Shown: positions 1 to 64,000 of the stretch, in pieces
Position numbering within the stretch: position 1 is the first letter of the stretch
Layout: every line of letters begins with the position of its first letter
DNA from: Candidatus Campbellbacteria bacterium GW2011_OD1_34_28
Lineage (GTDB): Bacteria > Patescibacteriota > Minisyncoccia > Phycocordibacterales > UBA12079
Direction of reading: 5' to 3'
Assembly: GCA_001029775.1 (NCBI GenBank)
Contig: CP011215.1
Coordinates: 357,722-421,721, forward strand
DNA length: 64,000 nucleotides
Notes under the pieces: generated by a model
What the model was told of the DNA's origin: nothing
Seen by the model: only the letters and a program-made list of their open reading frames with translations
Databases searched by the model: none
Position numbers and translations under genes: made by a program

Positions 1-228
1 ACGGCTGACAAAGTTATGGCAAACAGAGAAGTAAAAGGAGTAAGAATCTGTGTGTCAGGAAGACTTGGAGGTGCTGAAATGGCAAGAAAAGAACAAGTAA
101 AACAAGGAAGAATTCCTCTTCAAACATTGAGAGCAGACATTGATTATTCAGTAAAGAGAGCAAATCTTACTTACGGTGTTATCGGAGTAAAGGTTTGGGT
201 TTACAAAGGAGACGTTTTTAATAAATAA
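1..228 (+). CDS. rpsC: 30S ribosomal protein S3, C-terminal part (5' end outside window)
   Basis: Frame is open from nt 1; C-terminal motif ...[12 protein letters not shown] typical of S3; followed by rplP as in the S10 operon. Confidence 0.85.
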
Positions 229-323
229 TATTTATTAAAAATATCCAATATCCAAAAAACGAATTAGAAATTGATAAATTGGACAAACTTTTAGAAATTA
301 GAAATTGGTAATTAGAAATTTGT

Positions 324-758
324 ATGTTATTTCCAAAGAAAGCAAAACATAGAAAATGGCAAAGAGGCCGAACACATCCCGACAAATTGGGAACGGCTGT
401 TCGTGGAGCAAAAGTTTCTTTTGGTTCTTTTGGACTTAAAGCATTGAGTGGCTCAAGAGTTAGATCAAATCAAATAGAATCGGCCAGAGTGGCTGCCAAC
501 AGAAAGATTGGTAAATTAGGAAAAATGTGGATTAGAATTTTCCCAGATATGCCTTTTACAGCAAAAGCCGCTGAAGTACCTATGGGTAAAGGAAAAGGTG
601 ATCCAAAGGGATATTGTGTTCAAGTTAAGCCAGGAAGAATTTTGTTTGAAGTAGACGGTGTTTCAGAAGAAGTAGCAAGAGAAGCTTTGAGAAAGGCTGG
701 AACAAAATTGCCAGTAAAGACAAAAGTAGTAAGCAGAGAAGAAGTAGACAACATTTAA
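324..758 (+). CDS. rplP: 50S ribosomal protein L16
   Basis: 144 aa; MLFPKK..HRK..RGR N-terminus and conserved L16 core; S10-operon position. Confidence 0.95.
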   Translation: MLFPKKAKHRKWQRGRTHPDKLGTAVRGAKVSFGSFGLKALSGSRVRSNQIESARVAANRKIGKLGKMWIRIFPDMPFTAKAAEVPMGKGKGDPKGYCVQVKPGRILFEVDGVSEEVAREALRKAGTKLPVKTKVVSREEVDNI

Positions 759-796
759 TTTGACTTAACATCGAAAATAGATAGTATATAACAGAT

Positions 797-994
797 ATGA
801 AAAAACAAGATAAACAAAATATTGATGACTTGCAAAAAATGCTTGCAGAAAAGAAATCAGCTTTGAGAGCCTTTCGTTTTGGAATATCAGGAAGTAAAAG
901 TAAAAATGTAAAAGAAGGCAGTAATTTAAAGAAGGACATTGCTAAGGTGCTGACTGAATTGAGGAAAAGAGAGATACAAGAAAATATACAATAA
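797..994 (+). CDS. rpmC: 50S ribosomal protein L29
   Basis: 65 aa helical protein between L16 and S17; LRAFRF motif. Confidence 0.85.
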   Translation: MKKQDKQNIDDLQKMLAEKKSALRAFRFGISGSKSKNVKEGSNLKKDIAKVLTELRKREIQENIQ

Positions 995-1018
995 TTTAAA
1001 ATTTTTAATTTATAAAAA

Positions 1019-1291
1019 ATGAACAAAGAAACACAAACAGAGAAAAAAGAAAGCACAAACAACGGTAAGATTTTGTCTGGTGTTGTTGTTTCTGACAAAA
1101 TGAAAGATACCATAGTTGTTAAGGTTCAGAGATTTGTTAAACATCCAAAATATCAGAAATATGTAAAGATTGATAAGAAAATCAAGGCTCACGATGCAGG
1201 GAATACAGCAAAGATCGGAGACAAAGTAGAAATTGTAGAAACAAAGCCGATTTCAAAAGACAAACACTTCAGGTTAGTGAAAAGTTCATAA
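1019..1291 (+). CDS. rpsQ: 30S ribosomal protein S17
   Basis: GVVVSDKMKDTIVVKV..KHPKYQKY motif. Confidence 0.92.
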   Translation: MNKETQTEKKESTNNGKILSGVVVSDKMKDTIVVKVQRFVKHPKYQKYVKIDKKIKAHDAGNTAKIGDKVEIVETKPISKDKHFRLVKSS

Positions 1292-1389
1292 AGTTCATAA
1301 AGTTTAAAGTAACGAATTCTGCTTTATAAAATTTGTTGCAAGATAACTTTAAAAACTTTATAACTTTATAAACATTTAACTCAAATATT

Positions 1390-1761
1390 ATGATTCAACC
1401 ACAGACAATAGTAAAAATAACAGACAATTCGGGAGGAAAAATCGGAAGAGTTTTCAAAATTCCCGGAGGATCAAAAAAGAGATATGCGAGAATAGGTGAT
1501 ATCGTTATCTTGTCTGTGCAAACAGCAGAACCAAGAAAACAAGTAAAGAAAAAAGATGTTTTGTCTGCTGTTGTTGTGAGACAAAGACAGCCTTTCAGAA
1601 GAAAAGACGGTTCTTACATTTATTTTGATGAAAACGCAGTTGTAATAATTGATAAAAACAAGAAAGAACCAAAGGCAGGTAGAGTTTTTGGACCAATCCC
1701 AAGAGAGATTTCAGAAATGGGTTATCAAAAGATTGCTTCATTGGCACCAGAGATAGTATAA
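1390..1761 (+). CDS. rplN: 50S ribosomal protein L14
   Basis: MIQPQTIVKITDNSGGK N-terminus, 123 aa. Confidence 0.95.
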   Translation: MIQPQTIVKITDNSGGKIGRVFKIPGGSKKRYARIGDIVILSVQTAEPRKQVKKKDVLSAVVVRQRQPFRRKDGSYIYFDENAVVIIDKNKKEPKAGRVFGPIPREISEMGYQKIASLAPEIV

Positions 1762-1794
1762 AAAGCTTATAGCCGATAGCTAATAGTAAAAAAT

Positions 1795-2103
1795 ATGAAA
1801 ATTAGAAAAGACGATAAAGTAATAGTGATTGCTGGAAAAGACAAAGGCAAAACAGGTAAAGTTTTGAAGGCTATTCCCGCTGAAGACAAAGTTGTTGTTG
1901 AGGGTGTTAATCTTAAAAAGAAACATCAAAAAGCAAACAAAAGCGGAAAAAAAGGCCAAATTATTGATAAAATTTTTCCAATTCACGTTTCTAATGTTAT
2001 GTTGGCTGATCCAAAATCAGACAAACCAACAAGAATTGGTAAGAAATTGGTAGGAGACAAGTTTGTTAGGATTGCTAAAAAGAGCGGAACAACTCTAAAA
2101 TAA
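1795..2103 (+). CDS. rplX: 50S ribosomal protein L24
   Basis: KIRKDDKVIVIAGKDKGKTGKV KOW motif. Confidence 0.92.
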   Translation: MKIRKDDKVIVIAGKDKGKTGKVLKAIPAEDKVVVEGVNLKKKHQKANKSGKKGQIIDKIFPIHVSNVMLADPKSDKPTRIGKKLVGDKFVRIAKKSGTTLK

Positions 2104-2108
2104 TATCT

Positions 2109-2678
2109 ATGGAAACATTAAAAGAAAAAAAGAATAAAATTTTTGATTTGATGAAAGGTGAGTTTGGTTATACAAATGTTATGCAAGCTCCAAAAATTGA
2201 AAAAATTGTTGTTTCTGTTGGTATTGGTTCTGTAAATGATAAAAATAAAATAACCCTTATTGAAGACCGAATCACAAAAATTACTGGACAAAAGCCATCT
2301 GTAAGAAAAGCAAAGAAATCAATCGCTGCTTTTAAATTGAGAGAGGGAACAGAAGTTGGATATCAAGTAACATTGAGAGGTCCAAGAATGATGTCTTTTT
2401 TTGATAAACTAGTAAATGTTGCATTGCCAAGAATGAAAGACTTTAGAGGTTTGACAACAAAAGGTGTAGATTCAATCGGAAATTATACTTTGGGATTGAG
2501 AGAACACACAATTTTCACAGAAGCATCTGATGAAGAATTGAAAAATGTTTTTGGTTTGGCAATTACAATTGTAACAACAGCAAAAACAAAAGAAGAAGCT
2601 ATTACTTTGTTAAAAAATCTAGGATGGCCATTTAAAAAGCAAGAAGATGAGCCAAAAAAGAAAAGAAAGATTAAATAA
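2109..2678 (+). CDS. rplE: 50S ribosomal protein L5
   Basis: 189 aa; conserved L5 core (KIVVSVGIG, GYQVTLRG). Confidence 0.95.
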   Translation: METLKEKKNKIFDLMKGEFGYTNVMQAPKIEKIVVSVGIGSVNDKNKITLIEDRITKITGQKPSVRKAKKSIAAFKLREGTEVGYQVTLRGPRMMSFFDKLVNVALPRMKDFRGLTTKGVDSIGNYTLGLREHTIFTEASDEELKNVFGLAITIVTTAKTKEEAITLLKNLGWPFKKQEDEPKKKRKIK

Positions 2679-2694
2679 TTTAAAATAAAATAGA

Positions 2695-2724
2695 AAAACC
2701 TCGGCTTGCGCCGAGGTTTTTCTA
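2695..2724 (+). terminator. Rho-independent terminator after rplE (cctcggc-ttgc-gccgagg + T-run)
   Basis: Perfect 7-bp GC stem followed by TTTTTCTATTTT. Confidence 0.6.
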
Positions 2725-2780
2725 TTTTAAATTATTATTTTTTTGTAATTCGAAAATTTTTAGGTAAAAATTGAAAATTA

Positions 2781-2810
2781 AAAAAGACAGGGACGAGCCC
2801 TGTCTTTTGT
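2781..2810. terminator. Bidirectional terminator hairpin gacaggg-acga-gccctgtc flanked by A-run and T-run
   Basis: Lies just 3' of the minus-strand ORF 2814-3119 and downstream of rplE. Confidence 0.5.
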
Positions 2811-2813
2811 GTC

Positions 2814-3119
2814 TTAATGACGGCAATTTGCCTCCGCGCTCTTTGTTTTTGGTTTTTTTTGTTGAAGGCGAGTTTTCGTTCCGACGATATTTCCGATAAT
2901 CTCGAATCTCTCATTGGGAAAAAATTTGAAGAGAGGACCTGCTTCAGACCGTGTTTCTCTAAAACACTCACCGCAAATGTGGTCGGCAATGATAAGGGAC
3001 TCTTTTTCTTTTCCGTTACGGGTAATTTTTTTTGTAAGGAATGTTTCTCCTACAAAAAATACCTCTCCAGGCAGTATGTCACTGTATGCCTTGGTTATAA
3101 TCGTCTCGTCCATGTCCAT
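2814..3119 (-). CDS. Hypothetical small protein (101 aa) with CxxC...CxH; non-ribosomal insert within the spc operon
   Basis: Minus-strand ORF with GAGAGGTGG Shine-Dalgarno 6 nt before ATG; its own terminator hairpin; no recognised family. Confidence 0.45.
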   Translation of the reverse strand: MDMDETIITKAYSDILPGEVFFVGETFLTKKITRNGKEKESLIIADHICGECFRETRSEAGPLFKFFPNERFEIIGNIVGTKTRLQQKKPKTKSAEANCRH

Positions 3120-3317
3120 TGTCCACCTCTCGCTCCGAAGGTTAATAAAAATACTTTTATCTGTATCAAGACTATCACAAATTTTTACTTCTTCAAAACT
3201 TGCAGGGACTCGGTTCCCGCAGGTTTAGTTTTTACAAATTTTTGTTAAAAAATACCAAGATTTAAACTTGGGTAGTGATGTATAAATAAAAACTAGATTT
3301 ATGTCGTAAGTAAGATT

Positions 3318-3373
3318 AAACCAAAAAATTACGAAATTTTCACGGTCGTGAAAATTTCGTAATTTTTTGGTTT
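3318..3373. repeat. Palindromic repeat, family P (AAATTACGAAATTTTCAC-GGTCGTG-...), variant copy
   Basis: Near-perfect 50-bp palindrome; related copies at 27927-27972, 28617-28663, 47794-47845. Confidence 0.7.
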
Positions 3374-3514
3374 GGAATTTGAAATTTGAAACATTTGAAT
3401 TTTAAAATCTTAAAATTACAAAAAGTAAAAAGTTCGCACGGGAGTTTTATTGAAGTATGAATTTTTTAATTTTTGACTTTAAAAATAATTGATATTTGAG
3501 AAATAAAAAATCAC

Positions 3515-3548
3515 CCAGCAGAAGCGCTTCTGCTGGGTGATGTGGTTG
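3515..3548 (-). terminator. Minus-strand rho-independent terminator (tcacccagcagaagc-gcttctgctgggtga + T-run on minus strand)
   Basis: 14-bp perfect stem; on minus strand followed by TTTTTTATTT. Confidence 0.6.
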
Positions 3549-4092
3549 GTGTCCTCGGACGCGTTCCGAGAACCCCCAGAGGCCGGCTTTGTGCCGGTTT
3601 ATCCGTGGAGGGGAATTTCACCCCTCCTGATCGATGGTCGCCGATGTGGGGCGTGTCCTTGACCCAAAACGCAGGCAATCTGACTTGCGTCTGTCGTTGG
3701 CACATGCCGTTGGCAACCTTCCTTGCCGTCGGTATCTCCACCGGAATCATCTATCGTGGCCTGCTAGCAAGCCACAACTCCTCCGGTACCGACTTCCAGA
3801 ATCCGTCAAGACGCTTTTTGTCTTCCATGGCGTGGCGGAACCAGTCTAAAATCGCTATGCGTGGCGATTCTCGACGGGATTTTCTCGTGCGACTGGCCCA
3901 GTATTTTAGGGCCGGCCGGTCTTGGAACTTCAGCCGAAGGCTATCGGGCAGGTGGTGGTGGCCCCGGCGACGATCGAAATCCGTTCGGGTCGCGGGGGTG
4001 CAGGGGTCTGGTTGTCGGCTTTCAGCAAGGTTTTGGCGATTGCGGGATGTCCTTTGTTCATGGCGTTTTTTCCTCCTCTGTTGTGGTTGGTG
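3541..4092 (-). other. GC-rich (~58-60%) ~0.55 kb non-coding island flanked by 11-bp direct repeats TGTGGTTGGTG; candidate structured RNA or foreign insertion
   Basis: GC far above the window background. All ORFs here are R/W/P-rich nonsense in every frame. Direct repeats at 3541-3551 and 4082-4092. Minus-strand terminator abuts it. Contains a 44-codon minus-strand ORF with a GGAGGA SD. Confidence 0.4.
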
Positions 4093-4430
4093 AAGAACAA
4101 TATTTTATAAAAACATCTTAGCACTCGTCAAAAATTTGTCAAGTGTTTATTTTGTATACATCTTTTGTTTTTATCGTATTTTTGTAATTCAAAATTAGAT
4201 ATTCAATTAAAATTTTAAATTTGAAATTACCTCCATACCCTAAACGCTATATGCTAAACCCTATTAGAATGTTGACTTTGAATCAGGTCTTTGATAAGAT
4301 ACTGTCTAGTTAATTAAAGCCTTGCGCTTTATTAGCGACGTAGAGTGAAAGAAATGAAAATTCATTTTCATTTCTGAACCGAGGAGCTAATATAAGGGCG
4401 CCTGCCGCTTTTATTTTAATTTTAAAAACA

Positions 4431-4616
4431 ATGGCAAAAAAATCAGTAATCGCTAGAGCAAATAGAACACCAAAATATTCTTCAAGAGTTGTTAGAAGAT
4501 GTTTTAAATGTGGCAGAAAACACGGATACATGAGAGATTTTGATTTGTGTCGTATTTGTTTCAGAGAATTAGCAAATGAGGGCAAATTGCCCGGAGTTAC
4601 TAAATCATCTTGGTAA
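4431..4616 (+). CDS. rpsN: 30S ribosomal protein S14, Zn-binding type Z
   Basis: 61 aa with [10 protein letters not shown]...CRICFRE zinc-ribbon. Confidence 0.93.
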
Positions 4617-4787
4617 AAAAAGAGCCAATAGCTAATAGCCGATAGCTGATAGTAAAAAATATGAAATTATTTTTGTAATATCCTATAAGCTATGAGCTGT
4701 CAGCTATAAGCTCGGTTAAATTCAATATAAATTACAAATATTAATAAATATTCGGGCTGTAGCAATGGCTAGACGACGAATAATAAT

Positions 4788-5177
4788 ATGGATAAAATTT
4801 CAAACTTAATAATAAATATAAAGAACGCAGGAAATGTTGAAAAAGAACATGCTTCTGTTCCTTTTTCTAATTTCAGAATGGAAATAGCTAATCTTCTAAA
4901 AAAAGAAGGTTATTTGAAAGATGTTGTAAAAAAAGGCAAAAAACCAAAATTTACAATTGAAATGGAGATTGCCTTCAAAGAAGACGGAACTCCAAGAGTA
5001 GAAGATGTAAAAAGAGTCTCAAAACCATCAAAGAGAATTTATTTTGGAGCAAAAGATATCAGACCTGTCAAAGGAGGAAGAGGTATTTTGGTGCTTTCTA
5101 CTCCAAAAGGTATTTTGACAGATAGACAAGCAAGAAAAGAAAATGTTGGAGGTGAAGTTTTATTTAAAATTTGGTAA
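4788..5177 (+). CDS. rpsH: 30S ribosomal protein S8
   Basis: 129 aa; ends ...GGEVLFKIW; spc-operon position. Confidence 0.95.
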   Translation: MDKISNLIINIKNAGNVEKEHASVPFSNFRMEIANLLKKEGYLKDVVKKGKKPKFTIEMEIAFKEDGTPRVEDVKRVSKPSKRIYFGAKDIRPVKGGRGILVLSTPKGILTDRQARKENVGGEVLFKIW

Positions 5178-5185
5178 AAAATATT

Positions 5186-5719
5186 ATGAGTAGAATAGGA
5201 AAAAGAGAAATATCAATACCTGAAAAGACAGAAGTCATCATTGATGGTAACAAAGTTACTGTTAAGGGCCCTTTGGGTGAGCTAACGAGAGAAATTAGAT
5301 CTGAAATAAAAATCAAGATTGAAAATGGGATTATTACAATGACACCAATAGATGAAACTGTTTTTGTGAGATCTTTGTGGGGAACAACATCTTCTCATAT
5401 ATCAAACATGATTGACGGAGTAAACAAGCCCTTCGAAAAGAAATTGATTGTTGAAGGAGTTGGTTTTAGAGCAGATGCAAAGGGAAAAGATTTGGTTATG
5501 AACCTTGGATTTTCACACGAAGTAATCATTCCTATTCCTGCCGATCTTACTGTAACGACAGAAAAGAACACAATCACAATTTCCGGAATTGACAAAGAAA
5601 GAGTTGGAAAGTTTTCCGCAGATGTGAGATCAAATAAAAAACCAGAACCTTACAAAGGAAAGGGAATCAGATATAGCGACGAGGTAGTAAGAAGAAAACA
5701 AGGAAAGAAAACAGCATAA
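5186..5719 (+). CDS. rplF: 50S ribosomal protein L6
   Basis: MSRIGKREI start (ORF-track start 5171 is probably too early); two L6 repeats. Confidence 0.93.
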   Translation: MSRIGKREISIPEKTEVIIDGNKVTVKGPLGELTREIRSEIKIKIENGIITMTPIDETVFVRSLWGTTSSHISNMIDGVNKPFEKKLIVEGVGFRADAKGKDLVMNLGFSHEVIIPIPADLTVTTEKNTITISGIDKERVGKFSADVRSNKKPEPYKGKGIRYSDEVVRRKQGKKTA

Positions 5720-5760
5720 AATATTTAAACATTTAAATATTTAAATATAAATTAAAAAAT

Positions 5761-6111
5761 ATGGACAAGTCAATTGCTAAAAAAGAAAAAAGAAATAGAA
5801 GACATAACAGAATCAGAGCCAAAGTAAAAGGTACAGCTCTTATGCCTAGATTGAATGTATTTAGATCAAATACGGCTATTTATGCTCAGATAATAAACGA
5901 TGATGCAGGAAGTACATTGGTATCTTTTTCTTCAAATGAAGTGAAAGGAAAGAAAGGTCTTGAAAGAGCAAAGCAAGTAGGAACTGAATTAGCAAAATTG
6001 GCTGTTGAAAAGAAAATAAAAAAGATAGTTTTTGACAGAGGAGGATATATTTATACAGGAAATATTAGAGCATTGGCAGAAGGAGCAAGAGAAGGAGGTT
6101 TAATTTTTTAA
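5761..6111 (+). CDS. rplR: 50S ribosomal protein L18
   Basis: RLNVFRSNTAIYAQIIND...ALAEGAREGGL. Confidence 0.93.
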   Translation: MDKSIAKKEKRNRRHNRIRAKVKGTALMPRLNVFRSNTAIYAQIINDDAGSTLVSFSSNEVKGKKGLERAKQVGTELAKLAVEKKIKKIVFDRGGYIYTGNIRALAEGAREGGLIF

Positions 6112-6161
6112 TAAATTAAAAAATAAATATTTAAAAATTTAAATATTTAAATATTGATAAG

Positions 6162-6749
6162 ATGGAAAATCAAGAAGAAAAAAATAATATTGTTGCCGAA
6201 GCAGGTGTTAAAGAAGAAAATAATTCTGCGGCTGTTGAGGTTGCAGGTGACAATTCAAAGAGACCTTTTTTGAAAAAGAACTTCAAATCAAGAAAACCAA
6301 GAACAAAACCTGAAAGACAAAAATCTGAATTTGATCAAAAAATTATCGATATTAGAAGGGTTACTCGTGTTGTTAAAGGAGGAAGAAGATTCAGCTTTAG
6401 CGTAGCAATGATTCTTGGAAATAAAAAAGGATCTGTTGGGGTTGGATTGGGAAAAGCATCTGATACATCTTTGGCAATTGATAAGGCAATGAGAGATGCT
6501 AAAAGAAAGATGGTTAGAGTTAAATTGACAAAAGATATGACAATCCCTCACGAAGTTAGCGCAAAATATTGTGCTTCTGATGTTGTGATTAGACCTGCAA
6601 AAGGAAGAGGAGTAGTAGCAGGTAGCTCACTTAGAACTGTTCTAGAATTGGCAGGAGTAAATGAAGTGGGAGGAAAAGTTTTGTCTAGAAGCAAAAATAA
6701 AATTAATAATGCAAGAGCTGCTATAAAAGCTTTGTCAAAGTTAAAATAA
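6162..6749 (+). CDS. rpsE: 30S ribosomal protein S5 with N-terminal low-complexity extension
   Basis: RVTRVVKGGRRFSFSVAMILG S5 signature. Confidence 0.93.
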   Translation: MENQEEKNNIVAEAGVKEENNSAAVEVAGDNSKRPFLKKNFKSRKPRTKPERQKSEFDQKIIDIRRVTRVVKGGRRFSFSVAMILGNKKGSVGVGLGKASDTSLAIDKAMRDAKRKMVRVKLTKDMTIPHEVSAKYCASDVVIRPAKGRGVVAGSSLRTVLELAGVNEVGGKVLSRSKNKINNARAAIKALSKLK

Positions 6750-6753
6750 AAAT

Positions 6754-7188
6754 ATGCAACTTAATAATATAAAAAAGAATAGATCAAACAAAACCTCTAT
6801 TCGTATCGGAAGAGGAGGAAAAAGAGGAAAGACATCTGGAAAGGGTACCAAAGGACAAAATGCTAGAACCGGTAACAGCACAAGACCTGAAATCAGAGAT
6901 ATGATAAAGAAGCTTCCTAAATTGAGAGGTTATCGTTTTAATTCTTTCAAGGTGCCAAGCACTCCAGTAAATTTGTCTGATTTAGATAAAGTTTTCGCTA
7001 ACGGAGAAAAAGTGACTCCAAGAATTTTGATTAACAAAAAAATCGTTAATTTGAAAGACGGAAAAGTTCCCACAGTAAAGATTTTGGCGACAGGGGAAAT
7101 CTCAAAGAAAATAAATGTTTCAGGTTGTGTATTTTCTCAAACAGCAAAAGAGAAAATTGAAAAAGCAGGAGGAACGGTAAAAATTTAA
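6754..7188 (+). CDS. rplO: 50S ribosomal protein L15 (follows S5 directly; no L30 gene)
   Basis: GRGGKRGKTSGKGTKGQNARTG motif; only 4 nt after rpsE. Confidence 0.92.
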   Translation: MQLNNIKKNRSNKTSIRIGRGGKRGKTSGKGTKGQNARTGNSTRPEIRDMIKKLPKLRGYRFNSFKVPSTPVNLSDLDKVFANGEKVTPRILINKKIVNLKDGKVPTVKILATGEISKKINVSGCVFSQTAKEKIEKAGGTVKI

Positions 7189-7214
7189 ACATTTAAATAT
7201 TTAAATATTGTTTA

Positions 7215-8483
7215 ATGAATTTCACAAACAAACTAAAACTAATATTTCAAGATAAGAACCTAAGAAGTAGAATTTTGTTTTTGCTTGGTTTTTTGGTTTT
7301 GTTTAGAGTACTAGCCGCTATTCCAATTCCAGGAGTTGATGCAGAAAAATTGTCACAATTTTTCTCAAACAACCAATTCTTTGGTTTGATGAACATCTTT
7401 TCAGGAGGAGGTCTATCTACTTTGTCTATCATAATGCTCGGAGTAGGTCCTTACATCACCGCATCAATTATTATGCAGTTGATGACAATGATGTCTGAAA
7501 GATTGAAAGCTTTGTATCACGAAGAAGGCGAGGCAGGAAGAAGAAAAATTTCTCAATATTCAAGATTGCTTACTCTTCCTTTGGGAATGTTGCAAGGTTT
7601 TGCTTTTCTAAATCTGTTAAAAAGTCAGGGTATTTTGGGTGAATTGACCAATTTTGAGATGCTAGTAAACATTTCTGTTATCGTTGCTGGTTCTATTTTG
7701 CTTGTTTGGATCGGAGAATTGATGAGCGAGTTTGCTATTGGAAACGGAGTATCAATCATAATCTTTGCAGGTATTGTGGCTAGTTTGCCAACGACAATCA
7801 GTCAAATGGCAGTTACTTTTGATGTATCACAAATCCCCGTTTACTTGGCATTCTTGGTTGTTGCTATTGTCATCATTACAGGTGTAGTCGTTGTCACAGA
7901 GGCAGAAAGACCAATTCCTATCAATTATTCAAAAAGAGTAAGAGGTGGAAAAGTTTACGGTGGTGTCTCAACATATCTTCCTCTACGAGTAAACCAAGCG
8001 GGTGTTATTCCGATTATCTTTGCACTTTCAATCTTGTTATTTCCACAAATGATTTTTAGTTTCTTGTCTCAGCTAAACAACGAAGTGATAAAGAATATTT
8101 CTGATGTTGGTTTGGATTTGTTGGCAAATCAGTGGGTATATGGAATATCATACTTTGTTCTTGTATTCTTGTTTACTTATTTCTACACAGCTGTTACTTT
8201 TGATCCAGAAGCAATCTCAACAAATTTGCAAAGGGGAGGGGCTTTTATTCCAGGAATTAGACCAGGAGCAAATACTTCTCAATATATTGCAAAAGTTTTG
8301 ACAAGAATTACTCTTGTTGGAGCATCTTTCCTTGGTTTCATTGCAATCTTGCCTTTGATAATGCAAGGTCTTACAGGAATTGCATCTTTGGCAATAGGAG
8401 GTACCGCACTTTTGATTGTGGTCTCTGTTGTCCTAGATTTGATTAAAAAGGTGGATGCACAGGTTTCTATTAGAGAATACTAG
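7215..8483 (+). CDS. secY: Preprotein translocase subunit SecY
   Basis: 422 aa, 10 TM helices, conserved SecY motifs. Confidence 0.95.
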   Translation: MNFTNKLKLIFQDKNLRSRILFLLGFLVLFRVLAAIPIPGVDAEKLSQFFSNNQFFGLMNIFSGGGLSTLSIIMLGVGPYITASIIMQLMTMMSERLKALYHEEGEAGRRKISQYSRLLTLPLGMLQGFAFLNLLKSQGILGELTNFEMLVNISVIVAGSILLVWIGELMSEFAIGNGVSIIIFAGIVASLPTTISQMAVTFDVSQIPVYLAFLVVAIVIITGVVVVTEAERPIPINYSKRVRGGKVYGGVSTYLPLRVNQAGVIPIIFALSILLFPQMIFSFLSQLNNEVIKNISDVGLDLLANQWVYGISYFVLVFLFTYFYTAVTFDPEAISTNLQRGGAFIPGIRPGANTSQYIAKVLTRITLVGASFLGFIAILPLIMQGLTGIASLAIGGTALLIVVSVVLDLIKKVDAQVSIREY

Positions 8484-8800
8484 TAAAAAGGTGTAAGGAA
8501 TAAGGTATAAGTAGTAAGTGGGCGGGAAATTTGCTTCGCAAATTTCCCGCCCTGTTCGTTTCTAAATTTTAATATAATTCGTCTTTGCGAGCGAAGCGAA
8601 GCAATCCACGTCGTTCGTCGTGTTTTAAAAATTATTTCATTAAAAATTGTTTATAAATTAAAAATTATAAATTAAAAATTATAAATTAAAAATTTTAACT
8701 CCTATTTTCTAAATTCTCACTACTTACCCCTCACACCTTTCTCCTTACCCCTTACTACTTAGAGTTAATATGTTATAATCCAATTCATATAATTAAACAT
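8484..8800. repeat. Composite MITE-like repeat region with ~40-bp imperfect inverted ends
   Basis: 8492-8520 is the inverted complement of 8715-8760. Interior holds the hairpin gggcgggaaatttgc-ttcg-caaatttcccgccc, repeat family A (8581-8610) and a 14-bp AT tandem repeat x3 (8650-8695). Confidence 0.45.
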
Positions 8801-8803
8801 ATT

Positions 8804-10222
8804 ATGGAAAAATATAAAGCTACAATCGGTTTGGAAATCCACGCGGAATTAAAGACAAAGACAAAGATGTTTTGTGATTCCAAGAATGATCCAGACGAAA
8901 CAAAACCCAATGTAAACATTTGTCCTGTGTGTATGGCACATCCAGGGACTTTGCCTGCGATAAATAAAACCGCGGTAAAAAGTGTTTTGAAAGTCGGACT
9001 GGCATTGAATGGAAATTTGGCAGATTTTACAGAATTTGATAGGAAAAATTATTTTTATCCAGATATTCCAAAAGGTTATCAGATCAGTCAGTACAAATAT
9101 CCTCTTGTTTCAGGAGGAGAATTAAACGGGGTTAAAATTACCCGTGTTCACCTAGAAGAAGATACCGCTAGATCTAGTCACGACACAGCTGGGCACAGTT
9201 TGGTTGATTACAACAGAGCAGGTATTCCGTTGATGGAATTGGTTACAGAACCTGTCGTAGAAAATGCACAACAAGCAAGAGACTTTGCAAAAGAATTGCA
9301 ACTTCTTTTGCGATATTTGGGAGTAGCAGAAGCAAACATGGAAAAGGGGGAGATGAGAATAGAGGCAAATATTTCTGTTAGCGATACTGAAAATTTTGGA
9401 ACAAAGGTAGAGGTAAAAAATCTCAACTCTTTCAAGGTGGTTGAAAAAGCGATTGAGTATGAAATAAAAAGACAGATAGAAGCAATTGAAAATGGAGAAA
9501 AAATAATTCAAGAGACGAGAGGTTGGGACGAGAACGGACAAAAAACTTTTTCACAAAGAATGAAAGAGGGTTCTGCTGATTACCGATATTTTCCTGACCC
9601 AGATTTACCAAAATTAAAAATAAGCGAGATACCAGAATTTTCAAAAGAAAATTTGAAAAAAGAAATTTCAGAATTGCCAAAAGAAAAAAGAGAAAGATAC
9701 ACAAAAGATTATGGAATCAAATCAGAGGATTTGGAGATGTATGTTACTGACAGCGAATTTGGAAATTTCTTTGAGGGAGTAGCAAAAGAATTGAAAGGGG
9801 ATAGAGACTTGATCAAGCTTGCTTCAAATTATATTACATCGGATGTTGTAGGATTGAAAAAAGATTCTTCAGTAATTGGGTTTGGAAAAATTGAAATAAG
9901 TACTTTTGCAGAATTGATAAAAATGGTCGGAGAAGGAAAAATTTCTTCTCGTGGAACAAAAGATATTTTGAAGATTATGTTTATCGAGGGAGGTGCTCCA
10001 AACGAGATAGCTGAGAAAAATAATTTACTTCAAAAGAGTGATGAGGGAGAGTTGGAAAAAATTGTTTTGAAAATAATTGAAAACAACAAAACGGTTGCTG
10101 ATGAATTTAGATCAGGCAAAGAAAGCTCTCTGCAATTTTTGATTGGGCAGGGGATGAAAGAAACGAAAGGATCCGCCAACCCAAAAATCCTAACAGGTCT
10201 ATTCAAGAAAAATTTGAAATAA
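8804..10222 (+). CDS. gatB: Asp/Glu-tRNA(Asn/Gln) amidotransferase subunit B
   Basis: GLEIHAEL..., CPVCMAHPGTLP; 472 aa. Confidence 0.93.
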   Translation: MEKYKATIGLEIHAELKTKTKMFCDSKNDPDETKPNVNICPVCMAHPGTLPAINKTAVKSVLKVGLALNGNLADFTEFDRKNYFYPDIPKGYQISQYKYPLVSGGELNGVKITRVHLEEDTARSSHDTAGHSLVDYNRAGIPLMELVTEPVVENAQQARDFAKELQLLLRYLGVAEANMEKGEMRIEANISVSDTENFGTKVEVKNLNSFKVVEKAIEYEIKRQIEAIENGEKIIQETRGWDENGQKTFSQRMKEGSADYRYFPDPDLPKLKISEIPEFSKENLKKEISELPKEKRERYTKDYGIKSEDLEMYVTDSEFGNFFEGVAKELKGDRDLIKLASNYITSDVVGLKKDSSVIGFGKIEISTFAELIKMVGEGKISSRGTKDILKIMFIEGGAPNEIAEKNNLLQKSDEGELEKIVLKIIENNKTVADEFRSGKESSLQFLIGQGMKETKGSANPKILTGLFKKNLK

Positions 10223-10344
10223 TTTGATATAACGAATCCGATCCACCCGTCTTTGCGAGCGACAGCGAACTTCGGATTTTTTAGGCAAAAAATTCGGAGC
10301 AATAAATCTAGATTTGTAATTTGTAACTTACAATATAAAATCAA

Positions 10345-10635
10345 ATGAGAGAAAAAACCGCCTATGTTTATATAATGGCAAGTAAGAAAAACGGAACATT
10401 GTATACGGGCGTAACATCTAATTTAGAAAAAAGAGTTTGGGAACACAAAAATAATATTGTAAAAAGTTTTACACAAAAATACAATGTTCACAATTTAGTT
10501 TATTTTGAATTCGGAGAAAATATTTTATCTGCGATAGAAAGAGAGAAACAAATTAAAAGTGGCTCTAGAAAAAAGAAAATAGAATTGATTGAAAAAGATA
10601 ATCCTGAATGGAATGATTTATCAAAAAACTTTTGA
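10345..10635 (+). CDS. GIY-YIG nuclease family protein (96 aa)
   Basis: YVYIMAS..GTLYTGVTSNLEKRVWEHK GIY...YIG motif. Confidence 0.8.
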   Translation: MREKTAYVYIMASKKNGTLYTGVTSNLEKRVWEHKNNIVKSFTQKYNVHNLVYFEFGENILSAIEREKQIKSGSRKKKIELIEKDNPEWNDLSKNF

Positions 10636-11165
10636 TGACGTGGATCGCGTCGGCTTCGCCTCGCGAAGACGATCCGCACGAACAACGTGGACCTGCCTCT
10701 TTTCTGAAAGAAAAGCAACGACACGGCGAGGCAGGTTGTTTCATTGCGTTCGCAATGACAAATTTCTAAAAGAAATTTGTCACCTTCGTCGTCATTGCGA
10801 GCGTAGCGAAGCAATCCATCATGAACTGTTTGTCCGAAATTAATGGACGTGGACCTGCCTGCCGGCGAGGCAGGTCGCTTCGGCTTCGCCTCGCGAAGAC
10901 GACCCGCACGAACAACGTGGACCTGCCTGCCGGCAGGCAGGTCGCTTCGTCGCTTCGTTGCACTCCGCTTCTCGCGAAGACGAAGCCACGTCGTCATTGC
11001 GAGCGTAGCGAAGCAATCCAGGACGACGAACAACTCAAAATAAACGACGTGGATTGCTTCACTTCGTTCGCAAAGACGGAATTTCTCAAAACGAAATTCC
11101 GTCACCTTCGTCGTCATTGCGAGCGTAGCGAAGCAATCCATAACAACTCGGTCTTGCAAAGAAAA
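10636..11165. repeat. Dense cluster of nested palindromic repeats (families A, B, C); non-coding
   Basis: Three forward copies of cgtcgtcattgcgagcgtagcgaagcaatcca (10788, 10990, 11110) plus an inverted copy at 11045. A 48-bp unit is duplicated (10650/10880). cctgcctgccggcaggcagg palindromes. Irregular spacing. Confidence 0.75.
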
Positions 11166-11347
11166 ATTACTTTTTTGTTGTTCTAATTTTCAAAAAATAA
11201 AAAGTTATCCACATTTAAAAATATACTATTTTTCGTAGTCTAAAAAACCTATATTTTAAGCCATCTCGTTTAGACGAGATAAATTAAAATAAGGGTTTTT
11301 TGACGGTGAATTTTTTCAAATAAAAAGTTATTATTATAGTAATAGAG

Positions 11348-14300
11348 ATGAGGGAAGAAATTATTTTAAATAGTAAAAAATTTCTCTCACTGAAAACTGC
11401 TGCGAGAGAAACAAACTATACCAATGACTACATTGGTCAGCTTTGTCGTTCAGGCAAAATCAATTCTCAAATGGTAGGAAAAATTCGTTTTGTGGAAGAA
11501 GATTCCTTGCTTGAATATGTTAAAAAAGCGAATGGTTTTGTAGATATAAAATATGCAGATATTGAAAATATTGCTATCAAAAATAACAAGGATCTCGGCG
11601 ATTTCTCGTCTGTACGAGATACTGATTTTGCTCATTTCCGTCAAGACAAAGCCAACAGTTTGTATGTAAACATTTTTGAAACAGTTTTCTCTAAAAAAGT
11701 AGTTCATGTCTATATCGCAATACTTGTTTTGTGTGGATTGTTTTTTGGTAGTACTTTGGACATACAAGGAGGTTTTGCAAAAATAAAAAATAAATCTGCC
11801 GAAGGATTGGCAAAAATTGTCATGGGAGCAAAAGTGGCGTCTGACAAAATTTCGGAAACGACATTAGCTGTTGCAAATGGCGAGATTGATTACGAAAAAG
11901 TTTATAAAAATTACTCAAATTTTTTAGGAGAGATGTCCGTTGATTTTGCCGAAGGTGAAGTAAAGTATTTCAAAAATGTTACTGGTGTAGGTAGCAAAGT
12001 AACCGAAGCAATTTTTAATCCAAGCGATACTTTTGTAACAGTTAAAACAGAGACAAAAAAAATTCAGGGAAGTGTAGAAGAAATAATTTTTGGTGGTGTG
12101 ATTTATTTTGAAAATCTTTCTACTAATTTAATTCGTGTAAATGAAAAAATTTCTCAAAATGGTTTTGCACAAGAAAAAAATTTGGCATTGTTGAGTCAAG
12201 ACAGTTTTGGATTTACAGAAAAATTTGCAATTACTTGGTATAGAACGATATCAGGTTTTTTTAGTTCCGCTGAAAAAATAGCCGACAGCACGGACGAAGC
12301 TGACAGCGGACAGCTAACAACCAACAGCACAGACGAAGACGACTCGTCCGTCTTTGCGAGCGATAGCGAAGTAATCCAGGAAGAAGACGAAGCCAACAGC
12401 CAACAGCCAACAGCTAACAGCACGAACCAAAACACAACCATCGTTACAAACCCAATCAGAGAAATCATAAAAGAAACCGTTGTAGAAAGAGTTATCCAAA
12501 CATCAGGCGTCACACTGGAAGATCTACAAAAACTAAACAACGAACTCCGAAGTGAAATCTACAAACTCTCATCAAATACAAATGCTCAAATCACCAACAC
12601 CTACCAAGTCATCTCTGCTACTAACAACATCGACAATCTGGGTAGTGTCACAATCACCGACTCAAACATCAGTTCCTCAAATGTCTCAGGAACAGAACTA
12701 AGCTTTACCAACGGAACAATTCAAAACCTAACTGTCACAGGCACAGCTACCTCTACATACGGTGGCCCTATTTCTGCAACCAGTGGAACATACTCTGGCA
12801 ATCTAACCGTAACAGGCAACACCACTCTAAACACTCTTACCGTATCAGGAGACACAATCTTTGACACAGACACTCTTTACATCGATTCAATCAACAACCG
12901 TGTAGGCATCGGATCAACAACACCCACAGATACTCTTTCAATAAACGGAGCAACATACCTTGCACCAATATCAGCTCCATCAATCACAACCGACAGACTT
13001 TACAACATCTCCAATGATTTATACTGGGGTGGTAATCTTTTATCAGGTTCTGCCGTTGGTAATTGGACATCCAACGGAACAGATGTTTGGAGAGCATCAG
13101 GAAATGTGGGTATCGGCACATCATCACCATCTTCAGATTACAGACTATCTGTTCAAGGTAACACTTACATCAAAGGTAATCTTAGGGTAAACGGAAATAC
13201 TACAATTTCAGATAGCGGAGAATTAACAGTCGGAGACAAAGTTATCTCAGAAGGAGAAATCGGAGTTGGAACATCTTCTCCCTATGCCAAACTATCTATC
13301 CAAGGAACAACTGTTTCCACAACCACTTTTGGTATCTATGGTTTTGCAAATCAAACACAGTCTCTCTTTGATGTATATGACAATCCTACGAATAATTTAA
13401 ATGTGTTTAGAATCACGAGTGATGGCAGCGTCGGTATCGCTACATCATCACCTTTTAGAAAGTTGAGTGTAGAAGGTAGTGCGTGGATTAGTGGAGACTT
13501 AACAGCCAACAGTTTCACTGCTACTTCTTCAATGAGCGCTCCTTACTTTACTGCAACAGACTCAAGTGCAACAAGTACTTTTGCAGGAGGCTTGGCTGTT
13601 GGAACAAACAAATTTGTTGTTGATTATTCTACGGGAAATGTGGGGGTGGGGACGGTGAGTCCGGATCAAAAATTGGATGTAAATGGCTGGGGTCGTTTTG
13701 AGGGGGCTGGGTCTACAAATCGTAGTGATTCTGGTGCAATAGAGTTTTATAACAATAATGCTTCATCTCTTAATGTGCAAGCTCAAATAAAGGGTCTACG
13801 AGGTATAGGTTCATATAATTCTGGTCAATTGGGATTTTTCACTAGACTAGCGGGTACACTTTATGAGCGAATGACACTAGATGAAAACGGCAACGTCGGC
13901 ATTGGGACGATGGTGCCGGGATATAAATTGGATATTGCTGGTTCTGTGGCAGCCCCGACGACTTTACTTGTCCAAGCAGGAGGCATAACTGAAAATACTG
14001 GGAATGCTTTTCGTGTTTATAGAAACAGAGCTTCCTCTTCTACAAACGCTCCGTTAGTAGATTTTATAAATGATGCAGCAACGGATGACCAGCCACTTTT
14101 TAGACTTCAACAAGATGCACCAGCTGATATTCTCCAAGTTTTTGATGGAGCAACTCAAGTGTTTACAATCCTAGACGGCGGCAACGTCGGGATCGGCACC
14201 ACTTCACCTCTCGCAAAACTATCTGTCAAAGGAGCAGGAACAACCACAGGCATAAACTTCCAAACAACCAATTCGGCTGACACTCCGTTGGTGACTGTTT

Positions 14301-17300
14301 TGGATAGTGGGAATGTGGGAATTGGGACGGTGAGTCCGGGAGCGAAGCTTGAAGTTTTTGGCGACATGATAATAGGAGACGTGACGAATGGAAGCGTTTT
14401 TAGATATAATCCAACCACGAACACGATTGTGAACGGTGCACATGAAAATAGTATAGGTGTTGGTTCCTCAAATTCTATAATAGCTGCAGGAGGAGCTACT
14501 GCAAGTTCTAATATCAATAGTATTGGAACTGATTCTTACGTGACTACGATTAGTGGTGGATACGATAACACAATTGGAAATGACTCTCCTGCCGCAACTA
14601 TCAGCGGGGGTGCTCACCATCGAATAGATACAGGAGGAACACATGGAACAATAGGTGGTGGATCAACCAACACCATACAGGCCGGCGGAGATTATGGTTT
14701 CATTGGAGCAGGATTGAGTAATATTGTTGGAGGCACATATGCGTTCATAGGAGCAGGAAGCAACAATGTGGCTACAGGATTTAGATCTGCCGTCATGGGA
14801 GGTTATTCTAATGATGCAACGGGTCAATATGCCACCATTCCTGGCGGTTGGGGTAATGCCGCATCGGGTGATTATTCTTTTGCTTTCGGTTATAGGGCGA
14901 ATGCTGCCGCGACTGGCGTGGTTGTATTCAAAGATTCAGTAAACGCGCAATATACGGTTAATACAACTAATATGTTTGGAGCGAATTTCACAGGTGGTTA
15001 TCAGTTGCTCGGTGGTAACGTCGGCATCGGCACCACCTCACCTTTCGCAAAACTCTCTGTCAAAGGAGCAGGAACAACCACAGGTGTAAACTTCCAAACA
15101 ACCAATTCGGCTGATACTCCGTTGGTGACTGTTTTGGATAGTGGGAATGTCGGTATTGGGACGACGAATCCTGGAGCAATGTTGGAGTTATCTTCTATAA
15201 GTATTAATGGTTCAGTTTTACGTTTATCTAATAATAATAATACAATTGCCCAAGGTGAAGAATTAGGAAGTATAGAATTTTTTAGTGGAGATAATAGTGG
15301 TTCTTACCCAGATACAGTAAAAGCAAAGATTTTATCTCTCACTGAAGATTCTGTAAGTCGTGATGGAAATCTAGTTTTCAAAACTTCACTTTTGTCTGAT
15401 GCCTCACCAGTAGAAAGAATGAGAATAAATAGTAATGGCAACGTCGGCATTGGTTCCACCTCACCTTTTGCAAAACTATCCGTCAAAGGAGCGGGAACAA
15501 CCACAGGGATAAACTTCCAAACAACCAATTCGGCTAACACTCCTTTGGTGACTGTTTTGGATAGTGGAAATGTTGGTATTGGGACGACAGCGCCTAGTGA
15601 AAAATTAGAAGTTGCTGGAAATATTTTGTTATGGAATAGTGTCAATGATAATACATTAAGATTTAAAGATAATAATGTCGCTCACGGATTAACTGACCTT
15701 GTTTCTACATATATACATACTGAATTAAGAAATGAAGATGTGTCAGCAGGAGGAACAAGACTATTGGGGGTTACTGATCAGGATCTTGCCTCAGGAATTA
15801 ATTTGTATGGAGTGTTGGGTGTGACTGACCCAACTGATACTGTTCCTGCAATTAAAATTAATGGGGCAAAGAAAAACACTACTAATGTGCAATCTCTTGG
15901 AAACTTAGAAACAGTTTTTCAGGTTCAAAATAATACTTCCCCGTTATTGACTTTATTGGGAAATGGCAACCTCGGTATCGGCACCACCTCACCTTTTGCA
16001 AAACTTTCCGTCGTCGGAGATGTTGTTGCCGACTATTTCAACGCAACTTCAACCACAGCAACATCAACATTCGCTGGCGGTTTAACAGTGGGAACAAACA
16101 AGTTGGTGGTGGATAGGAGTACGGGCAACGTCGGAATCGGGACGGCGAGTCCGAGTCAAATGTTATCAGTTGGCGCAAGCAGTCAGTTTACGGTTACTTC
16201 AGCAGGTGTCGTAACCGGACAAAATTTTGCAGTAACCAGTGGGGCTTATGTAATAGATGTCAGTAACGGTTTAAGGTTGTATTCAAATGGTGGTCTGGGA
16301 ATAAAATTTACGACTTGGGATGGCAGCTATGTTGATAGGATGGTCGTTTCAACAACAGGTAACATCGGCATCGGCACCACTTCACCTTTTGCAAAACTTT
16401 CAGTAACAGGAACCGGAACAGGCACTGGCTCGGCTTTTCAAGTTGCCGATTCTGCCAACTCACCAAAATTTACTGTTTTGGATAATGGGAATGTGGGGGT
16501 GGGGACGGTGAGTCCGACTCAAAAATTAGACGTTAATGGAAATATTCATTTAGGATCCAGCGTTGATGATTTAACAACGAGAAATATATATTTGGCCTCC
16601 AATCGTTATTTAAGCCTTACTTCTACAGGGCTAGATGTTTCGAACTGGTATGGTTCCGATGGCAGCGCTCATAAAGTTGGGTTTAATGGGAAAGAAGTAT
16701 TGGTGGTTGGATCTAACGGAATTGTTGCTATAGGCAATAATATTAATGGCGGTCCTGGTGATTACATGCCTCTTGTTTTACAGGGAAATGAATCGGGCGA
16801 TGTATTAATTAAAAGCGATCAATATCAATGGGGCGTTGATACGCGTCCAATAAGAATAATTACAGATGACCCCTATGCCAATACCGGACAGACTTTAAAT
16901 GCTGGAAATATAGTTCTTCAAACAGGAATAGGGACAAATGGAGGAGCAACAGGAATAATAAAATTTGAAATTGGTGCATCTGGTTCTGAAAAAATGCGAA
17001 TTGACACTTCTGGCAACATCGGCATCGGCACCACCACCCCATGGAGAACTCTTTCCGTAAACGGAACAGCTGCTTTCACCGGTCTAACCAACGACGGAAC
17101 AGGTTATTACGCTTGTATATCAACCAACGGAGAACTAGCCACATCAACAACCGCTTGTGGAGCATCGTCAGAAAGATTTAAAACAAACATAAATGATCTA
17201 ACATACGGTCTAGACACAGTCCTTCAACTACGCCCTGTATCTTTCAACTGGAAATCAGACTTTATCAATTCTTCTTCAACTCAAATCGGATTTATTGCAG

Positions 17301-18079
17301 AAGAAGTTGATTTGTTAATCCCAGAAGTCATCGGACACGATGACAAAGGTAACATCATGAACCTTGATTATCCAAAGTTGACGGCGGTCTTGGTAGGTGC
17401 AATGAAAGAACTTAATACAAAAATCTCGGCTATTGCTTCTTCGACCCCAATCGTCTCAACAGGAATTGTTGATTCCGTTCTATCTCATCTAGAAAGTTTG
17501 GGTGCAAAATTTGTTGACGGTATTGCTTACTTCAAAGATGTTGTCGTAAAAACTTTGACAGCAGAAAAGGTTATCACAAATGGAATTGAGATGGTGGACG
17601 AAGTAACAGGAGAAATATATTGTGTGAGAATTCAAAACGGAGCGATGGTTAATATTGCGGGAACTTGTGATACAGCTAATAGCCAACAGCCAACAGCAGA
17701 ACCTTCAAACACCACTCCTCCCACAATAACAATCACAGGCAACAACCCAGCCGTAGTAGAAATAAACAGCAACTATATTGATCTAGGTGCTACAGCAGTA
17801 GACTATCAAGGAAACTCTCTAATAGTAGATACAATAGACGCAGATACAGTAGACACAACAACAGCAGGAGAATACACAGTTACTTACACAACATTTGATG
17901 GAACACTGACTTCAACAAGTACAAGAACAGTACTTGTTGAAGATTCAACAGCTGTAACAACAGAACCAGCAACGACAACAGAGCCAACAGCAACGACAAC
18001 AAATCCTGTGGTAGAACCGACAGCTACGACGACAGATCCAGTGGTAGAACCGACAGCGACAACGACAGAGCAGATTTAA
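11348..18079 (+). CDS. Giant (2243 aa) membrane-anchored fibre-like surface protein. Order: N-terminal HTH-like segment, TM helix, many GNVGIGTTSPxAKLxV and Hep_Hag-like beta-roll repeats, peptidase-S74 intramolecular chaperone domain, C-terminal Ig-like (DUF5011-type) domain and Thr/Pro-rich tail.
   Basis: Single uninterrupted ORF. The S74 motif is SSERFKTNINDL...PVSFNWKS...GFIAEEV...PEVI...DYPKLTAVLVGAMKELN. The Ig-like motif is ITITGNNPAVVEINSNYIDLGATAVDYQGN...GEYTVTYT. Confidence 0.85.
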   Translation: MREEIILNSKKFLSLKTAARETNYTNDYIGQLCRSGKINSQMVGKIRFVEEDSLLEYVKKANGFVDIKYADIENIAIKNNKDLGDFSSVRDTDFAHFRQDKANSLYVNIFETVFSKKVVHVYIAILVLCGLFFGSTLDIQGGFAKIKNKSAEGLAKIVMGAKVASDKISETTLAVANGEIDYEKVYKNYSNFLGEMSVDFAEGEVKYFKNVTGVGSKVTEAIFNPSDTFVTVKTETKKIQGSVEEIIFGGVIYFENLSTNLIRVNEKISQNGFAQEKNLALLSQDSFGFTEKFAITWYRTISGFFSSAEKIADSTDEADSGQLTTNSTDEDDSSVFASDSEVIQEEDEANSQQPTANSTNQNTTIVTNPIREIIKETVVERVIQTSGVTLEDLQKLNNELRSEIYKLSSNTNAQITNTYQVISATNNIDNLGSVTITDSNISSSNVSGTELSFTNGTIQNLTVTGTATSTYGGPISATSGTYSGNLTVTGNTTLNTLTVSGDTIFDTDTLYIDSINNRVGIGSTTPTDTLSINGATYLAPISAPSITTDRLYNISNDLYWGGNLLSGSAVGNWTSNGTDVWRASGNVGIGTSSPSSDYRLSVQGNTYIKGNLRVNGNTTISDSGELTVGDKVISEGEIGVGTSSPYAKLSIQGTTVSTTTFGIYGFANQTQSLFDVYDNPTNNLNVFRITSDGSVGIATSSPFRKLSVEGSAWISGDLTANSFTATSSMSAPYFTATDSSATSTFAGGLAVGTNKFVVDYSTGNVGVGTVSPDQKLDVNGWGRFEGAGSTNRSDSGAIEFYNNNASSLNVQAQIKGLRGIGSYNSGQLGFFTRLAGTLYERMTLDENGNVGIGTMVPGYKLDIAGSVAAPTTLLVQAGGITENTGNAFRVYRNRASSSTNAPLVDFINDAATDDQPLFRLQQDAPADILQVFDGATQVFTILDGGNVGIGTTSPLAKLSVKGAGTTTGINFQTTNSADTPLVTVLDSGNVGIGTVSPGAKLEVFGDMIIGDVTNGSVFRYNPTTNTIVNGAHENSIGVGSSNSIIAAGGATASSNINSIGTDSYVTTISGGYDNTIGNDSPAATISGGAHHRIDTGGTHGTIGGGSTNTIQAGGDYGFIGAGLSNIVGGTYAFIGAGSNNVATGFRSAVMGGYSNDATGQYATIPGGWGNAASGDYSFAFGYRANAAATGVVVFKDSVNAQYTVNTTNMFGANFTGGYQLLGGNVGIGTTSPFAKLSVKGAGTTTGVNFQTTNSADTPLVTVLDSGNVGIGTTNPGAMLELSSISINGSVLRLSNNNNTIAQGEELGSIEFFSGDNSGSYPDTVKAKILSLTEDSVSRDGNLVFKTSLLSDASPVERMRINSNGNVGIGSTSPFAKLSVKGAGTTTGINFQTTNSANTPLVTVLDSGNVGIGTTAPSEKLEVAGNILLWNSVNDNTLRFKDNNVAHGLTDLVSTYIHTELRNEDVSAGGTRLLGVTDQDLASGINLYGVLGVTDPTDTVPAIKINGAKKNTTNVQSLGNLETVFQVQNNTSPLLTLLGNGNLGIGTTSPFAKLSVVGDVVADYFNATSTTATSTFAGGLTVGTNKLVVDRSTGNVGIGTASPSQMLSVGASSQFTVTSAGVVTGQNFAVTSGAYVIDVSNGLRLYSNGGLGIKFTTWDGSYVDRMVVSTTGNIGIGTTSPFAKLSVTGTGTGTGSAFQVADSANSPKFTVLDNGNVGVGTVSPTQKLDVNGNIHLGSSVDDLTTRNIYLASNRYLSLTSTGLDVSNWYGSDGSAHKVGFNGKEVLVVGSNGIVAIGNNINGGPGDYMPLVLQGNESGDVLIKSDQYQWGVDTRPIRIITDDPYANTGQTLNAGNIVLQTGIGTNGGATGIIKFEIGASGSEKMRIDTSGNIGIGTTTPWRTLSVNGTAAFTGLTNDGTGYYACISTNGELATSTTACGASSERFKTNINDLTYGLDTVLQLRPVSFNWKSDFINSSSTQIGFIAEEVDLLIPEVIGHDDKGNIMNLDYPKLTAVLVGAMKELNTKISAIASSTPIVSTGIVDSVLSHLESLGAKFVDGIAYFKDVVVKTLTAEKVITNGIEMVDEVTGEIYCVRIQNGAMVNIAGTCDTANSQQPTAEPSNTTPPTITITGNNPAVVEINSNYIDLGATAVDYQGNSLIVDTIDADTVDTTTAGEYTVTYTTFDGTLTSTSTRTVLVEDSTAVTTEPATTTEPTATTTNPVVEPTATTTDPVVEPTATTTEQI

Positions 18080-18084
18080 TATAA

Positions 18085-18395
18085 TCCGAATGCCTCGAAT
18101 TAGAATCCGAATGCCCCGAATTTCGAATTAATCCGAATTATTAGGAATAAAATTCGTCTTCGCGAGCGAAGCGAAGCGATCCAGAACGACGAACGAACGC
18201 CGTGGATTGCTTCGGACTTCGTCCTCGCAAAGACGGACGGAAGACGAAGTTGGGCAAAGCCCAACTTCGTCAACGAATTTTCTTTCAGAAAATTCGGATG
18301 ATTCGGCAATTCGGAGCACCTGCCTGCCGGCAGGCAGGTTAGGATATAATTTGTAGTATTCGGATTATATTAAAAAATTAAAATTTAACAAAAAA
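18085..18395. repeat. Nested palindromic repeat cluster (AATCCGAAT/ATTCGGATT arms, inverted family-A pair, family-C palindrome)
   Basis: The inverted partners are visible in the sequence. The ORFs called here run through the repeats. Confidence 0.7.
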
Positions 18396-18398
18396 TAT

Positions 18399-19457
18399 AT
18401 GGACAATACAAATAATAATAAAATTAAAGTAGCAATAAACGGATGTGGTCGTATCGGACGAGCGTTTTTAAAATTGGCTGAAGAAAATCCGCAGATTGAG
18501 GTAGTCGCTGTAAACGATTTAGGAAGTGTTGAAAATATCGCATATCTTTTGAAATATGATAGTGCCTACGGAAAAAGTGATTTGGATATAAAGGTTGAAA
18601 ACGGTTTTCTTTCTATCAATGGTAGGGAAATAAAATATTTGAGTGAGAAAGATCCAAAAAATCTGCCTTGGGGTGCTTTGGATATAGATGTCGTAGTTGA
18701 ATCAACAGGAGTTTTCAATTCTTACGAGAAATCAAATGCTCATATTGATGCAGGTGCAAAAAGAGTTGTCATAACTGCACCAGTAAAAAATGCACCTCAC
18801 GCAGAAGGCGTTCCAGATTATGGGGCAATTGGGCAAACTGTTTTAATGGGAATAAACGAAGATGATTTGAAAAAATGTAAAATCAGCTCCAATGCTTCTT
18901 GTACAACCAATGCAGGAAGCCCTGTTTTGGAAATTTTGAGAAAAGAAATTGGAATTGAAAAAGCGATGTTGAATACAATTCACGGATATACATCTACTCA
19001 AAAAATTGTTGATTCACCAAGTGAAAAAGATTTTAGAAAAGGTCGTGCCGGAGCACAAAATATTATTCCTTCTACAACAGGGGCCGCTGTTGCGACAACA
19101 CAGGTAATCACAGATTTGAAAGGAAATTTTGACGGTATTGCTGTTCGTGTACCAGTTATCTCTGGATCTATTTTAGATATTACTTTTATTGCAAAAAGAA
19201 ATACAAGTGTTGAAGAAATAAATAATATTTTGAAAAAAGCGAGCGAGGACCCAAATTGGAAAAACTTGTTTGCTATCACCGAAGAACCAATTGTTTCGTC
19301 AGACATTGTTGGCAGTCGATATGCTTCTATTGCCGATTTGTCATTTACAAGAGTAGTGGGAGGAAATTTGGTAAAGGTGTTGGCATGGTACGATAATGAA
19401 ATGGGGTATACGAGTGCTTTGGTGAGACATGTGGTGAAAGCAGGGGAAAGTCTTTAA
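18399..19457 (+). CDS. gap: Glyceraldehyde-3-phosphate dehydrogenase, type I
   Basis: NGCGRIGR NAD motif, SNASCTTN catalytic Cys region. Confidence 0.93.
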   Translation: MDNTNNNKIKVAINGCGRIGRAFLKLAEENPQIEVVAVNDLGSVENIAYLLKYDSAYGKSDLDIKVENGFLSINGREIKYLSEKDPKNLPWGALDIDVVVESTGVFNSYEKSNAHIDAGAKRVVITAPVKNAPHAEGVPDYGAIGQTVLMGINEDDLKKCKISSNASCTTNAGSPVLEILRKEIGIEKAMLNTIHGYTSTQKIVDSPSEKDFRKGRAGAQNIIPSTTGAAVATTQVITDLKGNFDGIAVRVPVISGSILDITFIAKRNTSVEEINNILKKASEDPNWKNLFAITEEPIVSSDIVGSRYASIADLSFTRVVGGNLVKVLAWYDNEMGYTSALVRHVVKAGESL

Positions 19458-19459
19458 TA

Positions 19460-19545
19460 GTTTTTAGTTTTTAGTTTTTGCGAAGCAAAATTCGTCACAC
19501 TCGTCGTCTTTGCGAACCGAAGGTGAAGCAATCCAGAAATTAATC
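19460..19545. repeat. Family-A-related repeat (tcgtcacactcgtcgtctttgcgaaccgaaggtgaagcaatccag)
   Basis: Sequence match to the repeat core. Confidence 0.6.
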
Positions 19546-19550
19546 AAAAT

Positions 19551-21494
19551 ATGTCTTTTTCTAAAACAACAAAAATAATAATTGCTACAATCATCGTCAT
19601 TGGTGGTTTTGCTCTTTTTTATTTTTTTCAAAATAAAAGTGATGAGAAGAACATGTTCTCTTTGGGAGAATTTAATCTGCCCGAGAGTTTTTTTGTGGAT
19701 GACGAGACAGAAATAAAATTTGAATGGACGGACGACAACAAGGGTGAAGATTTGATTATTCAATCAGATAAAAAAAGTTATTTTGGGATAAACAAGTCTG
19801 AAATTTATTTTTCTGTTTCCAGTTTGAATAAAGACGCTCAAAACTTTAATTTGCGATTTTTGTTTGGAGAAGAATCAGCAAAATTGGAAAAAATAGAAAA
19901 AATAAATTCAGGAGGCATTACGAGCGAATTGTCTTTATCCGAAAATACTTTCGTTAAATTTGACAGTATGGACGGATTCAGTTCTTCCTTGTATGTTGGG
20001 GACATTATTCAACCAGAGCAGACTAATTATTACAAAGCCGTGATTGCTTACAACCCGAATACAAAAGGCGAATTTTATATAGAAGCAAAAGGCGACAAAG
20101 GTGCTTATGGTCTCCTTGACCCATGGTACAATTCCACGGGCCTCGTCGGTTATTGGTCATTTGATGGAAATGATATGGACTGGTCAGCCACAACTGCGGA
20201 AGTGATTGATCGAAGCGGGCAGGGAAATCATGGGGATGCAACTAATATGACAAGTGCAAGTGTGGATATTGGAAAGGTTGGACAGGCTTTAGTTTTTGAT
20301 GGGGTGGATGATTCTATAAGTATTGGTATTGGTACAGATTATTTTCCGATGGATACTTTTTCTATGTGTAGTTGGGTTAAATCTCCAGGGCTTGCAGATG
20401 GGATGACACTTAATGGAATTTTAAGCATAACATATGGTTTGTCAATTTCATTGGATAATAGTGGTAGGTTTTTATCAAGAATGGATGACGGAGTTACCGC
20501 TATAAGTGTATCAGCAGGGGATAATTTAGCTGATAATGAATGGCATTGGGTATGTTTAACTTTTGATGGTATAAATAGGCACATGTTTGTTGATGGTGTA
20601 AATAAGTTATCAACACCAACTACATGGCTTGGAACAACTAGGTGGCCAACAAATGCTGGTAATATTGGATATGAAAATAATAATAAAGCACTTTATAAGT
20701 TTAATGGTTCAATTGACGAAGTTCTCGTCTACAACCGCGCGCTTTCCGTGGATGAAATAAGTGCTTTGTATAAATTGGGAACTAGAAAATCGCAGGTCAA
20801 AACCACAGGGTCTAACAAAATGAAAATAAACACATCAACCGTTAATCGTCTCACTGATGGCCTTGTTGGTCACTGGACTTTTGACGGCGCGGATATGGAT
20901 TGGTCATCAACAACGGCGGAAGTGTTGGACAGAAGCGGAAATGAAAATAATGGTAACGTTTTTGGTGAGACAAAATCTGCAATCGGAAAAATAGGACAAG
21001 CCCTAGAGTTTAACGGACAGAATGATTATGTTTTGTTTAACAATCCCCAAATAACAGGATCCGAGGTTTCCACTTTTGTCTCATGGTTTAAGGTAGATGA
21101 CCCCAGCAGATTACAAATGATTTTATATTGGGGTAACTTTTCTGATTATCTAGGTATGATGCAAGTAATACACGTTTCAACCGCAAAATGCGGTGGGACA
21201 TATAACACTATTAATTATTGGGTTGATACCGAGACAGTGGTCGCGGGGGAATGGAATCATTTAGCCTGTGTTTATGACGGAACGAACGTTCTGGCTTATC
21301 TTAACGGAGTTTATTACGGGAGTAATGTATACCCGGCAGCGGTAACTTCTAGCTCCCTTTATCTATCTAGGTATGATGCTACAAAGTATTTTAATGGCTC
21401 AATCGATGAAGTCAGAATTTATAACAGAGTCCTCTCTCCAACCGAAATAACAGAACTCTACAATATGGGAGCAAAAAAAATAAAAATTAGATAA
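19551..21494 (+). CDS. Membrane-anchored protein with two concanavalin-A-like lectin (LamG_3) domains
   Basis: N-terminal TM; two copies of LVGYWSFDG..DxSG.GN.G...FDG..D...YKFNGSIDEV.VYNR.LS..EI..LY. Confidence 0.7.
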   Translation: MSFSKTTKIIIATIIVIGGFALFYFFQNKSDEKNMFSLGEFNLPESFFVDDETEIKFEWTDDNKGEDLIIQSDKKSYFGINKSEIYFSVSSLNKDAQNFNLRFLFGEESAKLEKIEKINSGGITSELSLSENTFVKFDSMDGFSSSLYVGDIIQPEQTNYYKAVIAYNPNTKGEFYIEAKGDKGAYGLLDPWYNSTGLVGYWSFDGNDMDWSATTAEVIDRSGQGNHGDATNMTSASVDIGKVGQALVFDGVDDSISIGIGTDYFPMDTFSMCSWVKSPGLADGMTLNGILSITYGLSISLDNSGRFLSRMDDGVTAISVSAGDNLADNEWHWVCLTFDGINRHMFVDGVNKLSTPTTWLGTTRWPTNAGNIGYENNNKALYKFNGSIDEVLVYNRALSVDEISALYKLGTRKSQVKTTGSNKMKINTSTVNRLTDGLVGHWTFDGADMDWSSTTAEVLDRSGNENNGNVFGETKSAIGKIGQALEFNGQNDYVLFNNPQITGSEVSTFVSWFKVDDPSRLQMILYWGNFSDYLGMMQVIHVSTAKCGGTYNTINYWVDTETVVAGEWNHLACVYDGTNVLAYLNGVYYGSNVYPAAVTSSSLYLSRYDATKYFNGSIDEVRIYNRVLSPTEITELYNMGAKKIKIR

Positions 21495-21508
21495 AGATTA
21501 TACACAAA

Positions 21509-21527
21509 GACTGGGTCCGACCCAGTC
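21509..21527. repeat. Perfect hairpin gactgggtc-c-gacccagtc, copy 1 (upstream of RAYT gene)
   Basis: Identical copies at 21728-21746 and 22230-22248. Confidence 0.8.
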
Positions 21528-21549
21528 TCACTGTGTTAAAATAAAAAAC

Positions 21550-22251
21550 ATGAGAAGAAAAGTACTATTTGTAAACGGAGAATTTTATCATATCTTTAAT
21601 AGGGGAACAGATAAAAGAAACATATTTTCGGATAAAAATGATGCATTTAGATTTCTTGAAAGTATCGAAGTTTTTAATAATATTGAAGCCGGCAATAATA
21701 TCTTTCGCACTCATAGATTGAAAAATGGACTGGGTCCGACCCAGTCTAATCCAGAGAAGATAGAGAAAAAAGAACCAATAGTGAATATTATTTGTTATTG
21801 TTTAAATTCAAATCATTATCATTTTATATTGGAACAATTAGTTGATGGTGGAATAAGTGAATTTATGAAGAGGCTAGGAGGTGGCTATACTTGTTATTAT
21901 AATGAAAGACATAAAAGATCGGGGGTATTATTTCAGGGTAAGTTCAAAGCTGCTCATATAAAATCAAATGAACAATTATTGCGCCTTAGTTCTTATGTGA
22001 ATTTGAACAATAAAGTCCATCAAAAATTTGATAAATATAAAAAAAATTTCCTTGATTTGATTGCAAATAGATCAAGTTGGGAAGAATATATTAAAAAAGA
22101 TAATAAATACAGTATTTGCAAAAAAGATATCATTTTAGGACAATTTAAAAACAGAGAAGATTATAGAAAAAATGCCGAAGATGTGATAAAAGAAATTAAA
22201 GAAATGAGGTATGGGGAAGAAGTAAACTCGACTGGGTCCGACCCAGTCTAA
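21550..22251 (+). CDS. IS200/IS605-family HUH transposase, REP-associated tyrosine transposase (RAYT)-like
   Basis: EFYHIFNRG..IF, HUH motif NHYHFIL, GYTCYYNERHKRSGVLFQGKFKA..LSSYVNLNN; flanked by identical hairpins. Confidence 0.7.
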   Translation: MRRKVLFVNGEFYHIFNRGTDKRNIFSDKNDAFRFLESIEVFNNIEAGNNIFRTHRLKNGLGPTQSNPEKIEKKEPIVNIICYCLNSNHYHFILEQLVDGGISEFMKRLGGGYTCYYNERHKRSGVLFQGKFKAAHIKSNEQLLRLSSYVNLNNKVHQKFDKYKKNFLDLIANRSSWEEYIKKDNKYSICKKDIILGQFKNREDYRKNAEDVIKEIKEMRYGEEVNSTGSDPV

Positions 22252-22307
22252 ACGACCCAGTCTAAAAAGAATTTTGTTTGAAATTAATATAGTATAATAA
22301 AGATATT

Positions 22308-22760
22308 ATGAAAATATATATTGCATCAGATCATGCAGGTTACGAATTGAAACAAAAATTGATTGAGTATCTTCTAGATGAAGATTTTGATGTTTCTGAT
22401 GAAGGGGCATTTGAATTTGATGTGCAAGATGATTATCCAGATTTCATTTCAAAGGTAGCCGAAAAGGTTTCAAAAGATCCTAAAAATTCAAAAGGAATTA
22501 TTTTGGGTGGTTCGGGACAAGGAGAGGCAATTGTTGCCAATCGTTTCAAAAATATAAGAGCGGTTGTCTATTATGGCGGTGATATGGATATTGTTAGATT
22601 GTCTCGAGAACACAATGATGCAAATGTTTTGTCTTTGGGTGCGCGGTTTATTTCTTTTGATACAGCAAAGAATACAGTCAATTTATGGCTCAACACAGCC
22701 TTTTCTGAAGATGAAAGGCATTTAAGAAGAATTAAAAAGATAGATTCTTTAGATTTTTAA
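22308..22760 (+). CDS. rpiB: Ribose-5-phosphate isomerase B
   Basis: MKIYIASDHAGYELK...ILGGSGQGEAI. Confidence 0.85.
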   Translation: MKIYIASDHAGYELKQKLIEYLLDEDFDVSDEGAFEFDVQDDYPDFISKVAEKVSKDPKNSKGIILGGSGQGEAIVANRFKNIRAVVYYGGDMDIVRLSREHNDANVLSLGARFISFDTAKNTVNLWLNTAFSEDERHLRRIKKIDSLDF

Positions 22761-22763
22761 AAC

Positions 22764-23417
22764 ATGAAGATAACGCCCGCAATCATCCCAAAAAGTTATG
22801 AAGATTTAAGACAAAAGATTTCTTTAGTTAAAGATTTTTCTCATTTTGTTCAGATTGATATAACCGATGGTATTTTTGTCCCATCAACCAGTTGGCCATA
22901 TTCCGACTCTGTTTGGTCAGAGGGGATTTTTTTGGATATGCCATTTTGTAATGAATGCAATTTTGAATTTGACTTGATGATTCAAAATCCAGAGAAAACA
23001 ATTAACGACTGGGTTATGGAAGGAGCGAGTAAAATTGTTGTTCATGTTGAATCAACAGACAATTTGGAGTTGTTGATTGCAGAACTAAAAGAAAAAAATA
23101 TAGAGGTTGGTTTGGCTTTTAATATTGAAACACCTTTGGATCTGTATTCACATCTATTAGACAAGGCCGATTTTATTCAGTTGATGGGGATAGAAAAAAT
23201 TGGTTTTCAGGGACAGGCTTTTTCCGAAAAAATTTTTGAAAAAATAGCTGACTTAAGAAAAAGAAAGCCTGATGTTATAATGAGTGTTGATGGTGGGGTG
23301 AACTTGGAAAATGCAAAGAGACTGAAAGAAGCGGGTGTTAGTAGGGTGGTGGCTGGGTCTACGATTTTTGAAAGTGATAATATAGAGAAAGTTATTGAAC
23401 AGTTTAAGGAAATATAA
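22764..23417 (+). CDS. rpe: Ribulose-phosphate 3-epimerase
   Basis: VQIDITDGIFVP, MSVDGG, VAGSTIF motifs. Confidence 0.72.
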   Translation: MKITPAIIPKSYEDLRQKISLVKDFSHFVQIDITDGIFVPSTSWPYSDSVWSEGIFLDMPFCNECNFEFDLMIQNPEKTINDWVMEGASKIVVHVESTDNLELLIAELKEKNIEVGLAFNIETPLDLYSHLLDKADFIQLMGIEKIGFQGQAFSEKIFEKIADLRKRKPDVIMSVDGGVNLENAKRLKEAGVSRVVAGSTIFESDNIEKVIEQFKEI

Positions 23418-23421
23418 ATTT

Positions 23422-24261
23422 ATGATGGATGAAAATACAATAAAAGAATTAGAAAAGAAAGCAATTGATATCAGGGTTTCTGTTTTGGAATCTTTGGTTT
23501 CAGCGGGATCGGGACACACAGCAGGACCGCTTGGAATGGCAGATATTTTTACCGCTCTCTACTTTCATATTATGAAACACAATCCAAAAAAACCAGATTG
23601 GAAAGATAGAGATTATTTAATTTTATCAAATGGACATATTTGTCCGGTGCTCTATGCAACAATGGCACATGCGGGATATTTCCCAAAATCAGAACTTAAA
23701 AATTTGAGAAAATTGGGATCGCCTTTGCAAGGACACCCACACAGAGAATGGATGAAAGGTTTGGAAACAAGCTCGGGACCTTTAGGGTCTGGTTTGTCAC
23801 AGGCGGTGGGGATGGCGATTGCTGATAGAATGGATAATGGAATAACATCAGATAAAACTTTTTATTGTTTAATGAGCGACGGAGAAATTCAAGAAGGACA
23901 AACTTGGGAAGCAATAATGTTGGCAGGAAAAGAAAAATTGCAAAATATTATTGCAATTATTGATAGAAACAATATTCAAATAGAAGGAAATGTGGAAGAT
24001 ATAATGCCGTTGGAACCGTTGGATGAAAAGTTTGAAGCATTCAATTGGCATACAATTGAAATTGATGGGCACAATTTTGAACAAATAAATAATGCTGTAA
24101 ACGAAGCAAAAGCGATTACAGAAAAACCAGTTGTGATAATTGCCTATACAATTCCTGGAAAAGGGATAAAAGAATGGGAGAAAAAATATGAATGGCACGG
24201 AAAACCTCCGACGAAAGAAGAAGCCGAAAGAGCTATAAAAGAATTGAAAGCAGAGATGTAA
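23422..24261 (+). CDS. Transketolase, N-terminal (TPP-binding) subunit
   Basis: GSGHTAGPLGMADIF...SNGH; start chosen at MMDEN (ORF-track start 23395 overlaps rpe). Confidence 0.85.
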   Translation: MMDENTIKELEKKAIDIRVSVLESLVSAGSGHTAGPLGMADIFTALYFHIMKHNPKKPDWKDRDYLILSNGHICPVLYATMAHAGYFPKSELKNLRKLGSPLQGHPHREWMKGLETSSGPLGSGLSQAVGMAIADRMDNGITSDKTFYCLMSDGEIQEGQTWEAIMLAGKEKLQNIIAIIDRNNIQIEGNVEDIMPLEPLDEKFEAFNWHTIEIDGHNFEQINNAVNEAKAITEKPVVIIAYTIPGKGIKEWEKKYEWHGKPPTKEEAERAIKELKAEM

Positions 24262-24264
24262 TTT

Positions 24265-24435
24265 TAGCAACTAGCAACTAGTTTTTAGCAAACGAATGAC
24301 GACGTGGATTGCTTCGTTACACTCGCAAAGACGGATTTTGCGAAGCAAAATCCGTCACAAATTTTCTTTGGAAATTCGTCTTTGCGAACGAAGTGAAGCA
24401 ATCCACGATAGTTTCTAAAAACTAAAAACTAATAT
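24265..24435. repeat. Inverted pair of family-A repeats flanking the hairpin gacggattttgcgaagcaaaatccgtc
   Basis: gacgtggattgcttcg...cgaagtgaagcaatccacg. Confidence 0.75.
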
Positions 24436-24439
24436 TATT

Positions 24440-25420
24440 ATGTTAGAAAAAACTTTAAATAAAAAAATATTTGATAGGGAGGTTGAAAAAAAATCTACTC
24501 GTCAGGGTTATGGCGAGGGTTTGTTAGAGGCGGGGGAGAAAAACAAAAATATTGTTGCTCTTTGTGCAGACCTTACTCATTCTACATTTACAAATTTGTT
24601 TGCGGATAAATTTCCGGAAAGATTTGTTCAGATGGGTGTTGCTGAACAAAATATGGCGAGCGTGGCGTCTGGTATGGCGAGAATGGGCAAGATTCCTTTT
24701 ATTTCTTCTTATGCGATGTTTTCTCCAGGGAGAAATTGGGAACAAATTAGAACAACAATTTGTTATAATAATACAAATGTAAAAATCGTTGGTGCTCATG
24801 CAGGGATATCTGTTGGCCCAGATGGAGGAACTCATCAAGCGATAGAAGATATTGCTTTGACCCGTGTAATTCCAAGAATGACAGTGATTTATCCCTGCGA
24901 TTATCTTGAAGCAAAAAAAGCTGTTTTGGAGATGGCAAAAACCGACGGCCCTGCTTATATTAGACTGGCAAGAAATAATACACCTATTATTACGACAGAA
25001 AAAACTCCTTTTAAAATCGGAAAAGCACAAACATTTTTTGAATCAAAACAAAAAGCGCAAGTAGGAATTGTTGCCTCAGGGCATTTAGTTTACGAAGCTT
25101 TGATATCGGCAAAAGAATTGGAAAATCAAGGAATCGGGGTTAAGGTAATAAATCTTTCAACAATCAAACCATTGGATGAAAAAGCAATTATTGATTTAGC
25201 AAAAAGTGTTAAAGGAATTGTTACAGTAGAGGAACACCAAAAGGCAGGTGGTATGGGTTCGGCGATTGCTGAATTGTTGTCACAAAAATATCCTACAAAA
25301 ATTGAATTTGTTGCTATCAATGACGAGTTTGGACAATCGGGTGAACCTGATGAATTGATTAAATTCTATAAATTGGATTCAAATTCTATTATCAAAGCAG
25401 TTAAAAAATTATTAGTATAA
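24440..25420 (+). CDS. Transketolase, C-terminal (pyrimidine-binding) subunit
   Basis: FVQMGVAEQNMASVASGMA...; 326 aa. Confidence 0.88.
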   Translation: MLEKTLNKKIFDREVEKKSTRQGYGEGLLEAGEKNKNIVALCADLTHSTFTNLFADKFPERFVQMGVAEQNMASVASGMARMGKIPFISSYAMFSPGRNWEQIRTTICYNNTNVKIVGAHAGISVGPDGGTHQAIEDIALTRVIPRMTVIYPCDYLEAKKAVLEMAKTDGPAYIRLARNNTPIITTEKTPFKIGKAQTFFESKQKAQVGIVASGHLVYEALISAKELENQGIGVKVINLSTIKPLDEKAIIDLAKSVKGIVTVEEHQKAGGMGSAIAELLSQKYPTKIEFVAINDEFGQSGEPDELIKFYKLDSNSIIKAVKKLLV

Positions 25421-25424
25421 TTGA

Positions 25425-25525
25425 GCACATAGCGTATAGCGTGTAGCGTGTAGGGAACGAATTTTGCCTTTGGCAAAATTCGTTCAAAACCTATACCCCA
25501 TACCCTAAACGCTATACGCTAAAAA
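25425..25525. repeat. Family-D palindrome: TAG-rich heptamer arms (agcgtatagcgtgtaggg / ccctaaacgctatacgct) around a GC hairpin
   Basis: Arms are mutual inverted complements. Central hairpin is gaacgaattttgcc-tttg-gcaaaattcgttc. Related copies at 26700-26745, 41640-41730, 50700-50785. Confidence 0.7.
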
Positions 25526-25529
25526 GATT

Positions 25530-26699
25530 ATGAAAAAAACTTTATTTTTTGTGGGTGTTCTCGTAATTATTGTGGGTTTTTTGTGGCAAGTTGGTTTGAG
25601 AATGAAAGATGAAAAGGTCGTAGAAGAAGTTTCTCTTGGAAAAGATCCCCAAAACAGCACTTATATTTTAGATAATGAAAAAATAACTTTGGTTAATGGT
25701 TCTTTTGAATCTGACTCGGATTCAAAAATGATTGTAAAAAATTTTGGTGAACCTGTTTATGGTGATTTAAATGATGACGGAAAAGACGACGCTGTTTTGA
25801 TGCTTACTCAAGATTCAGGAGGAAGTGGTACTTTCTATTATGTAGGAGTTGCTTTGAATAGTGAAGATAAGGGTTTCGCTGGGACAAACTTGATCTTGTT
25901 GGGAGATAGAATCAGTCCGCAAAATATTGAAATAAAAAACGGAATTGCGATTGCAAATTATGCAGAAAGAAAAGAGGGTGATCCTTTTACTACCAGTCCA
26001 TCTGTTGGTGTCTCTAAATATATGTTTGTCGAAGAATCTTCCTTAGAAGAAGTTATTGGTTTGCAAAAAGGAGAGACGGTTTTGTGGGGAGGTTTGGTTT
26101 GGGGTGGCGAAGTTCGCACATTTATTCCATGTGGCGATGGCAATCCAGAATATTGGATAACTGGAAGTTCTACTGCTTTGCAAGAAATTAAAAGTAGATA
26201 CGAAACAGAAACAAAAGACGTCTTGCCTAAAAATTACGCACCTCTTTTTTCTGTAATTGTTGGAAAGATTGTAGATGCTCCAGAAGATGGTTTCGGCGCA
26301 GATTATCAGCAGGGGATTGAAATAAGTCAGGTTATAAAAACATCTAGGTCAGGAAATTGTAAAAGTGATTTGATTGTTTTGGATACCCCGCTTGTTGGTT
26401 CTGAAATATCTTCTCCTTTGAAGATAGAAGGAAGGGCCAGAGGAACCTGGTTTTTTGAAGCAAGTTTTCCTATAACTTTGACTGATTGGGATGGGAGAAT
26501 AATTGCACAAGGTATTGCGACTGCAACAGATGATTGGATGACAGAAAAATTTGTTCCTTTTACGGCCAATTTGGAATTTGAAAATCCACAAAATATAGGA
26601 GATTTTAGTCGAAGAGGAGCATTGATTTTGCAAAAAGATAATCCGTCTGGATTGCCAGAACATGATGATGCTTTGGAAGTAACCGTATATTTTAAATAG
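25530..26699 (+). CDS. Membrane-anchored hypothetical protein with C-terminal Gmad2/GerMN-like Ig domain
   Basis: N-terminal TM; C-terminal region resembles GerMN/Gmad2 fold (low-confidence family call). Confidence 0.45.
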   Translation: MKKTLFFVGVLVIIVGFLWQVGLRMKDEKVVEEVSLGKDPQNSTYILDNEKITLVNGSFESDSDSKMIVKNFGEPVYGDLNDDGKDDAVLMLTQDSGGSGTFYYVGVALNSEDKGFAGTNLILLGDRISPQNIEIKNGIAIANYAERKEGDPFTTSPSVGVSKYMFVEESSLEEVIGLQKGETVLWGGLVWGGEVRTFIPCGDGNPEYWITGSSTALQEIKSRYETETKDVLPKNYAPLFSVIVGKIVDAPEDGFGADYQQGIEISQVIKTSRSGNCKSDLIVLDTPLVGSEISSPLKIEGRARGTWFFEASFPITLTDWDGRIIAQGIATATDDWMTEKFVPFTANLEFENPQNIGDFSRRGALILQKDNPSGLPEHDDALEVTVYFK

Positions 26700-26790
26700 T
26701 TTAAGGTTAGGGTTTAGCGTATAGGAGACAAATTTTGCCAAAGGCAAAATTTGTCTTTGCGAGTGAAACGAAGCAATCCATAATCAAAAA
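26700..26790. repeat. Family-D arm, hairpin and family-A repeat
   Basis: ggttagggtttagcgtatagg...caaattttgccaaaggcaaaatttg...ttgcgagtgaaacgaagcaatcca. Confidence 0.65.
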
Positions 26791-26822
26791 ATTGAGAGGT
26801 TCGACCTCTCAATTTTTTTTGT

Positions 26823-27845
26823 TTAATTTATTTTTACAGGTCTGTAATTTTCCGGAGCCTCTTTTAAATATTTTTCAAGTTTCTCTCTGGTTAACAATCC
26901 TTCTTGTGCCCCTAAATATTGAACAACCGACATTGAATTGATGGGTCCCCACATCAATGCTTCGTCTATTGATTTTCCTAGAACTAAAGCAGATGTAAAG
27001 GTAGAAGAAAAAGAGTCGCCGGCACCTGTTCTGTCCACAGGTGATTTCTCGTCGGGATACATCGGCATATGCCACATTTCGTTTCCGTCATATGAATATG
27101 CTCCGTTTGGACCGTCTGTAATAACAACTATTTTTGGACCCAACTCTCGCATCATTTTCATTAATTCTTTAACATCAGCATTGTCTACATTTTTTCCCAA
27201 TGGTTTTAATATTCTTTGGGCTTCTTCTATATTGCAGAAAAATAATTCAGAAACTTCATAAACATTTTTTAATTTTTCATATCCCAAATTAATTTGAAAT
27301 GTTCCTGGTTGAAACGCCATTTTTATTTCTGGATTTTCTTTTACATATTTTGCGATCTCTAGTTGGTAGTTAAGAGAATTTTCCGCCAGAGAACTTAGAT
27401 AAATCCATTTTGGTTTTCCGATGTCTGGCAGTTTGTAATCAAATTCTGCGTGTTTAACCAAAATAGTTCTATCAGAATTGAAAGATAAAACAAAGTGATA
27501 ATTTGTTGGATGCTCTTTATGAGTTCTTATAAAATCGGCTATAACACCATCTTTTTTTAAAGAATTTAGGCATTTTATTCCATTTTCGTCATCTCCAATT
27601 TCTGCAATCAGTGCAGATTTTAATCCCAGTCGTGAAGCTGAAACAGAAGCGTTAGGACTGTTTCCAACTGCCGAAATTTCTGTTGATTTTCTGTAAGGAA
27701 TTTTATCGGCAAAATTCATACAAATTTTCTCTTTTCCGTCTTCTTTGTATGTCTCTGCTTCTATCAATTCAATAAAATTATCAACAACAATATCGCCGAT
27801 GGCAATAAAATCTAGGTCTTTATTTTTTTTATTTAATCCAAACAT
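26823..27845 (-). CDS. PfkB-family carbohydrate kinase (ribokinase-like)
   Basis: Two Gly motifs and DRTGAGDSFSS anion-hole motif. Confidence 0.85.
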   Translation of the reverse strand: MFGLNKKNKDLDFIAIGDIVVDNFIELIEAETYKEDGKEKICMNFADKIPYRKSTEISAVGNSPNASVSASRLGLKSALIAEIGDDENGIKCLNSLKKDGVIADFIRTHKEHPTNYHFVLSFNSDRTILVKHAEFDYKLPDIGKPKWIYLSSLAENSLNYQLEIAKYVKENPEIKMAFQPGTFQINLGYEKLKNVYEVSELFFCNIEEAQRILKPLGKNVDNADVKELMKMMRELGPKIVVITDGPNGAYSYDGNEMWHMPMYPDEKSPVDRTGAGDSFSSTFTSALVLGKSIDEALMWGPINSMSVVQYLGAQEGLLTREKLEKYLKEAPENYRPVKIN

Positions 27846-27926
27846 GTAATTAGTATATAGTATATAGTTTTTAGTTTCTAGTGTTGGGGTTGGGGACTAT
27901 GGGTAAACCTCAATTGTTTGTGTTTA

Positions 27927-27972
27927 TAAAAATTACGAAATTTACGCGACCGCGTAAATTTCGTAATTTTTA
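27927..27972. repeat. 46-bp perfect palindrome AAAATTACGAAATTTACGCGACCGCGTAAATTTCGTAATTTT (family P)
   Basis: Identical copy at 28617-28663; in divergent promoter region between the PfkB gene and ORF 28000. Confidence 0.85.
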
Positions 27973-27999
27973 TTTTTAAAGTTATAATATGACATATAT

Positions 28000-28551
28000 A
28001 TGAAACATATAAATGTTCAAAAAGTTATTTTAAATACTGTCGCTGTAGCAGGGTTGATTGGTGTTGCCGTTTTGGCTCCAAATGCTTTACAGGTTGTAAA
28101 GCAATTTACTCCAAAAAAGAAAAAATGGACAAGAGAAACATATTATATGAATGATTCGATTGAAAATTTGTTAGAGAAGGGATTGATAGAAAAGGTTAGA
28201 AAGGGCAATACTGAATTTATTAAACTTACGAAAAAGGGTGGTGAGCTGAGCGCAAGATATGAATTGGGTGATTTGGAAATAGAAAAACCTAAGAAATGGG
28301 ATAAAAAATGGAGGGTAATAATTTTTGATATTTCAGAAAACAAAAAAAGCCTGAGAGATTTGTTAAGATTAAATTTAAACAGGTTAGGTTTTGTTAAATT
28401 GCAAAATAGTGTTTGGGTTTTTCCTTATGAATGTGAAGAATTAATTTTCTTATTAAAGACAAAGTTTTTTATAGACAGCGATGTTTTGTATATGGAGGTT
28501 AATAGAATCGAAAACGAAAAATGGTTAAAAGAAGTTTTTGGCTTGAATTAA
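28000..28551 (+). CDS. Hypothetical membrane-anchored winged-helix protein with PaaX-C-like domain
   Basis: N-terminal hydrophobic helix, wHTH-like segment, C-terminal WRVIIFDISE...GFVKLQNSVWVFP resembling PaaX C-domain. Confidence 0.4.
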   Translation: MKHINVQKVILNTVAVAGLIGVAVLAPNALQVVKQFTPKKKKWTRETYYMNDSIENLLEKGLIEKVRKGNTEFIKLTKKGGELSARYELGDLEIEKPKKWDKKWRVIIFDISENKKSLRDLLRLNLNRLGFVKLQNSVWVFPYECEELIFLLKTKFFIDSDVLYMEVNRIENEKWLKEVFGLN

Positions 28552-28616
28552 CCCCGCCTAATATAAGAACAGATTATTGTTTTTGTGTTTGAGAGATTAA
28601 TAACTGAAATTCAAAA

Positions 28617-28663
28617 CAAAAAATTACGAAATTTACGCGACCGCGTAAATTTCGTAATTTTTT
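28617..28663. repeat. Second identical copy of the family-P palindrome
   Basis: Exact match to 27927-27972. Confidence 0.85.
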
Positions 28664-28864
28664 TTAAAATACTTGAATCATCTTAAATTGCAATCGGACT
28701 GAGCCGGTCTGAATTGAACTGAATCGAAATGACTGAACTGAATCGAATCGATTTGAATTTTTGAACTCCCAGACTTGGTATATTTGGAGATATTTTATTT
28801 TTGTGATAATTTTGTTTTAGGTTTGTCGCTGCATATAAATATAAAGGAATAGCAGGAGGAATTT

Positions 28865-29242
28865 ATGCCAGAAGTAAGGTTGGTTGCGTCCAAAGAGACT
28901 TTCAACAAGTTTTCAAAATCTCAACGAAAGGAATTTTCTGATGTTTTAAGATGCTGTGTTGCTACCAGTTTGAGTCTTTATCGATTAAAACCTTTTACAG
29001 AAGATAGCATAACTGTTCACTGGGATATCCCCGAGGAATCTTACAACGAGAACGATCTTGTTGTTAAGATTGAATTTTCTGTTGGAGGAAATGGCTTCAA
29101 TCCCTCTTATGAACAATTGAAGAACATTACTTCAGGTATATCCGCATTTATTTTCAAATGTCTCATTCATTCTAACTTGTTAGAGGTTGCTGTGTGGCTT
29201 CGCCCTCAACAAAATGGTGTGTGGATGTTGAAAAAGTCATAA
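28865..29242 (+). CDS. Hypothetical protein (125 aa), possibly tautomerase-superfamily fold
   Basis: ORF with AGGAGG SD; starts MPEVRL; terminator 29253-29280. Confidence 0.45.
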   Translation: MPEVRLVASKETFNKFSKSQRKEFSDVLRCCVATSLSLYRLKPFTEDSITVHWDIPEESYNENDLVVKIEFSVGGNGFNPSYEQLKNITSGISAFIFKCLIHSNLLEVAVWLRPQQNGVWMLKKS

Positions 29243-29252
29243 TTTTCATTTT

Positions 29253-29280
29253 GTGTTAAAAACCCGTGAAGTGCTTCACG
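29253..29280 (+). terminator. Rho-independent terminator cccgtgaagtgcttcacggg + T7
   Basis: Perfect stem and T-run. Confidence 0.65.
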
Positions 29281-29308
29281 GGTTTTTTTCTATGTTAATA
29301 TATAATAT

Positions 29309-30169
29309 ATGAAAACTTTAAAACAAATTATTCAAGAAGCCGATAATGGAAAAACAGCAATCGGACATTTTAATATTTCTAATATAGAAGGTTTGTGGGG
29401 TATTTTTAATGGAGCAAAAGAATTGAATGTACCTGTAATAATTGGGGCGTCAGAAGGAGAGAGAAAATTTTTTGGAACAAAACAAATTGTTGCAGTGGTA
29501 AAAAGTTTGCGAGAAGAATTTGATTATCCTATTTTTTGCAACGCCGATCATTGCCATTCATATGAAAGTTTTAAAGAAGCAGTAGATGCTGGGTTTGATG
29601 CGGTTATATATGACGGTGCAAAACTTTCACTGGACGAGAATATAAAAGAAACAAAGAGATGTGTTGAATATGCAAGAAGTGTTAACCCAGAAATCGTGGT
29701 GGAGGGGGAAACAGGATATATCGGAGATTCATCAAAATTACTAGATAGTATTCCTGACGGGGTAGCAATGAATGATGCAATGACAAAATCAGAGGATGCT
29801 GAAAGATTTGTTAAAGAAACAGGCGTGGATTTGTTTTCCCCTGCTGTGGGTAACATTCATGGTATATTAAAAGATATTGCTAATCCAAGATTGGATATTG
29901 AAAGGGTGAAAGTAATAAGAGAAAAAGCAGGCGTTCCTTTGGTTTTGCATGGAGGATCTGGAATAGCGGATGAAGACTTTGTTTCTGCTATAAAATCTGG
30001 AATTGCTATCGTTCATATAAATACAGAGATAAGGATTGCATACAAAGAATCTGCCAAAGAAAGCTTTGCTAACTGTGGTGAAGAAATCGCCCCTTATAAA
30101 ATAATGGAGAAATCAGTTTTGGCTATAAAAGATGTAGTCAAGAAAAGACTAGAACTTTTTAGTAAATAA
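29309..30169 (+). CDS. fba: Class II fructose/tagatose-bisphosphate aldolase
   Basis: IGHFNISN...ADHCHS, GETGYIGD, HGGSG. Confidence 0.82.
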   Translation: MKTLKQIIQEADNGKTAIGHFNISNIEGLWGIFNGAKELNVPVIIGASEGERKFFGTKQIVAVVKSLREEFDYPIFCNADHCHSYESFKEAVDAGFDAVIYDGAKLSLDENIKETKRCVEYARSVNPEIVVEGETGYIGDSSKLLDSIPDGVAMNDAMTKSEDAERFVKETGVDLFSPAVGNIHGILKDIANPRLDIERVKVIREKAGVPLVLHGGSGIADEDFVSAIKSGIAIVHINTEIRIAYKESAKESFANCGEEIAPYKIMEKSVLAIKDVVKKRLELFSK

Positions 30170-30189
30170 TTTTTTGTTAACATATAACT

Positions 30190-30435
30190 ATGTCACAAGT
30201 AAAATTTGAGGAATTTCAATCACAATCTTCTTATCGGGGATTTGATGACACATCTAAAATGGTGAAATGGGTTATTAAATATTCTGGCGGTTTTATTAAA
30301 AGCAAGATAGGGGCGAATTATTTTTTGTTAGGTGTTTTTGTCGTCTTTACTATTTTATCTTTATTTACGATATTTTCTTCTGCTGGAAAAGATCCTCTAA
30401 ATGGTGAAGTTCCTGTAGATCAAATTATTCCGTAA
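30190..30435 (+). CDS. Small membrane protein (cassette partner 1)
   Basis: MSQVKFEEF...KYSGGFIK then a TM helix; paralogous to 31121 and 34701. Confidence 0.5.
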   Translation: MSQVKFEEFQSQSSYRGFDDTSKMVKWVIKYSGGFIKSKIGANYFLLGVFVVFTILSLFTIFSSAGKDPLNGEVPVDQIIP

Positions 30436-30449
30436 TAAAGATTTATAAA

Positions 30450-31094
30450 ATGATGAGGTGTTTTTTAAAAGAAGAAAAAAAATATAATAAAATTTCAGCA
30501 GACACTGATGTATTTTTCCGAAAAAATAAGGGTTTCACTCTTATTGAGCTTTTAGTTGTTATTGCTATTATAGGAATGCTTTCTTCTGTTGTTTTGGTGA
30601 GCCTCAGTTCTGCTAGATCAAAATCTCGCGATGCAGGACGTATTGCTAGTGCAAAACAACTTCAAACTGCATTAGAGTTGTATTATAGTGAAAATGGACA
30701 CTATCCAATCTCCACAGGCGGTTGTGGATCAACTGTTCCAAATACAGCTTGGTGTAATAGCGTTCAATCTTTATCTGGTGGTCACTGGATTCACGACAAT
30801 GGTGTTTCAAGTGTTCTTGACCCTTTTCTGTCTGCCGAACCAATCGATCCAAAGCAAGGTTCTTCGCCTAATTTTCTGCCTCTGAACGGCGGGACATTTT
30901 ATTATTTTTCGTCTGGTTATGGAGGTAGTGGGAAATGGTATATGATAATTTTCGGTCTAGAAAATAGTCATGCAATTGAGAATATTGACGGAGCTCGTTC
31001 TTGTCCTTACACAGGCTATCCCGATGGTCGATTGTTCAATTATGGTAACGGAACAAATAATATTGTCACATTAGGAGCCGGGTGTAATTATTAG
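30450..31094 (+). CDS. Type IV pilin-like/pseudopilin protein with long leader
   Basis: ...KNKG|FTLIELLVVIAIIGMLSSVVLVSL class-III signal peptide; Cys-rich C-terminal domain. Confidence 0.75.
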   Translation: MMRCFLKEEKKYNKISADTDVFFRKNKGFTLIELLVVIAIIGMLSSVVLVSLSSARSKSRDAGRIASAKQLQTALELYYSENGHYPISTGGCGSTVPNTAWCNSVQSLSGGHWIHDNGVSSVLDPFLSAEPIDPKQGSSPNFLPLNGGTFYYFSSGYGGSGKWYMIIFGLENSHAIENIDGARSCPYTGYPDGRLFNYGNGTNNIVTLGAGCNY

Positions 31095-31120
31095 CATTAA
31101 TTTATATTAAGAATAAAATT

Positions 31121-31384
31121 ATGTCACAAGTAGAGTTTGAGGAATCTTCAACACAATCCAAAGTATTTTTTAATAAAAAGGAATCAAGAATTGTTGAATT
31201 TATTAAAAAATACTCTGGAGGATTAATTAAAAATGAAAGACAGGTAGCTTATTTTTTGTTAATTTTTGCCTGTCTTTCTGTTTTTTTATTTTTTAAAACC
31301 TTGTTTTTTGGCGGGCCTAACACAAATTCTCCGACGGGCCCAATAATAGAGGAAGCAGGGTCTCAAGTAGATATAATCTTCTAA
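31121..31384 (+). CDS. Small membrane protein (cassette partner 2)
   Basis: MSQVEFEES...KYSGGLIK then a TM helix. Confidence 0.5.
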   Translation: MSQVEFEESSTQSKVFFNKKESRIVEFIKKYSGGLIKNERQVAYFLLIFACLSVFLFFKTLFFGGPNTNSPTGPIIEEAGSQVDIIF

Positions 31385-31390
31385 ATTATT

Positions 31391-31960
31391 ATGTTTTTTA
31401 TAAAAACTAAAAACTCTTTAAATATAATATTTAAAGCAGAGACAAAATTAAAAAATAATAAAGGTTTTACCCTTATTGAATTACTTGCTGTTATTGCAAT
31501 AATAGGAGTTCTTTCGTCTGTTGTTCTGGCTAGTCTCAATTCTGCAAGAGAGAAAGCTAGAGACTCAAGAAGAAAATCCGATCTTGAACAAGCTAGAATT
31601 GCGTTGTCATTTTATTTCGATAAACACAACAATTGGATGCAGACTGGAAGTGGTTGTGGATCTGGTGGCAATGGTAATGGGTGGTTTAATTATGTAGGGG
31701 GTAGTTATCCAAAGGCTATGTCAAAATGTTTGCTTGATGAGGAATTTTCTGTTGCGGAAATAATAGATCCCACCGGAGGGAAGACATCCAATCCTACGAC
31801 AGGTTTTTCTTACATGAAGTATTCCTGTGGCGTACCTACCAAGACTTATGTTTATGCCAAACTGGAAGGAATTCCACAAAGTTCAACAGCGACCAATGGG
31901 ACATGTTGTGCCAGCTGTGACTCAAATTATGGTATGAATTATTATGTAATTGTTAATTAA
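31391..31960 (+). CDS. Type IV pilin-like protein with long leader
   Basis: KNNKG|FTLIELLAVIAIIGVLSSVVLASL. Confidence 0.75.
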   Translation: MFFIKTKNSLNIIFKAETKLKNNKGFTLIELLAVIAIIGVLSSVVLASLNSAREKARDSRRKSDLEQARIALSFYFDKHNNWMQTGSGCGSGGNGNGWFNYVGGSYPKAMSKCLLDEEFSVAEIIDPTGGKTSNPTTGFSYMKYSCGVPTKTYVYAKLEGIPQSSTATNGTCCASCDSNYGMNYYVIVN

Positions 31961-32092
31961 ATATAAATTTTTCAAACCATCTGTTGCTTTTTATCTCATA
32001 ATATAGTATCTTTATCACTGTTTAGAGGGTTTTTATATCATCTCATTTTTAATTAATTTTAAATTTTGAGATTTAAATTTTTAATTTGAAAC

Positions 32093-32719
32093 ATGTTAAC
32101 ACTTAACGTAAAAACAAGAGATTCAAAGAATAAGTTGAATGAAATTAGAAATGGAGGCGAAATCCCTGCTGTTTTTTATGGTAGAGAAGTTAAGTCAACA
32201 TCGATCTCTGTTTCTGCAAGTGAATTCAAGAGCGTTTGGAAAAAAGGAGGAAATTCATCAATCATCAACTTGAAAGGATTAAAAGATGAAAGAGAGGCAG
32301 TAATTCATGATATGGACATAGACCCTGTGAGTAACCAAGTAAGACATATTGATTTTTACATTGTTAAAAAAGGAGAAAAGATGGAGACGACAGTTCCTTT
32401 GGAATTCGTGGGAGAAGCTCCTGCTGTTAAAACACTAGGGGGTGTTTTGGTTAAAGCTTTGAGAGAATTGAATATAGAAGTTCTTCCAAAAGATTTGCCA
32501 CAACATATCGATGTGGATATTTCTTCTTTGGTAGATATGGACAGTCAGATTGCTGTAAAGGATTTGGTTTTGCCAACAGGTGTTACTGTAACTGATGATG
32601 CAGAAGAAGTGGTTGTTTTGATTACACATGCAGAAGAAGAAAAAGAAAGTGAACCTGTGGATATTTCAAGTATAGAAATTGAAAAGAAAGGAAAGAAAGA
32701 AGAAGAACCTGCTGAATAA
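32093..32719 (+). CDS. rplY: 50S ribosomal protein L25/general stress protein Ctc
   Basis: 208 aa; N-terminal L25 fold motifs, acidic C-terminus. Confidence 0.85.
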   Translation: MLTLNVKTRDSKNKLNEIRNGGEIPAVFYGREVKSTSISVSASEFKSVWKKGGNSSIINLKGLKDEREAVIHDMDIDPVSNQVRHIDFYIVKKGEKMETTVPLEFVGEAPAVKTLGGVLVKALRELNIEVLPKDLPQHIDVDISSLVDMDSQIAVKDLVLPTGVTVTDDAEEVVVLITHAEEEKESEPVDISSIEIEKKGKKEEEPAE

Positions 32720-32736
32720 TTAATTTTTTTAAAAAA

Positions 32737-32766
32737 CCCACGCGATAATCGCGCGGGTTTTTTATT
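32737..32766 (+). terminator. Rho-independent terminator cccacgcg-ataatc-gcgcggg + T-run
   Basis: Stem-loop then TTTTTTATTTTTT. Confidence 0.6.
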
Positions 32767-32812
32767 TTTTACACCCTTTTCTCAAAAAGAGAAAAAAGTT
32801 ATAATAAAGGTA

Positions 32813-34195
32813 ATGAAAAAAAGCACGAAAGGTTTAAGCATAATATTGCTAATGGTTGTTTTTTTGGTGTTTCCAAATCTGACAAAATCAGAGGTTACTT
32901 GCAGTATTAATCTTGATGGAAAAACAGATGAAGAGTTGCAAATAGCTTTGAAAAAATGTGAAGAAGAAATCGCTGAACAAAATGCACTACTTCAACAGAA
33001 ACAAAGAGAGTCTGTCACCATAGAAAGAGACATTGATATTATAAATAGTAAAATTACAAAAACTCAGGCTGATATTAGAGCAAAAGATATAAAAATTTAT
33101 CAGTTAAAACAGGGAATTTCTTCTAAAAAAGAAACATTGACTGAATTAAACAATAGATCAGAGAGAACTTTAGAGTCTATATCAGGTATCATAAAAAAGA
33201 CAAATGAACTGGATGATTTTTCTGTTGTAGAAGCGTTGCTTTCACAAGAGAGTATTTCTGAATTTTTCGTTGATTTTGATGATTTTGATATTTTGGAAAG
33301 TGATTTACAAAACAATTTGATGGCAATTAGGCAAATCAAAGGAGAAACAATGACCGCACAGCAGATTTTGGAAGAACAACAAAGAAACGAATTAGCTTTG
33401 AAAATTGCAAAAGAAGAAGAAAAGAGGAAAGCAGAGGCTTATAAAAGTGAAAATAAAAAATTGCTAAGTGTTAATAGAGCACAAGAAGATGAATACAAAA
33501 AAACAATTGCTGAAAAAGAAAGAATAAAAAATGAAATAAGGAATAGAATCTTCCGAACAGTCGGTGGTACTGAAATGAAATTTGGTGAAGCATTAAGATT
33601 GATTCAACCTTATGAGGATGCTATTGGTATTGAATCCGCTTTGGTTTTGGCTGTTTTGACACAAGAATCTGCCATTGATGGGGTAATAGGTAAAAATTTG
33701 GGAAGATGTACTTATAATCAAACTGCAAGCAACAGTGCCGGAACCGTTATGAGTAATTCTCAAAAACCATCATTTTTGGCGATTATGAAAGAGCTAGGAA
33801 TGGACCCAGATACGACACCCGTTTCTTGTCCTATTTATGGTGATGGAAATTATGGAGGAGCAATGGGACCTTCTCAGTTTATGCCAAGAACTTGGTATGA
33901 TATTGATACGGGATATGGATACAAAACAAGAGTTGCAAAAATACTGGGGATAAGCGCACCTTCGCCTTTTGTTAATCTTGATGCTTTCGTAGGAACAGCT
34001 AGTTATCTGAGTGACGCAAGAGCTTCTTGTTCAGCAAAATTTACAAGTCAATTTGAGATTTGGAGTTGTTCAGCTGCTAGGTATTATGCAGGAGGAAATT
34101 ATGCAAAGCATATGTATTCAAAATATAGTTATGGATACAAGGTTGCGGAAAGAGCTATGCAGTTCCAGAAAGATATAGATACGCTAGACCTTTAA
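32813..34195 (+). CDS. Secreted coiled-coil protein with C-terminal lytic transglycosylase (SLT)-like domain
   Basis: Signal/TM, ~250 aa coiled coil, then LAVLTQESA...GAMGPSQFMPRTW. Confidence 0.65.
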   Translation: MKKSTKGLSIILLMVVFLVFPNLTKSEVTCSINLDGKTDEELQIALKKCEEEIAEQNALLQQKQRESVTIERDIDIINSKITKTQADIRAKDIKIYQLKQGISSKKETLTELNNRSERTLESISGIIKKTNELDDFSVVEALLSQESISEFFVDFDDFDILESDLQNNLMAIRQIKGETMTAQQILEEQQRNELALKIAKEEEKRKAEAYKSENKKLLSVNRAQEDEYKKTIAEKERIKNEIRNRIFRTVGGTEMKFGEALRLIQPYEDAIGIESALVLAVLTQESAIDGVIGKNLGRCTYNQTASNSAGTVMSNSQKPSFLAIMKELGMDPDTTPVSCPIYGDGNYGGAMGPSQFMPRTWYDIDTGYGYKTRVAKILGISAPSPFVNLDAFVGTASYLSDARASCSAKFTSQFEIWSCSAARYYAGGNYAKHMYSKYSYGYKVAERAMQFQKDIDTLDL

Positions 34196-34240
34196 TAAAT
34201 TAAAGGTCTAGAATTGTAAATTTTAAATTTTAAATTAAAA

Positions 34241-34686
34241 ATGACAATTCAAAATTTAAAAATAAGGAAAGCGGAAACGAAAGAGGATATTGAAAAAGCA
34301 TTAGAGGTTAGAAAAAAAGTGTTTATTGACGAACAAGGAATAATCATTGATATAGAAAGGGATAACCATGACTGGTCTGATGCTGTTCATGTTATTGCTA
34401 TATAAATGATGATGGTAGTTGTGTTGGGACAGGAAGATTTATTCCAACAAAAGACGGTGCAAAAATTCAGAGAATGTCTGTCTTGTCCGAATATCGTAAT
34501 TGTGGACTCGGTGGCGAAATTTTGTTAAAACTTTTGGAGCTAATTGAGCAAGACGGTTTTAAGAGAGTTTATTTTTCAGCTCAAAAGACTGCCGAAGATT
34601 TTTATAAAAAATTTGGTTTTTCTTCTTATGGGGATGTTTTTGAAGAAGTTGATCGTCCTCACATAATGATGGATAAAGTGTTGTAA
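34241..34686 (+). pseudogene. GNAT-family N-acetyltransferase interrupted by a frameshift at a TATATA tract (~34400-34405)
   Basis: N-terminal part ends HVIAI* at 34405; continuation NDDGSCVGTGRF...KIQRMSVLSEYRNCGLGGEIL is in the +2 frame. Confidence 0.7.
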
Positions 34687-34700
34687 TGTAATTTAAATTT

Positions 34701-34967
34701 TTGTGGTATATTTGTTATATGAAAGGAATTCAATTTGAAGAAGAAAAATATAATAGTATAAGAGACTCTCAATCATTAGGGTCTGATTTTATTACTAGAA
34801 TTTTGTTGAAAACAGGTCTTTTTAATAATGCAGAAAAGGCAAGAAAGACAGCGATTTTTTTTGTTTTGCTGGTTGTTATTTTTTCCACATTTCTTTTTGT
34901 GAATTCTTTTAGAGGGGGGTATGAAGAGACTACAGAAAATAGCGATTATTATGTTCCTGCTGAATAA
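34701..34967 (+). CDS. Small membrane protein (cassette partner 3)
   Basis: MKGIQFEEEKY... then a TM helix. Confidence 0.45.
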   Translation: MWYICYMKGIQFEEEKYNSIRDSQSLGSDFITRILLKTGLFNNAEKARKTAIFFVLLVVIFSTFLFVNSFRGGYEETTENSDYYVPAE

Positions 34968-35493
34968 ATCAAAAAAAATAATTGAAAAACATAATCAAGG
35001 CTTTACTTTAATAGAAGTTCTTTTTGTTATTGGAATTATCTCTATTTTATCGGCAGTTATTTTGACGAATTTACATGATGCTAGGGGTTTTGGCAGAGAC
35101 GCCAAGAGACTTATTGATATGAAAGAGATTCAAAATGCTTTGGAGTTTTATTATGACACTAACGGTAGATATCCAAGTTCTGATACAGATGGTTGTGGCG
35201 GTTGGGATATTGGTAACCAGAGTTATCCTTTTATTAGAAATGGTCTTGTTGAATCAATGCCAAATCCTCCAGAAGATGCTGTTGCTACCGGTAATTGTAG
35301 TGGATATCGATATTATAGGTATAGTGCGGGTTCCAGTGGATGTCCCGTATCAAAAGGGGCTTTCTATGTTTTGGGTGTCACTGATATGGAATCGTCTGCA
35401 AGACCACATAGTCAAAGTGTTGGTTGGAGTTGTCCTAGTAGAAACTGGCAAAATGAAATGGATTGGGTTACGGGAAGATTTGAAAGACCATAA
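34951..35493 (+). CDS. Type IV pilin-like protein
   Basis: ...HNQG|FTLIEVLFVIGIISILSAVILTNL; start uncertain (ORF-track 34921). Confidence 0.7.
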   Translation: MFLLNKSKKIIEKHNQGFTLIEVLFVIGIISILSAVILTNLHDARGFGRDAKRLIDMKEIQNALEFYYDTNGRYPSSDTDGCGGWDIGNQSYPFIRNGLVESMPNPPEDAVATGNCSGYRYYRYSAGSSGCPVSKGAFYVLGVTDMESSARPHSQSVGWSCPSRNWQNEMDWVTGRFERP

Positions 35494-35542
35494 AGTTGTT
35501 CATATTTGCTTAGAAATTAACTTTGTGATATAAATACTGGGT

Positions 35543-35758
35543 ATGAAAAAAGATATTCATCCAAAATACAATTCAGAAGCATCAGTAATTTGTGCTTGCG
35601 GAAACAAATTTACAATAGGATCTACTCAAGACAAGATTGAAGTGGAAATTTGTAGTGCCTGCCATCCTTTCTACACAGGAAATGAAAAAGTTATGGATAC
35701 TGCGGGAAGAGTGGATAAATTTAAAAAGAGAGTGGAAGCAGCTAAAAAATCAAAATAA
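35543..35758 (+). CDS. rpmE: 50S ribosomal protein L31
   Basis: MKKDIHPKY...CxC...[10 protein letters not shown]. Confidence 0.9.
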
Positions 35759-35763
35759 AAAAA

Positions 35764-35790
35764 CTCGCCATTGGCGAGTTTTTTTATTTT
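35764..35790 (+). terminator. Rho-independent terminator ctcgcc-attg-gcgag + T7
   Basis: Stem-loop with T-run. Confidence 0.6.
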
Positions 35791-35866
35791 GATTTTTTAG
35801 CTAGTAGCAAGGATTGAGTAGTAAGTAATAAGTTAAAAAATTTGCTTTGCAAAATTTTTTACGTTT

Positions 35867-36853
35867 TTGTACTTGATACTTACTACTTACTACTCTATAC
35901 TAATTCCTATGGATTTAAATAAATTTAAAGAAAATCAAAAGACAAGTTTTTTGGCGGGAGAATATGAAAGACTTGAAAGAGAAGAAAAAAACATCGATGA
36001 GATGCTTTCTTTGGATTTATCAATGAAAGATCTTGTTGAAGAAGAAAAAAATAATTTGAAAATTCAGAAAGACGCAATATTGAAACAGATGGAAGAGATT
36101 GTTTCTCAGGAAGAAAAAGAAGAAAAATTTCCCAACGAAATTATTATGGAAATTAGAGCAGGAGCAGGGGGGGACGAAGCCTCGTTGTTTGCTCAGAATT
36201 TGGCTGAAATGTATGAAAAATATGCAATAAAAAGAGGGTGGCAACTTAAGAAAACAGAGGAATCTTTGGGGACTATGGGCGGTTACAAAGAAGTTATTTT
36301 TGAGATCAAAGGATTGGATGTATACAAAGATTTGAGATTTGAAAATGGAGTTCACCGAGTACAGAGAATTCCTGTAACTGAAAAGCAGGGGAGAATTCAC
36401 ACCTCAACATCTTCAGTAATGATTCTTCCAATGAGAAAAAAAACCAAGTTTGTTATTGATCCATCTGATATAGAGATGGAACTTTCTCGTTCTGGTGGTG
36501 CTGGTGGTCAAAATGTTAACAAAGTTGAAACAGCTGTTCGTCTTATTCACAAACCAACAGGAATTGATGTTCGATGTACTTCGGAAAGGAGTCAGTTGAA
36601 AAACAGAGAAAAAGCAATGTCTATCTTGGTCGCAAAATTGGAACAAAAGAAAGACGAGGAAGATATGGCAAAAATTTTGGAAGAGAGAAGTCAACTGGTT
36701 GGTACGGGGGATCGATCTGAAAAAATTAGAACATACAATTATCCACAAGATCGAATTACAGATCATAGACTGAAAGAGTCTTGGTCAAATATAGAGAATA
36801 TATTGAATGGTGATTTACAGCCAATAATTGACGAATTTAAAGATTTAAAATAA
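35867..36853 (+). CDS. prfA: Peptide chain release factor 1
   Basis: PVT tripeptide ([14 protein letters not shown]), GGQ motif ([11 protein letters not shown]); true start may be MDLNKF at ~35909. Confidence 0.88.
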
Positions 36854-36865
36854 ATTTTTCTTTTG

Positions 36866-36894
36866 TTGCAAAATGACCCTTAATTTGGTAGTAT
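36866..36894 (+). promoter_or_regulatory. Sigma70-like promoter TTGCAA-17-TAGTAT upstream of rpsB-tsf, followed by GC-rich structured 5'UTR
   Basis: -35/-10 spacing 17; ~85-nt leader before rpsB. Confidence 0.45.
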
Positions 36895-36983
36895 CTTTGG
36901 GTATGCGGGTTCTGTCAAAGAAGTGCTTTGATGGGCGAGAGCCGTAAGAATCCAAATTTATTAAATAAGAAAGTAAGAAAATA

Positions 36984-37706
36984 ATGGAAAATATAATTGA
37001 TAAAATGTTTAAAGTGGGTGCCCACTTTGGGTATTCAAAGACAAAAAGACATCCTTCTGTAAAGAAGTTTATTTTTGGTGCAAAAAATAGAGTAGAAATT
37101 TTTGATTTGGAGAAGACGGTTAAATCTTTGGAAGATACAAAAATTTTTGTAAGAGATTTGGCTTCTTCAGGAAAACAAATTCTTTTTGTTTCAAGCAAAA
37201 GCGAAGCAAAAGAGGCTGTTGAAATAGGGGCTTCATCAATCGGTGCTCCTTTTGTTGCAGGAAGATGGATTGGAGGAACTTTGACCAATGCAACAGAAAT
37301 AAGAAAAAGAGTAAGTAAATATCAAAAATTATTGAATGACAAAGACAAAGGACTTTTGACAAAATATACCAAAAAAGAAAGATTGCTTATTGATAGAGAC
37401 ATAGAAAAATTGTCAAGAAAATTCTCAGGATTGACTAGCTTGGAAGGAATGCCCTCAGCTTTGTTTGTAGTTGACCCTAAAAAAGAAGAAATTGCTGTAA
37501 AAGAAGCTTTTGAAAAAAATATACCTGTAATTGCTCTTGCAAACTCAGATTGTAATATTAAAGGAATTAAATATCCTATCGCTGCAAATGACTCATCAAG
37601 ATCAAGTATTCAATTTTTTGTGGATGAAATAGTAGGTGCTTACAATGAAGGAAAGAAAAATGCTCCTAAGAAAGTTGTAGAAGACAAAAAAGAAATCAGA
37701 AAATAA
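36984..37706 (+). CDS. rpsB: 30S ribosomal protein S2
   Basis: FKVGAHFGYSKTKRHP... Confidence 0.95.
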   Translation: MENIIDKMFKVGAHFGYSKTKRHPSVKKFIFGAKNRVEIFDLEKTVKSLEDTKIFVRDLASSGKQILFVSSKSEAKEAVEIGASSIGAPFVAGRWIGGTLTNATEIRKRVSKYQKLLNDKDKGLLTKYTKKERLLIDRDIEKLSRKFSGLTSLEGMPSALFVVDPKKEEIAVKEAFEKNIPVIALANSDCNIKGIKYPIAANDSSRSSIQFFVDEIVGAYNEGKKNAPKKVVEDKKEIRK

Positions 37707-37804
37707 TTATTAACAAAGCCAATAGCCAATAGCTGGTAGCAAAAAAATTCCAAGGGAAATTTTTTGCCTTAAACTATAAGCTATAAGCTATAAGCTAAAA
37801 TATT

Positions 37805-38383
37805 ATGGTTACAATAGATCAAATTAAAGAATTAAGAGAAAAGACCGGAATCTCAATCGGTCAATGTAAAAAAGCCCTAGAAGAAGCAGGGGGTGATATA
37901 GAAAAAGCCGTAGTTATTCTAAGTAAAAAAGGAGGAGACTTTGCTGCAAAAAAATCAGACAGAATGTTAAAATCAGGAACTATTGCAACTTATGTTCACA
38001 GCAATGGAAAAGTTGGTTCTATGGTGGAGCTTTTGTGTGAAACAGATTTCGTTGCTAAGAACGAAGAATTCACTAAATTGGCTTATGATATTGCTATGCA
38101 AATAGCTGCAACAAATCCAACTTTTGTGAAAAAAGAAGAGATCACAGAAGATGACAGACAAAAAGCAATTGCAGTTTTTGAAGAAGAGGTAAAAGACAAG
38201 CCGACTGAAATGAGAGAAAAGATTTTGGAAGGGAAAATAAATTCATATTTCAAGGACAAGGTTTTGACAGAGCAAGACTTTATCAAAAATCCAGAAAGTA
38301 CAATCAGTAAACTTATTGAAGGGGCTGTTCATAAATTTGGTGAAAGAATGGAAATAGGCAAGTTTGTTAGATTTCAACTCTAA
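37805..38383 (+). CDS. tsf: Elongation factor Ts (short form)
   Basis: IKELREKTGISIGQCKKALEEAGGDIEKA UBA-like N-terminus. Confidence 0.92.
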   Translation: MVTIDQIKELREKTGISIGQCKKALEEAGGDIEKAVVILSKKGGDFAAKKSDRMLKSGTIATYVHSNGKVGSMVELLCETDFVAKNEEFTKLAYDIAMQIAATNPTFVKKEEITEDDRQKAIAVFEEEVKDKPTEMREKILEGKINSYFKDKVLTEQDFIKNPESTISKLIEGAVHKFGERMEIGKFVRFQL

Positions 38384-38399
38384 GCTATAATTATAGATT

Positions 38400-38780
38400 A
38401 TGATAACTACGTCATTTATAATTTCCTTGAGTTTGTTAGCTTTGTTGTTTGGTCTAAAAATTTTTGAAACCAAAACAAACAAAGTAATCATTTCCAAGGA
38501 AATTTTAGATAAGAGTGATGATAAATTGAAGCAATTCTTTATTTATATTTTTCGTCATTATAAAAAATTCTTGTTTGAAGTTTATAAATTACCTAAATTT
38601 TTTGAAGAAATAAAAAAAGATTTGAAGAAATTTTTTGCAACAAAAAGAGACAGAATCGCGACAAAAGTAATCAGAGCTTTGAATATTCACAACATCAAAG
38701 ACATTGATAGAAATAGAGGATCGGTGTCTCTTTTTTTAAGGACAATTTCCGAAGAAAAGGAGAGAAACAAAGGGTTGTAA
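38400..38780 (+). CDS. Hypothetical membrane protein
   Basis: N-terminal TM helix; Lys-rich; no family recognised. Confidence 0.4.
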   Translation: MITTSFIISLSLLALLFGLKIFETKTNKVIISKEILDKSDDKLKQFFIYIFRHYKKFLFEVYKLPKFFEEIKKDLKKFFATKRDRIATKVIRALNIHNIKDIDRNRGSVSLFLRTISEEKERNKGL

Positions 38781-38810
38781 TTTTTTCATAATAATATATA
38801 ATTTTTTATC

Positions 38811-38884
38811 AGTTGGTAGTTGGTAGTTGGTAGTTGGTAGTTGGTAGTTGGTAGTTGGTAGTTGGTAGTTGGTAGTTGGTAGTT
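38811..38884. repeat. Heptanucleotide microsatellite (GTTGGTA)x~10 abutting the tRNA 5' end
   Basis: Unit matches the tRNA D-loop sequence cagttggtag. Confidence 0.85.
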
Positions 38885-38957
38885 GCCATCTTAGCTCAGT
38901 TGGTAGAGCAACGGTTTTGTAAACCGTAGGTCCTCGGTTCGAATCCGAGAGATGGCT
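38885..38957 (+). tRNA. tRNA-Thr (anticodon UGU)
   Basis: Cloverleaf: acceptor gccatct/agatggc, D-arm gctc-agttggtag-agc, anticodon stem acggt/accgt with loop tttgtaa, T-arm ctcgg-ttcgaat-ccgag. Confidence 0.85.
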
Positions 38958-39147
38958 CAGAAAAAGTTTACAGTTAACAGTAAACAGTTTACAGTAACAA
39001 AAAAATCCCTGCGGGGATTTTTTGTTTGTTGCTCTAACGACTGAGCTAGCTCAGTAGGATAAAAAGCAAACTGCTTTGCTTTTTATCCGGTTTTTGCTTT
39101 AGCAAAAAATTTCCGTTATCGAGTGAAGCGAGATAGGAAATAGGTGG

Positions 39148-39181
39148 GAGAGCAACGGTTTTGTAAACCGTAGGTCCTCGG
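39148..39181 (+). other. Partial duplicate of tRNA-Thr (D-stem 3' strand through T-stem 5' strand)
   Basis: agagcaacggttttgtaaaccgtaggtcctcgg identical to the intact tRNA; remaining T-loop/acceptor piece at 39483-39498 beyond the GIY-YIG gene. Confidence 0.6.
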
Positions 39182-39224
39182 CCCGCCCAGCACTCAATTT
39201 TATTTTTTTTGATATAATTTTTGC

Positions 39225-39473
39225 ATGTACTATTTTTATGTTTTAAAAAATAATGAGAATGAATTATATTATGGTTCAACGAGTGATATCAAAAAAAGAA
39301 TTTTTGAACATAATAATAACCGCTCAATTTCTACTAAAGGAAAAACTTGGAAATTAATTTATTACGAAGCATATTTATTTGAAGATGATGCCCGTAATCG
39401 TGAGCATCAAATTAAGCATCACGGACAAGCAAAGAGGTGGTTGAAAGAGAGAATCAAAAATTCTTTGAAATAA
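39225..39473 (+). CDS. GIY-YIG nuclease family protein (82 aa) inserted in tRNA-Thr duplicate
   Basis: YYFYVLKN..ELYYGSTSDIKKRIFEHNN; flanked by inverted cccagcactcaatttt / aaattgagtgctggg. Confidence 0.8.
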   Translation: MYYFYVLKNNENELYYGSTSDIKKRIFEHNNNRSISTKGKTWKLIYYEAYLFEDDARNREHQIKHHGQAKRWLKERIKNSLK

Positions 39474-39575
39474 AATTGAGTGCTGGGTTAAAATCCGAGA
39501 GATGGCTCAGAAAAAGTTTACAGTTAACAGTAAACAGTTTACAGTAACAAAAAAATCCCTGCGGGGATTTTTTTG

Positions 39576-39790
39576 TTTTGAATGAGACGAAGTTTCGTCC
39601 GTCTTTGCGAGGTACGAAGCAATTCACGACGGACGTGGATCGCTTCACTATTGTTCGCGAAGACGGAATTTCGCAAAGCGAAATTCCGTTCGACCCGTCC
39701 GTCATTGCGAGCGGTAGCGAAGCAATCCACAAAAACTGTTTAGATTTTGTTTTTTTAGGGCTTAGTGATGTTTTCAACACATGAATCTTT
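39576..39790. repeat. Family-A repeat cluster (forward, inverted, forward copies plus the hairpin gacggaatttcgcaaagcgaaattccgt)
   Basis: Direct sequence match to the repeat consensus. Confidence 0.75.
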
Positions 39791-39887
39791 AAAGGACCGT
39801 TTTTTGTTGACATTTTTTCGCTCTTGGTTAAGAATGATGAGGAAACCGGCTTTGTTGACCAAAGCCATTGTACCTTAAAATCTTGCT

Positions 39888-41123
39888 TTGTTGATCAAAG
39901 TGAGAAAAATGGAGGATGCCATGACAAACATTGAATGTGAAGATCCAAAAGAAACAGAGAGAAGGGAAAAAGAAACGGGTTTATTATCTTTGATTAGTTC
40001 TTATGGCTGGATATTACATCACCCGATTTTACTTTCTGTGGTAGAGGACGCTCCATCCCCAAAGTCTGCCGATAATTACATTATGACGCAGTTTAGCGGA
40101 TGCAGTACGGGCAGAAACATATTGGCACAGGCGGTTAGAAATGCCGTAAGAATAAAAGAGAAGGTTGAAAAGGGTGTCTGGGCAGAATTGCTTAAAAAAG
40201 AAAAAAATGCTCGTCTGTCAGATTTGTTTTGTTTTGATCATGGGGAACCTGTCGATATAGAAATGGGTGGGCAACAGATTACTTTTTCTACGGACATAAA
40301 ATTTTCAGATAGAACAATAGCTTGTTCTCACTGGCCGTTGTTTCTAAGAGAGTTTTGTCGCGAAAGCGATGACTACAAAGAAACCAGTGTTGATTGCCCT
40401 GGTGATGATTTTGTTTTTGGAGATGTCGACGAACTGGGAGAATCTTTTTGGAATGATCGTTCATTTAAAAGGGAAGTATCATCCAAAAATTATAAGATTG
40501 AAACCTCTGCGGTGAGAAGAGAATTTCCTCTCCCAAAGTGTGCTTTCTATCAGATTTTTATCAAGGACAAATTTATTCTTAAAAGTCAGATCGTAAAAGT
40601 TAAACCAAAGAAAGGAGAAATTTATCATCGTTTCTATAAAATCGTTTCTATTTATAACAAGGATTGTTATGGAGGCTTATGCGAATCTATCGATATCTCT
40701 TATCCTATTGATTCATTCAACAATCGTAGAAGAGAAGGCCTTCTCACTTTTAGTAAAGAAGTAAGTCCAGTAGACGGCAGAAATAACGGCCAGCTCTATG
40801 TTTTGTTGAGATTGAATTTTTTATTCGGAAATGATTTTCTCCTTATACCTAAGGGAAATGGTACTGGTGGAGAAAACGATTTTTTGAATTACATCAGTGT
40901 CAGAAGCAAACTGTGCCAAGAGAATCTTTTGTTCCAACCGATGTCTCCGGCTCCGAGTTGTGAGGTTGTCGGGCGAGCTGTTTCCAGACTATACGAAGAC
41001 TTTCTTTGTGCATGGAATTTTTACACAAAAAACAAAATCAGTCTGTGTGGTATTTTAGATCAGGGGCTGCTTAAAAATCCTCCCGATAATTTGCTCGATT
41101 TTTTCACAGGGAAAAAAATGTAA
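39888..41123 (+). CDS. Hypothetical Cys-rich protein (411 aa), no recognised domain
   Basis: Long ORF with terminator hairpin ggggtcgc-ttcg-tgcgacccc at 41129-41149. Confidence 0.5.
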   Translation: MLIKVRKMEDAMTNIECEDPKETERREKETGLLSLISSYGWILHHPILLSVVEDAPSPKSADNYIMTQFSGCSTGRNILAQAVRNAVRIKEKVEKGVWAELLKKEKNARLSDLFCFDHGEPVDIEMGGQQITFSTDIKFSDRTIACSHWPLFLREFCRESDDYKETSVDCPGDDFVFGDVDELGESFWNDRSFKREVSSKNYKIETSAVRREFPLPKCAFYQIFIKDKFILKSQIVKVKPKKGEIYHRFYKIVSIYNKDCYGGLCESIDISYPIDSFNNRRREGLLTFSKEVSPVDGRNNGQLYVLLRLNFLFGNDFLLIPKGNGTGGENDFLNYISVRSKLCQENLLFQPMSPAPSCEVVGRAVSRLYEDFLCAWNFYTKNKISLCGILDQGLLKNPPDNLLDFFTGKKM

Positions 41124-41261
41124 TACAAGGGGTCGCTTCGTGCGACCCCTTTAAAATTGTTTATTTTCAACACTTGCTCGATTTTTAAAACCCTGTTATT
41201 ATTATTTATAGCAGTAATCTAGTCAATTACCTGCACGATTAGAAGTTTTATTGAAATAAAG

Positions 41262-41585
41262 ATGGAAAGAGATCAAGAATTTTTGGAGTTTGTAGTAAAG
41301 TCCCTAGTTGACGAACCTTCAACTGTTAAGGTTGAAAGAAAGGTTGATGAAATGGGAGTTTTGATGACTCTAGATGTAGCCCCTGGAGATATGGGCAAGA
41401 TTATTGGTAGAAGCGGTAATACTGCTAAAGCTATAAGAACATTGTTGAGAGTAGTTGGAATGAAAAACAATGCTCGTGTTAACTTAAAAATCAACGAACC
41501 AGAAGGTGGAATGAGATCTGCAAATATGGTTCAAGCTGCTGATAGCGCAAGCGTTGATGCAGCACTAGAAGATCTAAAGATGTAA
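41262..41585 (+). CDS. KH-domain RNA-binding protein (YlqC/UPF0109-like)
   Basis: GKIIGRSGNTAKAIRTL KH GxxG motif. Confidence 0.8.
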   Translation: MERDQEFLEFVVKSLVDEPSTVKVERKVDEMGVLMTLDVAPGDMGKIIGRSGNTAKAIRTLLRVVGMKNNARVNLKINEPEGGMRSANMVQAADSASVDAALEDLKM

Positions 41586-41736
41586 TAATTTAAATTGATT
41601 ATACAAGCAAAAAGTCGTATCATTTGAGTACGGCTTTTTGTTTGTATAATCAAAGCGTATAGCGTATAGGGTGTAGGGTAATAGAAAATTTTTTAAAAAT
41701 TTTACTAAACGCTACACCCTAACCCCTATAAAAGAA

Positions 41737-42387
41737 ATGATTTTTCACATAATAACATTATTTCCAAATTCTTTTGATTCGTATATAAACGAGTCTATTT
41801 TGGCACGCGCTATAAAAACAAAAAAAATAAAAATAAAATTTTATAATCCTAGAGATTTTGCCAATAATAAAAGACAAGTAGATGACAGGCCTTATGGTGG
41901 AGGTCCAGGAATGGTTATAAAGGCTGAACCCGTAATAAAAGCGGTTCTGAAAGCAATGGGGAAAAAAACTGGTGTGAAAATAATTTTCTTAAGTCCGTCA
42001 GGAAAGCAATTTGATAATTCTTATGCAAAAAAGATTTCCAAGACCCATAAAGAAATAATAATAATTGCAGGTCACTACGAAGGCATAGACGCTCGCGTGA
42101 AGAAAATATTTAAAACAGAAGATCTTACTATTGGGCCTTATGTCTTAACGGGGGGAGAATTGCCTGCAATGTTGATAGTGGATGTAATAACAAGACAAAT
42201 AGAAGGTGTTTTGGGGGATGCTCAGTCTCTCGAAGAAAACAGAAATGCATCACCAGAAGTTTACACCAGACCAGAGAGTTTCAAATATAAAAATAAAAAT
42301 TACAAAGTGCCAAAAGTTTTACTCTCAGGGAATCATAAGGAGATAGAGGAATGGCGACAAAATAAAAATTCCAAAATCGGCTCATAA
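41737..42387 (+). CDS. trmD: tRNA (guanine37-N1)-methyltransferase
   Basis: IITLFP..F; RQVDDRPYGGGPGMV. Confidence 0.93.
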   Translation: MIFHIITLFPNSFDSYINESILARAIKTKKIKIKFYNPRDFANNKRQVDDRPYGGGPGMVIKAEPVIKAVLKAMGKKTGVKIIFLSPSGKQFDNSYAKKISKTHKEIIIIAGHYEGIDARVKKIFKTEDLTIGPYVLTGGELPAMLIVDVITRQIEGVLGDAQSLEENRNASPEVYTRPESFKYKNKNYKVPKVLLSGNHKEIEEWRQNKNSKIGS

Positions 42388-42559
42388 CTTCGTCAGTTTC
42401 AGAAAAAATATTTTCACCGTATGTTCAATACGGCTCAAATATTTTTTCTTCGCTTCCTCGTTCTGCACTCGATTTATGAAATTTTTTAGAATTATTTAGT
42501 GTTTAGAATTTAGAGTTTGTAAATTATATCAGATTTTTTTTTAAAAAATCTGATATAAT

Positions 42560-43528
42560 TTGTCTATGATCTACAAATTAAAAGTAGCTGTTTTGAGAGG
42601 AGGACCTGGTCTTGAATATGAATCATCAATGAATGCTGGTTCTTATGTCTTAAAAAATTTATCTTCCGAAAAATATGTCGTCTATGATGTTTCTATCTCT
42701 AGAAATGGCGACTGGTTTTTAAATGGCATTTCAATTTCCCCCGAAAAATTACTAGGGAGAATTGATTTGGTTTTTAATGCTTTGAAGGGTGAATATTCAA
42801 GAGGAAAAATTCAGAGAATGTTGGACGATTTTGGTATTCCTTATACAGGTTCAAAAACTTTGGCTTCTGCCTTGGCAACAAATAAATTTTTAACTAAAAA
42901 AGTATATCAAGACAGCGGTATAAAGACACCTTATCACGCTTTGTTTCGAAAAGAAGATTACGATAGAAAAAAAGCCCATCAGGTTTTTAGAGAAATGCCT
43001 GCACCTTTTATAGTAAAGCCTGTAAATACAGATGTTTCTTTTGGCGTTGGTTTGGCATATACATTGGAAGAATTAATAAATCTAATTGAAGGAAATTTTG
43101 AATCGTTTGATATGGTCCTCGTTGAGGAATATATCAGAGGAAAAGAAGTTGTCTGCGGAGTAATAGACAATTTTAGAGAAACAAAAAATTATACTTTTTT
43201 ACCAACTGAGATAAAAAAGAATAAATCTTTTCTTTGTAATTTATCAAAATTGAATAATGATTTTGAGTTGATAATTCCAACTGATTTAAGTTATGATCAA
43301 AAAGAAAAAATAAAAAAAATTACCATTGATGCTCACAATGCTTTGGATTTAGGACACTACTCTCATTCTGATTTTATTGTTACAAACAAAGGTGAAATAT
43401 ATTTACTCGAAACCAATTTTATTCCTGACATTCAAGAAGGCTCTGTTTTGGAGAAAATATTAGAAGCCTCAGGAACAAATCTCTTAGAATTTATTGAGCA
43501 TTTGATTCAATCTGCAAGAAAATATTAA
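42560..43528 (+). CDS. ddl: D-alanine--D-alanine ligase
   Basis: ATP-grasp; KVAVLRGGPGLEYESS...FNALKGEYSRGKIQRMLDDFGIPYTGS. Confidence 0.88.
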   Translation: MSMIYKLKVAVLRGGPGLEYESSMNAGSYVLKNLSSEKYVVYDVSISRNGDWFLNGISISPEKLLGRIDLVFNALKGEYSRGKIQRMLDDFGIPYTGSKTLASALATNKFLTKKVYQDSGIKTPYHALFRKEDYDRKKAHQVFREMPAPFIVKPVNTDVSFGVGLAYTLEELINLIEGNFESFDMVLVEEYIRGKEVVCGVIDNFRETKNYTFLPTEIKKNKSFLCNLSKLNNDFELIIPTDLSYDQKEKIKKITIDAHNALDLGHYSHSDFIVTNKGEIYLLETNFIPDIQEGSVLEKILEASGTNLLEFIEHLIQSARKY

Positions 43529-43568
43529 AAATTTGATAAGTCTTTTCCAATAGGTTATCATAGTACTA

Positions 43569-44438
43569 ATGGATATAGAAAAATTAACAAAAGCACAAAC
43601 TGTTCTTTTGACTTTGCTGATAAGCTTTGTCACTTCTATTGCTACAGGTATTGTTACCGTCACTTTGATGGACCAGGCTCCTCCTACCATAACTCAGACA
43701 ATTCAAAGAGTTGTTACAAAAACGATTGAAACAGTTTCACCAGAAAATACACAAACTGCTTCTGCAAAAAATGATATAGTCGCTGTCAAAGAACAAAATT
43801 CAGTCGCTGATGTTGTCGACAAGACGAAAGAAATTTTTGGTAGAATCGTAAATAAAACAGAGAATGGCGAAATTTTTTCTGGGTTTGGTATTTTTGTCGA
43901 TAAAAGCGGTATTTTTATGACTAACAGTTCAAATCTTGTTGAAGGAGGAGATTACGCTGTTTACATAGGGGACAGAAAAATTGATTTACAGAAAATAAGT
44001 ATAAACGAAAGTAAGCATATCGCTTATTTGAAAGTTGTACAAAATGATTCTCCAATATTTAAAACTTTTTTTAAAGAGGCAAATATTGTCAGTCCTGATT
44101 CTTTAAAACTTGGACAATCAATTATTGTTTTGGGTGGAATTGAATCTACAGAGGTATTTACCGGTATTGTTTCAGGATTCGTAAAAGACAATTTACTAGA
44201 TGACACAGCTTCAACGACACCGTCAGAGTCTTCCGAAATTAAAGATTTATCAATTTTGGCAATAAAAACAAACGTCTCTTCACCAAGTGTTTTTGGCGGA
44301 GCCCCCGTATTAAATCTAAAAGGGGAGATAGTCGGAATCAATATTGAAACCGGAACAAATTCGTTTATCCCAGTAGATTTTGTATCTTTTGATATAAAAA
44401 ATATCTTGAATCAGGATTCTGCTAAAAAGATTGACTAA
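43569..44438 (+). CDS. Membrane-anchored trypsin-like (HtrA-like) peptidase-fold protein, probably non-catalytic
   Basis: N-terminal TM; C-terminal ...SSPSVFGGAPVLNLKGEIVGINIE resembles GNSGGPLvnl.GevIGINT with the Ser replaced. Confidence 0.4.
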   Translation: MDIEKLTKAQTVLLTLLISFVTSIATGIVTVTLMDQAPPTITQTIQRVVTKTIETVSPENTQTASAKNDIVAVKEQNSVADVVDKTKEIFGRIVNKTENGEIFSGFGIFVDKSGIFMTNSSNLVEGGDYAVYIGDRKIDLQKISINESKHIAYLKVVQNDSPIFKTFFKEANIVSPDSLKLGQSIIVLGGIESTEVFTGIVSGFVKDNLLDDTASTTPSESSEIKDLSILAIKTNVSSPSVFGGAPVLNLKGEIVGINIETGTNSFIPVDFVSFDIKNILNQDSAKKID

Positions 44439-44531
44439 CCTCTAATATATATTATATTGTAATCTTGTCTTAAAAGTTTATTAATTTTTTTTTCTAAAGA
44501 CTAAAGATTAAAGACTAAAAACTTAAAAATT

Positions 44532-47204
44532 ATGATGCCACCATTAAATCAACTAACAACAAAAGCAAAAGAAGCGATTAAAAAAGCACACGAACTTGCT
44601 ATTGAAAGAGGACAAAATCATGTCGGTCCTGTGCATCTTTTTACTGCTCTTATGTTACAAGAAGAAAGTATCGTTATTTCAGTTTTAGAAAGATTGGGTG
44701 TTGATACAATGCTTTTGACCGAATCACTTTTTGAATTACTTGAAGAACCAGAAAGAACATCTACACTTAATCCCTCATATCAAATTTATTTAACTCCAGA
44801 ATTGGCGACTGTATTGGAAAATTCTACAAAAATTTCTTCAGAAATGGGAGATGAATTTATTTCAACAGAACATTTTCTGCTTTCATTATTGGATTCTTCT
44901 GGAAGCACAAAAGAACTTATTTCTAGATTTAAGATTGAAAAAGAAGTGGTAGAAGAAGTAATCAAAGAAGTTAGAGAGGGAAAGGTTTCTGAAATGAAGC
45001 AGCCGAAAAAATTTAAGGCTTTGATTAAATATACAAGGAATCTAACTCAATTAGCTTTGGACAACAAACTTGATCCCGTGATAGGAAGAGATGCCGAGAT
45101 AAGAAGAATCATCCAGATACTTTCTCGAAGAACAAAAAATAATCCAATATTGATTGGAGAAGCAGGGGTGGGAAAGACGGCAATTGTTGAAGGATTAGCT
45201 TTGAGAATTGTTCAAGGTGATGCGCCAGAGTCGTTAAAGGGGAAAGAATTACTTTCTCTTGATTTAGGGTTGCTTGTTGCTGGAACAAAATACAGAGGAG
45301 AGTTTGAAGACAGATTAAAAGCAATAATGAAAGAGGTTGAAAAATCAAATGGAAAAGTAATTTTGTTTATAGACGAGATTCACACAATCGTTGGAGCAGG
45401 AGCGTCTGAAGGTTCAATGGATGCATCAAATATGATAAAGCCAGCCTTGGCCCGTGGAGAATTGCGCGCAATCGGAGCGACTACTTTAAAGGAATATCAA
45501 AAATATATTGAGAAAGATCCTGCATTAACAAGAAGATTCCAACCAGTTATGGTAAATGAGCCATCTCTTGAGGATGCGAGAGCCATTCTTCGTGGACTTA
45601 AAGAAAAATATGAATTGTATCACGGAGTAAAAATAACTGACGATGCTATTGTTGCGGCAGTAGATTTGTCTAGTCGTTATATTACAGACAGATTTTTGCC
45701 GGACAAGGCCGTTGATTTGATTGATGAAGCTGCTTCTTCTTTAAAAATTTCTCTTGAAAATAAACCTCCTATTTTGGAAGATGCTCATAGAAAGATAATG
45801 CAATTGGAGATTGAGAAACAGGCTTTGACCAAAGAGAAAGATGGAAAGAAAAATAGTTCTAGATTAAAAGTGATTGATTCTGAAATTGGGGAATTGAAAG
45901 AAAAAACATCTGAATTGGAATTGAAATGGAAAAATGAAAGAGATGCTCTCTCTGGTATTAAATCGATAAAAAGTCAGCTAGAAAAAATAAGATCAGAAGC
46001 TGATCAAGCCGAAGCAATAGCGGATTTGTCCAAAGCGGCCGAGATTCGTTATGTAAAAATTCCTCAATTGGAAAAAGAGCTGGAGGTAAATACAAGCAAA
46101 CTGAAAAAACTTCAAAAATCAAGAAGAATTTTAAACGAGGAAATAAATGAAAATGAAATTGCTGATATTGTTAGTCGCTGGTCTGGTGTTCCGGTAACAA
46201 GAATGTTAGAAGAAGAAGTACAAAAATTAAATAGAATAGAAGATGAATTGAAAAAAGGTGTAATCGGACAGGAAGATGCTATTAGAAAAGTTTCTGATGC
46301 AATAAAGAGATCAAGAGTAGGAATCGCTGACCCAAATAGACCGATCGGATCTTTTATGTTTTTAGGACCAACAGGTGTTGGTAAAACAGAATTAACAAAA
46401 AAGCTTGCTGGATTTTTGTTTGATGATGAAAAAGCCTTGATTCGAGTGGATATGTCCGAGTTGATGGAGAAACATTCCGTTTCTAAATTGATCGGTTCTC
46501 CTCCAGGATACATCGGGCACGATGAAGGAGGAAAACTTACTGAACAAGTTCGTCACAGACCATATTCTATAGTCTTGTTTGACGAGATAGAAAAAGCTCA
46601 CCCCGAAGTTTTCAATGTTCTTTTGCAAGTTCTTGATAATGGAAATTTGACTGACGGAAAGGGAAGAACAGTCAATTTTAAAAATACAGTTATTATAATG
46701 ACTTCAAATATTGGGTCAGAGTTTATAGATAAAATGGAAGCGATTGGTTTTGGACAAAACAAAAGCGATGTAGAAAATTATCGTGATGCAAAAACAAATG
46801 TAATGAAAGCACTAAAAGACAATTTTCGTCCCGAATTTATAAATAGATTGGATGAGATAATTATATTTGATGTTTTGTCTCCTGAAGTGATTAGAAAAAT
46901 TGTTGATATTCAGGTTGGTTTAATAGCAGAAAGATTGGAAGAAAAAGATGTGAAATTTGAAATTTCTCCAAAAGCGATAGAGCATTTAGCAAAAGAGGGA
47001 TACAACCCACAATATGGAGCAAGACCACTAAAGAGATTAATTCAAAACAAAATATTGACTCCGATTGCAAACAAAATGATTGAAAACAACATGATGTCAG
47101 GAGGGGGAGTTTTTGTGGATGAAAAGAGTGGGGAATTTGTTTTTGATGTTAAAAAGAAATCAAAAGGAAATTCTGTCAAAAAAAAAGTAAAAACGAAAGT
47201 TTAA
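44532..47204 (+). CDS. clpB: ATP-dependent chaperone ClpB
   Basis: 890 aa, Clp-N, two AAA+ modules (GEAGVGKT; GPTGVGKT), middle coiled-coil. Confidence 0.95.
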
Positions 47205-47309
47205 ACAAAAAATAAACAATCCAAAGATGGATTGTTTATTTTTTTATTGATATTTGCTATTATTATTTTTAGAAAATTTAGAGGATAATTTTAAACAAGG
47301 AGGTTGATA

Positions 47310-47534
47310 GTGCACCCAATTGGAGTTGAATACGAAGAATACACTGTGGCTTTGGAAATAAATAAGATTCAAGATCCTCATCAAAAGGCTATTAGAATTA
47401 AGAAATGGGAAAAGGAGACTGGTAAAGATTTTCCGTGGGGTTTCCCGAACGCTGAATCTCTTTTGCTTGAATTTGGAGATTGGGAGAATGCTGTAAACAG
47501 TATAGCTTCTCTTTTTAAAAAACAACAGAATTGA
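47310..47534 (+). CDS. Hypothetical small protein (74 aa)
   Basis: AGGAGG SD 8 nt before GTG; terminator aaaaaacggggg-aaa-ccccgttttt directly after. Confidence 0.45.
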   Translation: MHPIGVEYEEYTVALEINKIQDPHQKAIRIKKWEKETGKDFPWGFPNAESLLLEFGDWENAVNSIASLFKKQQN

Positions 47535-47650
47535 AAAAACGGGGGAAACCCCGTTTTTGTTTTGCAAAATTATCTTTTTAGTTTATAATCAACAGGTAAT
47601 AAATGCGTCCATATTGGATAAATTTACAATAGAATATAGAATAAATGCAC

Positions 47651-47732
47651 GCGTCGGTACTCAAGTGGTCAACGAGGGCAGACTGTAAATCTGCTGGCTT
47701 AGCCTTCGCAAGTTCGAATCTTGCCCGGCGCA
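47651..47732 (+). tRNA. tRNA-Tyr (anticodon GUA), long variable arm
   Basis: Acceptor gcgtcgg/ccggcgc, anticodon stem gcaga/tctgc with loop ctgtaaa, T-arm gcaag-ttcgaat-cttgc; terminator at 47738-47770. Confidence 0.85.
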
Positions 47733-47793
47733 CAATTAAAAAAATCTGACTTTTGTCAGATTTTTTTAATTTGATTTTATAAAATTTTCTTTT

Positions 47794-47845
47794 AACAAAT
47801 CATCTTAAAATTTATGCGACCGCATAAATCTTAAGATGATTTGTT
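47794..47845. repeat. Family-P palindrome variant (aacaaatcatcttaaaatttatGCGACCGCataaatcttaagatgatttgtt)
   Basis: 52-bp perfect palindrome sharing the GCGACCGC core. Confidence 0.8.
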
Positions 47846-48140
47846 TTTTTATTTTTAAATTTAAAAATATTTAAAAAAATTTTTTTCACAAAAATATTTT
47901 TAGAAATAAAAAATAAAATTTATTTTTTTAAATTTTTTAAAAAATTTTTGTAAAAAAATTATCCACACTTTTTGCAAAAAAATATTTCTTACTTTGAAAA
48001 AAGTTGTATAATTATAGTAAAGAAAAAACATTTTTTGTTTAGACTTATTTTTAAAAATTTTTTTAAAAAAGATTTTTTGAAAATAAGTCTAACGGAAAGG
48101 TCGAATCTTTATTATTAAAAAATTAAATTTTTTAAATAAC

Positions 48141-48302
48141 ATGCCTACAAAGAAAAAAGCTGCTAAAAAAACAACAAAGAAGAAAGTTGTTAAGAAAGCT
48201 GTTAAAAAAGTAGCAAAGAAGAAAGTTGCAAAGAAGAAAGTTGCTAAAAAAACAGTTAAGAAAGTAGCAAAGAAGAAGACAGTAGCAAAGAAAAGAAAAT
48301 AA
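48141..48302 (+). CDS. Small lysine-rich basic protein (53 aa), histone H1/Hc1-like (absent from ORF track, <60 aa)
   Basis: MPTKKKAAKKTTKKKVVKKAVKKVAKKKVAKKKVAKKTVKKVAKKKTVAKKRK; terminator hairpin 48326-48352; long AT-rich upstream region. Confidence 0.55.
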   Translation: MPTKKKAAKKTTKKKVVKKAVKKVAKKKVAKKKVAKKTVKKVAKKKTVAKKRK

Positions 48303-48398
48303 TTTCTTTTCAAGTCTCAAAAAAACAAAAATGTCCTATCACAGATAGGGCATTTTTGTTTATTGCATAATAGATTTAAATATATATTATTGAGGGTA

Positions 48399-49541
48399 AT
48401 GATTAATAAAAACAGAAAAAAAGTATTTGTAGGATTGTCTGGCGGGGTAGACTCGTCTGTTTCTGCTGTTTTATTAAAGAATCAAGGATATGATGTTACG
48501 GGTGTTTTTATCAAGGTTTGGCAACCTGAATTTGTAAAATGTGATTGGAGAGAAGACCGATTAGATGCTATGCGTATTTGTGCAAAACTGGAAATACCTT
48601 TTATGGATTTAGATTTGGAAGAAGAATATAAAAAACAAGTTTTTGATTATATGATTGAAGAATACAAAAACGGAAGAACTCCTAACCCGGATGTAATGTG
48701 CAATAAAGCAATCAAGTTTGGTGGATTTTTGAAATTTGCTTTGGATAACGGTGCGGATTATGTTGCGACGGGTCATTACGCACGCTCTGTGGAGCGTGAA
48801 TTTCTAATTTCCAATTTCCAATTTCCAAATAAGGAATTCTCTAATTCTCAAGAATTAGAGAATAGATTTGAGTTGTTGGCGGGGAAAGATGATAACAAAG
48901 ATCAGTCTTATTTTCTTTGGACATTAACTCAAGATCAACTGAAATATATTTTGTTTCCTGTAGGGCATTTAGAAAAACCAAGAGTGAGAGAATTGGCAAA
49001 AAAATATGATTTGCTGACTGCAGAAAAAAAAGATAGCCAAGGCCTTTGTTTTGTTGGTATGGTAGAGATGAAAGATTTTCTTAAGAGATTTTTGCAAGAA
49101 AAAAGAGGAGATGTATTAAATGAAAATGGAAATATAATCGGATACCATGACGGAGCTTTTTATTATACCTTTGGTCAGAGACACGGATTTGTAATTACCG
49201 AAAAGACATCCGATGATAAGCCTTATTTCGTTATCGAAAAAAGCATAGAGAAAAACACAATTACTGTTTCAGAAAAACTTCGTGAAAAAAATATTTTTGA
49301 TAAAAAAGAAATTGAAATTGAAAATATAAACTGGATTTCTGGAAATGAACCAGATTTAGATAAAAAATATCAAGCGAGGATAAGATACCGACAACCACTG
49401 CAATCGTGCAAAATATATAAGAACTCGTCTTCTGAAAATTTTAAAGTTATTTTTGATGAACATCAAAAATCAGCCTCATCTGGGCAATCCGTTGTTTTTT
49501 ATGATGGCGAGGTTTGTTTGGGAGGAGGAATTATTTGCTAG
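48399..49541 (+). CDS. mnmA: tRNA-specific 2-thiouridylase MnmA
   Basis: VFVGLSGGVDSSV PP-loop; contains an in-frame insertion with AATTTCC x3 at ~48800. Confidence 0.9.
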   Translation: MINKNRKKVFVGLSGGVDSSVSAVLLKNQGYDVTGVFIKVWQPEFVKCDWREDRLDAMRICAKLEIPFMDLDLEEEYKKQVFDYMIEEYKNGRTPNPDVMCNKAIKFGGFLKFALDNGADYVATGHYARSVEREFLISNFQFPNKEFSNSQELENRFELLAGKDDNKDQSYFLWTLTQDQLKYILFPVGHLEKPRVRELAKKYDLLTAEKKDSQGLCFVGMVEMKDFLKRFLQEKRGDVLNENGNIIGYHDGAFYYTFGQRHGFVITEKTSDDKPYFVIEKSIEKNTITVSEKLREKNIFDKKEIEIENINWISGNEPDLDKKYQARIRYRQPLQSCKIYKNSSSENFKVIFDEHQKSASSGQSVVFYDGEVCLGGGIIC

Positions 49542-49608
49542 TTATTATTTAATGGTATATAGTTTTTAGAGATTCTTATTAATTTTTGGAAAAAAAAGGT
49601 GATATTCA

Positions 49609-49815
49609 ATGGGAATTGAAAAATTTAGACATGATTATGATTGTGGACAGTGTTTGTTTAAAGAACAAAATCTTCATGAATGTCCCAAAAACGGACGACG
49701 ATGTTTGTATTATGTTTGTATCTCGGTTGTTTTGCTTCATTTAGATAAAGCGAGAAGACCAAAATATTATGAACAAGGAATGAACATTATCGCCACAAAC
49801 GGGGGACGAGTTTGA
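49609..49815 (+). CDS. Hypothetical small Cys-rich protein (68 aa)
   Basis: Ends at terminator gggggacgag-tttgat-gctcgtccc + T-run (49800-49831). Confidence 0.35.
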   Translation: MGIEKFRHDYDCGQCLFKEQNLHECPKNGRRCLYYVCISVVLLHLDKARRPKYYEQGMNIIATNGGRV

Positions 49816-49851
49816 TGCTCGTCCCATTTTTTATGATATAATTTTTGATAT

Positions 49852-50688
49852 ATGCAAGATATATATATAGTAAAATTAAACGGGGAAAGAGAGCTATTTG
49901 ATATAACAAAATTAAAAAACTCTTTAAGAAGGGCTGGTGCTGATGAAAAATCAATTCAGGAAATCTCTTTAAAAATAGTTGAGGAATTAAAAGACGGAAC
50001 AACAACAACAAAAATATACAAAAAAGCTTTTTCTTTTCTTAGAAAAAAAGATAAAGTAATTGCAGGTAAATATTCTGTGCGTAGAGCAATAGAAGGTCTT
50101 GGTCCACACGGCTTTCCTTTTGAAGATTTTATAGGAGAAATATTTAGAGCAAAAGGTTATGATGTTGAGGTAGGACAGACCGTTAACGGCAAGTGTGTTA
50201 TGCACGAGATGGATGTTGTTGCACACAATGAAAAGGAAATTATTGTTGGGGAAATAAAGTTCCACAACGACACCGCTTTAAAATCTGATTTAAAGGTTGC
50301 TCTTTATGTAAAAGCACGACTTGATGATATAAAAGAGGGTGATTTTTATCAGCGTTTTGGAGAAGGAAAAGAAATAAAACATTATCTGATAACAAATACA
50401 AAATTTAGTGGAAGAGCTATCCAGTACGGTAATTGTGCCGGTTTAAATTTGATAGGGTGGAATTATCCTTCACAGGGAAATCTTCAAGATTTAGTCGAGG
50501 AGACAAAAGTACATCCTTTGACTTGTCTGGTATCTTTAACAAAAAAAGAAAAACAAGAATTTCTTAATCAGGGAATCGTTTTATGTAAAGATATTATTGG
50601 GGGCGGAGAAAATATTCTTGGCACAGTAGGAATATCTGGACAAAGAGTAGAAAAAGTTTTGGCAGAAGCAAAAAATATTTGTAAATAA
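49852..50688 (+). CDS. ATP-cone domain fused to Mrr-like (PD-(D/E)xK) restriction-endonuclease domain
   Basis: N-terminal IYIVKLNGERELFD..KL..SL..AG ATP-cone; C-terminal FEDFIGEIFRAKGYDV...MDVVAH..EIIVGEIK. Confidence 0.65.
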   Translation: MQDIYIVKLNGERELFDITKLKNSLRRAGADEKSIQEISLKIVEELKDGTTTTKIYKKAFSFLRKKDKVIAGKYSVRRAIEGLGPHGFPFEDFIGEIFRAKGYDVEVGQTVNGKCVMHEMDVVAHNEKEIIVGEIKFHNDTALKSDLKVALYVKARLDDIKEGDFYQRFGEGKEIKHYLITNTKFSGRAIQYGNCAGLNLIGWNYPSQGNLQDLVEETKVHPLTCLVSLTKKEKQEFLNQGIVLCKDIIGGGENILGTVGISGQRVEKVLAEAKNICK

Positions 50689-50788
50689 ATTATTAAATTA
50701 AGCGTATAGCGTATAGTGTGTAGGGAAACGAATTTTTGCGAAGCAAAAATTCGTTCAAACTAAACCCTAATCGCTAGACCCTAAATAT

Positions 50789-51340
50789 ATGAGTTACGAT
50801 TTTTCAAAATTTAAAAAAGAACTTTCTGAAATAGAAAGTTGGTTAACAAAAGAATATACAACAATTAGAACAGGGATGGCATCTCCTGCACTTTTGGATA
50901 GCGTAAAGGTTGAGAGCTACGGTTCTTTTATGCCGATTAACCAATTAGCAACTGTTGGTACCGAAGATGCTCGTACGATCAGAGTTTCTCCTTGGGACAA
51001 ATCTCAGGTTAGGGGAATAGAAAAAGCGATAAATGATGCTAACCTAGGTGTTTCTGTTGCTTCAGATAGCGCAGGAGTAAGGGTTATTTTCCCAGAATTG
51101 ACTTCAGAGAGAAGAGTTTTGCTGATTAAATCTGCAAAAGAAAAATTGGAAAAGGCAAGAGTTTCTTTGAGAGGGGAAAGAGAAAAGGTCTGGGAAGATA
51201 TTCAGAAAAAAGAAAAAAATGGTGAAATGGGAGAAGATGAAAAATTTAGTTTGAAAGAAGAAATGCAAAAATATGTAGATGCATCAAACAAAAAATTTGA
51301 AGAAATTTTTAGTAAAAAAGAAAAAGAAATTTCAATTTAG
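50789..51340 (+). CDS. frr: Ribosome recycling factor
   Basis: 183 aa; RRF motifs. Confidence 0.92.
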   Translation: MSYDFSKFKKELSEIESWLTKEYTTIRTGMASPALLDSVKVESYGSFMPINQLATVGTEDARTIRVSPWDKSQVRGIEKAINDANLGVSVASDSAGVRVIFPELTSERRVLLIKSAKEKLEKARVSLRGEREKVWEDIQKKEKNGEMGEDEKFSLKEEMQKYVDASNKKFEEIFSKKEKEISI

Positions 51341-51808
51341 ATGGAAATAGAAAACAAAGAATTACATAGAATCGCTCTGACTGCTATTATTCACAAAGAT
51401 GGAAAATTTTTGATTACTAAAAGAAGTCTGGACAAAAAAGCTTTTCCTGGAAAATGGACAGTTCCTGGTGGAGGGCTGGAAACCGATGATTATATCAACA
51501 CAAAACCAACAACCGAAGCTGGTCAGTGGTATTATGCGGTTGAAAACGCTTTGAGAAGAGAAATAAAAGAAGAAGTAAATATCGAAGTTGATAAACCCAA
51601 ATATTTGTTGGATCTGACTTTTATTAGACCAGACGGTATCCCTGTTGTGGTGCTAAGTTTTTACTGTAATTATGTTTCAGGAGATGTTAAACTAGATGAT
51701 GATAGCGTTGATTATGCTTGGGTTGATGTGAATGAATTGGACAAATATGACTTGATTGATGGTATAGCTGACGAAATAAGGGAGGTTGCAGAAAAAATTA
51801 AAAATTAA
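51341..51808 (+). CDS. NUDIX hydrolase
   Basis: GKWTVPGGGLE...REIKEEVNI Nudix box. Confidence 0.78.
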   Translation: MEIENKELHRIALTAIIHKDGKFLITKRSLDKKAFPGKWTVPGGGLETDDYINTKPTTEAGQWYYAVENALRREIKEEVNIEVDKPKYLLDLTFIRPDGIPVVVLSFYCNYVSGDVKLDDDSVDYAWVDVNELDKYDLIDGIADEIREVAEKIKN

Positions 51809-51857
51809 CAATTATGGTGCTGTCAGCTGTGGGCTGTCAGCTGTAAGCTTATAAAAC

Positions 51858-52952
51858 ATGACAATTATTTTATTTATTATAGTTCTCGCAGTTTTGATTT
51901 TGGTTCACGAGTTTGGACATTTTATCACTGCTAAAAAATTGGGAATGAGGGTGGATGAATTTGGAATAGGATTTCCTCCGAGAATTTTTGCTATTAAAAA
52001 AGGTGAAACCGAATATTCTATAAACTCGGTTCCTTTAGGAGGCTTCGTTAAAATTTTTGGAGAAGATCCCGATGATACTTCTATAAACGGACCAGACAAA
52101 GGAAGAAGTCTAATAAATAAACCAAAATGGGCGCAAGCAATTGTAATCTCTGCCGGTGTTATATCCAACGTTATTTTTGCTTGGTTTTTAATCGCTATTG
52201 GTTTCATGATTGGTTTGCCTGTTTCTGTAGATCAGCCGGGATTTGAGGATGCTCTGGACCAAAAAGTAGTGATTGTTGATGTTAAAAAAGATTCACCTGC
52301 AATGAATGCAGATTTGCAAATAGGCGACAAGCTGGTTTCTTTGAGTACTGAATCAGAAACAATAAAGGATTTTGGAGAAGATAAGATGAGAGATTTTATT
52401 TCTGTTCATGGGGGAGAAGAAATAGAAATCGTGATTGAAAGAGGAAAAAATAATACAGTAACTACATCTGCGATTCCAATTGCTGGAATACTTGAGGGAG
52501 GTTATGCGATAGGAATTGCAACAGATGTTGTAGGAATTGCCAAACTTTCATTTTTTGATGCATTGTGGGAAAGTGCCAAATTGACAAAAGATTTACTCAT
52601 AGCAATTGTAGAGAGTTTTGCAGGATTTATTACAAGTTTGTTTGATGGAACAGGCAACTTCTCAAACCTTGCTGGACCTATTGGTATCGTTGGAATGGTG
52701 GGGGATGCTTCTCAATTTGGTTGGGTTTACCTATTAAATTTTGTCGCATTTATTTCTATCAACTTGGCAATTATAAACTCTATTCCTTTTCCTGCACTGG
52801 ACGGAGGAAGATTGTTGTTTATCGTGATTGAGTCTATTGTGAGAAAAAATATAAAACCAATTGTAACCAATACTCTTAATACAATAGGATTTGTTCTGCT
52901 AATTGTTTTGATGATTGCAGTGACCTATAACGATATTTTGAAATTGTTTTAA
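51858..52952 (+). CDS. rseP: RseP-like site-2 protease (M50, PDZ)
   Basis: HEFGH zinc motif in TM1, PDZ, C-terminal LDGG. Confidence 0.88.
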   Translation: MTIILFIIVLAVLILVHEFGHFITAKKLGMRVDEFGIGFPPRIFAIKKGETEYSINSVPLGGFVKIFGEDPDDTSINGPDKGRSLINKPKWAQAIVISAGVISNVIFAWFLIAIGFMIGLPVSVDQPGFEDALDQKVVIVDVKKDSPAMNADLQIGDKLVSLSTESETIKDFGEDKMRDFISVHGGEEIEIVIERGKNNTVTTSAIPIAGILEGGYAIGIATDVVGIAKLSFFDALWESAKLTKDLLIAIVESFAGFITSLFDGTGNFSNLAGPIGIVGMVGDASQFGWVYLLNFVAFISINLAIINSIPFPALDGGRLLFIVIESIVRKNIKPIVTNTLNTIGFVLLIVLMIAVTYNDILKLF

Positions 52953-53062
52953 ATAAAATCAAACTAAAAATAACCCAGATTTTTATAGTTTGGGTTATTT
53001 TTTATTGTATTTAACTTGGTGGAGCTTGATACTAATTACTTGATACTTTATACTTAATCCTA

Positions 53063-54295
53063 ATGAAACAATCACAATTATTTACAAAAACAAGAAAAGA
53101 GGCGCCAAAAGACGAGGTGTCAAAGAACGCACAGCTTTTGATACAAGCAGGCTTTGTTTATAAAGAGATGGCGGGCGTTTATTCTTATTTACCACTTGGA
53201 CTAAGGGTTTTAAATAAAATAAACGATATTATTAGAAAAGAAATGAATAAAATTGGTGGACAGGAATTATTCTTAACTAATCTTCAAGATCCTAAAATCT
53301 GGGAAGCAACAGGCCGATGGAGTGATGATGTTGTGGATAATTGGTTTAAAACAAAATTAAAAAGCGGGACAGAGCTTGGTCTCGGATTTACTCACGAGGA
53401 GCCAATTACCAGAATGATGAAAGATCACATTAGTTCTTTCAGAGATCTTCCCCTTTCTGCTTATCAAATTCAAACAAAATTTAGAAACGAATCACGAGCA
53501 AAAAGCGGTATTATGAGGGGGAGAGAATTTTTAATGAAAGATCTATATTCTTTTTCTAGAGACGAGAAAGAGCACGATGATTTTTATAATAAGGCAATAA
53601 TCGCGTATACAAATATTTTTTCTAAAGTTGGTTTGGGCGAAAAAACTCACGTTACTTTTGCATCTGGAGGAACTTTTTCTAAATATTCACACGAATTTCA
53701 AACTGTTTCAGACGCTGGTGAAGACATTATTTATATAGCACCAAACGGTTTAGCTGTTAATGAAGAGGTATTCAATGATGAAGTTTTAAAGGATTTAGGT
53801 TTTGAAAAAAAGGATCTTAAAAAGGAAAAATCAATAGAAGTCGGTAATATCTTTAGTTTGGGAACAAAATTTTCGGAAGCTTTTGATTTAACTTTTTCTG
53901 ATGAAAAAGGAGAGAATAAATTTGTTGTTATGGGTTGTTATGGTATTGGTCCAGGAAGATTAATGGGTACTGTGGTTGAAGCATTGTCTGACGAAAGAGG
54001 AATTATCTGGCCAGAGACTATTGCTCCTTTCAAAGTTCATTTGTTAAGTTTGGGTGCAAATGAAGAAACAGAAAAAATTTATAATCAATTACAACAAAAT
54101 GGAATAGAAGTTTTGTTTGATGACCGAGATAAAAAAGCAGGGGATAAATTTGCAGACAGTGATTTGATAGGTATTCCTTATCGTGTAGTTGTTTCAGAAA
54201 AATCTCTGTCTCAAGGCGGAGTAGAATTGAAAAAGAGAGCAGAAAATGATGGAAAAATTTTTTCAATAAATGATCTTATTGAATTGTTAAAATAG
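53063..54295 (+). CDS. proS: Prolyl-tRNA synthetase (short form without editing domain)
   Basis: Class IIa motifs FRNESRAKSGIMRGREFLMKDLYSF; C-terminal anticodon-binding domain. Confidence 0.82.
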   Translation: MKQSQLFTKTRKEAPKDEVSKNAQLLIQAGFVYKEMAGVYSYLPLGLRVLNKINDIIRKEMNKIGGQELFLTNLQDPKIWEATGRWSDDVVDNWFKTKLKSGTELGLGFTHEEPITRMMKDHISSFRDLPLSAYQIQTKFRNESRAKSGIMRGREFLMKDLYSFSRDEKEHDDFYNKAIIAYTNIFSKVGLGEKTHVTFASGGTFSKYSHEFQTVSDAGEDIIYIAPNGLAVNEEVFNDEVLKDLGFEKKDLKKEKSIEVGNIFSLGTKFSEAFDLTFSDEKGENKFVVMGCYGIGPGRLMGTVVEALSDERGIIWPETIAPFKVHLLSLGANEETEKIYNQLQQNGIEVLFDDRDKKAGDKFADSDLIGIPYRVVVSEKSLSQGGVELKKRAENDGKIFSINDLIELLK

Positions 54296-54389
54296 GACAA
54301 AATGTGTTGAAAAATAAAGGCTCGGACGCCTGTGGTGTCCGAGCCTTTAAAATTTGTCTTTTATCTTTCTTTTGTGTAATATTAAGCCA

Positions 54390-55472
54390 ATGGCTTTTCT
54401 AAATAATATAAATGAGCGAATAAAGAAAAAATTTGATGGTTGGTTTGCCAACGATGTTGGTATTGATTTGGGTACTGCTAACACATTAGTTTACAGAAGA
54501 GGAAAAGGTATCGTTTTAGACGAACCATCTGTTGTTGCTGTAAATCAAAAAACAGGAAGAGTAGTGGCAATTGGAGAGCAAGCAAAAAAAATGATAGGAA
54601 GAACGCCTGGTCATATTATTGCTATAAAACCTCTGGTTGATGGAGTGATTTCTGATTTTGAAGTGACGGAAGAAATGATTGCTTATCTTATCAACAAGGC
54701 ACAAAAAGATTCTAAAAAAATGATAGGACCAAGAGTTCTTGTTGGAGTTCCTTCGGGAATTACAAATGTTGAAACAAGAGCAGTTAGAGACGCTGCTAGA
54801 AATGCTGGCGCTCGAGAAGTACACATCATTGAAGAGCCAGTGGCGGCTGCTATTGGGCATCGTCTTCCTGTAAAAGAACCCGTGGGAAGCGTAATTATAG
54901 ATATTGGAGGAGGAACTACCGATATCGCTGTTATCTCACTTGGCGGTATTGTAAACGCTAAAAATTTAAGAATTGCAGGAGACAAATTTAACCAAGACAT
55001 TATTTCTTATATGCGAGATGAATATAAAATGTTGATTGGTGAAAAAACAGCGGAAAATTTGAAAGTAGCCATCGGATCGTTAATTCCTCAAAAACAAAAA
55101 GAAAAATATTTGGCTAGAGGAAGAGATCTTGTGACAGGACTTCCGCGAGAAATTAGCGTAACGGATGAAGACATCAGAAGAGCAATCGGTCCTTCTATTG
55201 ATATAATTTTAGATGCGGTGAAAGAAGTTTTGGAGACAACCCCTCCCGAAATTGTTTCGGACATAATTCACAGAGGAGTATATTTGGCAGGAGGAGGCGC
55301 TTTGATAAAAGGGCTGGACCAATTGTTGAGTGCTTATATTGAAGTTCCTGTTTATATTGTTGATGAGCCTTTAACCGTTGTTGCTAGAGGAACAGGGATT
55401 GTCTTGGAAGACTTAGATAATTATAGAGAAATGTTGATTCAAAATGACGATGAATTACCACTTAAAAACTAA
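54390..55472 (+). CDS. mreB: Rod shape-determining protein MreB
   Basis: GIDLGTANTLVY...; start at MAFLNN (ORF-track 54354 probably too early). Confidence 0.92.
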   Translation: MAFLNNINERIKKKFDGWFANDVGIDLGTANTLVYRRGKGIVLDEPSVVAVNQKTGRVVAIGEQAKKMIGRTPGHIIAIKPLVDGVISDFEVTEEMIAYLINKAQKDSKKMIGPRVLVGVPSGITNVETRAVRDAARNAGAREVHIIEEPVAAAIGHRLPVKEPVGSVIIDIGGGTTDIAVISLGGIVNAKNLRIAGDKFNQDIISYMRDEYKMLIGEKTAENLKVAIGSLIPQKQKEKYLARGRDLVTGLPREISVTDEDIRRAIGPSIDIILDAVKEVLETTPPEIVSDIIHRGVYLAGGGALIKGLDQLLSAYIEVPVYIVDEPLTVVARGTGIVLEDLDNYREMLIQNDDELPLKN

Positions 55473-56238
55473 TAATAGAAAGAAGAGCAGAAAACTTTTT
55501 TGGTTTGTCTTGGTAGTTCTTATAATCTTTGCTTACCCTAAGACAAATAATTTGTTTAGTGGTGTCTTCAAATCAGCTCTTGATCCTTTTTGGAATAATG
55601 ATAAAAAACAAGAAGAAAAATCTCTAAATTTTTTTGGATTTTTTTCAGCGAAAGAAAAATTGCTTTCTGCCAATGAACAATTAGAAAAAGATTTGTCAGA
55701 AGCAGAAATGATGCTTGCAGATAGAAATTTGCTTTTAAAAGAAAATTTGGAACTAAAAGACATTCTGGGTCGTTTGGCTACAAACAATATGATTTTGGCA
55801 TCTGTCTTAGCAAAACCAAATGCGTCTCTTTATGATACCGCGATAATTGATGCTGGAAGCAATCTGGGAATAAAAGTTGGAGACAAAGTTTTTGTACTGG
55901 GAAATATTTTGGTAGGAGAGATTGCAGAGGCTTCAAAAAATAATTCCACAGTAAAATTTTATTCATCTTTCAAAGAAGAGGTTTCTGTGATGGTTGGTTT
56001 GTATAATATAGAAGCTACAGCAGTTGGTCGTGGGGCAGGTAATTTTGAAATTAAATTACCGAGAGACATAGATATAAAAGTAGATGACCCTATTTTTATT
56101 GCTGGAACAGAAGCTCGTGTTTTAGGCAATGTTTCCGAGATAATTTTTGATCCAAAAGACCCTTTTCAATTAGTTTTGATTAAAAGTCCTGTTAATTTGT
56201 TTGAGTTAAAATGGGTTCAAATATTAAAATCAGAATAA
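55444..56238 (+). CDS. mreC: Rod shape-determining protein MreC
   Basis: TM, coiled coil, beta-barrel region ASLYDTAIIDAGSNLGIKVGDKV. Confidence 0.82.
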   Translation: MTMNYHLKTNNRKKSRKLFWFVLVVLIIFAYPKTNNLFSGVFKSALDPFWNNDKKQEEKSLNFFGFFSAKEKLLSANEQLEKDLSEAEMMLADRNLLLKENLELKDILGRLATNNMILASVLAKPNASLYDTAIIDAGSNLGIKVGDKVFVLGNILVGEIAEASKNNSTVKFYSSFKEEVSVMVGLYNIEATAVGRGAGNFEIKLPRDIDIKVDDPIFIAGTEARVLGNVSEIIFDPKDPFQLVLIKSPVNLFELKWVQILKSE

Positions 56239-56483
56239 TAATAGACTTCCTGATAGTTATTTTTATTGCGATGGCTTTTCCTTGGTGGCTGTCACTGGGC
56301 CTAGTGTTTTTGGGTATTTTTTTGTATCGCAATTTTTACGAGGCGTTTCTATTTGCTTTTGTGATGGACTCTGTTTACTCGGTCACTAAAAATTTATTTT
56401 TTGGAAGGATGTTTGTCTATATAGTAATTGTTTTTGTATTGTTTCTTTTTGTGCGTTGGTTTAAAGAGAGGTTAAGACTATAG
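56211..56483 (+). CDS. mreD: Rod shape-determining protein MreD-like small membrane protein
   Basis: Position between mreC and PBP2; 3 TM helices. Confidence 0.5.
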   Translation: MGSNIKIRIIIDFLIVIFIAMAFPWWLSLGLVFLGIFLYRNFYEAFLFAFVMDSVYSVTKNLFFGRMFVYIVIVFVLFLFVRWFKERLRL

Positions 56484-56490
56484 TTTTAAA

Positions 56491-58182
56491 ATGAGACTTT
56501 TAAATAGAAAAAATAGATTTAATGGAGAAATAGATCCAGATGAAATCTTTCTGGATTCTTCAAACTTGCCGAAATTTAATAAACAACAGTTTGAAGGAAC
56601 AATAGAAAAACCAATTGGGAAAAAGACTTTTTTCTTTTTTGGTTTTTTCTTTTTTCTTGTTCTGGCAATTTTTTCTTCAAAGATTTTTGCTCTACAGATT
56701 ATTGATGGGGAGAAAAATTTTTCAAAATCGGACAGTAATCGTCTAGATCATTTTGTGGTTTTTTCTGAGAGAGGCCTCGTATATGATAGAAATGGAAAAG
56801 AGCTTGTTACAAATGAACTAAGTAGCACCACTGAAGAAACACACAATAAAAGATCTTATATAAAAAAAAGTGGTTTATCTCATGTGTTGGGTTATGTGAC
56901 TTATCCTCAAAAGGATAGTTCCGGAAATTACTATGAAACAAAAACTATCGGAAGAGATGGTGTTGAGAAAATTTTTGATGAAAAATTGAATGGCAAAAAT
57001 GGAACAAAACTTATTGAAGTAGATGCTTTGGGACAAGTTATCTCTGAGGCAATTTTTGAACCATCAATTGAAGGTGAAAATATAACGCTATCTATAGATT
57101 CCGAATTGCAAGCTTATATGTACGAAACAATACGAACACTTGCAAACAGAGTCCATTTTACGGGTGGTGCTGGTGTGATTATGGATGTAACAAACGGAGA
57201 AATCTTGGCTTTGACCAATTATCCCGAATACAGCTCGGACGTTCTTTCAAACAGCGAGGACAATAATCTAGTTGCAGGCTATATTTTTGATGAAGGCAAT
57301 CCTTTTTTGAATAGGGTAACATCTGGTTTATATATTCCGGGATCTATCGTAAAACCTTTTATGTCTTTGGGTGTTTTGAACGAGGGATTGATTGATCCCA
57401 AAAAACAAATTTTGAGTACTGGTTCTATCTCTATTCAAAATCCTTATAATCCAGATCAAAAAACTGTTTTCAAAGATTGGAAAGCTCATGGGTGGGTAGA
57501 TATGCGACAAGCAATTGCTGTTTCTTCCGATGTTTATTTTTATGCTGTTGGAGGGGGATATGGTGATCAAAAAGGATTGGGAATTACAAAGATAAATGAA
57601 TATATGAAAATGTTTGGCTTCGGCAAACCGACTGAGGCCGAAGTTACCAAAGAAGAAATTGGAAATGTTCCAAATCCTGAATGGAAAAAAGAAAATTTTG
57701 AAGGAGAGGATTGGACATTGGGAAATACTTATCACACATCTATTGGACAATATGGTTTTCAGGTAACCCCCTTGCAAGCAGTTCGCGCGACCGCTTCTGT
57801 CGCTAATAATGGGTATTTGTTGAAACCCACTTTTATTAAAGACAGTGAATTAAATAAAAAATATCCAGAGAGAATTCCTATTGATTTAAATAATTTTAAA
57901 ATCGTAAAAGAGGGGATGCGACAGGCGGTTACAGAAGGAACCGCCCAGGGTCTCAGTGTCCCTTATACAAAAGTTGCGGGGAAAACAGGTACCGCCGAAT
58001 TGGGTGTAAGTAAAAAATATGTTAATGCTTGGATAATAGGGTTTTTTCCTTATGAAAATCCAAAGTATGCTTTTGCTGTGATAATGGAACATGGGCCAAA
58101 AGAAAATACTGTTGGAGGTTTGTATGTAATGCGTCAGACTTTGGATTGGATGAGTATCAACAGACCTGAGTATTTTAAATAA
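56491..58182 (+). CDS. mrdA: Penicillin-binding protein 2 (elongasome transpeptidase)
   Basis: SIVKP (SxxK), SSD (SxN), KTGTAE (KTG). Confidence 0.9.
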   Translation: MRLLNRKNRFNGEIDPDEIFLDSSNLPKFNKQQFEGTIEKPIGKKTFFFFGFFFFLVLAIFSSKIFALQIIDGEKNFSKSDSNRLDHFVVFSERGLVYDRNGKELVTNELSSTTEETHNKRSYIKKSGLSHVLGYVTYPQKDSSGNYYETKTIGRDGVEKIFDEKLNGKNGTKLIEVDALGQVISEAIFEPSIEGENITLSIDSELQAYMYETIRTLANRVHFTGGAGVIMDVTNGEILALTNYPEYSSDVLSNSEDNNLVAGYIFDEGNPFLNRVTSGLYIPGSIVKPFMSLGVLNEGLIDPKKQILSTGSISIQNPYNPDQKTVFKDWKAHGWVDMRQAIAVSSDVYFYAVGGGYGDQKGLGITKINEYMKMFGFGKPTEAEVTKEEIGNVPNPEWKKENFEGEDWTLGNTYHTSIGQYGFQVTPLQAVRATASVANNGYLLKPTFIKDSELNKKYPERIPIDLNNFKIVKEGMRQAVTEGTAQGLSVPYTKVAGKTGTAELGVSKKYVNAWIIGFFPYENPKYAFAVIMEHGPKENTVGGLYVMRQTLDWMSINRPEYFK

Positions 58183-58189
58183 AAATAAA

Positions 58190-58470
58190 AAAGAGGGAGC
58201 CAAAGCTCCCTCGTTTGTGACGTTACGAAAATAATTTTCTACATCCTTTCAGCAACAGGATTGCATTAAGGGATGGTTATTTCCGTGGTTGATCGTAATC
58301 CTGTATTTACGACCAGTCTGATTACTCACTCTCACAACTGTCGTTCCCCCTTGAGGACATGGTTCATTTCGGTCGTGGCTTTCATCTTTTATTTTCCCTC
58401 GCCGGTACTTTTGGGCTTTAATGCACGTCACAGCATCAAGCCCTAATTCCCAACTTTCGTTGTGGGATAC
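58190..58470 (-). ncRNA. Candidate ~275-nt structured sRNA (unclassified) with own promoter and terminator
   Basis: Minus-strand TTGACT-17-TATATT promoter (+ coords 58499-58504 / 58476-58481). GC-enriched body with multiple hairpins and no credible ORF. Terminator gagggagctttggctccctc + U-run at 58186-58215. Confidence 0.4.
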
Positions 58471-58556
58471 GAGTAATATATTAAATTAAGAGTATAAAGT
58501 CAATGACTTGTGGTTTTTTGGGCAATATTGTGGTAAAATGACATCTATATAAAATT

Positions 58557-59018
58557 ATGGCAAAAGAATACTTAACAAAAGAAAGATACGAAGAGCTTAA
58601 GAAGGAACTTGAGAATCTTACGACTGTCAGAAGAAAAGAAATCGCAAACGAGCTTGATCAAGCCGTTTCTTTAGGCGATTTGAAAGAAAATGCCGAATAT
58701 CATCAGGCAAGAGAAGATCAGGCAAATTTGGAACAGAGAATTTTACAAATAGAAATGATTTTGCAAGACGCAGAGGTTGTTAAGGGTAGCAAAAAAGATA
58801 TAGCCGGAGTAGGAAGCGAAGTAAAAATTTGTAAAAAAGGTGAAAAAGATTGTGTAATTTATAAAATTGTCGGAGCCGAAGAGGCAGATATGACAGTTAG
58901 AAAAATTTCATCAAGCTCTCCTTTGGGTATGGCAATGCTAGGAAAAAAAGTAGATGATGTTTTCACTTTTAGTGCTCCTAAAGGCAAAATGGAATACACA
59001 ATTATTGAAATAAAATAA
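58557..59018 (+). CDS. greA: Transcription elongation factor GreA
   Basis: LTKERYEELKKEL...GDLKENAEY. Confidence 0.92.
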   Translation: MAKEYLTKERYEELKKELENLTTVRRKEIANELDQAVSLGDLKENAEYHQAREDQANLEQRILQIEMILQDAEVVKGSKKDIAGVGSEVKICKKGEKDCVIYKIVGAEEADMTVRKISSSSPLGMAMLGKKVDDVFTFSAPKGKMEYTIIEIK

Positions 59019-59053
59019 AGTTTTATTTCCATAATTTCATTCATATAATAGCT

Positions 59054-60664
59054 GTGGAAAACAAAACAGAAACAAAGCATTGGAGTGAATCTTTTGCCGA
59101 CGAGGTGTTGGAAAAATCTCCTAATAAAAATATCTATACTTGTTCGGCTGGAATCAGCCCATCGGGCACTATTCACTTTGGAAATTTTAGAGATGTAATC
59201 ACTTCTCTCGGTGTTTTTGAAGAATTAAAGAAAAGAGGTAAAAAAACGAGAATAATTTTTTCTTGGGACGATTTTGATCGTTTTAGAAAAGTGCCCGTAG
59301 GGATAGACGCTTCTTTTGAGCAATACATCGGATTGCCGTTGTCAGTAGTCCCTTGTCCCGAAGGAAAATATTCTTCTTATGCAGAAAAATACGAAAAAGA
59401 ATTTGAAGCCTCAATGAAAGATTTGGGAATTGATTTGGAATATCGTTATCAGTCACAAGAATATAAATCTGGAAAGTATGACGATTTGATTATAAAGGCC
59501 CTTCAAAACAGAGAGAAAATCGCTGATATTCTTTTGTCTTTTATGACAGAAAAAGGAAAGGAAAACAAAAGTATTGATCCACAAGAATACAAAAAAAACT
59601 TTTATCCTGTTTCCGTTTATTCTTCTTTTACAGGCAAAGACAATACAAAAGTGACGGCCTATGACGGAGATAAAAAAATTACCTATAAGTGTTTTGATAC
59701 AAAAAAGGAAGAAACTATTGATATTACAGAAACAAGAATCGTCAAGTTGGCATGGAAAGTAGATTGGCCAATGAGGTGGTTTTTTGAGGGGGTAGATTTT
59801 GAACCAGGAGGAAAAGACCACTCTTCTCCGGGGGGCAGTTTTGATGTAGCAAGTGTTATTGTGAAAGAAATTTTTGAAAGTGCTGCTCCTGTTTTCAAAG
59901 GTTACGAGTTTGTTGGATTGCAAGGGCTAGGGGGAAAAATGTCTGGATCAAAAGGGAACAGTGCTTCTCCAAAACAGTTGTTGGAAATTTATACTCCAAA
60001 TATTTTAAAATGGCTGTATCTGAGAAAAAGACCAAAACAAAGTTTTTTGTTGGCTTTTGATTCTGAGATCTATAGACAATACAGTGAGTTTGATAAAGAG
60101 GTTGCCGATTTTCTTTCTGGGACTTTAGACATTTCTAGTCGGGTATCTCTTGCTTTAGCGGGACTGACAAAAGAGAATTCTTTTAAAAACCCGATTCCAT
60201 TTAGACAGATAGTCGGTTTTGGGCAAATTGTACAATGGAATAAAGAAAAATTGTTAACTATTTTGAAAGAGCTTGAACTTGATTATGATATTCAATCTAT
60301 TGATGACAGACTGCCAAGAGCGAAAGCGTGGTTGGAAACATACAACAGAGATGAACTTGTAGAGTTGAGAGAAAATATAAATATTGATTTTGTAAAAACA
60401 ATTTCTGAAAAAGATAAAGAAAATATTCAAAAATTGAGAGAGGGATTATCGGTAAATGAAAAGATGTCGGTGAAAGAATTGGAAACTTTTGTTTATGATA
60501 TTCCAAAGGACAAAAATTTGGACGAAAAAGAAAATGCTGTTTTGCAAAGAGATTTTTTCAGAGTGGTTTATAACCTTTTAGTTAGCAAAGACAAGGGCCC
60601 GAGACTCTCAACATTTTTGTGGGCGGTGGATAGGGAAAAGGTTCTTGCTCTGTTGAAAATTTAA
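59054..60664 (+). CDS. lysK: Lysyl-tRNA synthetase, class I
   Basis: HWSESFADEV, SPSGTIHFGNFRDV (HIGH-like), SWDDFDRFRKVP, KMSGSKGN (KMSKS); GTG start. Confidence 0.85.
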   Translation: MENKTETKHWSESFADEVLEKSPNKNIYTCSAGISPSGTIHFGNFRDVITSLGVFEELKKRGKKTRIIFSWDDFDRFRKVPVGIDASFEQYIGLPLSVVPCPEGKYSSYAEKYEKEFEASMKDLGIDLEYRYQSQEYKSGKYDDLIIKALQNREKIADILLSFMTEKGKENKSIDPQEYKKNFYPVSVYSSFTGKDNTKVTAYDGDKKITYKCFDTKKEETIDITETRIVKLAWKVDWPMRWFFEGVDFEPGGKDHSSPGGSFDVASVIVKEIFESAAPVFKGYEFVGLQGLGGKMSGSKGNSASPKQLLEIYTPNILKWLYLRKRPKQSFLLAFDSEIYRQYSEFDKEVADFLSGTLDISSRVSLALAGLTKENSFKNPIPFRQIVGFGQIVQWNKEKLLTILKELELDYDIQSIDDRLPRAKAWLETYNRDELVELRENINIDFVKTISEKDKENIQKLREGLSVNEKMSVKELETFVYDIPKDKNLDEKENAVLQRDFFRVVYNLLVSKDKGPRLSTFLWAVDREKVLALLKI

Positions 60665-60728
60665 TTTGAAAAATGAGGACATAGCCGAAATATTGCAATA
60701 TTTCGGCTATTCTGTTAATATATGCCTC

Positions 60729-61259
60729 ATGTTAAAAATCAGATTACAAAGAGTTGGAAGAAAGCACGATCCTTCATTCAGGATTGTTTTAACTGATTCT
60801 AAAAATGGTCCAAAGAGCGGTAAATTCTTGGAAATTCTTGGAAATTATGACGCTAAAAAAGACACCAAGGTTGTTAATGGAGAAAGAGTAAAAGAATTGA
60901 TTTCTCAAGGAGCACAGATCTCAGATACTGTTCACAATATTTTGATAAGTGAAAAGATAATAGAGGGAAAGAAGAAAAATGTTTTGCCAAGCAAATCTCC
61001 TGTGGTAGATGAAGCAAAGATAAAAGCAGAAGAAGAAGCAAAAAAGGCAAAGGAAGAAGCTGAGGCAAAGGCTAGAGCCGAGGCACAAGAGGCTCAGAAA
61101 AAAGCAGAGGCAGAAGAAAAGGCAAAAGCTGAAGCAGAAGCACAGGCTGAAAAGGAAGCAAAGAAAGAAGAAACTCCAGCAGAAGAAGTCCCGGTTGTAG
61201 AAGAAGCACCAGTTGTTGCGGAAACTACTGAAACTGTTGAAACTGCCGAAACTGAATAA
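60729..61259 (+). CDS. rpsP: 30S ribosomal protein S16 with Ala/Glu/Lys-rich C-terminal extension
   Basis: MLKIRLQRVGRKHDPSFRIV; tail of (AEAK)-type repeats. Confidence 0.88.
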   Translation: MLKIRLQRVGRKHDPSFRIVLTDSKNGPKSGKFLEILGNYDAKKDTKVVNGERVKELISQGAQISDTVHNILISEKIIEGKKKNVLPSKSPVVDEAKIKAEEEAKKAKEEAEAKARAEAQEAQKKAEAEEKAKAEAEAQAEKEAKKEETPAEEVPVVEEAPVVAETTETVETAETE

Positions 61260-61276
61260 TAAAAAATTTAAAAAAA

Positions 61277-61310
61277 CTTGCAGGGACTCGGTCCCTGCAA
61301 GTTTTTTGTT
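61277..61310 (+). terminator. Rho-independent terminator cttgcaggga-ctcgg-tccctgcaag + T6 (degenerate copy at 3199-3230)
   Basis: 10-bp perfect stem, T-run. Confidence 0.7.
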
Positions 61311-61344
61311 TCATACACACACATATAAACACAGAAAAATTTTT

Positions 61345-61572
61345 GAAAATAAAAATACCCCCATCAGTCGCGAGACGACGGGGGCATTATGTTGTTTTCG
61401 GTCTCTGATGTGAGACCGGAGAACCTGATGTTCGTCTTTGGTGATGGTTCTCATCCCACCAAGACTATCCCTGTAATACCCCGTAACTAGCCGAGAGGCG
61501 CTAATGGTGTCACGAAGCCTAGGCTGTTGAACTTCTGTCGAAACACCCGCCTAGTGATGTTTGATATTTAAA
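61345..61572 (-). ncRNA. Candidate ~220-nt structured sRNA (unclassified) with consensus promoter and terminator
   Basis: Minus-strand TTGACA-16-TAATAT (+ coords 61594-61599 / 61572-61577). GC-enriched body. Terminator cccccgucgucucgcgacugauggggg + U-run at 61345-61383. No ORF. Confidence 0.45.
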
Positions 61573-61715
61573 TATTAGCACACCTTAAAAATCTGTCAAT
61601 GGTTTTGGATAATTCAAAAAAGTCTTTATAGACTTTCGTTTTTATAAATCATATACTTATGATATGAAATCCCTTTGGAAAATATTGGGATATTAAAAGC
61701 TAATTTTTTAATGAA

Positions 61716-62216
61716 ATGAATAAAATAACTATAATTATATTGTTGATCATTTTCATTGCCGCAGGATTTTTCTTTTTAAGAGGAGATGAAGACGCATGGA
61801 TTTGTGAAGATGGTATTTGGGTAAAGTATGGGAACCCTTCTACTGAAGTTCCAACAGAACCTTGTGACGATGGTGTGGTAAGTAATTTTGAAGAATGTAT
61901 TGCAGATGCAAACAATGTTGTGATGGAAAGTTTTCCTCGGCAATGTCGCGATTCAAAGACAGGCAATTCTTTTGTGGAAGATATCGGTCTAAATGATAAC
62001 GCGTCTACTACTGGTACGGGAGAAAAATTTTTTTGTCCTGCTGATAGAACAGAAACAGATTTTTGTATAGAGCTTTATGAACCAGTTTGTGCGACTGTAA
62101 ATATTCAGTGTATCAAAGCACCTTGTGACCCTATAAAAGAAACATTTTCAAATTCTTGTACGGCTTGTATCAATCCTTTGGTAGAAAGTTATACGCAAGG
62201 GGAGTGTAAAAATTAG
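61716..62216 (+). CDS. Secreted Cys-rich protein with C-terminal Kazal-like domain
   Basis: Signal/TM; C-terminal C..LYEPVCATV...C..PC.P..ETFSNSCTAC...Y.QGEC. Confidence 0.5.
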   Translation: MNKITIIILLIIFIAAGFFFLRGDEDAWICEDGIWVKYGNPSTEVPTEPCDDGVVSNFEECIADANNVVMESFPRQCRDSKTGNSFVEDIGLNDNASTTGTGEKFFCPADRTETDFCIELYEPVCATVNIQCIKAPCDPIKETFSNSCTACINPLVESYTQGECKN

Positions 62217-62247
62217 TAGGTAGTAAGTAGTGAGTAGTGGATAGAAG

Positions 62248-62283
62248 AAGGCGGGAAATTTGCTTCGCAAATTTCCCGCCTTT
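62248..62283 (+). terminator. Terminator ggcgggaaatttgc-ttcg-caaatttcccgcc + T5 (same hairpin as after secY)
   Basis: Identical hairpin at 8520-8552. Confidence 0.7.
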
Positions 62284-62433
62284 TTGTATTTAAAAATAAA
62301 ATAAAAAACCCCGCACGAATGCGGGGTTAGACAGACGGGGAGAGGTTCTTGTTCTCCAACCAGCTTCGTTGACGAAGGGGTTGAAATTACCCTTTTAGGG
62401 GACTCGTGGTCCCACCCTGCTGTCTTTTCGAGG

Positions 62434-62655
62434 CTACTCGTTGATCGGAGGAAACGCCTCCGCAACAAGCTTGTTCGCCATATCGGTGGCGAATTCCCGG
62501 GCCTCATCGGGGCTGATTCTCAGCTCAGCTGCCGTCGTCCCGATTTGTCGGGCCACCACGTTGGGCATCAAACTGCCGATGCCCTTTGACCGCGCCTGGT
62601 TTAAAACAAGCAGGTACGCGATCTGGTTTCTTCTTTCTTCTGTCATCTTTGCCAT
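62434..62655 (-). CDS. GC-rich (~58%) small hypothetical protein (74 aa), possible DNA-binding regulator
   Basis: GGAGG SD 7 nt before ATG. Inverted repeat TTCACGAAGGATTCGTGGAA upstream at ~62680. Minus-strand terminator ccccgcattcgtgcgggg + U-run at 62293-62316. Confidence 0.5.
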   Translation of the reverse strand: MAKMTEERRNQIAYLLVLNQARSKGIGSLMPNVVARQIGTTAAELRISPDEAREFATDMANKLVAEAFPPINE

Positions 62656-63144
62656 AGGAAACCTCCTTTTCGGCAATTTTTCCACGAATCCTTCGTGAAT
62701 AGGGTAGCAGAGAATCCTCAAACTACAATACAATTATACATCATATATTTGTATTTGTAAATGGTGTGAGTTTCATAAAATTCACAAACTTGGTTTTTGC
62801 TTAATACTTATACCTTAATCCTTAAGCCTTGGTTTCTATACCCTAACCGCTACACCCTATACCCTGAATGAGTTTTCCACAATTGACAAATCTTTTTGTT
62901 GACAAACTGTTATTTTTTAGATAAACTCTTACCCATCATATATCGGATCTAAGATTGAGTTTCGGCAGAACCCCTGATATTTATTAATAGCGCGCACATT
63001 AATAAAACCGTCCGAGGCAGAAGGATGGTCAAATTTATTTTGTTTAAGGGTGATATTAAATAAGAAAAAGTTAGAGAAACCTCTTTGAGGTGACTTTTTT
63101 GTTTTAGTATTGTCAATTTTATTAGCGAAAAAATAGAAAACATC

Positions 63145-64000
63145 ATGAGTACAAAGAAACTAGAGAAAAAATATTTCGGCAAATTCAAAGAGCCGATGAT
63201 TGAATTACCAGACATGGTCAATTCACAATTGGAGTCATACAAGTGGTTTATGGATCAAGGACTTCAAGAAGTGTTAAGTGAATTCACACCAATCAAAGAT
63301 ACTTCTGGAAAAAAGTTTGAAATGGAGTTTAAGGGTTTTGAATTTGAAAAACCAGAGCACGATGAATTTTATGCAAAAGATAACAAACTTTCTTATACCA
63401 CTGCGCTTAGTGTAAAAGTAAAGTTGTCTAACAAAACATTTAATACAAGCAAAGAACAAAATATTTTCTTGGTTGATTTTCCTATGATGACAAATCACGG
63501 AACTTTCATAATCAACGGAGTAGAAAGAGTTGTTGTTCCACAGCTAGCTCGTTCTTTCGGAGTGTTCTTTACTGCACAAGAATTGAAGGGTAGAAAACAA
63601 TTCGGAGCAAAAATAATTCCTCAAAGAGGTGCTTGGATAGAATTTGAATCTGATTTGGATGGAGTTATTTATGTAAGAATCGATAGAAAGAGAAAGTTCT
63701 CAGTTTCTTCTCTTTTGAGAATTTTTGGTGTGAACGATAAAGAAATGGTTTCTATGTTCAAGGATGATATCGTTAAAAAATCTATTGAAGTTTCAATCAA
63801 AAAAGATTCTGCCAAAACAGCAGAAGAATCATATGTCGAAGTTTATAAAAGATTGAGAGATGGAGGAATGGTTGCTCCTGCTCATGCAAAAGAATTTGTA
63901 GATTCTATTTTTGAAGTAGAAAAATACGATATTTCAGAAGTGGGAAGATTTCACTTTAACCAAAGATTTGGAAACCCTACTGACAAAAAAGCTCTTACAA
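63145..64000 (+). CDS. rpoB: DNA-directed RNA polymerase subunit beta, N-terminal part (continues past window)
   Basis: MSTKKLEKKYFGK...PDMVNSQLESYKWF...TNHGTFIINGVERVVV; tandem TTGACA promoter-like elements at ~62880-62925. Confidence 0.95.
   Translation, partial: MSTKKLEKKYFGKFKEPMIELPDMVNSQLESYKWFMDQGLQEVLSEFTPIKDTSGKKFEMEFKGFEFEKPEHDEFYAKDNKLSYTTALSVKVKLSNKTFNTSKEQNIFLVDFPMMTNHGTFIINGVERVVVPQLARSFGVFFTAQELKGRKQFGAKIIPQRGAWIEFESDLDGVIYVRIDRKRKFSVSSLLRIFGVNDKEMVSMFKDDIVKKSIEVSIKKDSAKTAEESYVEVYKRLRDGGMVAPAHAKEFVDSIFEVEKYDISEVGRFHFNQRFGNPTDKKALT

Follow-up and report, generated by a model that had tools for sequence, protein, structure and literature searches.

Accessory modules between rplE and rpsN in the ribosomal-protein cluster of a Candidatus Campbellbacteria genome

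Introduction

No gene order in bacteria is more conserved than that of the ribosomal-protein cluster, which also serves CPR phylogenomics and genome binning as a backbone. In the canonical spc operon, rplE adjoins rpsN with a spacer of tens of bases, and the two genes are co-transcribed. Two kinds of exchange or insertion between conserved genes are of interest for the locus described here. The swap of intergenic segments between conserved flanks is known from E. coli as intergenic region switching, and the phage 'morons' of Juhala and Hendrix are reportedly autonomous promoter-gene-terminator units located between conserved phage genes. In Gammaproteobacteria and Bacilli, small sets of non-ribosomal genes are inserted between ribosomal operon pairs, such as tusDCB between rpoBC and str, and bfd-bfr between str and S10; nrdHEF is inserted inside the rpoBC operon, between rplL and rsmC, and the rpsN gene itself has been exchanged by recombination (PMC8046335).

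We analyzed a stretch of 64,000 nucleotides (referred to as the window) from Candidatus Campbellbacteria bacterium GW2011_OD1_34_28, a CPR bacterium with a tiny genome, in which rplE and rpsN are separated by self-contained accessory modules. Unlike the insertions described for the S10-spc-alpha supercluster, the boundary here lies inside the canonical spc operon, and it appears to be lineage-wide in Paceibacteria, with a putative promoter directly before rpsN. One of the modules, a GC-rich island, resembles a moron in several respects. It has its own promoter-like site (4142-4115) and terminator (3541-3510), both being consensus matches, its composition deviates (57% GC vs about 31-35%), and it lies between two genes of a collinear conserved cluster and is replaced in near-identical strains. 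However, it lies not in a (pro)phage but in a cellular ribosomal-protein cluster with ribosomal neighbors, its ORF has no more than 43 codons or is broken and lacks a homolog, and a single 21-nt hairpin is all that connects it with phages. As in intergenic region switching, near-identical flanking genes within one species enclose a wholly different segment with sharp breakpoints, but the swap here concerns a transcription unit for an RNA or a small gene and spares the regulatory region of the flanking gene, the rpsN promoter being untouched. The palindromes of the locus (family-P) are comparable to REP/BIME elements and bidirectional terminators, as they are repeated, intergenic and hairpin-forming, show compensatory differences between copies, and are placed between convergent or independent units; they differ in being long and AT-rich with 20-bp stems.

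The cluster appears to be broken throughout a whole CPR lineage at a single fixed position, where rpsN would have a promoter of its own and accessory DNA appears to land. The rplE|rpsN break was not found described for CPR in literature searches. It has consequences for operon models, synteny-based annotation and contig-chimera checks, and the strain-level swap of an sRNA for a cassette of foreign composition offers a natural experiment on gene flow in supposedly static minimal genomes. The locus also contains undescribed elements, namely an sRNA, an orphan protein and a phage-type hairpin, although the findings overturn no principle.

Results and Discussion

Organization of the rplE-rpsN region

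The two flanking genes were identified by Pfam, and the gap between them (2679-4430) spans 1752 bp. The features of the region are listed in Table 1. Between rplE and rpsN, the initial annotation had named a minus-strand CxxC/CxH ORF of 101 aa with its own Shine-Dalgarno sequence and terminator, a degenerate copy of the S16 terminator hairpin, a family-P palindrome, a GC-rich island, and a TTGACT-17-TAAGAT promoter with a hairpin leader, and we located all of them in the ~1.75-kb gap. The gene arrangement of the canonical spc operon does not apply here, given the length of the spacer, the predicted terminator past rplE and the promoter-like site before rpsN. Terminator-like sites were enriched in the region 2500-4800 (8 observed vs 2.4 ± 1.4 in shuffles). 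Promoter-like sites were no more common than in shuffles (6 vs 6.0 ± 2.4), so that promoter calls gain credibility solely through conservation in relatives.

Table 1. Features of the rplE-rpsN region (window coordinates)
Feature	Position	Strand	Remarks
rplE (ribosomal protein L5)	2109-2678	+	Pfam Ribosomal_L5 and Ribosomal_L5_C, E 2e-19 and 7e-30; last gene of the putative upstream unit
Terminator-like hairpin, bidirectional	2686-2729		20 pairs; both-strand terminator scan; self-complementary; just past the rplE stop codon
Terminator-like hairpin of the 101-aa ORF	2782-2808	-	11 pairs, 5 of them G-C, then T-run
101-aa protein gene, orphan	2814-3119	-	Annotated elsewhere as 99 aa; predicted beta-rich
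S16-terminator-like hairpin	3195-3230		Between the 101-aa ORF and the RNA cassette
Strain-specific segment	3294-4271		978 bp; in place of a 301-bp segment of near-identical strains
Family-P palindrome	3318-3373		AT-rich; A-run, 20-bp stem, T-run; 96% self-complementary over 56 nt
Predicted intrinsic terminator of the GC-rich transcript	3510-3541	-	14-bp stem and T-run
GC-rich body of the predicted transcript (~600 nt)	3542-4095	-	57% GC; 3' half hairpin-rich, 5' half with the small ORF
Hairpin GGAGGGGUGAAAUUCCCCUCC	3607-3627	-	Exact match in 17 viral contigs, there as an intergenic hairpin
43-codon ORF (MNKGHPAIAKTLL...), putatively coding	3930-4061	-	Preceded by AGAGGAGGA at 4071-4079
Promoter-like TTGACA-16-TAAGAT with TG	4115-4142	-	10/12 matches; putatively drives the GC-rich unit
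Copy of repeat motif ACCCTAAACGCTATA	4237-4251	+	Promoter side of the cassette
Putative rpsN promoter, TTGACT-17-TAAGAT with TG	4272-4300	+	Consensus scan; equivalents in relatives
rpsN leader	4301-4430	+	Hairpins 4350-4375 and 4392-4414
rpsN (S14, short zinc-binding form)	4431-4616	+	Pfam Ribosomal_S14, E 5e-24; first gene of the putative downstream unit

On balance, we favor the reading that the cluster is split lineage-wide into two units at rplE|rpsN, that the split forms a tolerant slot, and that the slot in this genome holds a recently acquired small-gene cassette. The Paceibacteria cluster would then consist of two transcription units, with rpsN and the genes behind it read from their own sigma-70-type promoter directly upstream. 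DNA placed between the rplE stop codon and the -35 element of rpsN would interrupt neither unit, so the slot would tolerate insertions, and different lineages may have filled it with mutually unrelated, self-contained modules. In the window, these modules would be the 101-aa gene with its own terminator, the hairpins and palindromes as terminators or insulators between modules, and the 978-bp segment in place of an ancestral sRNA gene of ~155 nt. This segment is laid out like a phage moron, with a promoter-like site, a ribosome-binding site, the 43-codon ORF, a hairpin-rich 3' region in which one hairpin is of a type found between phage genes, and a predicted terminator, and its 57% GC is foreign to a genome of about 33% GC. 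It is probably a small-gene cassette recently acquired from a mobile element or phage, which may still be expressed as a short peptide mRNA or may be decaying already.

The 101-aa gene

The ATG of the 101-aa ORF is preceded by GAGAGGTGG, and comparison with the homolog of a sister species gave a dN/dS of 0.17; the ORF is a real gene under purifying selection. It was found in its own species and one sister species and was missing from the other 37 relatives, and no other homolog was present among 1.8 billion representative proteins. The protein contains CGEC and C-R-H motifs, from which a zinc ribbon had been suggested. However, CGEC is replaced by CGKY in the sister-species homolog, only C49 and C99 being invariant, and the profile search against Pfam that had been proposed matched nothing (best DUF2913, E 0.18). 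A zinc-ribbon or zinc-finger identity, for which two conserved Cys/His ligand pairs (CxxC ... CxxC/H) or a profile match would be expected, is therefore not supported. The structural model was all-beta and had no significant structural neighbor. The initial annotation had also considered that relatives might keep the ORF at this locus as a conserved ribosome-associated factor. It is indeed kept there in the sister species and nowhere else, which speaks only trivially against accessory DNA, and such an identity is not supported owing to this confinement. Within the reading favored on balance, the ORF would be a young, lineage-specific small protein gene.

A strain-specific segment and its sRNA counterpart

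The sequences flanking the 978-bp segment were 99.7% identical between near-identical strains up to position 3293 and 98.3% identical from position 4272, and rpsN was 100% identical in L002 and L010. The 301-bp segment occurs in the near-identical strains and in the sister species L010, and encodes a predicted conserved sRNA of ~155 nt. Because the sRNA allele is common to the sister species, we infer that it is ancestral and that the 978-bp segment, which contains the GC-rich island, replaced it. The two available sRNA sequences share 35 predicted pairs with one compensatory and two one-sided changes. No Rfam family matched the sRNA allele or the loci of 17 relatives, a search of the window and of 38 relatives with a covariance model of the sRNA recovered no second copy, and no exact viral match of the sRNA was found.

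The terminator of the island gave a local alignment score of 56 with the terminator region of the L010 sRNA (shuffle control, run against the L002 segment: 20 ± 2.6) and a covariance-model match. Outside the terminator, the island showed no sequence similarity to the sRNA. The shared terminator was also considered as the mark of a wider cassette family, but a metagenome pattern scan returned the known allele and two unrelated GC-rich contigs, and this idea was dropped.

The GC-rich island

The island at 3510-4095 has 55-60% GC, compared to about 25-35% around it. All copies are identical and thus provide no variation on which selection could be tested. The one feature that marks the 43-codon ORF as coding is its ribosome-binding site, and no family match was found for it in Pfam, PHROGs or PADLOC.

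The GC-rich unit could instead be a new large structured non-coding RNA (~600 nt) that functions as an alternative allele to the sRNA of ~155 nt and whose ORFs are incidental, although we regard this as unlikely. The island occupies the exact place of the sRNA, with the same orientation and promoter position and a related terminator, and a GC-rich stretch that has a promoter and terminator within an otherwise AT-rich genome is a classic mark of structured RNA. The minus strand, predicted to be transcribed, lacks an intact long ORF and has a folding z-score of -3.4 (-1.1 for the plus strand), which reaches -4.6 in the 3' half (3545-3800), where several perfect hairpins occur. On the other hand, the z-score is about 0 for 3850-4100, the 5' 250 nt folding no better than shuffles, and a good ribosome-binding site and ATG are present at this end. 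The similarity to the sRNA is limited to the terminator. At E values up to 10, Rfam 15 gave only hairpin-level chance matches in the gap, and at gathering thresholds only two tRNAs outside the gap were found in the whole window. No homolog was found from which covariation could be read.

About equally doubtful is a decayed protein gene of ~130-190 codons from a GC-rich donor, disrupted by one frameshift and one TAG stop but retaining its expression signals. On the minus strand, the 197 codons of frame 4104-3514 contain a single stop, and the plus-strand frame aligned with its codons is open throughout its 183 codons; a stopless frame accompanied by another with at most one stop was found in 1.2% of dinucleotide shuffles. 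Third codon positions are the richest in GC, a pattern that switches near 3940 from the ATG frame to the long frame. However, the coding signal of the island is marginal; compared with shuffles, the 183-codon open frame had P = 0.06, and the overall GC periodicity was not significant (P = 0.17). The 3' third of the long frame consists of perfect hairpins, one of which is intergenic in phages, and no slippery heptamer for programmed frameshifting was found in the overlap region. Moreover, the frameshift-corrected conceptual protein had no match at E ≤ 1, and no homolog of the island was found in 5.8 billion proteins, plasmids, phages or JGI metagenomes. The 183-aa plus-strand ORF matched only itself, and the island proteins had no match in Pfam, PHROGs or PADLOC. 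A tblastn search gave one plasmid match at E 0.3 and none in phages, blastn of the island DNA against plasmids and phages gave nothing, and neither did a scan of the JGI metagenomes with back-translated patterns. Two further resemblances were discarded: the match L048 in an IMG/VR pattern scan (27 aa at 48% identity) was taken as chance, and the similarity of the long frame to a 78-aa protein in the L020 gap had a BLASTP E of 31.

In the viral contigs that share it, the hairpin GGAGGGGUGAAAUUCCCCUCC from the 3' half of the island is often located immediately downstream of a major head gene. The loop-reversed control gave no viral match, nor did two other hairpins of the island give exact ones, and the hairpin sequence was not mentioned in the literature searched. 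Since the island has no homologs, a foreign or phage origin would be based on its composition and this 21-nt hairpin. A further possibility, less probable than either of the foregoing, is that the slot holds interchangeable RNA genes and that the ~600-nt transcript is an undescribed structured RNA, possibly phage-derived, which in one subpopulation took over the site, the promoter position and the terminator of the conserved and likewise undescribed ~155-nt sRNA. If true, this would represent allelic exchange of non-coding RNA genes inside a CPR ribosomal-protein cluster.

The recently acquired small-gene cassette that we favor has counterparts in layout. GC-rich small-ORF units of the same arrangement were found at 62300-62680 of the window and in L020 and L025. 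A type I toxin-antitoxin locus was rejected, as the 43-aa peptide is not hydrophobic and an overlapping convergent promoter pair is absent. An integron gene cassette is improbable, as the modules bear their own promoter-like sites and terminators, in contrast to the promoterless cassettes with attC boundaries beside an integrase, and the neighbors on both sides are ribosomal.

Gap size, cargo and the rpsN promoter in relatives

We compared 31 related Paceibacteria genomes in which both genes lay inside the fetched locus. The L5-S14 distance ranged from about 70 up to 3261 bp, with ~70-130 bp in 10 genomes, 195-320 bp in 5, 400-1000 bp in 7 and 1.5-3.3 kb in 9; in 4 further relatives, rpsN was not found within 2.9-4 kb. 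The cargo differed between lineages without mutual relatedness and included a PaaX-like regulator, a hairpin-flanked IS200-like transposase, a histidine kinase, DsbA-like or thioredoxin proteins, a metallophosphoesterase and many ORFs without a family. The synteny comparison that the initial annotation had called for thus bears out its claim of an insertion hotspot. The junction repeatedly collects unrelated DNA, and within one species a cassette has been replaced. The rplE|rpsN junction is a genuine but fairly ordinary hotspot.

Of 32 loci, 17 have a putative TTGAC-type promoter (TTGAC-17-TAnnAT in the short-gap relatives) no more than 130 nt from rpsN. Before rplN, rplX, rplE and rpsH, it occurred in 0/38, 0/38, 0/39 and 0/32 loci, respectively, and before rplF in 2/31. 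In 4 further loci, the window included, the rpsN promoter lies farther upstream. Because relatives with only ~70-130 bp between the genes and nearly no insert carry the same promoter type (TTGACA-17-TAGTAT directly before rpsN), the rpsN promoter is most likely older than the insertions, and the junction in relatives is most likely an old promoter boundary. About one third of the relatives have no recognizable promoter before rpsN, so that what appears ancestral could instead reflect repeated gain. The sequence conserved between strains restarts exactly at the -35 element of the rpsN promoter (4272), and the promoter most likely helps to explain why the insertions that accumulate immediately upstream of this element are tolerated.

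These observations do not agree with the causal order proposed initially, in which an insertion separated the formerly contiguous and co-transcribed rplE and rpsN, and the distal genes then gained a new promoter that restored their expression. The canonical spc adjacency fits that order, as do the strong terminator past rplE and the promoter before rpsN in this genome. However, relatives nearly free of inserts already have the promoter, its distribution singles out rpsN among the genes examined, and the window and the sister species keep the promoter sequence while the DNA upstream of its -35 element is exchanged. We therefore consider the proposed order improbable.

The leader following the promoter carries a small hairpin (AAAGC..GCUUU) close to its 5' end. 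A species-specific insert of ~80 nt, absent from the L010 leader, bears the hairpin at 4350-4375, and the hairpin at 4392-4414 is followed by a U-run.

The locus is not an assembly artefact, because separate assemblies (NCBI GCA_000990765.1 and GCA_003489565.1, and JGI 3300025011) carry the identical sequence; an origin of the island as an assembly chimera or contaminant is very improbable despite its foreign composition, its absence from the JGI metagenome scan and the other sequence found in its place in several assemblies, since its junctions are identical on ~320-kb contigs from separate assemblies and samples, it is set in AT-rich, native-looking promoter and terminator sequence, and its terminator and the spacer downstream share homology with the native sRNA locus.

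Hairpins, palindromes and repeats

The first 20 nucleotides of the S16-type hairpin (3195-3214) are identical (20/20) to 61273-61292, which form the hairpin behind the S16-like ORF at 60666-61259. The hairpin at 3195-3230 is kept in L002 and is degenerate in L010. Elsewhere in the window, two relatives of the family-P palindrome (27928-27971 and 28612-28663) flank a PaaX-like gene, and three copies delimit modules in the L010 gap. Stem differences between the copies are compensatory, and the palindrome is probably a bidirectional terminator or insulator. It had no exact viral match. Mobilization of family-P as a REP element by RayT/IS200 was considered but is not supported. The hairpin that flanks the Y1 (IS200-like) transposase homolog at 21556-22221, GACTGGGTCCGACCCAGTC, differs from family-P, and there is consequently no evidence of a RayT-type enzyme moving the palindromes, in a further difference from REP/BIME elements.

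The repeat motif ACCCTAAACGCTATA occurs in 5 copies in the window vs 0 expected, and another of its copies adjoins the GC island at 62.3-62.7 kb.

Anatomy of the rplE-rpsN gap

The window sequence matches contig LBQI01000001.1 of GCA_000990765.1, Candidatus Campbellbacteria (CPR/Paceibacteria). The 1752 bp between rplE and rpsN contain every feature that the initial annotation had listed there, namely a 101-aa ORF with its own Shine-Dalgarno sequence and terminator, a palindrome, an S16-type hairpin, a GC-rich island, and a promoter (Table). The same sequence including the junctions occurs on ~320 kb contigs from other assemblies and samples, which rules out an assembly artefact. Terminator-like hairpins were enriched in the gap region (8 versus 2.4 ± 1.4 in shuffles). 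The gap modules are parted by hairpins resembling bidirectional terminators, which are the one after rplE, the S16-like hairpin, and the family-P palindrome with its A-run, 20-bp stem, and T-run. Promoter-like sites in the gap region showed no enrichment (6 versus 6.0 ± 2.4 in shuffles), and a promoter match alone is therefore no evidence.

Table. Features of the gap and related elements (window coordinates unless a related locus is named)
Feature	Position	Strand	Remarks
rplE	2109-2678		Pfam
Hairpin after rplE	2686-2729
Terminator-like hairpin of 101-aa ORF	2808-2782
101-aa ORF	2814-3119	minus	ribosome-binding site GAGAGGTGG
S16-like hairpin	3195-3230		first 20 nt identical to terminator behind S16 gene
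Family-P palindrome, 56 nt	3318-3373		two relatives at other window sites
GC-rich island	3510-4095	minus	55-60% GC vs ~25-35% background
Predicted terminator of GC-rich unit	3541-3510	minus	AT-rich spacer downstream
Island hairpin GGAGGGGUGAAAUUCCCCUCC	3607-3627	minus
Promoter-like site TTGACA-16-TAAGAT with TG	4142-4115	minus
Predicted rpsN promoter TTGACT-17-TAAGAT	4272-4300
rpsN leader hairpin	4318-4334 and 4392-4414
rpsN	4431-4616		Pfam
rpsN-rpsH spacer	4619-4784		166 bp
Palindromic GC-rich block	10640-11140		~56% GC
IS200-like Y1 transposase gene	21556-22221
PaaX-like gene	27928-28663		183 aa, Cas2-like domain
Second GC-rich island	62300-62680	minus	54-58% GC; 73-aa ORF at 62437-62655; terminator at about 62308-62330
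Analogous GC-rich unit	L020 rplE-rpsN gap		74-78-aa ORF, depending on start codon
Analogous GC-rich unit	L025 rplE-rpsN gap		45-aa ORF
Motif ACCCTAAACGCTATA	4237, 25502, 41658(-), 41716, 62840

Accessory small genes, namely the 101-aa ORF, those of both GC islands, and the small ORFs of L020 and L025, had clear GGAGG-type ribosome-binding sites, unlike rplE, rpsN, and rpsH of the window, which had none. The rpsN-rpsH spacer is polymorphic too, with a length of 57 bp in other strains. The surplus consists of an inverted repeat built of TAGCT-type units, and over 40 nt it shares 92.5% identity with the rplN-rplX spacer (~1761-1800).

Insertion hotspot and rpsN promoter

With L5 as the query, 38 related loci (L5 identity of 52% to 96%) were retrieved from GTDB genomes, and the positions of L5, S14, and S8 were determined in each. 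The L5-S14 distance in the 31 loci with both genes was ~70-130 bp in 10, 195-320 bp in 5, 400-1000 bp in 7, and 1.5-3.3 kb in 9; rpsN was absent within 2.9-4 kb in four further loci. The cargo differed between lineages, and the inserted genes were unrelated: a PaaX-like protein with a Cas2-like domain, an IS200-like Y1 transposase with identical hairpins on either side, a histidine kinase with an Ig-domain protein, DsbA-like or thioredoxin proteins, a metallophosphoesterase with a peptidoglycan-binding protein, and many ORFs without a family. The spread of gap sizes and the unrelated cargo bear out the earlier proposal of an insertion hotspot at this junction, and support extending it beyond this one genome to the whole lineage.

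The initial annotation had also inferred that the rpsN promoter arose after the insertion. This order is not supported, since a predicted promoter, TTGACA-17-TAGTAT or a close variant, already lies directly 5' of rpsN in relatives with almost no spacer, and in several of these the -35 starts a few bases past the rplE stop codon. Counting TTGAC-type -35 elements with at least 9/12 consensus matches and no more than 130 nt upstream of the gene, we found such a promoter before rpsN in 17 of 32 loci, and before its neighbours in 0/38 (rplN), 0/38 (rplX), 0/39 (rplE), 0/32 (rpsH), and 2/31 (rplF). It was more distant upstream of rpsN in four further loci, including the window. The simplest reading of these sequences is that the rpsN promoter is ancestral in the lineage. 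The rplE-rpsN junction is a real hotspot with an explained logic: the slot would be the few bases from the rplE stop codon to the -35, where added DNA would disturb neither unit.

Insertions at ribosomal supercluster boundaries and rpsN exchange by recombination have been documented for Gammaproteobacteria and Bacilli (PMC8046335). Here, in contrast, the break point falls inside the canonical spc operon, Paceibacteria use the site lineage-wide and have a promoter dedicated to rpsN, and the swapped unit is of a different nature.

In most relatives (L010-L047), the rpsN leader opens with a short, A-flanked G+C hairpin (e.g., GAAAGCCC-loop-GGGCUUUU) followed by a U-run, only a few nt from the predicted start and 30-70 nt upstream of rpsN. 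The stem sequence varies between lineages with pairing kept, and the hairpin could serve as a 5' stabiliser or attenuator.

Strain polymorphism within the gap

Same-species contigs from other samples and MAGs (L002-L008, L052-L054, and L057) agreed with the window at 99.7% identity up to 3293 and at 98.3% from 4272 onwards; position 4272, where the strain-shared sequence restarts, is the initial base of the rpsN -35. Between these points the window has 978 bp, and the other strains hold a different 301-bp segment. On the minus strand, this segment carries TTGACA-16-TAGTAT and then a predicted GC-rich RNA of ~155 nt whose terminator is CCCCCAGCAAAGCGCUUUGCUGGGGG followed by a U-run. The sister species (L010) has the same sRNA in the same place with an internal 21-nt deletion, and the sRNA allele is thus ancestral and the window allele derived. 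Between the two copies, one compensatory and two one-sided changes keep the predicted stems. The sRNA matched no Rfam family, and a covariance model derived from both copies found no further one in the window or the 38 relatives. Exchange of an intergenic segment between conserved flanks has precedents in enterobacteria.

The derived allele keeps the ancestral layout on the minus strand, with a promoter-like site, a GC-rich body, a terminator, the palindrome, and the lead-in to the 101-aa ORF. Alignment of the island terminator and AT-rich spacer to the L010 sRNA terminator region scored 56 (20 ± 2.6 in a shuffle control, which was run against the L002 segment). The GC-rich body itself shows no relation to the sRNA.

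Nature of the GC-rich island

All recovered copies of the island were identical, with zero variation. A 43-codon ORF starts with the ATG at 4061, and AGAGGAGGA lies 9 nt 5' of this ATG. Three analogous units, one in the window and two in the rplE-rpsN gaps of relatives, share a predicted promoter, ribosome-binding site, intact small ORF, hairpins, and terminator. Because such GC-rich small-ORF units occur at three sites, we favour, by analogy, the reading that the island is a small-gene cassette resembling a phage moron in its build, with a 3' region rich in hairpins. Morons are autonomous units of foreign composition in phages.

A novel structured RNA is a live alternative. The folding z relative to shuffles was -3.4 for the minus strand and -1.1 for the plus strand, and the signal sits in the 3' half of the body (z of -4.6 for 3545-3800), where three perfect hairpins lie ahead of the terminator; the 5' 250 nt, however, folded no better than shuffles. 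The island may also be a decayed longer gene, which is likewise a live explanation, as a second minus-strand frame of 197 codons is interrupted by a single stop (TAG), 183 codons are open in the codon-aligned plus-strand frame, and GC peaks at their shared third codon positions. These coding signals, however, were marginal against dinucleotide shuffles (longest open frame, P = 0.06; two-frame pattern, P = 0.012; periodicity, P = 0.17). Searches with the island frames and DNA gave no homolog in 5.8 billion proteins, Pfam, PHROGs, PADLOC, PLSDB plasmids, INPHARED phages, JGI metagenomes, or IMG/VR.

One island hairpin is of a phage type. Its 21-nt sequence GGAGGGGTGAAATTCCCCTCC matched exactly, once per contig, in 17 unrelated IMG/VR viral contigs (L059-L075), with an estimated chance expectation of <0.1, and a loop-reversed control gave 0 viral matches. 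The viral copies are always intergenic and on the strand of the flanking genes, with unrelated flanks; a 79-aa 'ORF' overlapping the hairpin is therefore implausible. In at least four of eight tested contigs, a major head gene has the hairpin just 3' of it; the head genes concerned represent four different PHROG families. No exact viral match was obtained for two further island hairpins, for the sRNA, or for the palindrome, and none of the papers searched contained GGAGGGGTGAAATTCCCCTCC. This single short element gives a hint that at least some of the island came from a mobile element or phage.

The second GC-rich island has a ribosome-binding site, an intact ORF, a 3' region of ~110 nt, and a strong terminator, with no family matches. 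Both islands carry an ACCCTAA-CGCTA motif on the promoter side.

The 101-aa ORF

For the 101-aa protein, 5.8 billion proteins were covered by a word-indexed search and 1.84 billion representatives by a full HMMER scan; each recovered just one relative, the same-position protein of the sister species (JAQTWD01; 69% identity). The dN/dS of 0.17 (dS about 1.06) indicates a real gene under purifying selection. Its divergence is much more rapid than that of the adjacent ribosomal genes (dN of 0.18 versus 0.007-0.058). On the tests applied, the protein is not the suggested zinc ribbon, as the CxxC is not conserved (CGEC versus CGKY in the homolog) and no family was matched in Pfam, PHROGs, or PADLOC.

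Palindromes and possible mobile modules

Family-P palindromes also flank the PaaX-like gene of the window, and a 71%-identical gene in the L010 rplE-rpsN gap (L010 4762-5700) has palindromes of the same type on both sides. Palindrome-bounded modules thus occur at different loci, and the PaaX-like gene with its flanking palindromes may be a movable module. Family-P copies differ by compensatory stem changes (TCACGGTCGTGA versus ACGCGACCGCGT), which point to selection on the hairpin. The IS200-like transposase gene has a different hairpin, GACTGGGTCCGACCCAGTC, on both sides, and its 63%-identical homolog in the related locus L012 (4702-5364), directly after rplE, has another hairpin pair. We found no enzyme tied to the family-P palindromes.

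The motif ACCCTAAACGCTATA (one mismatch allowed) occurs five times in the window versus 0 expected; at 25430-25520 and 41650-41730 it forms inverted repeats of short TAGCGT-like units. The palindromic GC-rich block is built of the repeated units GGACCTGCCTGCCGGCAGGCAGGTCGCTTCG and GTCGTCATTGCGAGCGTAGCGAAGCAATCC (three copies of the latter), and a related multi-hairpin element is present at L010 5440-5620. In addition, ~6 kb at about 12300-18300 have a GC content of 41-47%, compared to ~33% for the rest of the window.

Follow-up and report, generated by a model that had tools for sequence, protein, structure and literature searches.

A GC-rich island between rplE and rpsN in Candidatus Campbellbacteria: a candidate orphan RNA gene at a hypervariable ribosomal-protein junction

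What occupies the space between rplE and rpsN in this Campbellbacteria genome, and could it be a gene? In the 64-kb stretch of DNA analyzed here (the window), rplE (2109-2678; Pfam Ribosomal_L5 and L5_C) and rpsN (4431-4616; Pfam Ribosomal_S14, of the zinc-ribbon type) are separated by 1752 bp. Inside this gap, the GC content reaches 58.0% at 3541-4092 versus 35.05% across the window, and the island is among only three stretches of the window in which any 150-nt window exceeds 60% GC. The original prediction had described a GC content of about 58 to 60% over some 550 bp between the two genes, flanked by exact 11-bp direct repeats and adjoining a strong minus-strand terminator hairpin at its low-coordinate end (found at 3541-3510), and measurement bore out each of these features. 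The location between rplE and rpsN agrees with the Pfam matches, but it was an incomplete description of a gap that also contains a small gene (orf101), a palindrome, and a promoter for rpsN. The features of the locus are the following.

2686-2729: bidirectional terminator behind rplE
2814-3119, minus strand: orf101, an orphan gene of 101 aa, found both with and without the island
3294-4271: strain-specific replacement segment of 978 bp, made up of the island, its own promoter and terminator, and AT-rich spacers
3318-3373: AT-rich palindrome, perfect over its 27-nt arms, within the replacement segment
3510-3541, minus strand: intrinsic terminator, a stem of 14 to 16 bp followed by UUUUUUAUUU (U-run)
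3541-3551: terminator-proximal copy of the direct repeat, an exact match to the other copy
3542-4092, minus strand: GC-rich core, body of a predicted structured RNA of ~600 nt (58% GC, MFE z-scores, no codon periodicity)
3930-4061, minus strand: small ORF of 43 aa, with the Shine-Dalgarno sequence GGAGGA and ATG
4082-4092: promoter-proximal copy of the direct repeat, reading CACCAACCACA in RNA
4115-4142, minus strand: sigma-70-like promoter TTGACA-16-(TG)TAAGAT, with a TG extension and 10 of 12 consensus matches
4272-4300, plus strand: separate rpsN promoter TTGACT-17-TAAGAT, at the right edge of the variable segment

The expectation that rplE and rpsN are normally adjacent held for roughly one-third of the relatives, in which the two genes lie directly next to each other with gaps of about 55 to 150 bp. 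Among 32 species-level relatives carrying both genes, the spacer, measured between tblastn match ends, ranged from 80 to 4040 bp (152 bp or less in 10, more than 1 kb in another 10), and metagenome loci gave spacers of 55 to 3274 bp. The cargo found in these spacers is unrelated from lineage to lineage. Across this Patescibacteria clade, the rplE-rpsN junction is hypervariable and has received cargo repeatedly, in contrast with the strong conservation of the operon cluster in Gammaproteobacteria and Bacilli (PMC8046335). Since rpsN has a separate promoter, which is kept in both L057 and L002, two relatives discussed below, the junction is transcriptionally independent. Our literature search turned up no account of a comparable element in Patescibacteria, nor of the hotspot.

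By its L5 protein, the organism falls within Patescibacteria/Paceibacterota, close to Campbellbacteria. The sister strain L057 (JGI Ga0155757_102) has flanks about 94 to 98% identical to the window, and its orf101 and S14 proteins are 100% identical. The alignment runs without mismatch next to the break, up to window position 3293 and again from 4272, while the 978 bp in between (3294-4271) correspond to 301 bp of different sequence in L057 (5186-5486). This L057 segment holds a minus-strand small-RNA unit of ~150 nt with its own promoter (TTGACA-16-TAGTAT) and terminator (CCCCCAGCAAAGCGCTTTGCTGGGGG). L002, a more distant relative (L5 96% identical), also carries this small RNA, which has no Rfam match. 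One of the outcomes considered beforehand, that all relatives carry the same sequence, did not occur, as both L057 and L002 lack the island. The island is therefore accessory, and it is dispensable because the sister strain does without it.

By parsimony, the small RNA would be ancestral, its body having been replaced by the island in the lineage of the window. The promoter and terminator of the island correspond in position to the two signals that frame the small-RNA unit of L057 and L002 at this locus; the -35 region (cTTGACAaa) aligns with that of the small-RNA promoter, and the terminators are homologous. We considered the island as an expanded version of this small RNA and rejected it, since a covariance model of the latter matches only L057, L002, and the window terminator (20 bits), and the promoter-side spacers cannot be aligned beyond the promoter boxes. 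The fact that the window spacer at 4093-4271 is unalignable to those of L057 and L002 except at these boxes points to the import of an entire divergent allele and not to a clean 541-bp insertion into an L057-like allele. The island itself was probably imported. Furthermore, a hairpin homologous to the palindrome at 3318-3373, with the same TTTTCACGGTCGTGAAAA center, is found in L002 and not in L057. The palindrome is thus common to L002 and the window and was lost in L057, and therefore the locus changed independently in the sister lineages.

The neighboring orf101 is not island-specific, being kept regardless of the island. Its protein is 65% identical in L002, has a single representative homologue among 1.84 billion proteins, and gave no family match in Pfam, PHROGs, PADLOC, or NCBIfam; the gene carries its own promoter-like site. 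A role as a functional partner of the island was rejected because orf101 is identical in the island-less L057 and is itself an orphan. A type III toxin-antitoxin system was likewise discarded, given the absence of tandem repeats inside the island and a downstream orf101 that is an orphan, has a promoter-like site of its own, and has no PADLOC match.

At the level of consensus matches, promoter and terminator signals bracket the GC-rich core exactly on the minus strand. With a predicted start near 4108, the predicted transcript is about 600 nt long, running roughly from 4108 to 3505. The region as a whole shows no surplus of promoter-like sites (5 found against 5.2 expected). The minus-strand promoter-like site at 4142-4115 was absent from the original prediction.

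Folding energies differed between the strands. The minus-strand core, taken without the terminator, reached -203.9 kcal/mol versus -177.4 +/- 5.8 for its shuffles (z = -4.5), and 0 of 150 shuffles folded as well, while the plus strand gave z = -0.6. It is important to consider that part of this asymmetry is compositional, because the G+U-rich plus strand has shuffles that themselves fold well; when G-U pairs were disallowed, z was about -2.0 on both strands (P about 0.03). The gain due to G-U pairs was larger than in its own shuffles for the minus strand and smaller than in its own shuffles for the plus strand, a pattern that would be expected if the minus-strand RNA were the folded species. 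Folded alone, the 5' 179 nt, which include the small ORF, had no excess structure (z -0.2), and the other 388 nt gave z = -3.5. The partition function of the full transcript predicted four long-range helices that connect the 5' third with both the middle and the 3' end, together with a series of local hairpins, as listed below.

3577-4080, minus strand: span of the predicted long-range closing helices (partition function of the full transcript, single sequence)
4080-4075/3582-3577, 4030-4023/3728-3721, 4019-4014/3793-3788, and 4011-4007/3800-3796, minus strand: predicted long-range helices, probabilities 0.93-0.99
3551-3787, minus strand: span of the predicted local hairpins of the 3' half, P at least 0.92
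3787-3781/3746-3740, minus strand: predicted local stem around the inner stem 3776-3768/3763-3755, P at least 0.92
3718-3712/3642-3636, minus strand: predicted local stem, P at least 0.92
3627-3621/3613-3607, minus strand: predicted local stem GGAGGGG-UGAAAUU-CCCCUCC, P at least 0.92
3597-3593/3587-3583 and 3573-3565/3559-3551, minus strand: predicted local stems, P at least 0.92

This fold is a thermodynamic prediction from a single sequence, because no homologue was found in our searches. Homologues of the island were absent from 1.8 Mb of relatives' loci, searched by blastn and nhmmer, and from the rest of the window, and the island is single-copy across both. The Rfam cmscan of 2600-4700 at E<=10 returned, inside 3552-4092, nothing beyond trivial hairpins scoring at most 23 bits; the whole-window scan at the gathering threshold gave 2 tRNAs only, and ARAGORN detected no tRNA or tmRNA in the island. 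RNase P, tmRNA, SRP, 6S, OLE, GOLLD, ROOL, HEARO, raiA, group I and II introns, and ribozymes were all rejected, none having a covariance-model match. The original prediction had been unable to name RNase P or tmRNA from weak motif resemblances; these score nothing, and cmscan at E<=10 and ARAGORN exclude both RNAs.

The search for a phage or plasmid origin, by blastn in distant mode against phages and plasmids, also gave no match. Additionally, four island-derived motifs were scanned in IMG/VR, where three had no match at all and the fourth, a 21-nt hairpin (GGAGGGGUGAAAUUCCCCUCC), had 17 exact matches with unrelated flanks. Its stem, GGAGGGG-N7-CCCCUCC with any loop, has >120 matches. We rejected GGAGGGGUGAAAUUCCCCUCC as evidence of homology and treat it as a generic hairpin, since the flanks differ and the same stem is common with other loops.

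Because promoter and terminator bracket the core, the minus strand shows a folding excess, and there is neither a coding signal nor a protein relative (see below), we tentatively favor the reading of the island as the body of a structured RNA gene of ~600 nt that is accessory, strain-specific, and transcribed independently. Two generic marks of structured RNAs were found, namely, a promoter and a terminator of its own on one strand (as consensus matches) and folding beyond what composition explains. The analysis shows the composition, the promoter- and terminator-like signals and where they lie, which relatives have or lack the island, the folding excess of the minus strand, and the lack of a coding signal and of homologues in our searches; we infer the transcription, fold, and origin of this RNA, and any trans-acting function. 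Transcription would start at the sigma-70-type promoter at 4142-4115, yielding a minus-strand RNA of ~600 nt that would stop at the intrinsic terminator at 3541-3510. This RNA would fold into a closed, multihelix structure in which the 5' third pairs with the middle and 3' parts. Translation of its 5' part may in addition yield a 43-aa peptide, in which case the RNA would have a dual function. As for its origin, a split of the spc operon at rplE/rpsN in this Patescibacteria clade may have created a hypervariable "landing pad," where the island would have replaced the body of a resident small-RNA gene of ~150 nt in this lineage. The most likely route would be recombinational exchange with a divergent allele or the entry of foreign GC-rich DNA; the terminator in common with the small-RNA gene and the 11-bp repeats on either side would be what is left of that replacement. 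Against the RNA gene, in addition to the absence of homologues from our searches, the compositional share of the strand asymmetry, and the ordinary number of promoter-like sites, it must be weighed that a well-placed Shine-Dalgarno sequence and ATG with a GC3 of 0.72 suggest some coding function and that strain-specific orphan DNA may equally be functionless.

These coding features lead to a rival reading that is rather less probable and still deserves attention, in which the unit is a small-protein cassette, that is, the mRNA of the 43-aa peptide, with the hairpin-rich remainder of roughly 390 nt acting as a stabilizing or regulatory 3' untranslated region. The 44-codon minus-strand ORF with a GGAGGA Shine-Dalgarno sequence noted earlier was confirmed as 43 aa plus stop (MNKGHPAIAKTLLKADNQTPAPPRPERISIVAGATTTCPIAFG), running from an ATG at 4061 to a stop at 3932-3930, with GGAGGA at 4076-4071, 9 nt before the ATG. 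Its GC3 and the unremarkable folding of the 5' region are as for a translated stretch. Moreover, GC-rich small genes with their own Shine-Dalgarno sequence and terminator occur in the same spacer of L017 (45 aa) and L012 (74 aa), and a further gene of this type lies elsewhere in the window, at 62434-62655 (73 aa). Used as comparison genes (window orf73, L012 orf74, and L017 orf45; 45 to 75 codons), these three GC-rich small genes have a strong GC3 excess (p = 0.001-0.004), but that of the small ORF has no significance at n=43. The ORF takes up just 24% of the island, unlike comparable cassettes, which consist mostly of ORF; codons 11-18 fall, by prediction, within the long-range helices, and the peptide has no homologue and no family match in Pfam, PHROGs, PADLOC, or NCBIfam.

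Longer reading frames exist, and they had been overlooked when all frames were first taken as nonsense, a judgment that stands insofar as no coding signal was detected and neither of the two frames is clearly beyond chance. On the plus strand, a stop-free frame of 183 codons (3542-4093) spans the island without a Shine-Dalgarno sequence. On the minus strand, a frame of 197 codons has a single stop (TAG at 3753-3751) and is shifted by -1 from the frame of the small-ORF ATG. These frames, together with 19 stops observed over the six frames against 24.9 expected and a weak local trend toward the lowest GC at position 2 of the minus frame, could speak for a decaying fragment of a foreign, higher-GC coding gene that was caught in the hotspot and is now a pseudogene or junk. 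We find this improbable, as the stop depletion is not significant (P = 0.07 for a stop-free frame of that length in dinucleotide shuffles; P = 0.065 for the six-frame count), GC is flat by codon position in both long frames (p = 0.46 and 0.23), and their translations are R/W/C/P-rich and unlike proteins.

Database searches agree with this assessment. The 183-aa plus-strand frame and the 117-aa and 79-aa minus-strand frames gave self-matches only among 5.8e9 protein clusters, the island frames matched nothing in Pfam, PHROGs, PADLOC, or NCBIfam, and an attempt to find protein homology by means of a frame-fusion construct gave no match. The exact bracketing by promoter and terminator is not what would be expected of a random piece of DNA. 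That the island is a protein gene over most of its length is thus argued against, because GC is flat by codon position, the frames find only themselves, and their lengths do not clearly exceed chance.

The direct repeats bear on a further reading. TGTGGTTGGTG is found as an exact 11-bp direct repeat at 3541-3551 and 4082-4092 and nowhere else within the 64 kb, and the pair lengthens to 14 nt if one mismatch is allowed. In 1000 dinucleotide shuffles of the 611-nt region, a direct repeat of at least 11 nt had P = 0.043 at any spacing and P = 0.002 when spaced by at least 500 nt. A chance origin of the pair is unlikely, because only 0.2% of the shuffles yield such a repeat at such spacing. Sitting at both GC/AT boundaries, the repeats could mark a non-autonomous mobile element of 541 bp (MITE-like or small integrative) that landed between a promoter and a terminator already in place, with duplication of an 11-bp target. 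In line with this, the terminator-proximal copy lies in sequence weakly similar to the 3' end of the L057/L002 small RNA (CCAAC...CCCAGC), as would be the case for the original target.

Even so, we regard this origin as quite unlikely. Among 14 inverted-repeat pairs in 3250-4300, none joins the island ends, and the island carries no terminal inverted repeats, transposase, or recombinase. No other copy was found in the window or in the 1.8 Mb of relatives' loci, and no empty site with a single 11-bp target copy was found in the relatives' rplE-rpsN spacers. The breakpoints relative to L057 fall at 3293/3294 and 4271/4272, not at the repeats, and excision would leave a transcript of only ~60 nt. 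The original alternative of an RNA gene or a foreign or mobile insertion is supported as far as an accessory, non-coding-like, minus-strand unit foreign to the conserved operon is concerned; a clean insertion bounded by the repeats is not supported, since the breakpoints lie outside them. Compared with MITEs and other small non-autonomous elements, the likeness consists of short exact direct repeats (a target-site duplication, in such elements) around a compositionally foreign island of ~0.54 kb; the single copy, the lack of terminal inverted repeats, and the lack of an empty site among the loci searched set it apart.

An analogy with IS200/IS605 targeting had also been drawn, as the island adjoins a hairpin and a RAYT gene had been noted at 21.5 kb. 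The gene was verified as an ORF at 21550-22251 that matches Y1_Tnp (PF01797, E = 2e-6), which places a RAYT-like Y1 transposase gene 18 kb from the island. The REP-like hairpin belonging with the RAYT of this genome (CATTGCGAGCGTAGCGAAGCAATCC) occurs 5 times in the window (8583, 10793, 10995, 11115, and 24306), never in the island or at its borders, and no island ORF matches Y1_Tnp. The IS200/IS605 family is not known to make target duplications. The link to IS200/IS605 and REP/RAYT is rejected because the REP-like units lie elsewhere and an 11-bp duplication would not fit the family.

With still less probability, the 541-nt unit between identical CACCAACCACA motifs could be the first example seen of a class of large structured RNAs that has yet to be described. 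These RNAs might travel as protein-free cassettes that are inserted or exchanged with an 11-bp duplication, or might be processed at the motifs to a unit-length, possibly circular RNA, landing in expression-ready promoter-terminator slots of Patescibacteria; we hold this as a speculation. Finally, an assembly chimera or a contaminating GC-rich fragment, to which the abrupt GC change and the orphan sequence might point, is so improbable that it can be set aside, given that the same junctions recur across about 5 contigs as well as a 319-kb Campbellbacteria MAG at NCBI and that a host-type, AT-rich promoter and terminator fit the island edges exactly. The presence of the island in about 5 contigs (L001 is 100% identical over 3500-4110) means that it is not an assembly artifact; an NCBI TPA record for Candidatus Campbellbacteria lists the 79-aa frame of the island among its annotations, and a further self-match lies in the 320-kb JGI contig Ga0209000_1000012.

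Returning to the structured RNA gene, we treat the island as a candidate new orphan RNA gene and not as a new class; at present it is a single-lineage orphan and, as such, a lead. Should the ~600-nt RNA prove real and functional, the list of large structured RNAs would grow by one from Patescibacteria, episymbionts with reduced genomes on whose non-coding RNA, to our knowledge, almost nothing has been reported. These results also show that the otherwise ultra-conserved spc operon is split at rplE/rpsN in this clade and that the split serves time and again as a landing pad for small cargo with its own expression, including small RNAs, GC-rich small ORFs, and regulators, which makes it a useful spot to seek accessory functions in these organisms.

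Among known systems, the GC-rich large non-coding RNAs offer the first comparison. GC-IGR searches target large, GC-rich structured non-coding RNAs in the long intergenic regions of AT-rich bacteria (PMC11109978, PMC12286853). The island resembles OLE, ROOL, GOLLD, and raiA in its length of ~0.55 to 0.6 kb, its intergenic position, and a GC content far above the genome average, as well as in its own promoter-like and terminator signals, stable hairpins, long-range helices, and folding beyond shuffles. In contrast, it has no covariance-model match at E<=10 and no homologue in our searches, and it is confined to one strain lineage, being absent from an ~96%-identical sister, whereas those families are conserved across genera.

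The second comparison is with dual-function small RNAs, such as RNAIII, SgrS, and SR1, which are structured regulators and at the same time mRNAs of small peptides. The predicted structured RNA, the Shine-Dalgarno-led small ORF near its 5' end, and the intrinsic terminator are all shared with this group, but the island RNA, with a putative peptide, would be about 3 times longer than most of its members. The third comparison is the exchange of rpsN in Streptococcus, a recombination within a conserved ribosomal-protein cluster (PMC8046335). In both cases, identity gives way to non-homology at two breakpoints between conserved genes, and at the same rplE-rpsN position. Unlike in Streptococcus, the exchange here involved a non-coding transcription unit and not an rpsN isoform, and the junction is a recurrent cargo site across the clade.

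The junction between rplE and rpsN is the point at which the spc operon is split throughout this Patescibacteria clade (L002-L039 and L057-L099), with spacers ranging in length from 55 bp to 4 kb across these loci. The cargo of these spacers is unrelated among loci and includes membrane proteins, small ORFs and a regulator. Thus, rplE|rpsN is a recurrent cargo hotspot in an operon that is normally invariant. Spacer genes found in relatives of the window's genome include the following:

L002:5063-5614, regulator with a PaaX/Cas2 fold
L057:5183-5338, minus strand, unannotated small-RNA gene of ~140-155 nt with its own promoter and terminator
L002:6546-6690, minus strand, unannotated small-RNA gene of ~140-155 nt with its own promoter and terminator
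L017:6018-6155, plus strand, small protein gene (45 aa) with its own Shine-Dalgarno sequence and terminator
L012:5657-5881, minus strand, small protein gene (74 aa) with its own Shine-Dalgarno sequence, terminator and promoter-like site

In L057 (the sister strain lacking the GC-rich island) and L002 (a more distant relative that also lacks it), the position of the island is taken up by the small-RNA gene, whose product forms four or five tandem hairpins. A comparison of these two copies, the only ones detected in the 58 loci searched, shows one compensatory pair, and Rfam gave no match. The small protein genes of L017 and L012, two other relatives, lie, like the island, in the rplE-rpsN spacer. 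They reach 54-67% GC in genomes that are themselves AT-rich and show a strong GC3 bias, and neither had a family match.

The remainder of the neighborhood of the island contains further elements:

2814-3119, minus strand, orphan gene orf101
3318-3373, perfect palindrome with 27-nt arms (AAACCAAAAAATTACGAAATTTTCACG/...)
4310-4430, plus strand, rpsN leader, 3' of a conserved promoter
4340-4378, plus strand, hairpin in the rpsN-leader insert
4392-4414, plus strand, terminator-like hairpin in the same insert, directly 5' of the rpsN start

The palindrome is located between the terminator of the island and orf101, and it is absent from L057. Since its homologous hairpin in L002 has the same center but different arms, the arms have changed while pairing was kept. 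In three genomes, orf101 is conserved beside the variable RNA slot that the island occupies in the window; it had no family match and one representative homologue in 1.84 billion proteins. Relative to L002, the rpsN leader carries a ~90-nt insert, identical in L057. This insert may act as an attenuator or as a leader for S14 autoregulation.

Elsewhere in the window, repeats and a second GC-rich cassette were cataloged:

8583-8607 and 24306-24330, dispersed REP-like copies
10640-11141, cluster of REP-like GC-rich repeats
11348-18079, plus strand, 2,243-aa ORF with locally elevated GC, directly after the cluster
21550-22251, RAYT-like Y1 transposase ORF (PF01797, E = 2e-6)
62297-62760, minus strand, second GC-rich cassette (GC up to 62%)
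62434-62655, minus strand, 73-aa orphan gene within this cassette, led by a Shine-Dalgarno sequence

The REP-like repeats (GTCGTCATTGCGAGCGTAGCGAAGCAATCC in three copies, plus two further repeat families) co-occur in the window with the RAYT-like gene, which the original prediction had mentioned in connection with the island; both are unrelated to it. The cassette combines a promoter-like site (TTTACA-17-TATAAT), a gene with a GC3 of 0.69 (p = 0.004), a GC-rich 3' UTR and a terminator. Its transcript has good predicted folding (z = -3.9), and no family match was found for the cassette.

Finally, the hairpin GGAGGGG-N7-CCCCUCC, in which a Shine-Dalgarno-like arm is paired to an anti-Shine-Dalgarno-like one, is frequent between genes of viral contigs in IMG/VR (L040-L056 and L100-L178), often directly upstream of genes. 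The loop UGAAAUU accounts for 17 exact matches, and hairpins with a different loop number more than 120.

Follow-up and report, generated by a model that had tools for sequence, protein, structure and literature searches.

Repeat units and genes of the stretch

Between positions 8,580 and 39,729 of the window, i.e., of the whole 64-kb stretch of DNA that was analysed, a profile search detected 20 copies of a short repeat unit with the layout CGTC-(A/T)TTGC-GA-[short stem, GNA loop]-GAA-GCAAT-CCA, for which the chance expectation is 0. The profile was built from nine matches to the core TTGCGAGCGWAGCGAAGCAATCCA, found in the window at up to three mismatches and not once in 100 shuffles, and all 20 copies (E ≤ 0.012) fall within 8577-39732. 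The units occur singly, in inverted pairs and as mosaics with other palindromes, and two of them enclose ssn, a small GIY-YIG gene. The features of this 31-kb stretch are:

8580-8608, plus strand: single unit CGTCTTTGCGAGCGAAGCGAAGCAATCCA, 97 nt past the secY stop codon (45.5 bits)
10248-10303, plus strand: unit upstream of ssn, CGTCTTTGCGAGCGACAGCGAA/../GCAAT, interrupted by a 29-nt hairpin at 10270-10298 and with the tail AAA, not CCA; only the 5' half was caught by the profile (E 0.0013), the remainder comes from reading the sequence
10345-10635, plus strand: ssn, gene of a 96-aa single-domain GIY-YIG nuclease, the putative cognate enzyme of the units (PF01541, 56.7 bits)
10641-10671, minus strand: unit directly 3' of ssn, CGTCTTCGCGAGGCGAAGCCGACGCGATCCA on the minus strand, an "empty" version compared with the next two minus-strand units
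10740-10759, minus strand: short variant GTCATTGCGAACGCAATGAAA (profile, E 4e-4)
10790-10818, plus strand: unit CGTCATTGCGAGCGTAGCGAAGCAATCCA (core match and profile)
10850-10901, minus strand: unit with the nested palindrome CCTGCCTGCCGGCGAGGCAGG (10854-10874) between TGGA and TCGC (profile and sequence)
10918-10982, minus strand: unit with the nested palindrome CCTGCCTGCCGGCAGGCAGG (10922-10941; profile and sequence)
10992-11020, plus strand: unit, tail-to-tail partner of 11050-11078 (core match and profile)
11050-11078, minus strand: unit, paired tag to tag with 11112-11140 around the hairpin GGAATTTCTCAAAACGAAATTCC (-28.8 kcal/mol, z -6.9)
11112-11140, plus strand: unit within 41 nt (11101-11141) that recur exactly at 10779-10819
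12349-12378, plus strand: intragenic unit, in frame (SVFASDSEVIQ) within the 2243-aa surface-protein ORF 11348-18079 (28.9 bits)
18155-18183, plus strand: unit with the compensated basal stem TCGC/GCGA, tail-to-tail with 18203-18235 (core match and profile)
18203-18235, minus strand: unit with the 4-bp apical stem GGAC/GTCC (-6.6 kcal/mol), 89% identical over 53 nt to a unit after a similar large-protein gene in locus L324
18319-18338, no strand: free-standing palindrome CCTGCCTGCCGGCAGGCAGG, exact copy
19505-19535, plus strand: single unit with the apical stem ACC/GGT, between the genes of GAPDH and a LamG protein
24305-24405, no strand: tag-to-tag composite of a minus-strand unit (24305-24333), two small hairpins and a plus-strand unit (24377-24405), flanked by the two parts of a split transketolase (z -6.9 and -8.6; -34 to -36 kcal/mol)
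26752-26780, plus strand: single unit whose TGTC tag also forms the end of the hairpin GACAAATTTTGCCAAAGGCAAAATTTGTC (core match and profile)
39600-39729, no strand: cluster of a plus-strand unit (39600-39626), a minus-strand unit (39636-39665), the hairpin GACGGAATTTCGCAAAGCGAAATTCCGT and a plus-strand unit (39700-39729; -35 kcal/mol, z -4.3)

The hairpin of the unit consists of a 5-bp basal stem (A/T)TTGC:GCAAT, a 2x3 GA/GAA internal loop, a 2-4-bp apical stem and a 3-4-nt loop, and the first pair of the basal stem is T.T in most window copies. Across 20 units of the window and of four other genomes, pairing is seen in 88% of cells, compared with at most 53% in slid controls, and the same units show compensatory changes in one basal pair (TA to CG) and in both apical pairs, i.e., the variation preserves the structure. 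The tag is CGTC in 12 of the 13 window units of alignment A2 and TGTC in the one at 26752, and all 13 end in ATCCA. Taken singly, the units form only weak hairpins by nearest-neighbour energies (-2 to -9 kcal/mol, z between +0.9 and -1.4). The inverted pairs around a second hairpin, which had been proposed in an earlier, sequence-only reading, are real at 11050-11140, 24305-24405 and 39636-39729, and these three composites folded as ssDNA reach -29 to -36 kcal/mol (z = -4.3 to -8.6). Tail-to-tail and tag-to-tag pairs both occur in the window, and the largest cluster, eight units in 500 bp, begins 6 nt past the ssn stop codon.

Each coordinate at which the sequence-only reading had placed a unit holds a copy according to profile and sequence, including the one at 12352 inside a coding sequence, which lies in frame. 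The same reading had set a palindrome next to the units at 10850, 10921 and 18318; it is present at all three places (exact at 10922 and 18319, and at 10854 as a variant 1 nt longer), but at 10854 and 10922 it sits inserted inside a unit and not just beside one. The units are also richer in G+C than the window (53% vs. 35%), as had been noted, and the further statement that they dominate composition is correct locally. The description of the repeats as genome-wide was not borne out: no copy lies at 1-8500 or 39800-64000, i.e., in the remaining 33 kb of the window, nor in 18 kb of flanks (9.7 kb to its left and 8.2 kb to its right), nor in 788 kb of related CPR contigs. Similarly, instead of nearly every intergenic gap above 100 bp, about eight of about 34 gaps of at least 100 bp carry a unit, counted on a crude gene map corrected by eye for spurious ORFs, and the density that had been called unusual is so only for the 31-kb stretch around ssn and not beyond it. 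Absence of the motif from the rest of the genome had been considered as well; it is missing from the flanks and yet present in other genomes, the exact 23-nt core being shared by over 230 public contigs of at least eight phyla.

The GIY-YIG gene and its homologues

The 96-aa product of ssn has a single domain, PF01541, spanning residues 6-78. Y9, Y20, R30, E67 and N86 are invariant in an alignment of 26 sequences (A1) and all of them are kept in the window protein. It has more than 8000 homologues, with identities of 62-99% among the best 120 listed and named members from several phyla. The closest solved structures are UPF0213 proteins, with a weak match (E 1e-4), and NCBIfam returns weak matches to a group I intron endonuclease family. 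A second GIY-YIG mini-element of the window, bounded by TIRs, landed in a tRNA T-loop.

The gene lies between the plus-strand unit 10248-10303 and the minus-strand unit 10641-10671, i.e., it is flanked by units in inverted orientation. A suspected association of the repeats with GIY-YIG genes holds for this gene, and its homologues are placed between units in the same way across phyla. In seven loci with high-identity homologues, units stand on both sides of the gene in six (L324, L328, L329, L330, L380, L381) and on one side in L383, and in five of the seven (L324, L328, L330, L380, L381) the gene is preceded by a plus-strand and followed by a minus-strand unit, as in the window. In L381 the entire module TGTCATTGCGAG...CTCGCAATGACA separates dnaK from dnaJ. 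Moreover, the search was extended to distant homologues (35 IMG/VR loci with 43-59% identity; tblastn E 1e-20 to 1e-32), where 18 loci show the published pattern of Ssn-related motifs (SRMs, see below) no more than 200 nt from the gene, 13 of them on both sides, at a density of 2.9 per kb near the gene vs. 0.028 per kb elsewhere. The nearest upstream unit is in plus orientation in 13 of 17 cases and the nearest downstream unit in minus orientation in 12 of 15. Protein clade and hairpin class largely co-vary, though not perfectly, the homologue in L380 (66% identical) being flanked by the canonical hairpin class. Of 238 motif-bearing loci sampled at random, a single one has an Ssn-like ORF nearby, which is expected for dispersed copies and is no proof that those genomes encode the enzyme.

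Relation to known repeats and alternative explanations

The units are a new example, with an unusual hairpin shape, of a known bacteria-wide repeat class and no new kind of element. The CGTC-tagged REPs of Di Nocera et al. (2013; BMC Genomics 14:522, PMC3733652) carry CGTC as tag and CCA as tail, form dimers, are in part intragenic and lack a linked transposase; their families CGTC-1 to -4 include Neisseria dRS3-type repeats and Rickettsia RPE-4/6. With these the window units share the unpaired CGTC (or TGTC) tag, a stem starting A/T-T, the CCA tail, inverted dimers as the predominant arrangement, occasional in-frame intragenic copies and the lack of a linked transposase. The earlier classification as REP/MITE-like palindromic elements was right in kind, since tag, hairpin, tail and inverted dimers are those of the CGTC-tagged REP superfamily. 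Furthermore, the CGTC families share host taxa with the exact core of the window, namely Bradyrhizobium, Sphingomonas relatives, Micavibrio and Coxiellaceae. The published repeats differ in having 8-9-bp stems that start A-T and T-A and 4-5-nt loops, tag-to-tag pairs enclosing extra hairpins are common in the window, and the peptides of the window class (LAMT, AKQS, SEAI, ARND) are absent from the published list of intragenic REPs.

Chenal et al. (2025; Nat Commun 16:2388, PMC11893778) reported that SsnA proteins are GIY-YIG nucleases of about 94 aa which act specifically on ssDNA, binding CGTC-tagged hairpins and cutting on their upstream side, and that ssn genes typically occur in an SRM-ssn-SRM layout. 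The Ssn family is defined by the CDD family cd10448. The Neisseria and Wolbachia enzymes cut ssDNA, not dsDNA or RNA, on one strand only and just upstream of the hairpin, and transposition of the modules was raised as a hypothesis only (PMC11893778). We equate the CGTC REPs with these SRMs because of the shared tag and tail layout. The Ssn/SRM system and that of the window both comprise a single-domain GIY-YIG protein of about 95 aa, a gene enclosed by inverted hairpin repeats beginning with CGTC and ending in ATCC(A/R), and tens of dispersed copies that are clustered near particular genes and rarely intragenic; moreover, 43-59%-identical homologues of the window protein are flanked by matches to the published NTS/SRM pattern. 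The published hairpin has one continuous 8-9-bp stem, whereas the units have a 5-bp stem, a GA/GAA loop and a small variable apical stem-loop. The pattern HGTCWYN(0-2)YYVSBRHN(0-5)WNVSBRGN(0-2)RNCYNB, which matched the canonical NTS used as control, has no match on either strand of the window, i.e., the units agree with SRMs in tag, stem start and tail and not in the stem/loop layout. The host also differs, Campbellbacteria (CPR) being absent from the main text of PMC11893778.

REP-RAYT is the classic model of short palindromic repeats, and the units resemble REP/REPIN elements as short hairpins with an unpaired tag, in their inverted doublets, in an enzyme gene flanked by its own repeats and in a presumed ssDNA mechanism. 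A Y1_Tnp ORF above the Pfam threshold (21550-22251) also lies inside the repeat-rich stretch, and an association with a RAYT at 21.5 kb had been suspected. Mobilisation of the units by this RAYT-like Y1 transposase is nevertheless largely refuted and highly improbable. The ORF is flanked and interrupted by an unrelated palindrome of its own, GACTGGGTCCGACCCAGTC, at 21509, 21728 and 22230, in direct and not inverted orientation, and according to the profile search the 1.9 kb on either side of it are free of CGTC units. Against the NCBI RAYT model NF047646 (cut-off 80) the ORF reaches 21 bits, a search of 238 motif-bearing loci yielded no Y1 homologue, and the units carry CGTC and not GTAG as tag and are linked to a GIY-YIG and not a HUH/Y1 fold. 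CGTC REPs are reported as never flanking Y1 genes (PMC3733652). IS200/IS605 elements share the very small size, subterminal hairpins, action on ssDNA and gene-less copies that outnumber gene-bearing ones, but both of their end hairpins lie on one strand, whereas the units here are inverted and the predicted cuts would thus fall on opposite strands. A classical MITE of a DDE transposon was rejected, since about 20 window ORFs scanned with Pfam contained no DDE transposase and inspection by eye revealed no direct repeats flanking the isolated units; nor did the Pfam scan of window ORFs and the homologue search of motif-bearing loci reveal any transposase gene adjoining units. A role as regulatory hairpins of the host, be it as terminators, mRNA stabilisers or structured RNAs, and unconnected with any nuclease, would fit the position of most copies 26-97 nt past a stop codon, the CGTC...CCA reading on the coding strand in all four isolated copies and the high stability of the composites, and REPs elsewhere in bacteria affect mRNA stability (background in PMC3733652). 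This explanation is very unlikely: no T-run follows the window units, the single units are thermodynamically weak and no Rfam family matches them. Moreover, identity of the core across at least eight phyla is unexpected for terminators, the tight nesting of ssn between units would be left unexplained, and SsnA neither bound nor cut the RNA substrate tested (PMC11893778).

Alternatively, the hairpins might be spread or kept by another process and ssn might be a selfish, homing-type guest that invaded the centre of existing dimers. The position of the gene is precisely the spacer of tail-to-tail dimers, free-standing homing endonucleases exist among GIY-YIG enzymes, the NCBIfam matches point in the same direction and the TIR-bounded mini-element of the window chose a tRNA T-loop. 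We consider this explanation unlikely, since the cuts of characterised Ssn enzymes lie in ssDNA upstream of the hairpin, i.e., on the outer side of the module, and not in dsDNA at the dimer centre (PMC11893778), and since the co-variation of protein clade and hairpin class is as expected of an enzyme and its own sites. Assembly artefacts, i.e., collapsed or chimeric repeats, had been considered from the outset; metagenome assemblies can mis-join at repeats, and in one public assembly there is an NN gap at the 8545-8592 unit. This possibility is practically negligible, since the region is 99.6-100% identical in five independently assembled places (out of 24 contigs read) that come from several samples and three databases and differ only by one scaffold gap and one 14-nt tandem-repeat indel, and the same motif occurs in isolate genomes of other phyla. 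No filled-vs.-empty polymorphism of a unit was found in this material, in which the population copies are identical and the nearest other genomes too distant.

Proposed mechanism

The units are quite probably Ssn-related motifs, i.e., CGTC-tagged REP hairpins recognised as ssDNA, and on one specific strand, by the putative nuclease encoded at 10345-10635. If this protein acts like the characterised enzymes of Neisseria and Wolbachia, the CGTC...CCA strand would become single-stranded in replication, DNA uptake or transcription, and the exposed motif would fold into the 5-bp basal stem, the conserved GA/GAA internal loop, the 2-4-bp apical stem and the GNA loop. The nuclease would bind the folded motif and nick a few nucleotides 5' of the CGTC tag. 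Since ssn lies between plus- and minus-strand units with their CCA tails pointing inward, both predicted nicks would fall at the outer ends of the unit-ssn-unit module of about 420 bp and on opposite strands. Cutting of incoming or exposed ssDNA and service as recombination hot spots are candidate roles of the units, which may also be mobile. The module copy in the window may be inactive, since its upstream unit has the 29-nt insertion and no CCA tail.

The gene-less tail-to-tail pairs have the same geometry as the module, and the gene-less copies might represent non-autonomous derivatives of unit-ssn-unit modules that were later reshaped by local duplication, nested insertion of other palindromes and recombination. 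An alignment in L328 matches a neighbouring gene-less dimer to the gene-bearing module except for 356 nt that the dimer lacks.

Form and distribution of the hairpin units

The window has a G+C content of 35%, nearly all of its genes lie on the + strand, and the ribosomal-protein operon at its start ends with secY and gatB. A core motif put forward by the sequence-only reading gave nine matches at ≤3 mismatches versus none in shuffled sequences. With a profile built from these nine matches, 20 copies of a roughly 30-nt hairpin repeat (the unit) were found, each of them read individually and all located within 8577–39732. The full unit is CGTC-(A/T)TTGC-GA-[2–4-bp stem, GNA or 4-nt loop]-GAA-GCAAT-CCA, with CGTC as tag and CCA as tail, and its strand is the one that reads CGTC...CCA.

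Arrangement of units and of the nuclease gene ssn in the window
8580, 12349, 19505, 26752: four isolated units, all reading CGTC...CCA on the + strand
10992/11050, 18155/18203, 39600/39636: tail-to-tail unit pairs
11050/11112, 24305/24377, 39636/39700: tag-to-tag unit pairs enclosing one or two AT-rich hairpins, the stems of which end in the CGTC tags
Upstream of ssn, (+): unit starting 26 nt past the gatB stop and 97 nt before the ssn start codon, interrupted by a 29-nt hairpin
10345–10635: ssn, an ORF for a 96-aa GIY-YIG protein
Downstream of ssn, (-): unit starting 6 nt past the ssn stop, the first of the densest cluster, in which 500 bp hold 8 units

All unit coordinates of the sequence-only reading are correct, and the units are GC-rich relative to their background as it had noted (53% G+C in a genome of 35%). 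They are not assembly artefacts, the region being identical in copies from five assemblies; a 1.44-Mb scaffold and several further public assemblies also contain the DNA of the window. Two statements on their distribution were too strong. Instead of nearly every intergenic gap above 100 bp, about 8 of the approximately 34 gaps of at least 100 bp hold a unit, and the units are not genome-wide, as they are absent from positions 1–8500 and 39800–64000 of the window as well as from 9.7 kb of left and 8.2 kb of right flank. They are also absent from 788 kb of contigs of CPR relatives picked via GAPDH, in which a strict generic hairpin detector gave chance background and an Ssn profile a single weak ORF. 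This detector (background 0.8 per 64 kb) replaced a looser one (GTC, a 6-bp stem with one mismatch, CC), which was dropped as it performed at the level of shuffled sequence.

The unit at 12349 lies in frame within the ORF of a 2,243-aa surface protein. An identity of 41 nt between 10779–10819 and 11101–11141 is one sign of turnover in this lineage; another is the different placement of the ssn module in a second Campbellbacteria contig (L324, see below). A split transketolase has a spacer (24262–24439) between its N- and C-terminal halves, which is occupied by a 101-nt unit composite. Long ORFs built solely of units are present at 10500–11159(-), 10821–11186(+) and 39454–39813(-), and translation of such all-repeat ORFs yields peptides such as DCFATLAMT, LLRYARNDD, HCERSEAIH and LPAGRQV. 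The units create long spurious ORFs, and the public annotation includes here a 213-aa "protein" consisting of repeats alone.

By nearest-neighbor energies a lone unit is a weak hairpin of -2 to -9 kcal/mol, not better than shuffles. Despite these weak energies, the copies vary so as to keep a conserved two-stem structure. For 20 units, taken from the window and from four other genomes, pairing holds in 88% of cells compared to at most 53% in slid controls. Compensatory changes affect both apical pairs (apical variants GC/GC, AC/GT, GT/AC, ACC/GGT, GGC/GCC and GGAC/GTCC) and, with TA replaced by CG, one basal pair. The GA and GAA strands joining the two stems show almost no variation. Inverted composites of units are highly stable, with -29 to -36 kcal/mol and z = -4.3 to -8.6. 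A known RNA family was ruled out as the identity of the units, since Rfam gave no match for the window at gathering score or for eight motif-bearing loci at E ≤ 0.1.

Association with a GIY-YIG nuclease gene and occurrence across phyla

Exact matches to the 23-nt core TTGCGAGCGNAGCGAAGCAATCC are present in 118 stretches from IMG/VR and, among species-representative genomes, in at least 120 stretches. Its hosts include Bradyrhizobium, relatives of Sphingomonas and Methylobacterium, Micavibrio, Legionella, Coxiellaceae and Desulfobacterales, and furthermore Hymenobacter, Bacteroidales, Anaerolineales, Sedimentisphaerales, Fibrobacter, Chitinispirillales and Thermoanaerobaculia; the core is unaltered across genomes of 30% to 69% G+C from at least eight phyla. 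The usual form elsewhere is a tail-to-tail dimer, CGTCATTGCGAG..GAAGCAATCCAG-spacer-CTGGATTGCTTC..CTCGCAATGACG, with a variable and often self-complementary apical part. A literature search with the motif as sequence string returned primer coincidences only.

Two candidate partners of these repeats had been proposed for testing, a RAYT, i.e., the Y1 transposase of REP systems, and GIY-YIG genes. The Y1_Tnp ORF of the window (21550–22251, 233 aa) scores 28 bits in Pfam and far below the NCBI RAYT cut-off. A different palindrome, GACTGGGTCCGACCCAGTC, accompanies it in three same-orientation copies (before the ORF, in frame inside it at 21728, and at its 3' end); no exact match to this palindrome was found in IMG/VR, and no CGTC unit adjoins the ORF. 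Together with tblastn on 238 motif-bearing loci, which gave no Y1 homologue, these scores and flanks lead us to reject a RAYT as partner of the units; ORF and palindromes (21509–22248) look, from their layout, like a 740-bp IS200-type element of its own.

The GIY-YIG association is supported by the gene side. Initially the repeat side seemed to speak against it, as an Ssn-like ORF was present at a distance of a few kb or less in only 1 of the 238 motif-bearing loci; the loci fetched via the gene reversed this. Over 8000 homologues match the window protein; the 120 best ones listed are 62–99% identical, and those with names come from several phyla. Among seven independent high-identity loci, five carry the same ATTGC/TCGC hairpin class as the window (L324 from Campbellbacteria, L328 from the betaproteobacterium Ferriphaselus, L330 from Pacebacteria, L381 and L383), while L329 (Kapabacteria) has a sister class, GTCATTCTGAGC..GAAGAATC, and L380 the canonical class. 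Six of these seven loci have units both upstream and downstream of the gene; in five, as in the window, the gene is nested between an upstream (+) and a downstream (-) unit, with tails pointing inward. In L381 such a unit-ssn-unit module, TGTCATTGCGAG...CTCGCAATGACA, fills the dnaK-dnaJ spacer, and in L328 an adjacent gene-less dimer (an inverted unit pair lacking ssn) matches the gene-bearing module arm for arm and in the spacer, minus 356 nt.

Distant homologues behave similarly. Of 35 IMG/VR loci of 43–59% identity, 18 have a match to the published Ssn-related motif (SRM) pattern no more than 200 nt from the gene, and 13 have such matches on either side. The density of matches by the genes is 100 times that elsewhere in the same loci, and most other loci show, by eye, tag or tail variants beside the gene. 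Searches of solved structures gave weak UPF0213 matches only. Homology and the defining gene context thus link the protein at 10345–10635 to the Ssn family.

Relation to published systems and possible mobility

The system as such is already known since 2013 and 2025. CGTC-tagged REPs were defined as repeats in which the tag CGTC stays unpaired, the first pairs of the stem are A-T and T-A, and the tail is CCA; they form mostly inverted dimers, are in some cases intragenic and in frame, and occur in five phyla without an associated transposase (Di Nocera et al., 2013; PMC3733652). Of the designation REP/MITE-like given by the sequence-only reading, it is the REP-like kind that holds. For Neisseria it was shown that the hairpin repeat NTS, CGTCATTCCCGCGMAVGCGGGAATCYRG, and related SRMs are sites of SsnA. 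This single-domain GIY-YIG nuclease of 94 aa binds only the ssDNA form of the hairpin, on one strand only, and cuts just 5' of it. Its gene is typically flanked by an SRM on each side, and in Neisseria natural transformation is modulated by the system (Chenal et al., 2025; PMC11893778). The latter study does not cite Di Nocera et al. (PMC3733652); we equate CGTC-tagged REPs with SRMs because they share the CGTC tag and the layout of stem and tail. The window class differs from both, as it does not fit the stem and loop sizes of the published hairpins, and the published SRM search pattern gives no match for it. New here are the CPR as host group, a hairpin class outside the published definitions yet conserved in at least eight phyla, and the tight clustering of units around the nuclease gene. 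The Campbellbacteria genome is now among the carriers of this recently discovered nuclease/hairpin system. As the published pattern misses a hairpin class common across phyla, current numbers of "SRM-free" genomes are probably overestimates. Moreover, the window likely provides an enzyme-site pair with a hairpin geometry unlike the four pairs tested so far, which would be useful for a toolbox of sequence-specific ssDNA cutters.

By analogy to the characterized homologues, the CGTC...CCA strand would fold into the hairpin when exposed as ssDNA, and Ssn would bind the folded unit and nick it 5' of the tag. In a module or a gene-less tail-to-tail dimer, the two outer ends would then each be nicked, on opposite strands. 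This geometry is that of a small mobile element, a possibility that Chenal et al. (PMC11893778) raised without testing it. It is possible, albeit rather unlikely in our judgment, that the modules are autonomous mobile elements of an unproven type, driven by a GIY-YIG ssDNA nuclease and not by a known transposase class, that the gene-less dimers are their miniature derivatives, and that the ATTGC-GA/GAA class missed by the published pattern spread horizontally, along with the clade of its enzyme, to at least eight phyla, the ultra-small CPR among them. Population copies from five assemblies are identical, giving no filled-versus-empty pair for any unit, and a single GAPDH-seeded metagenome scan returned relatives at 55–67% identity only, all without units and therefore offering no orthologous empty site.

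Gene order in L324, the ssn of which is 84% identical, is large surface protein, units, ssn, units, adk, map, versus gatB, ssn, units, large surface protein, units, GAPDH in the window. The large L324 gene is strongly similar to that of the 2,243-aa protein, the ssn module lies downstream of it in L324 and upstream in the window, and one unit past it shows 89% identity between L324 and the window. The breakpoints of the rearrangement are therefore located in unit clusters, and the units mark such breakpoints between related genomes.

Other repeats and elements in the window

The 20-bp perfect palindrome CCTGCCTGCCGGCAGGCAGG (10854–10874, 10922–10941, 18319–18338) behaves as an insertion. The unit at 10641–10671 has the empty form, and in those at 10850–10901 and 10918–10982 the palindrome separates TGGA from TCGC. 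Exact copies of it are present in 35 IMG/VR stretches (L388–L422) with unrelated flanks; in three of them it apparently lies inside tRNA genes, as read from the flanks (variable region in L389 and L412, D-loop in L419).

A second GIY-YIG gene resides in a mini-element of about 300 nt next to a tRNA gene.

Components of the tRNA-Thr region
38885–38958: intact tRNA-Thr(TGT), followed by a terminator
39186–39201: terminal inverted repeat (TIR) CCCAGCACTCAATTTT
39225–39473: ORF for an 82-aa GIY-YIG protein
39472–39487: TIR AAAATTGAGTGCTGGG

The last 29 nt of the intact tRNA-Thr and 65 nt downstream are repeated at 39480–39573 (96% identical). A broken copy of tRNA-Thr (anticodon arm 39148–39181) is located between these repeats, and its T-loop is split by the mini-element. 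The 82-aa ORF family has 114 members, with named ones from Patescibacteria, and the same TIR bounds members at unrelated sites in two further contigs (L423, L425). Directly upstream of the intact tRNA-Thr, an AGTTGGT heptamer is repeated in tandem (about 11 copies, period 7, 38811–38884), and imperfect palindromes of TAGCGTA/TAGGGTG-type heptamers are found in other spacers (25430–25521, 41658–41730).

GC-rich islands at 3500–4100, 61330–61560 and 62300–62700 have an estimated 55–60% G+C (42–44% in 1-kb bins) versus 35% for the genome and gave no match in Pfam or Rfam. The first lies in the rplE-rpsN gap of the ribosomal-protein operon, and small ORF calls in the islands differ among public assemblies. 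Finally, two families of perfect AT-rich palindromes, one being AAAAATTACGAAATTTACGCG/CGCGTAAATTTCGTAATTTTT and the other GGCGGGAAATTTGCTTCGCAAATTTCCCGCC, are located downstream of genes (3318–3373, 27926–27973, 28618–28663 and 47794–47845; 8520–8552 and 62250–62281) and look like terminators; they are unrelated to the CGTC units.
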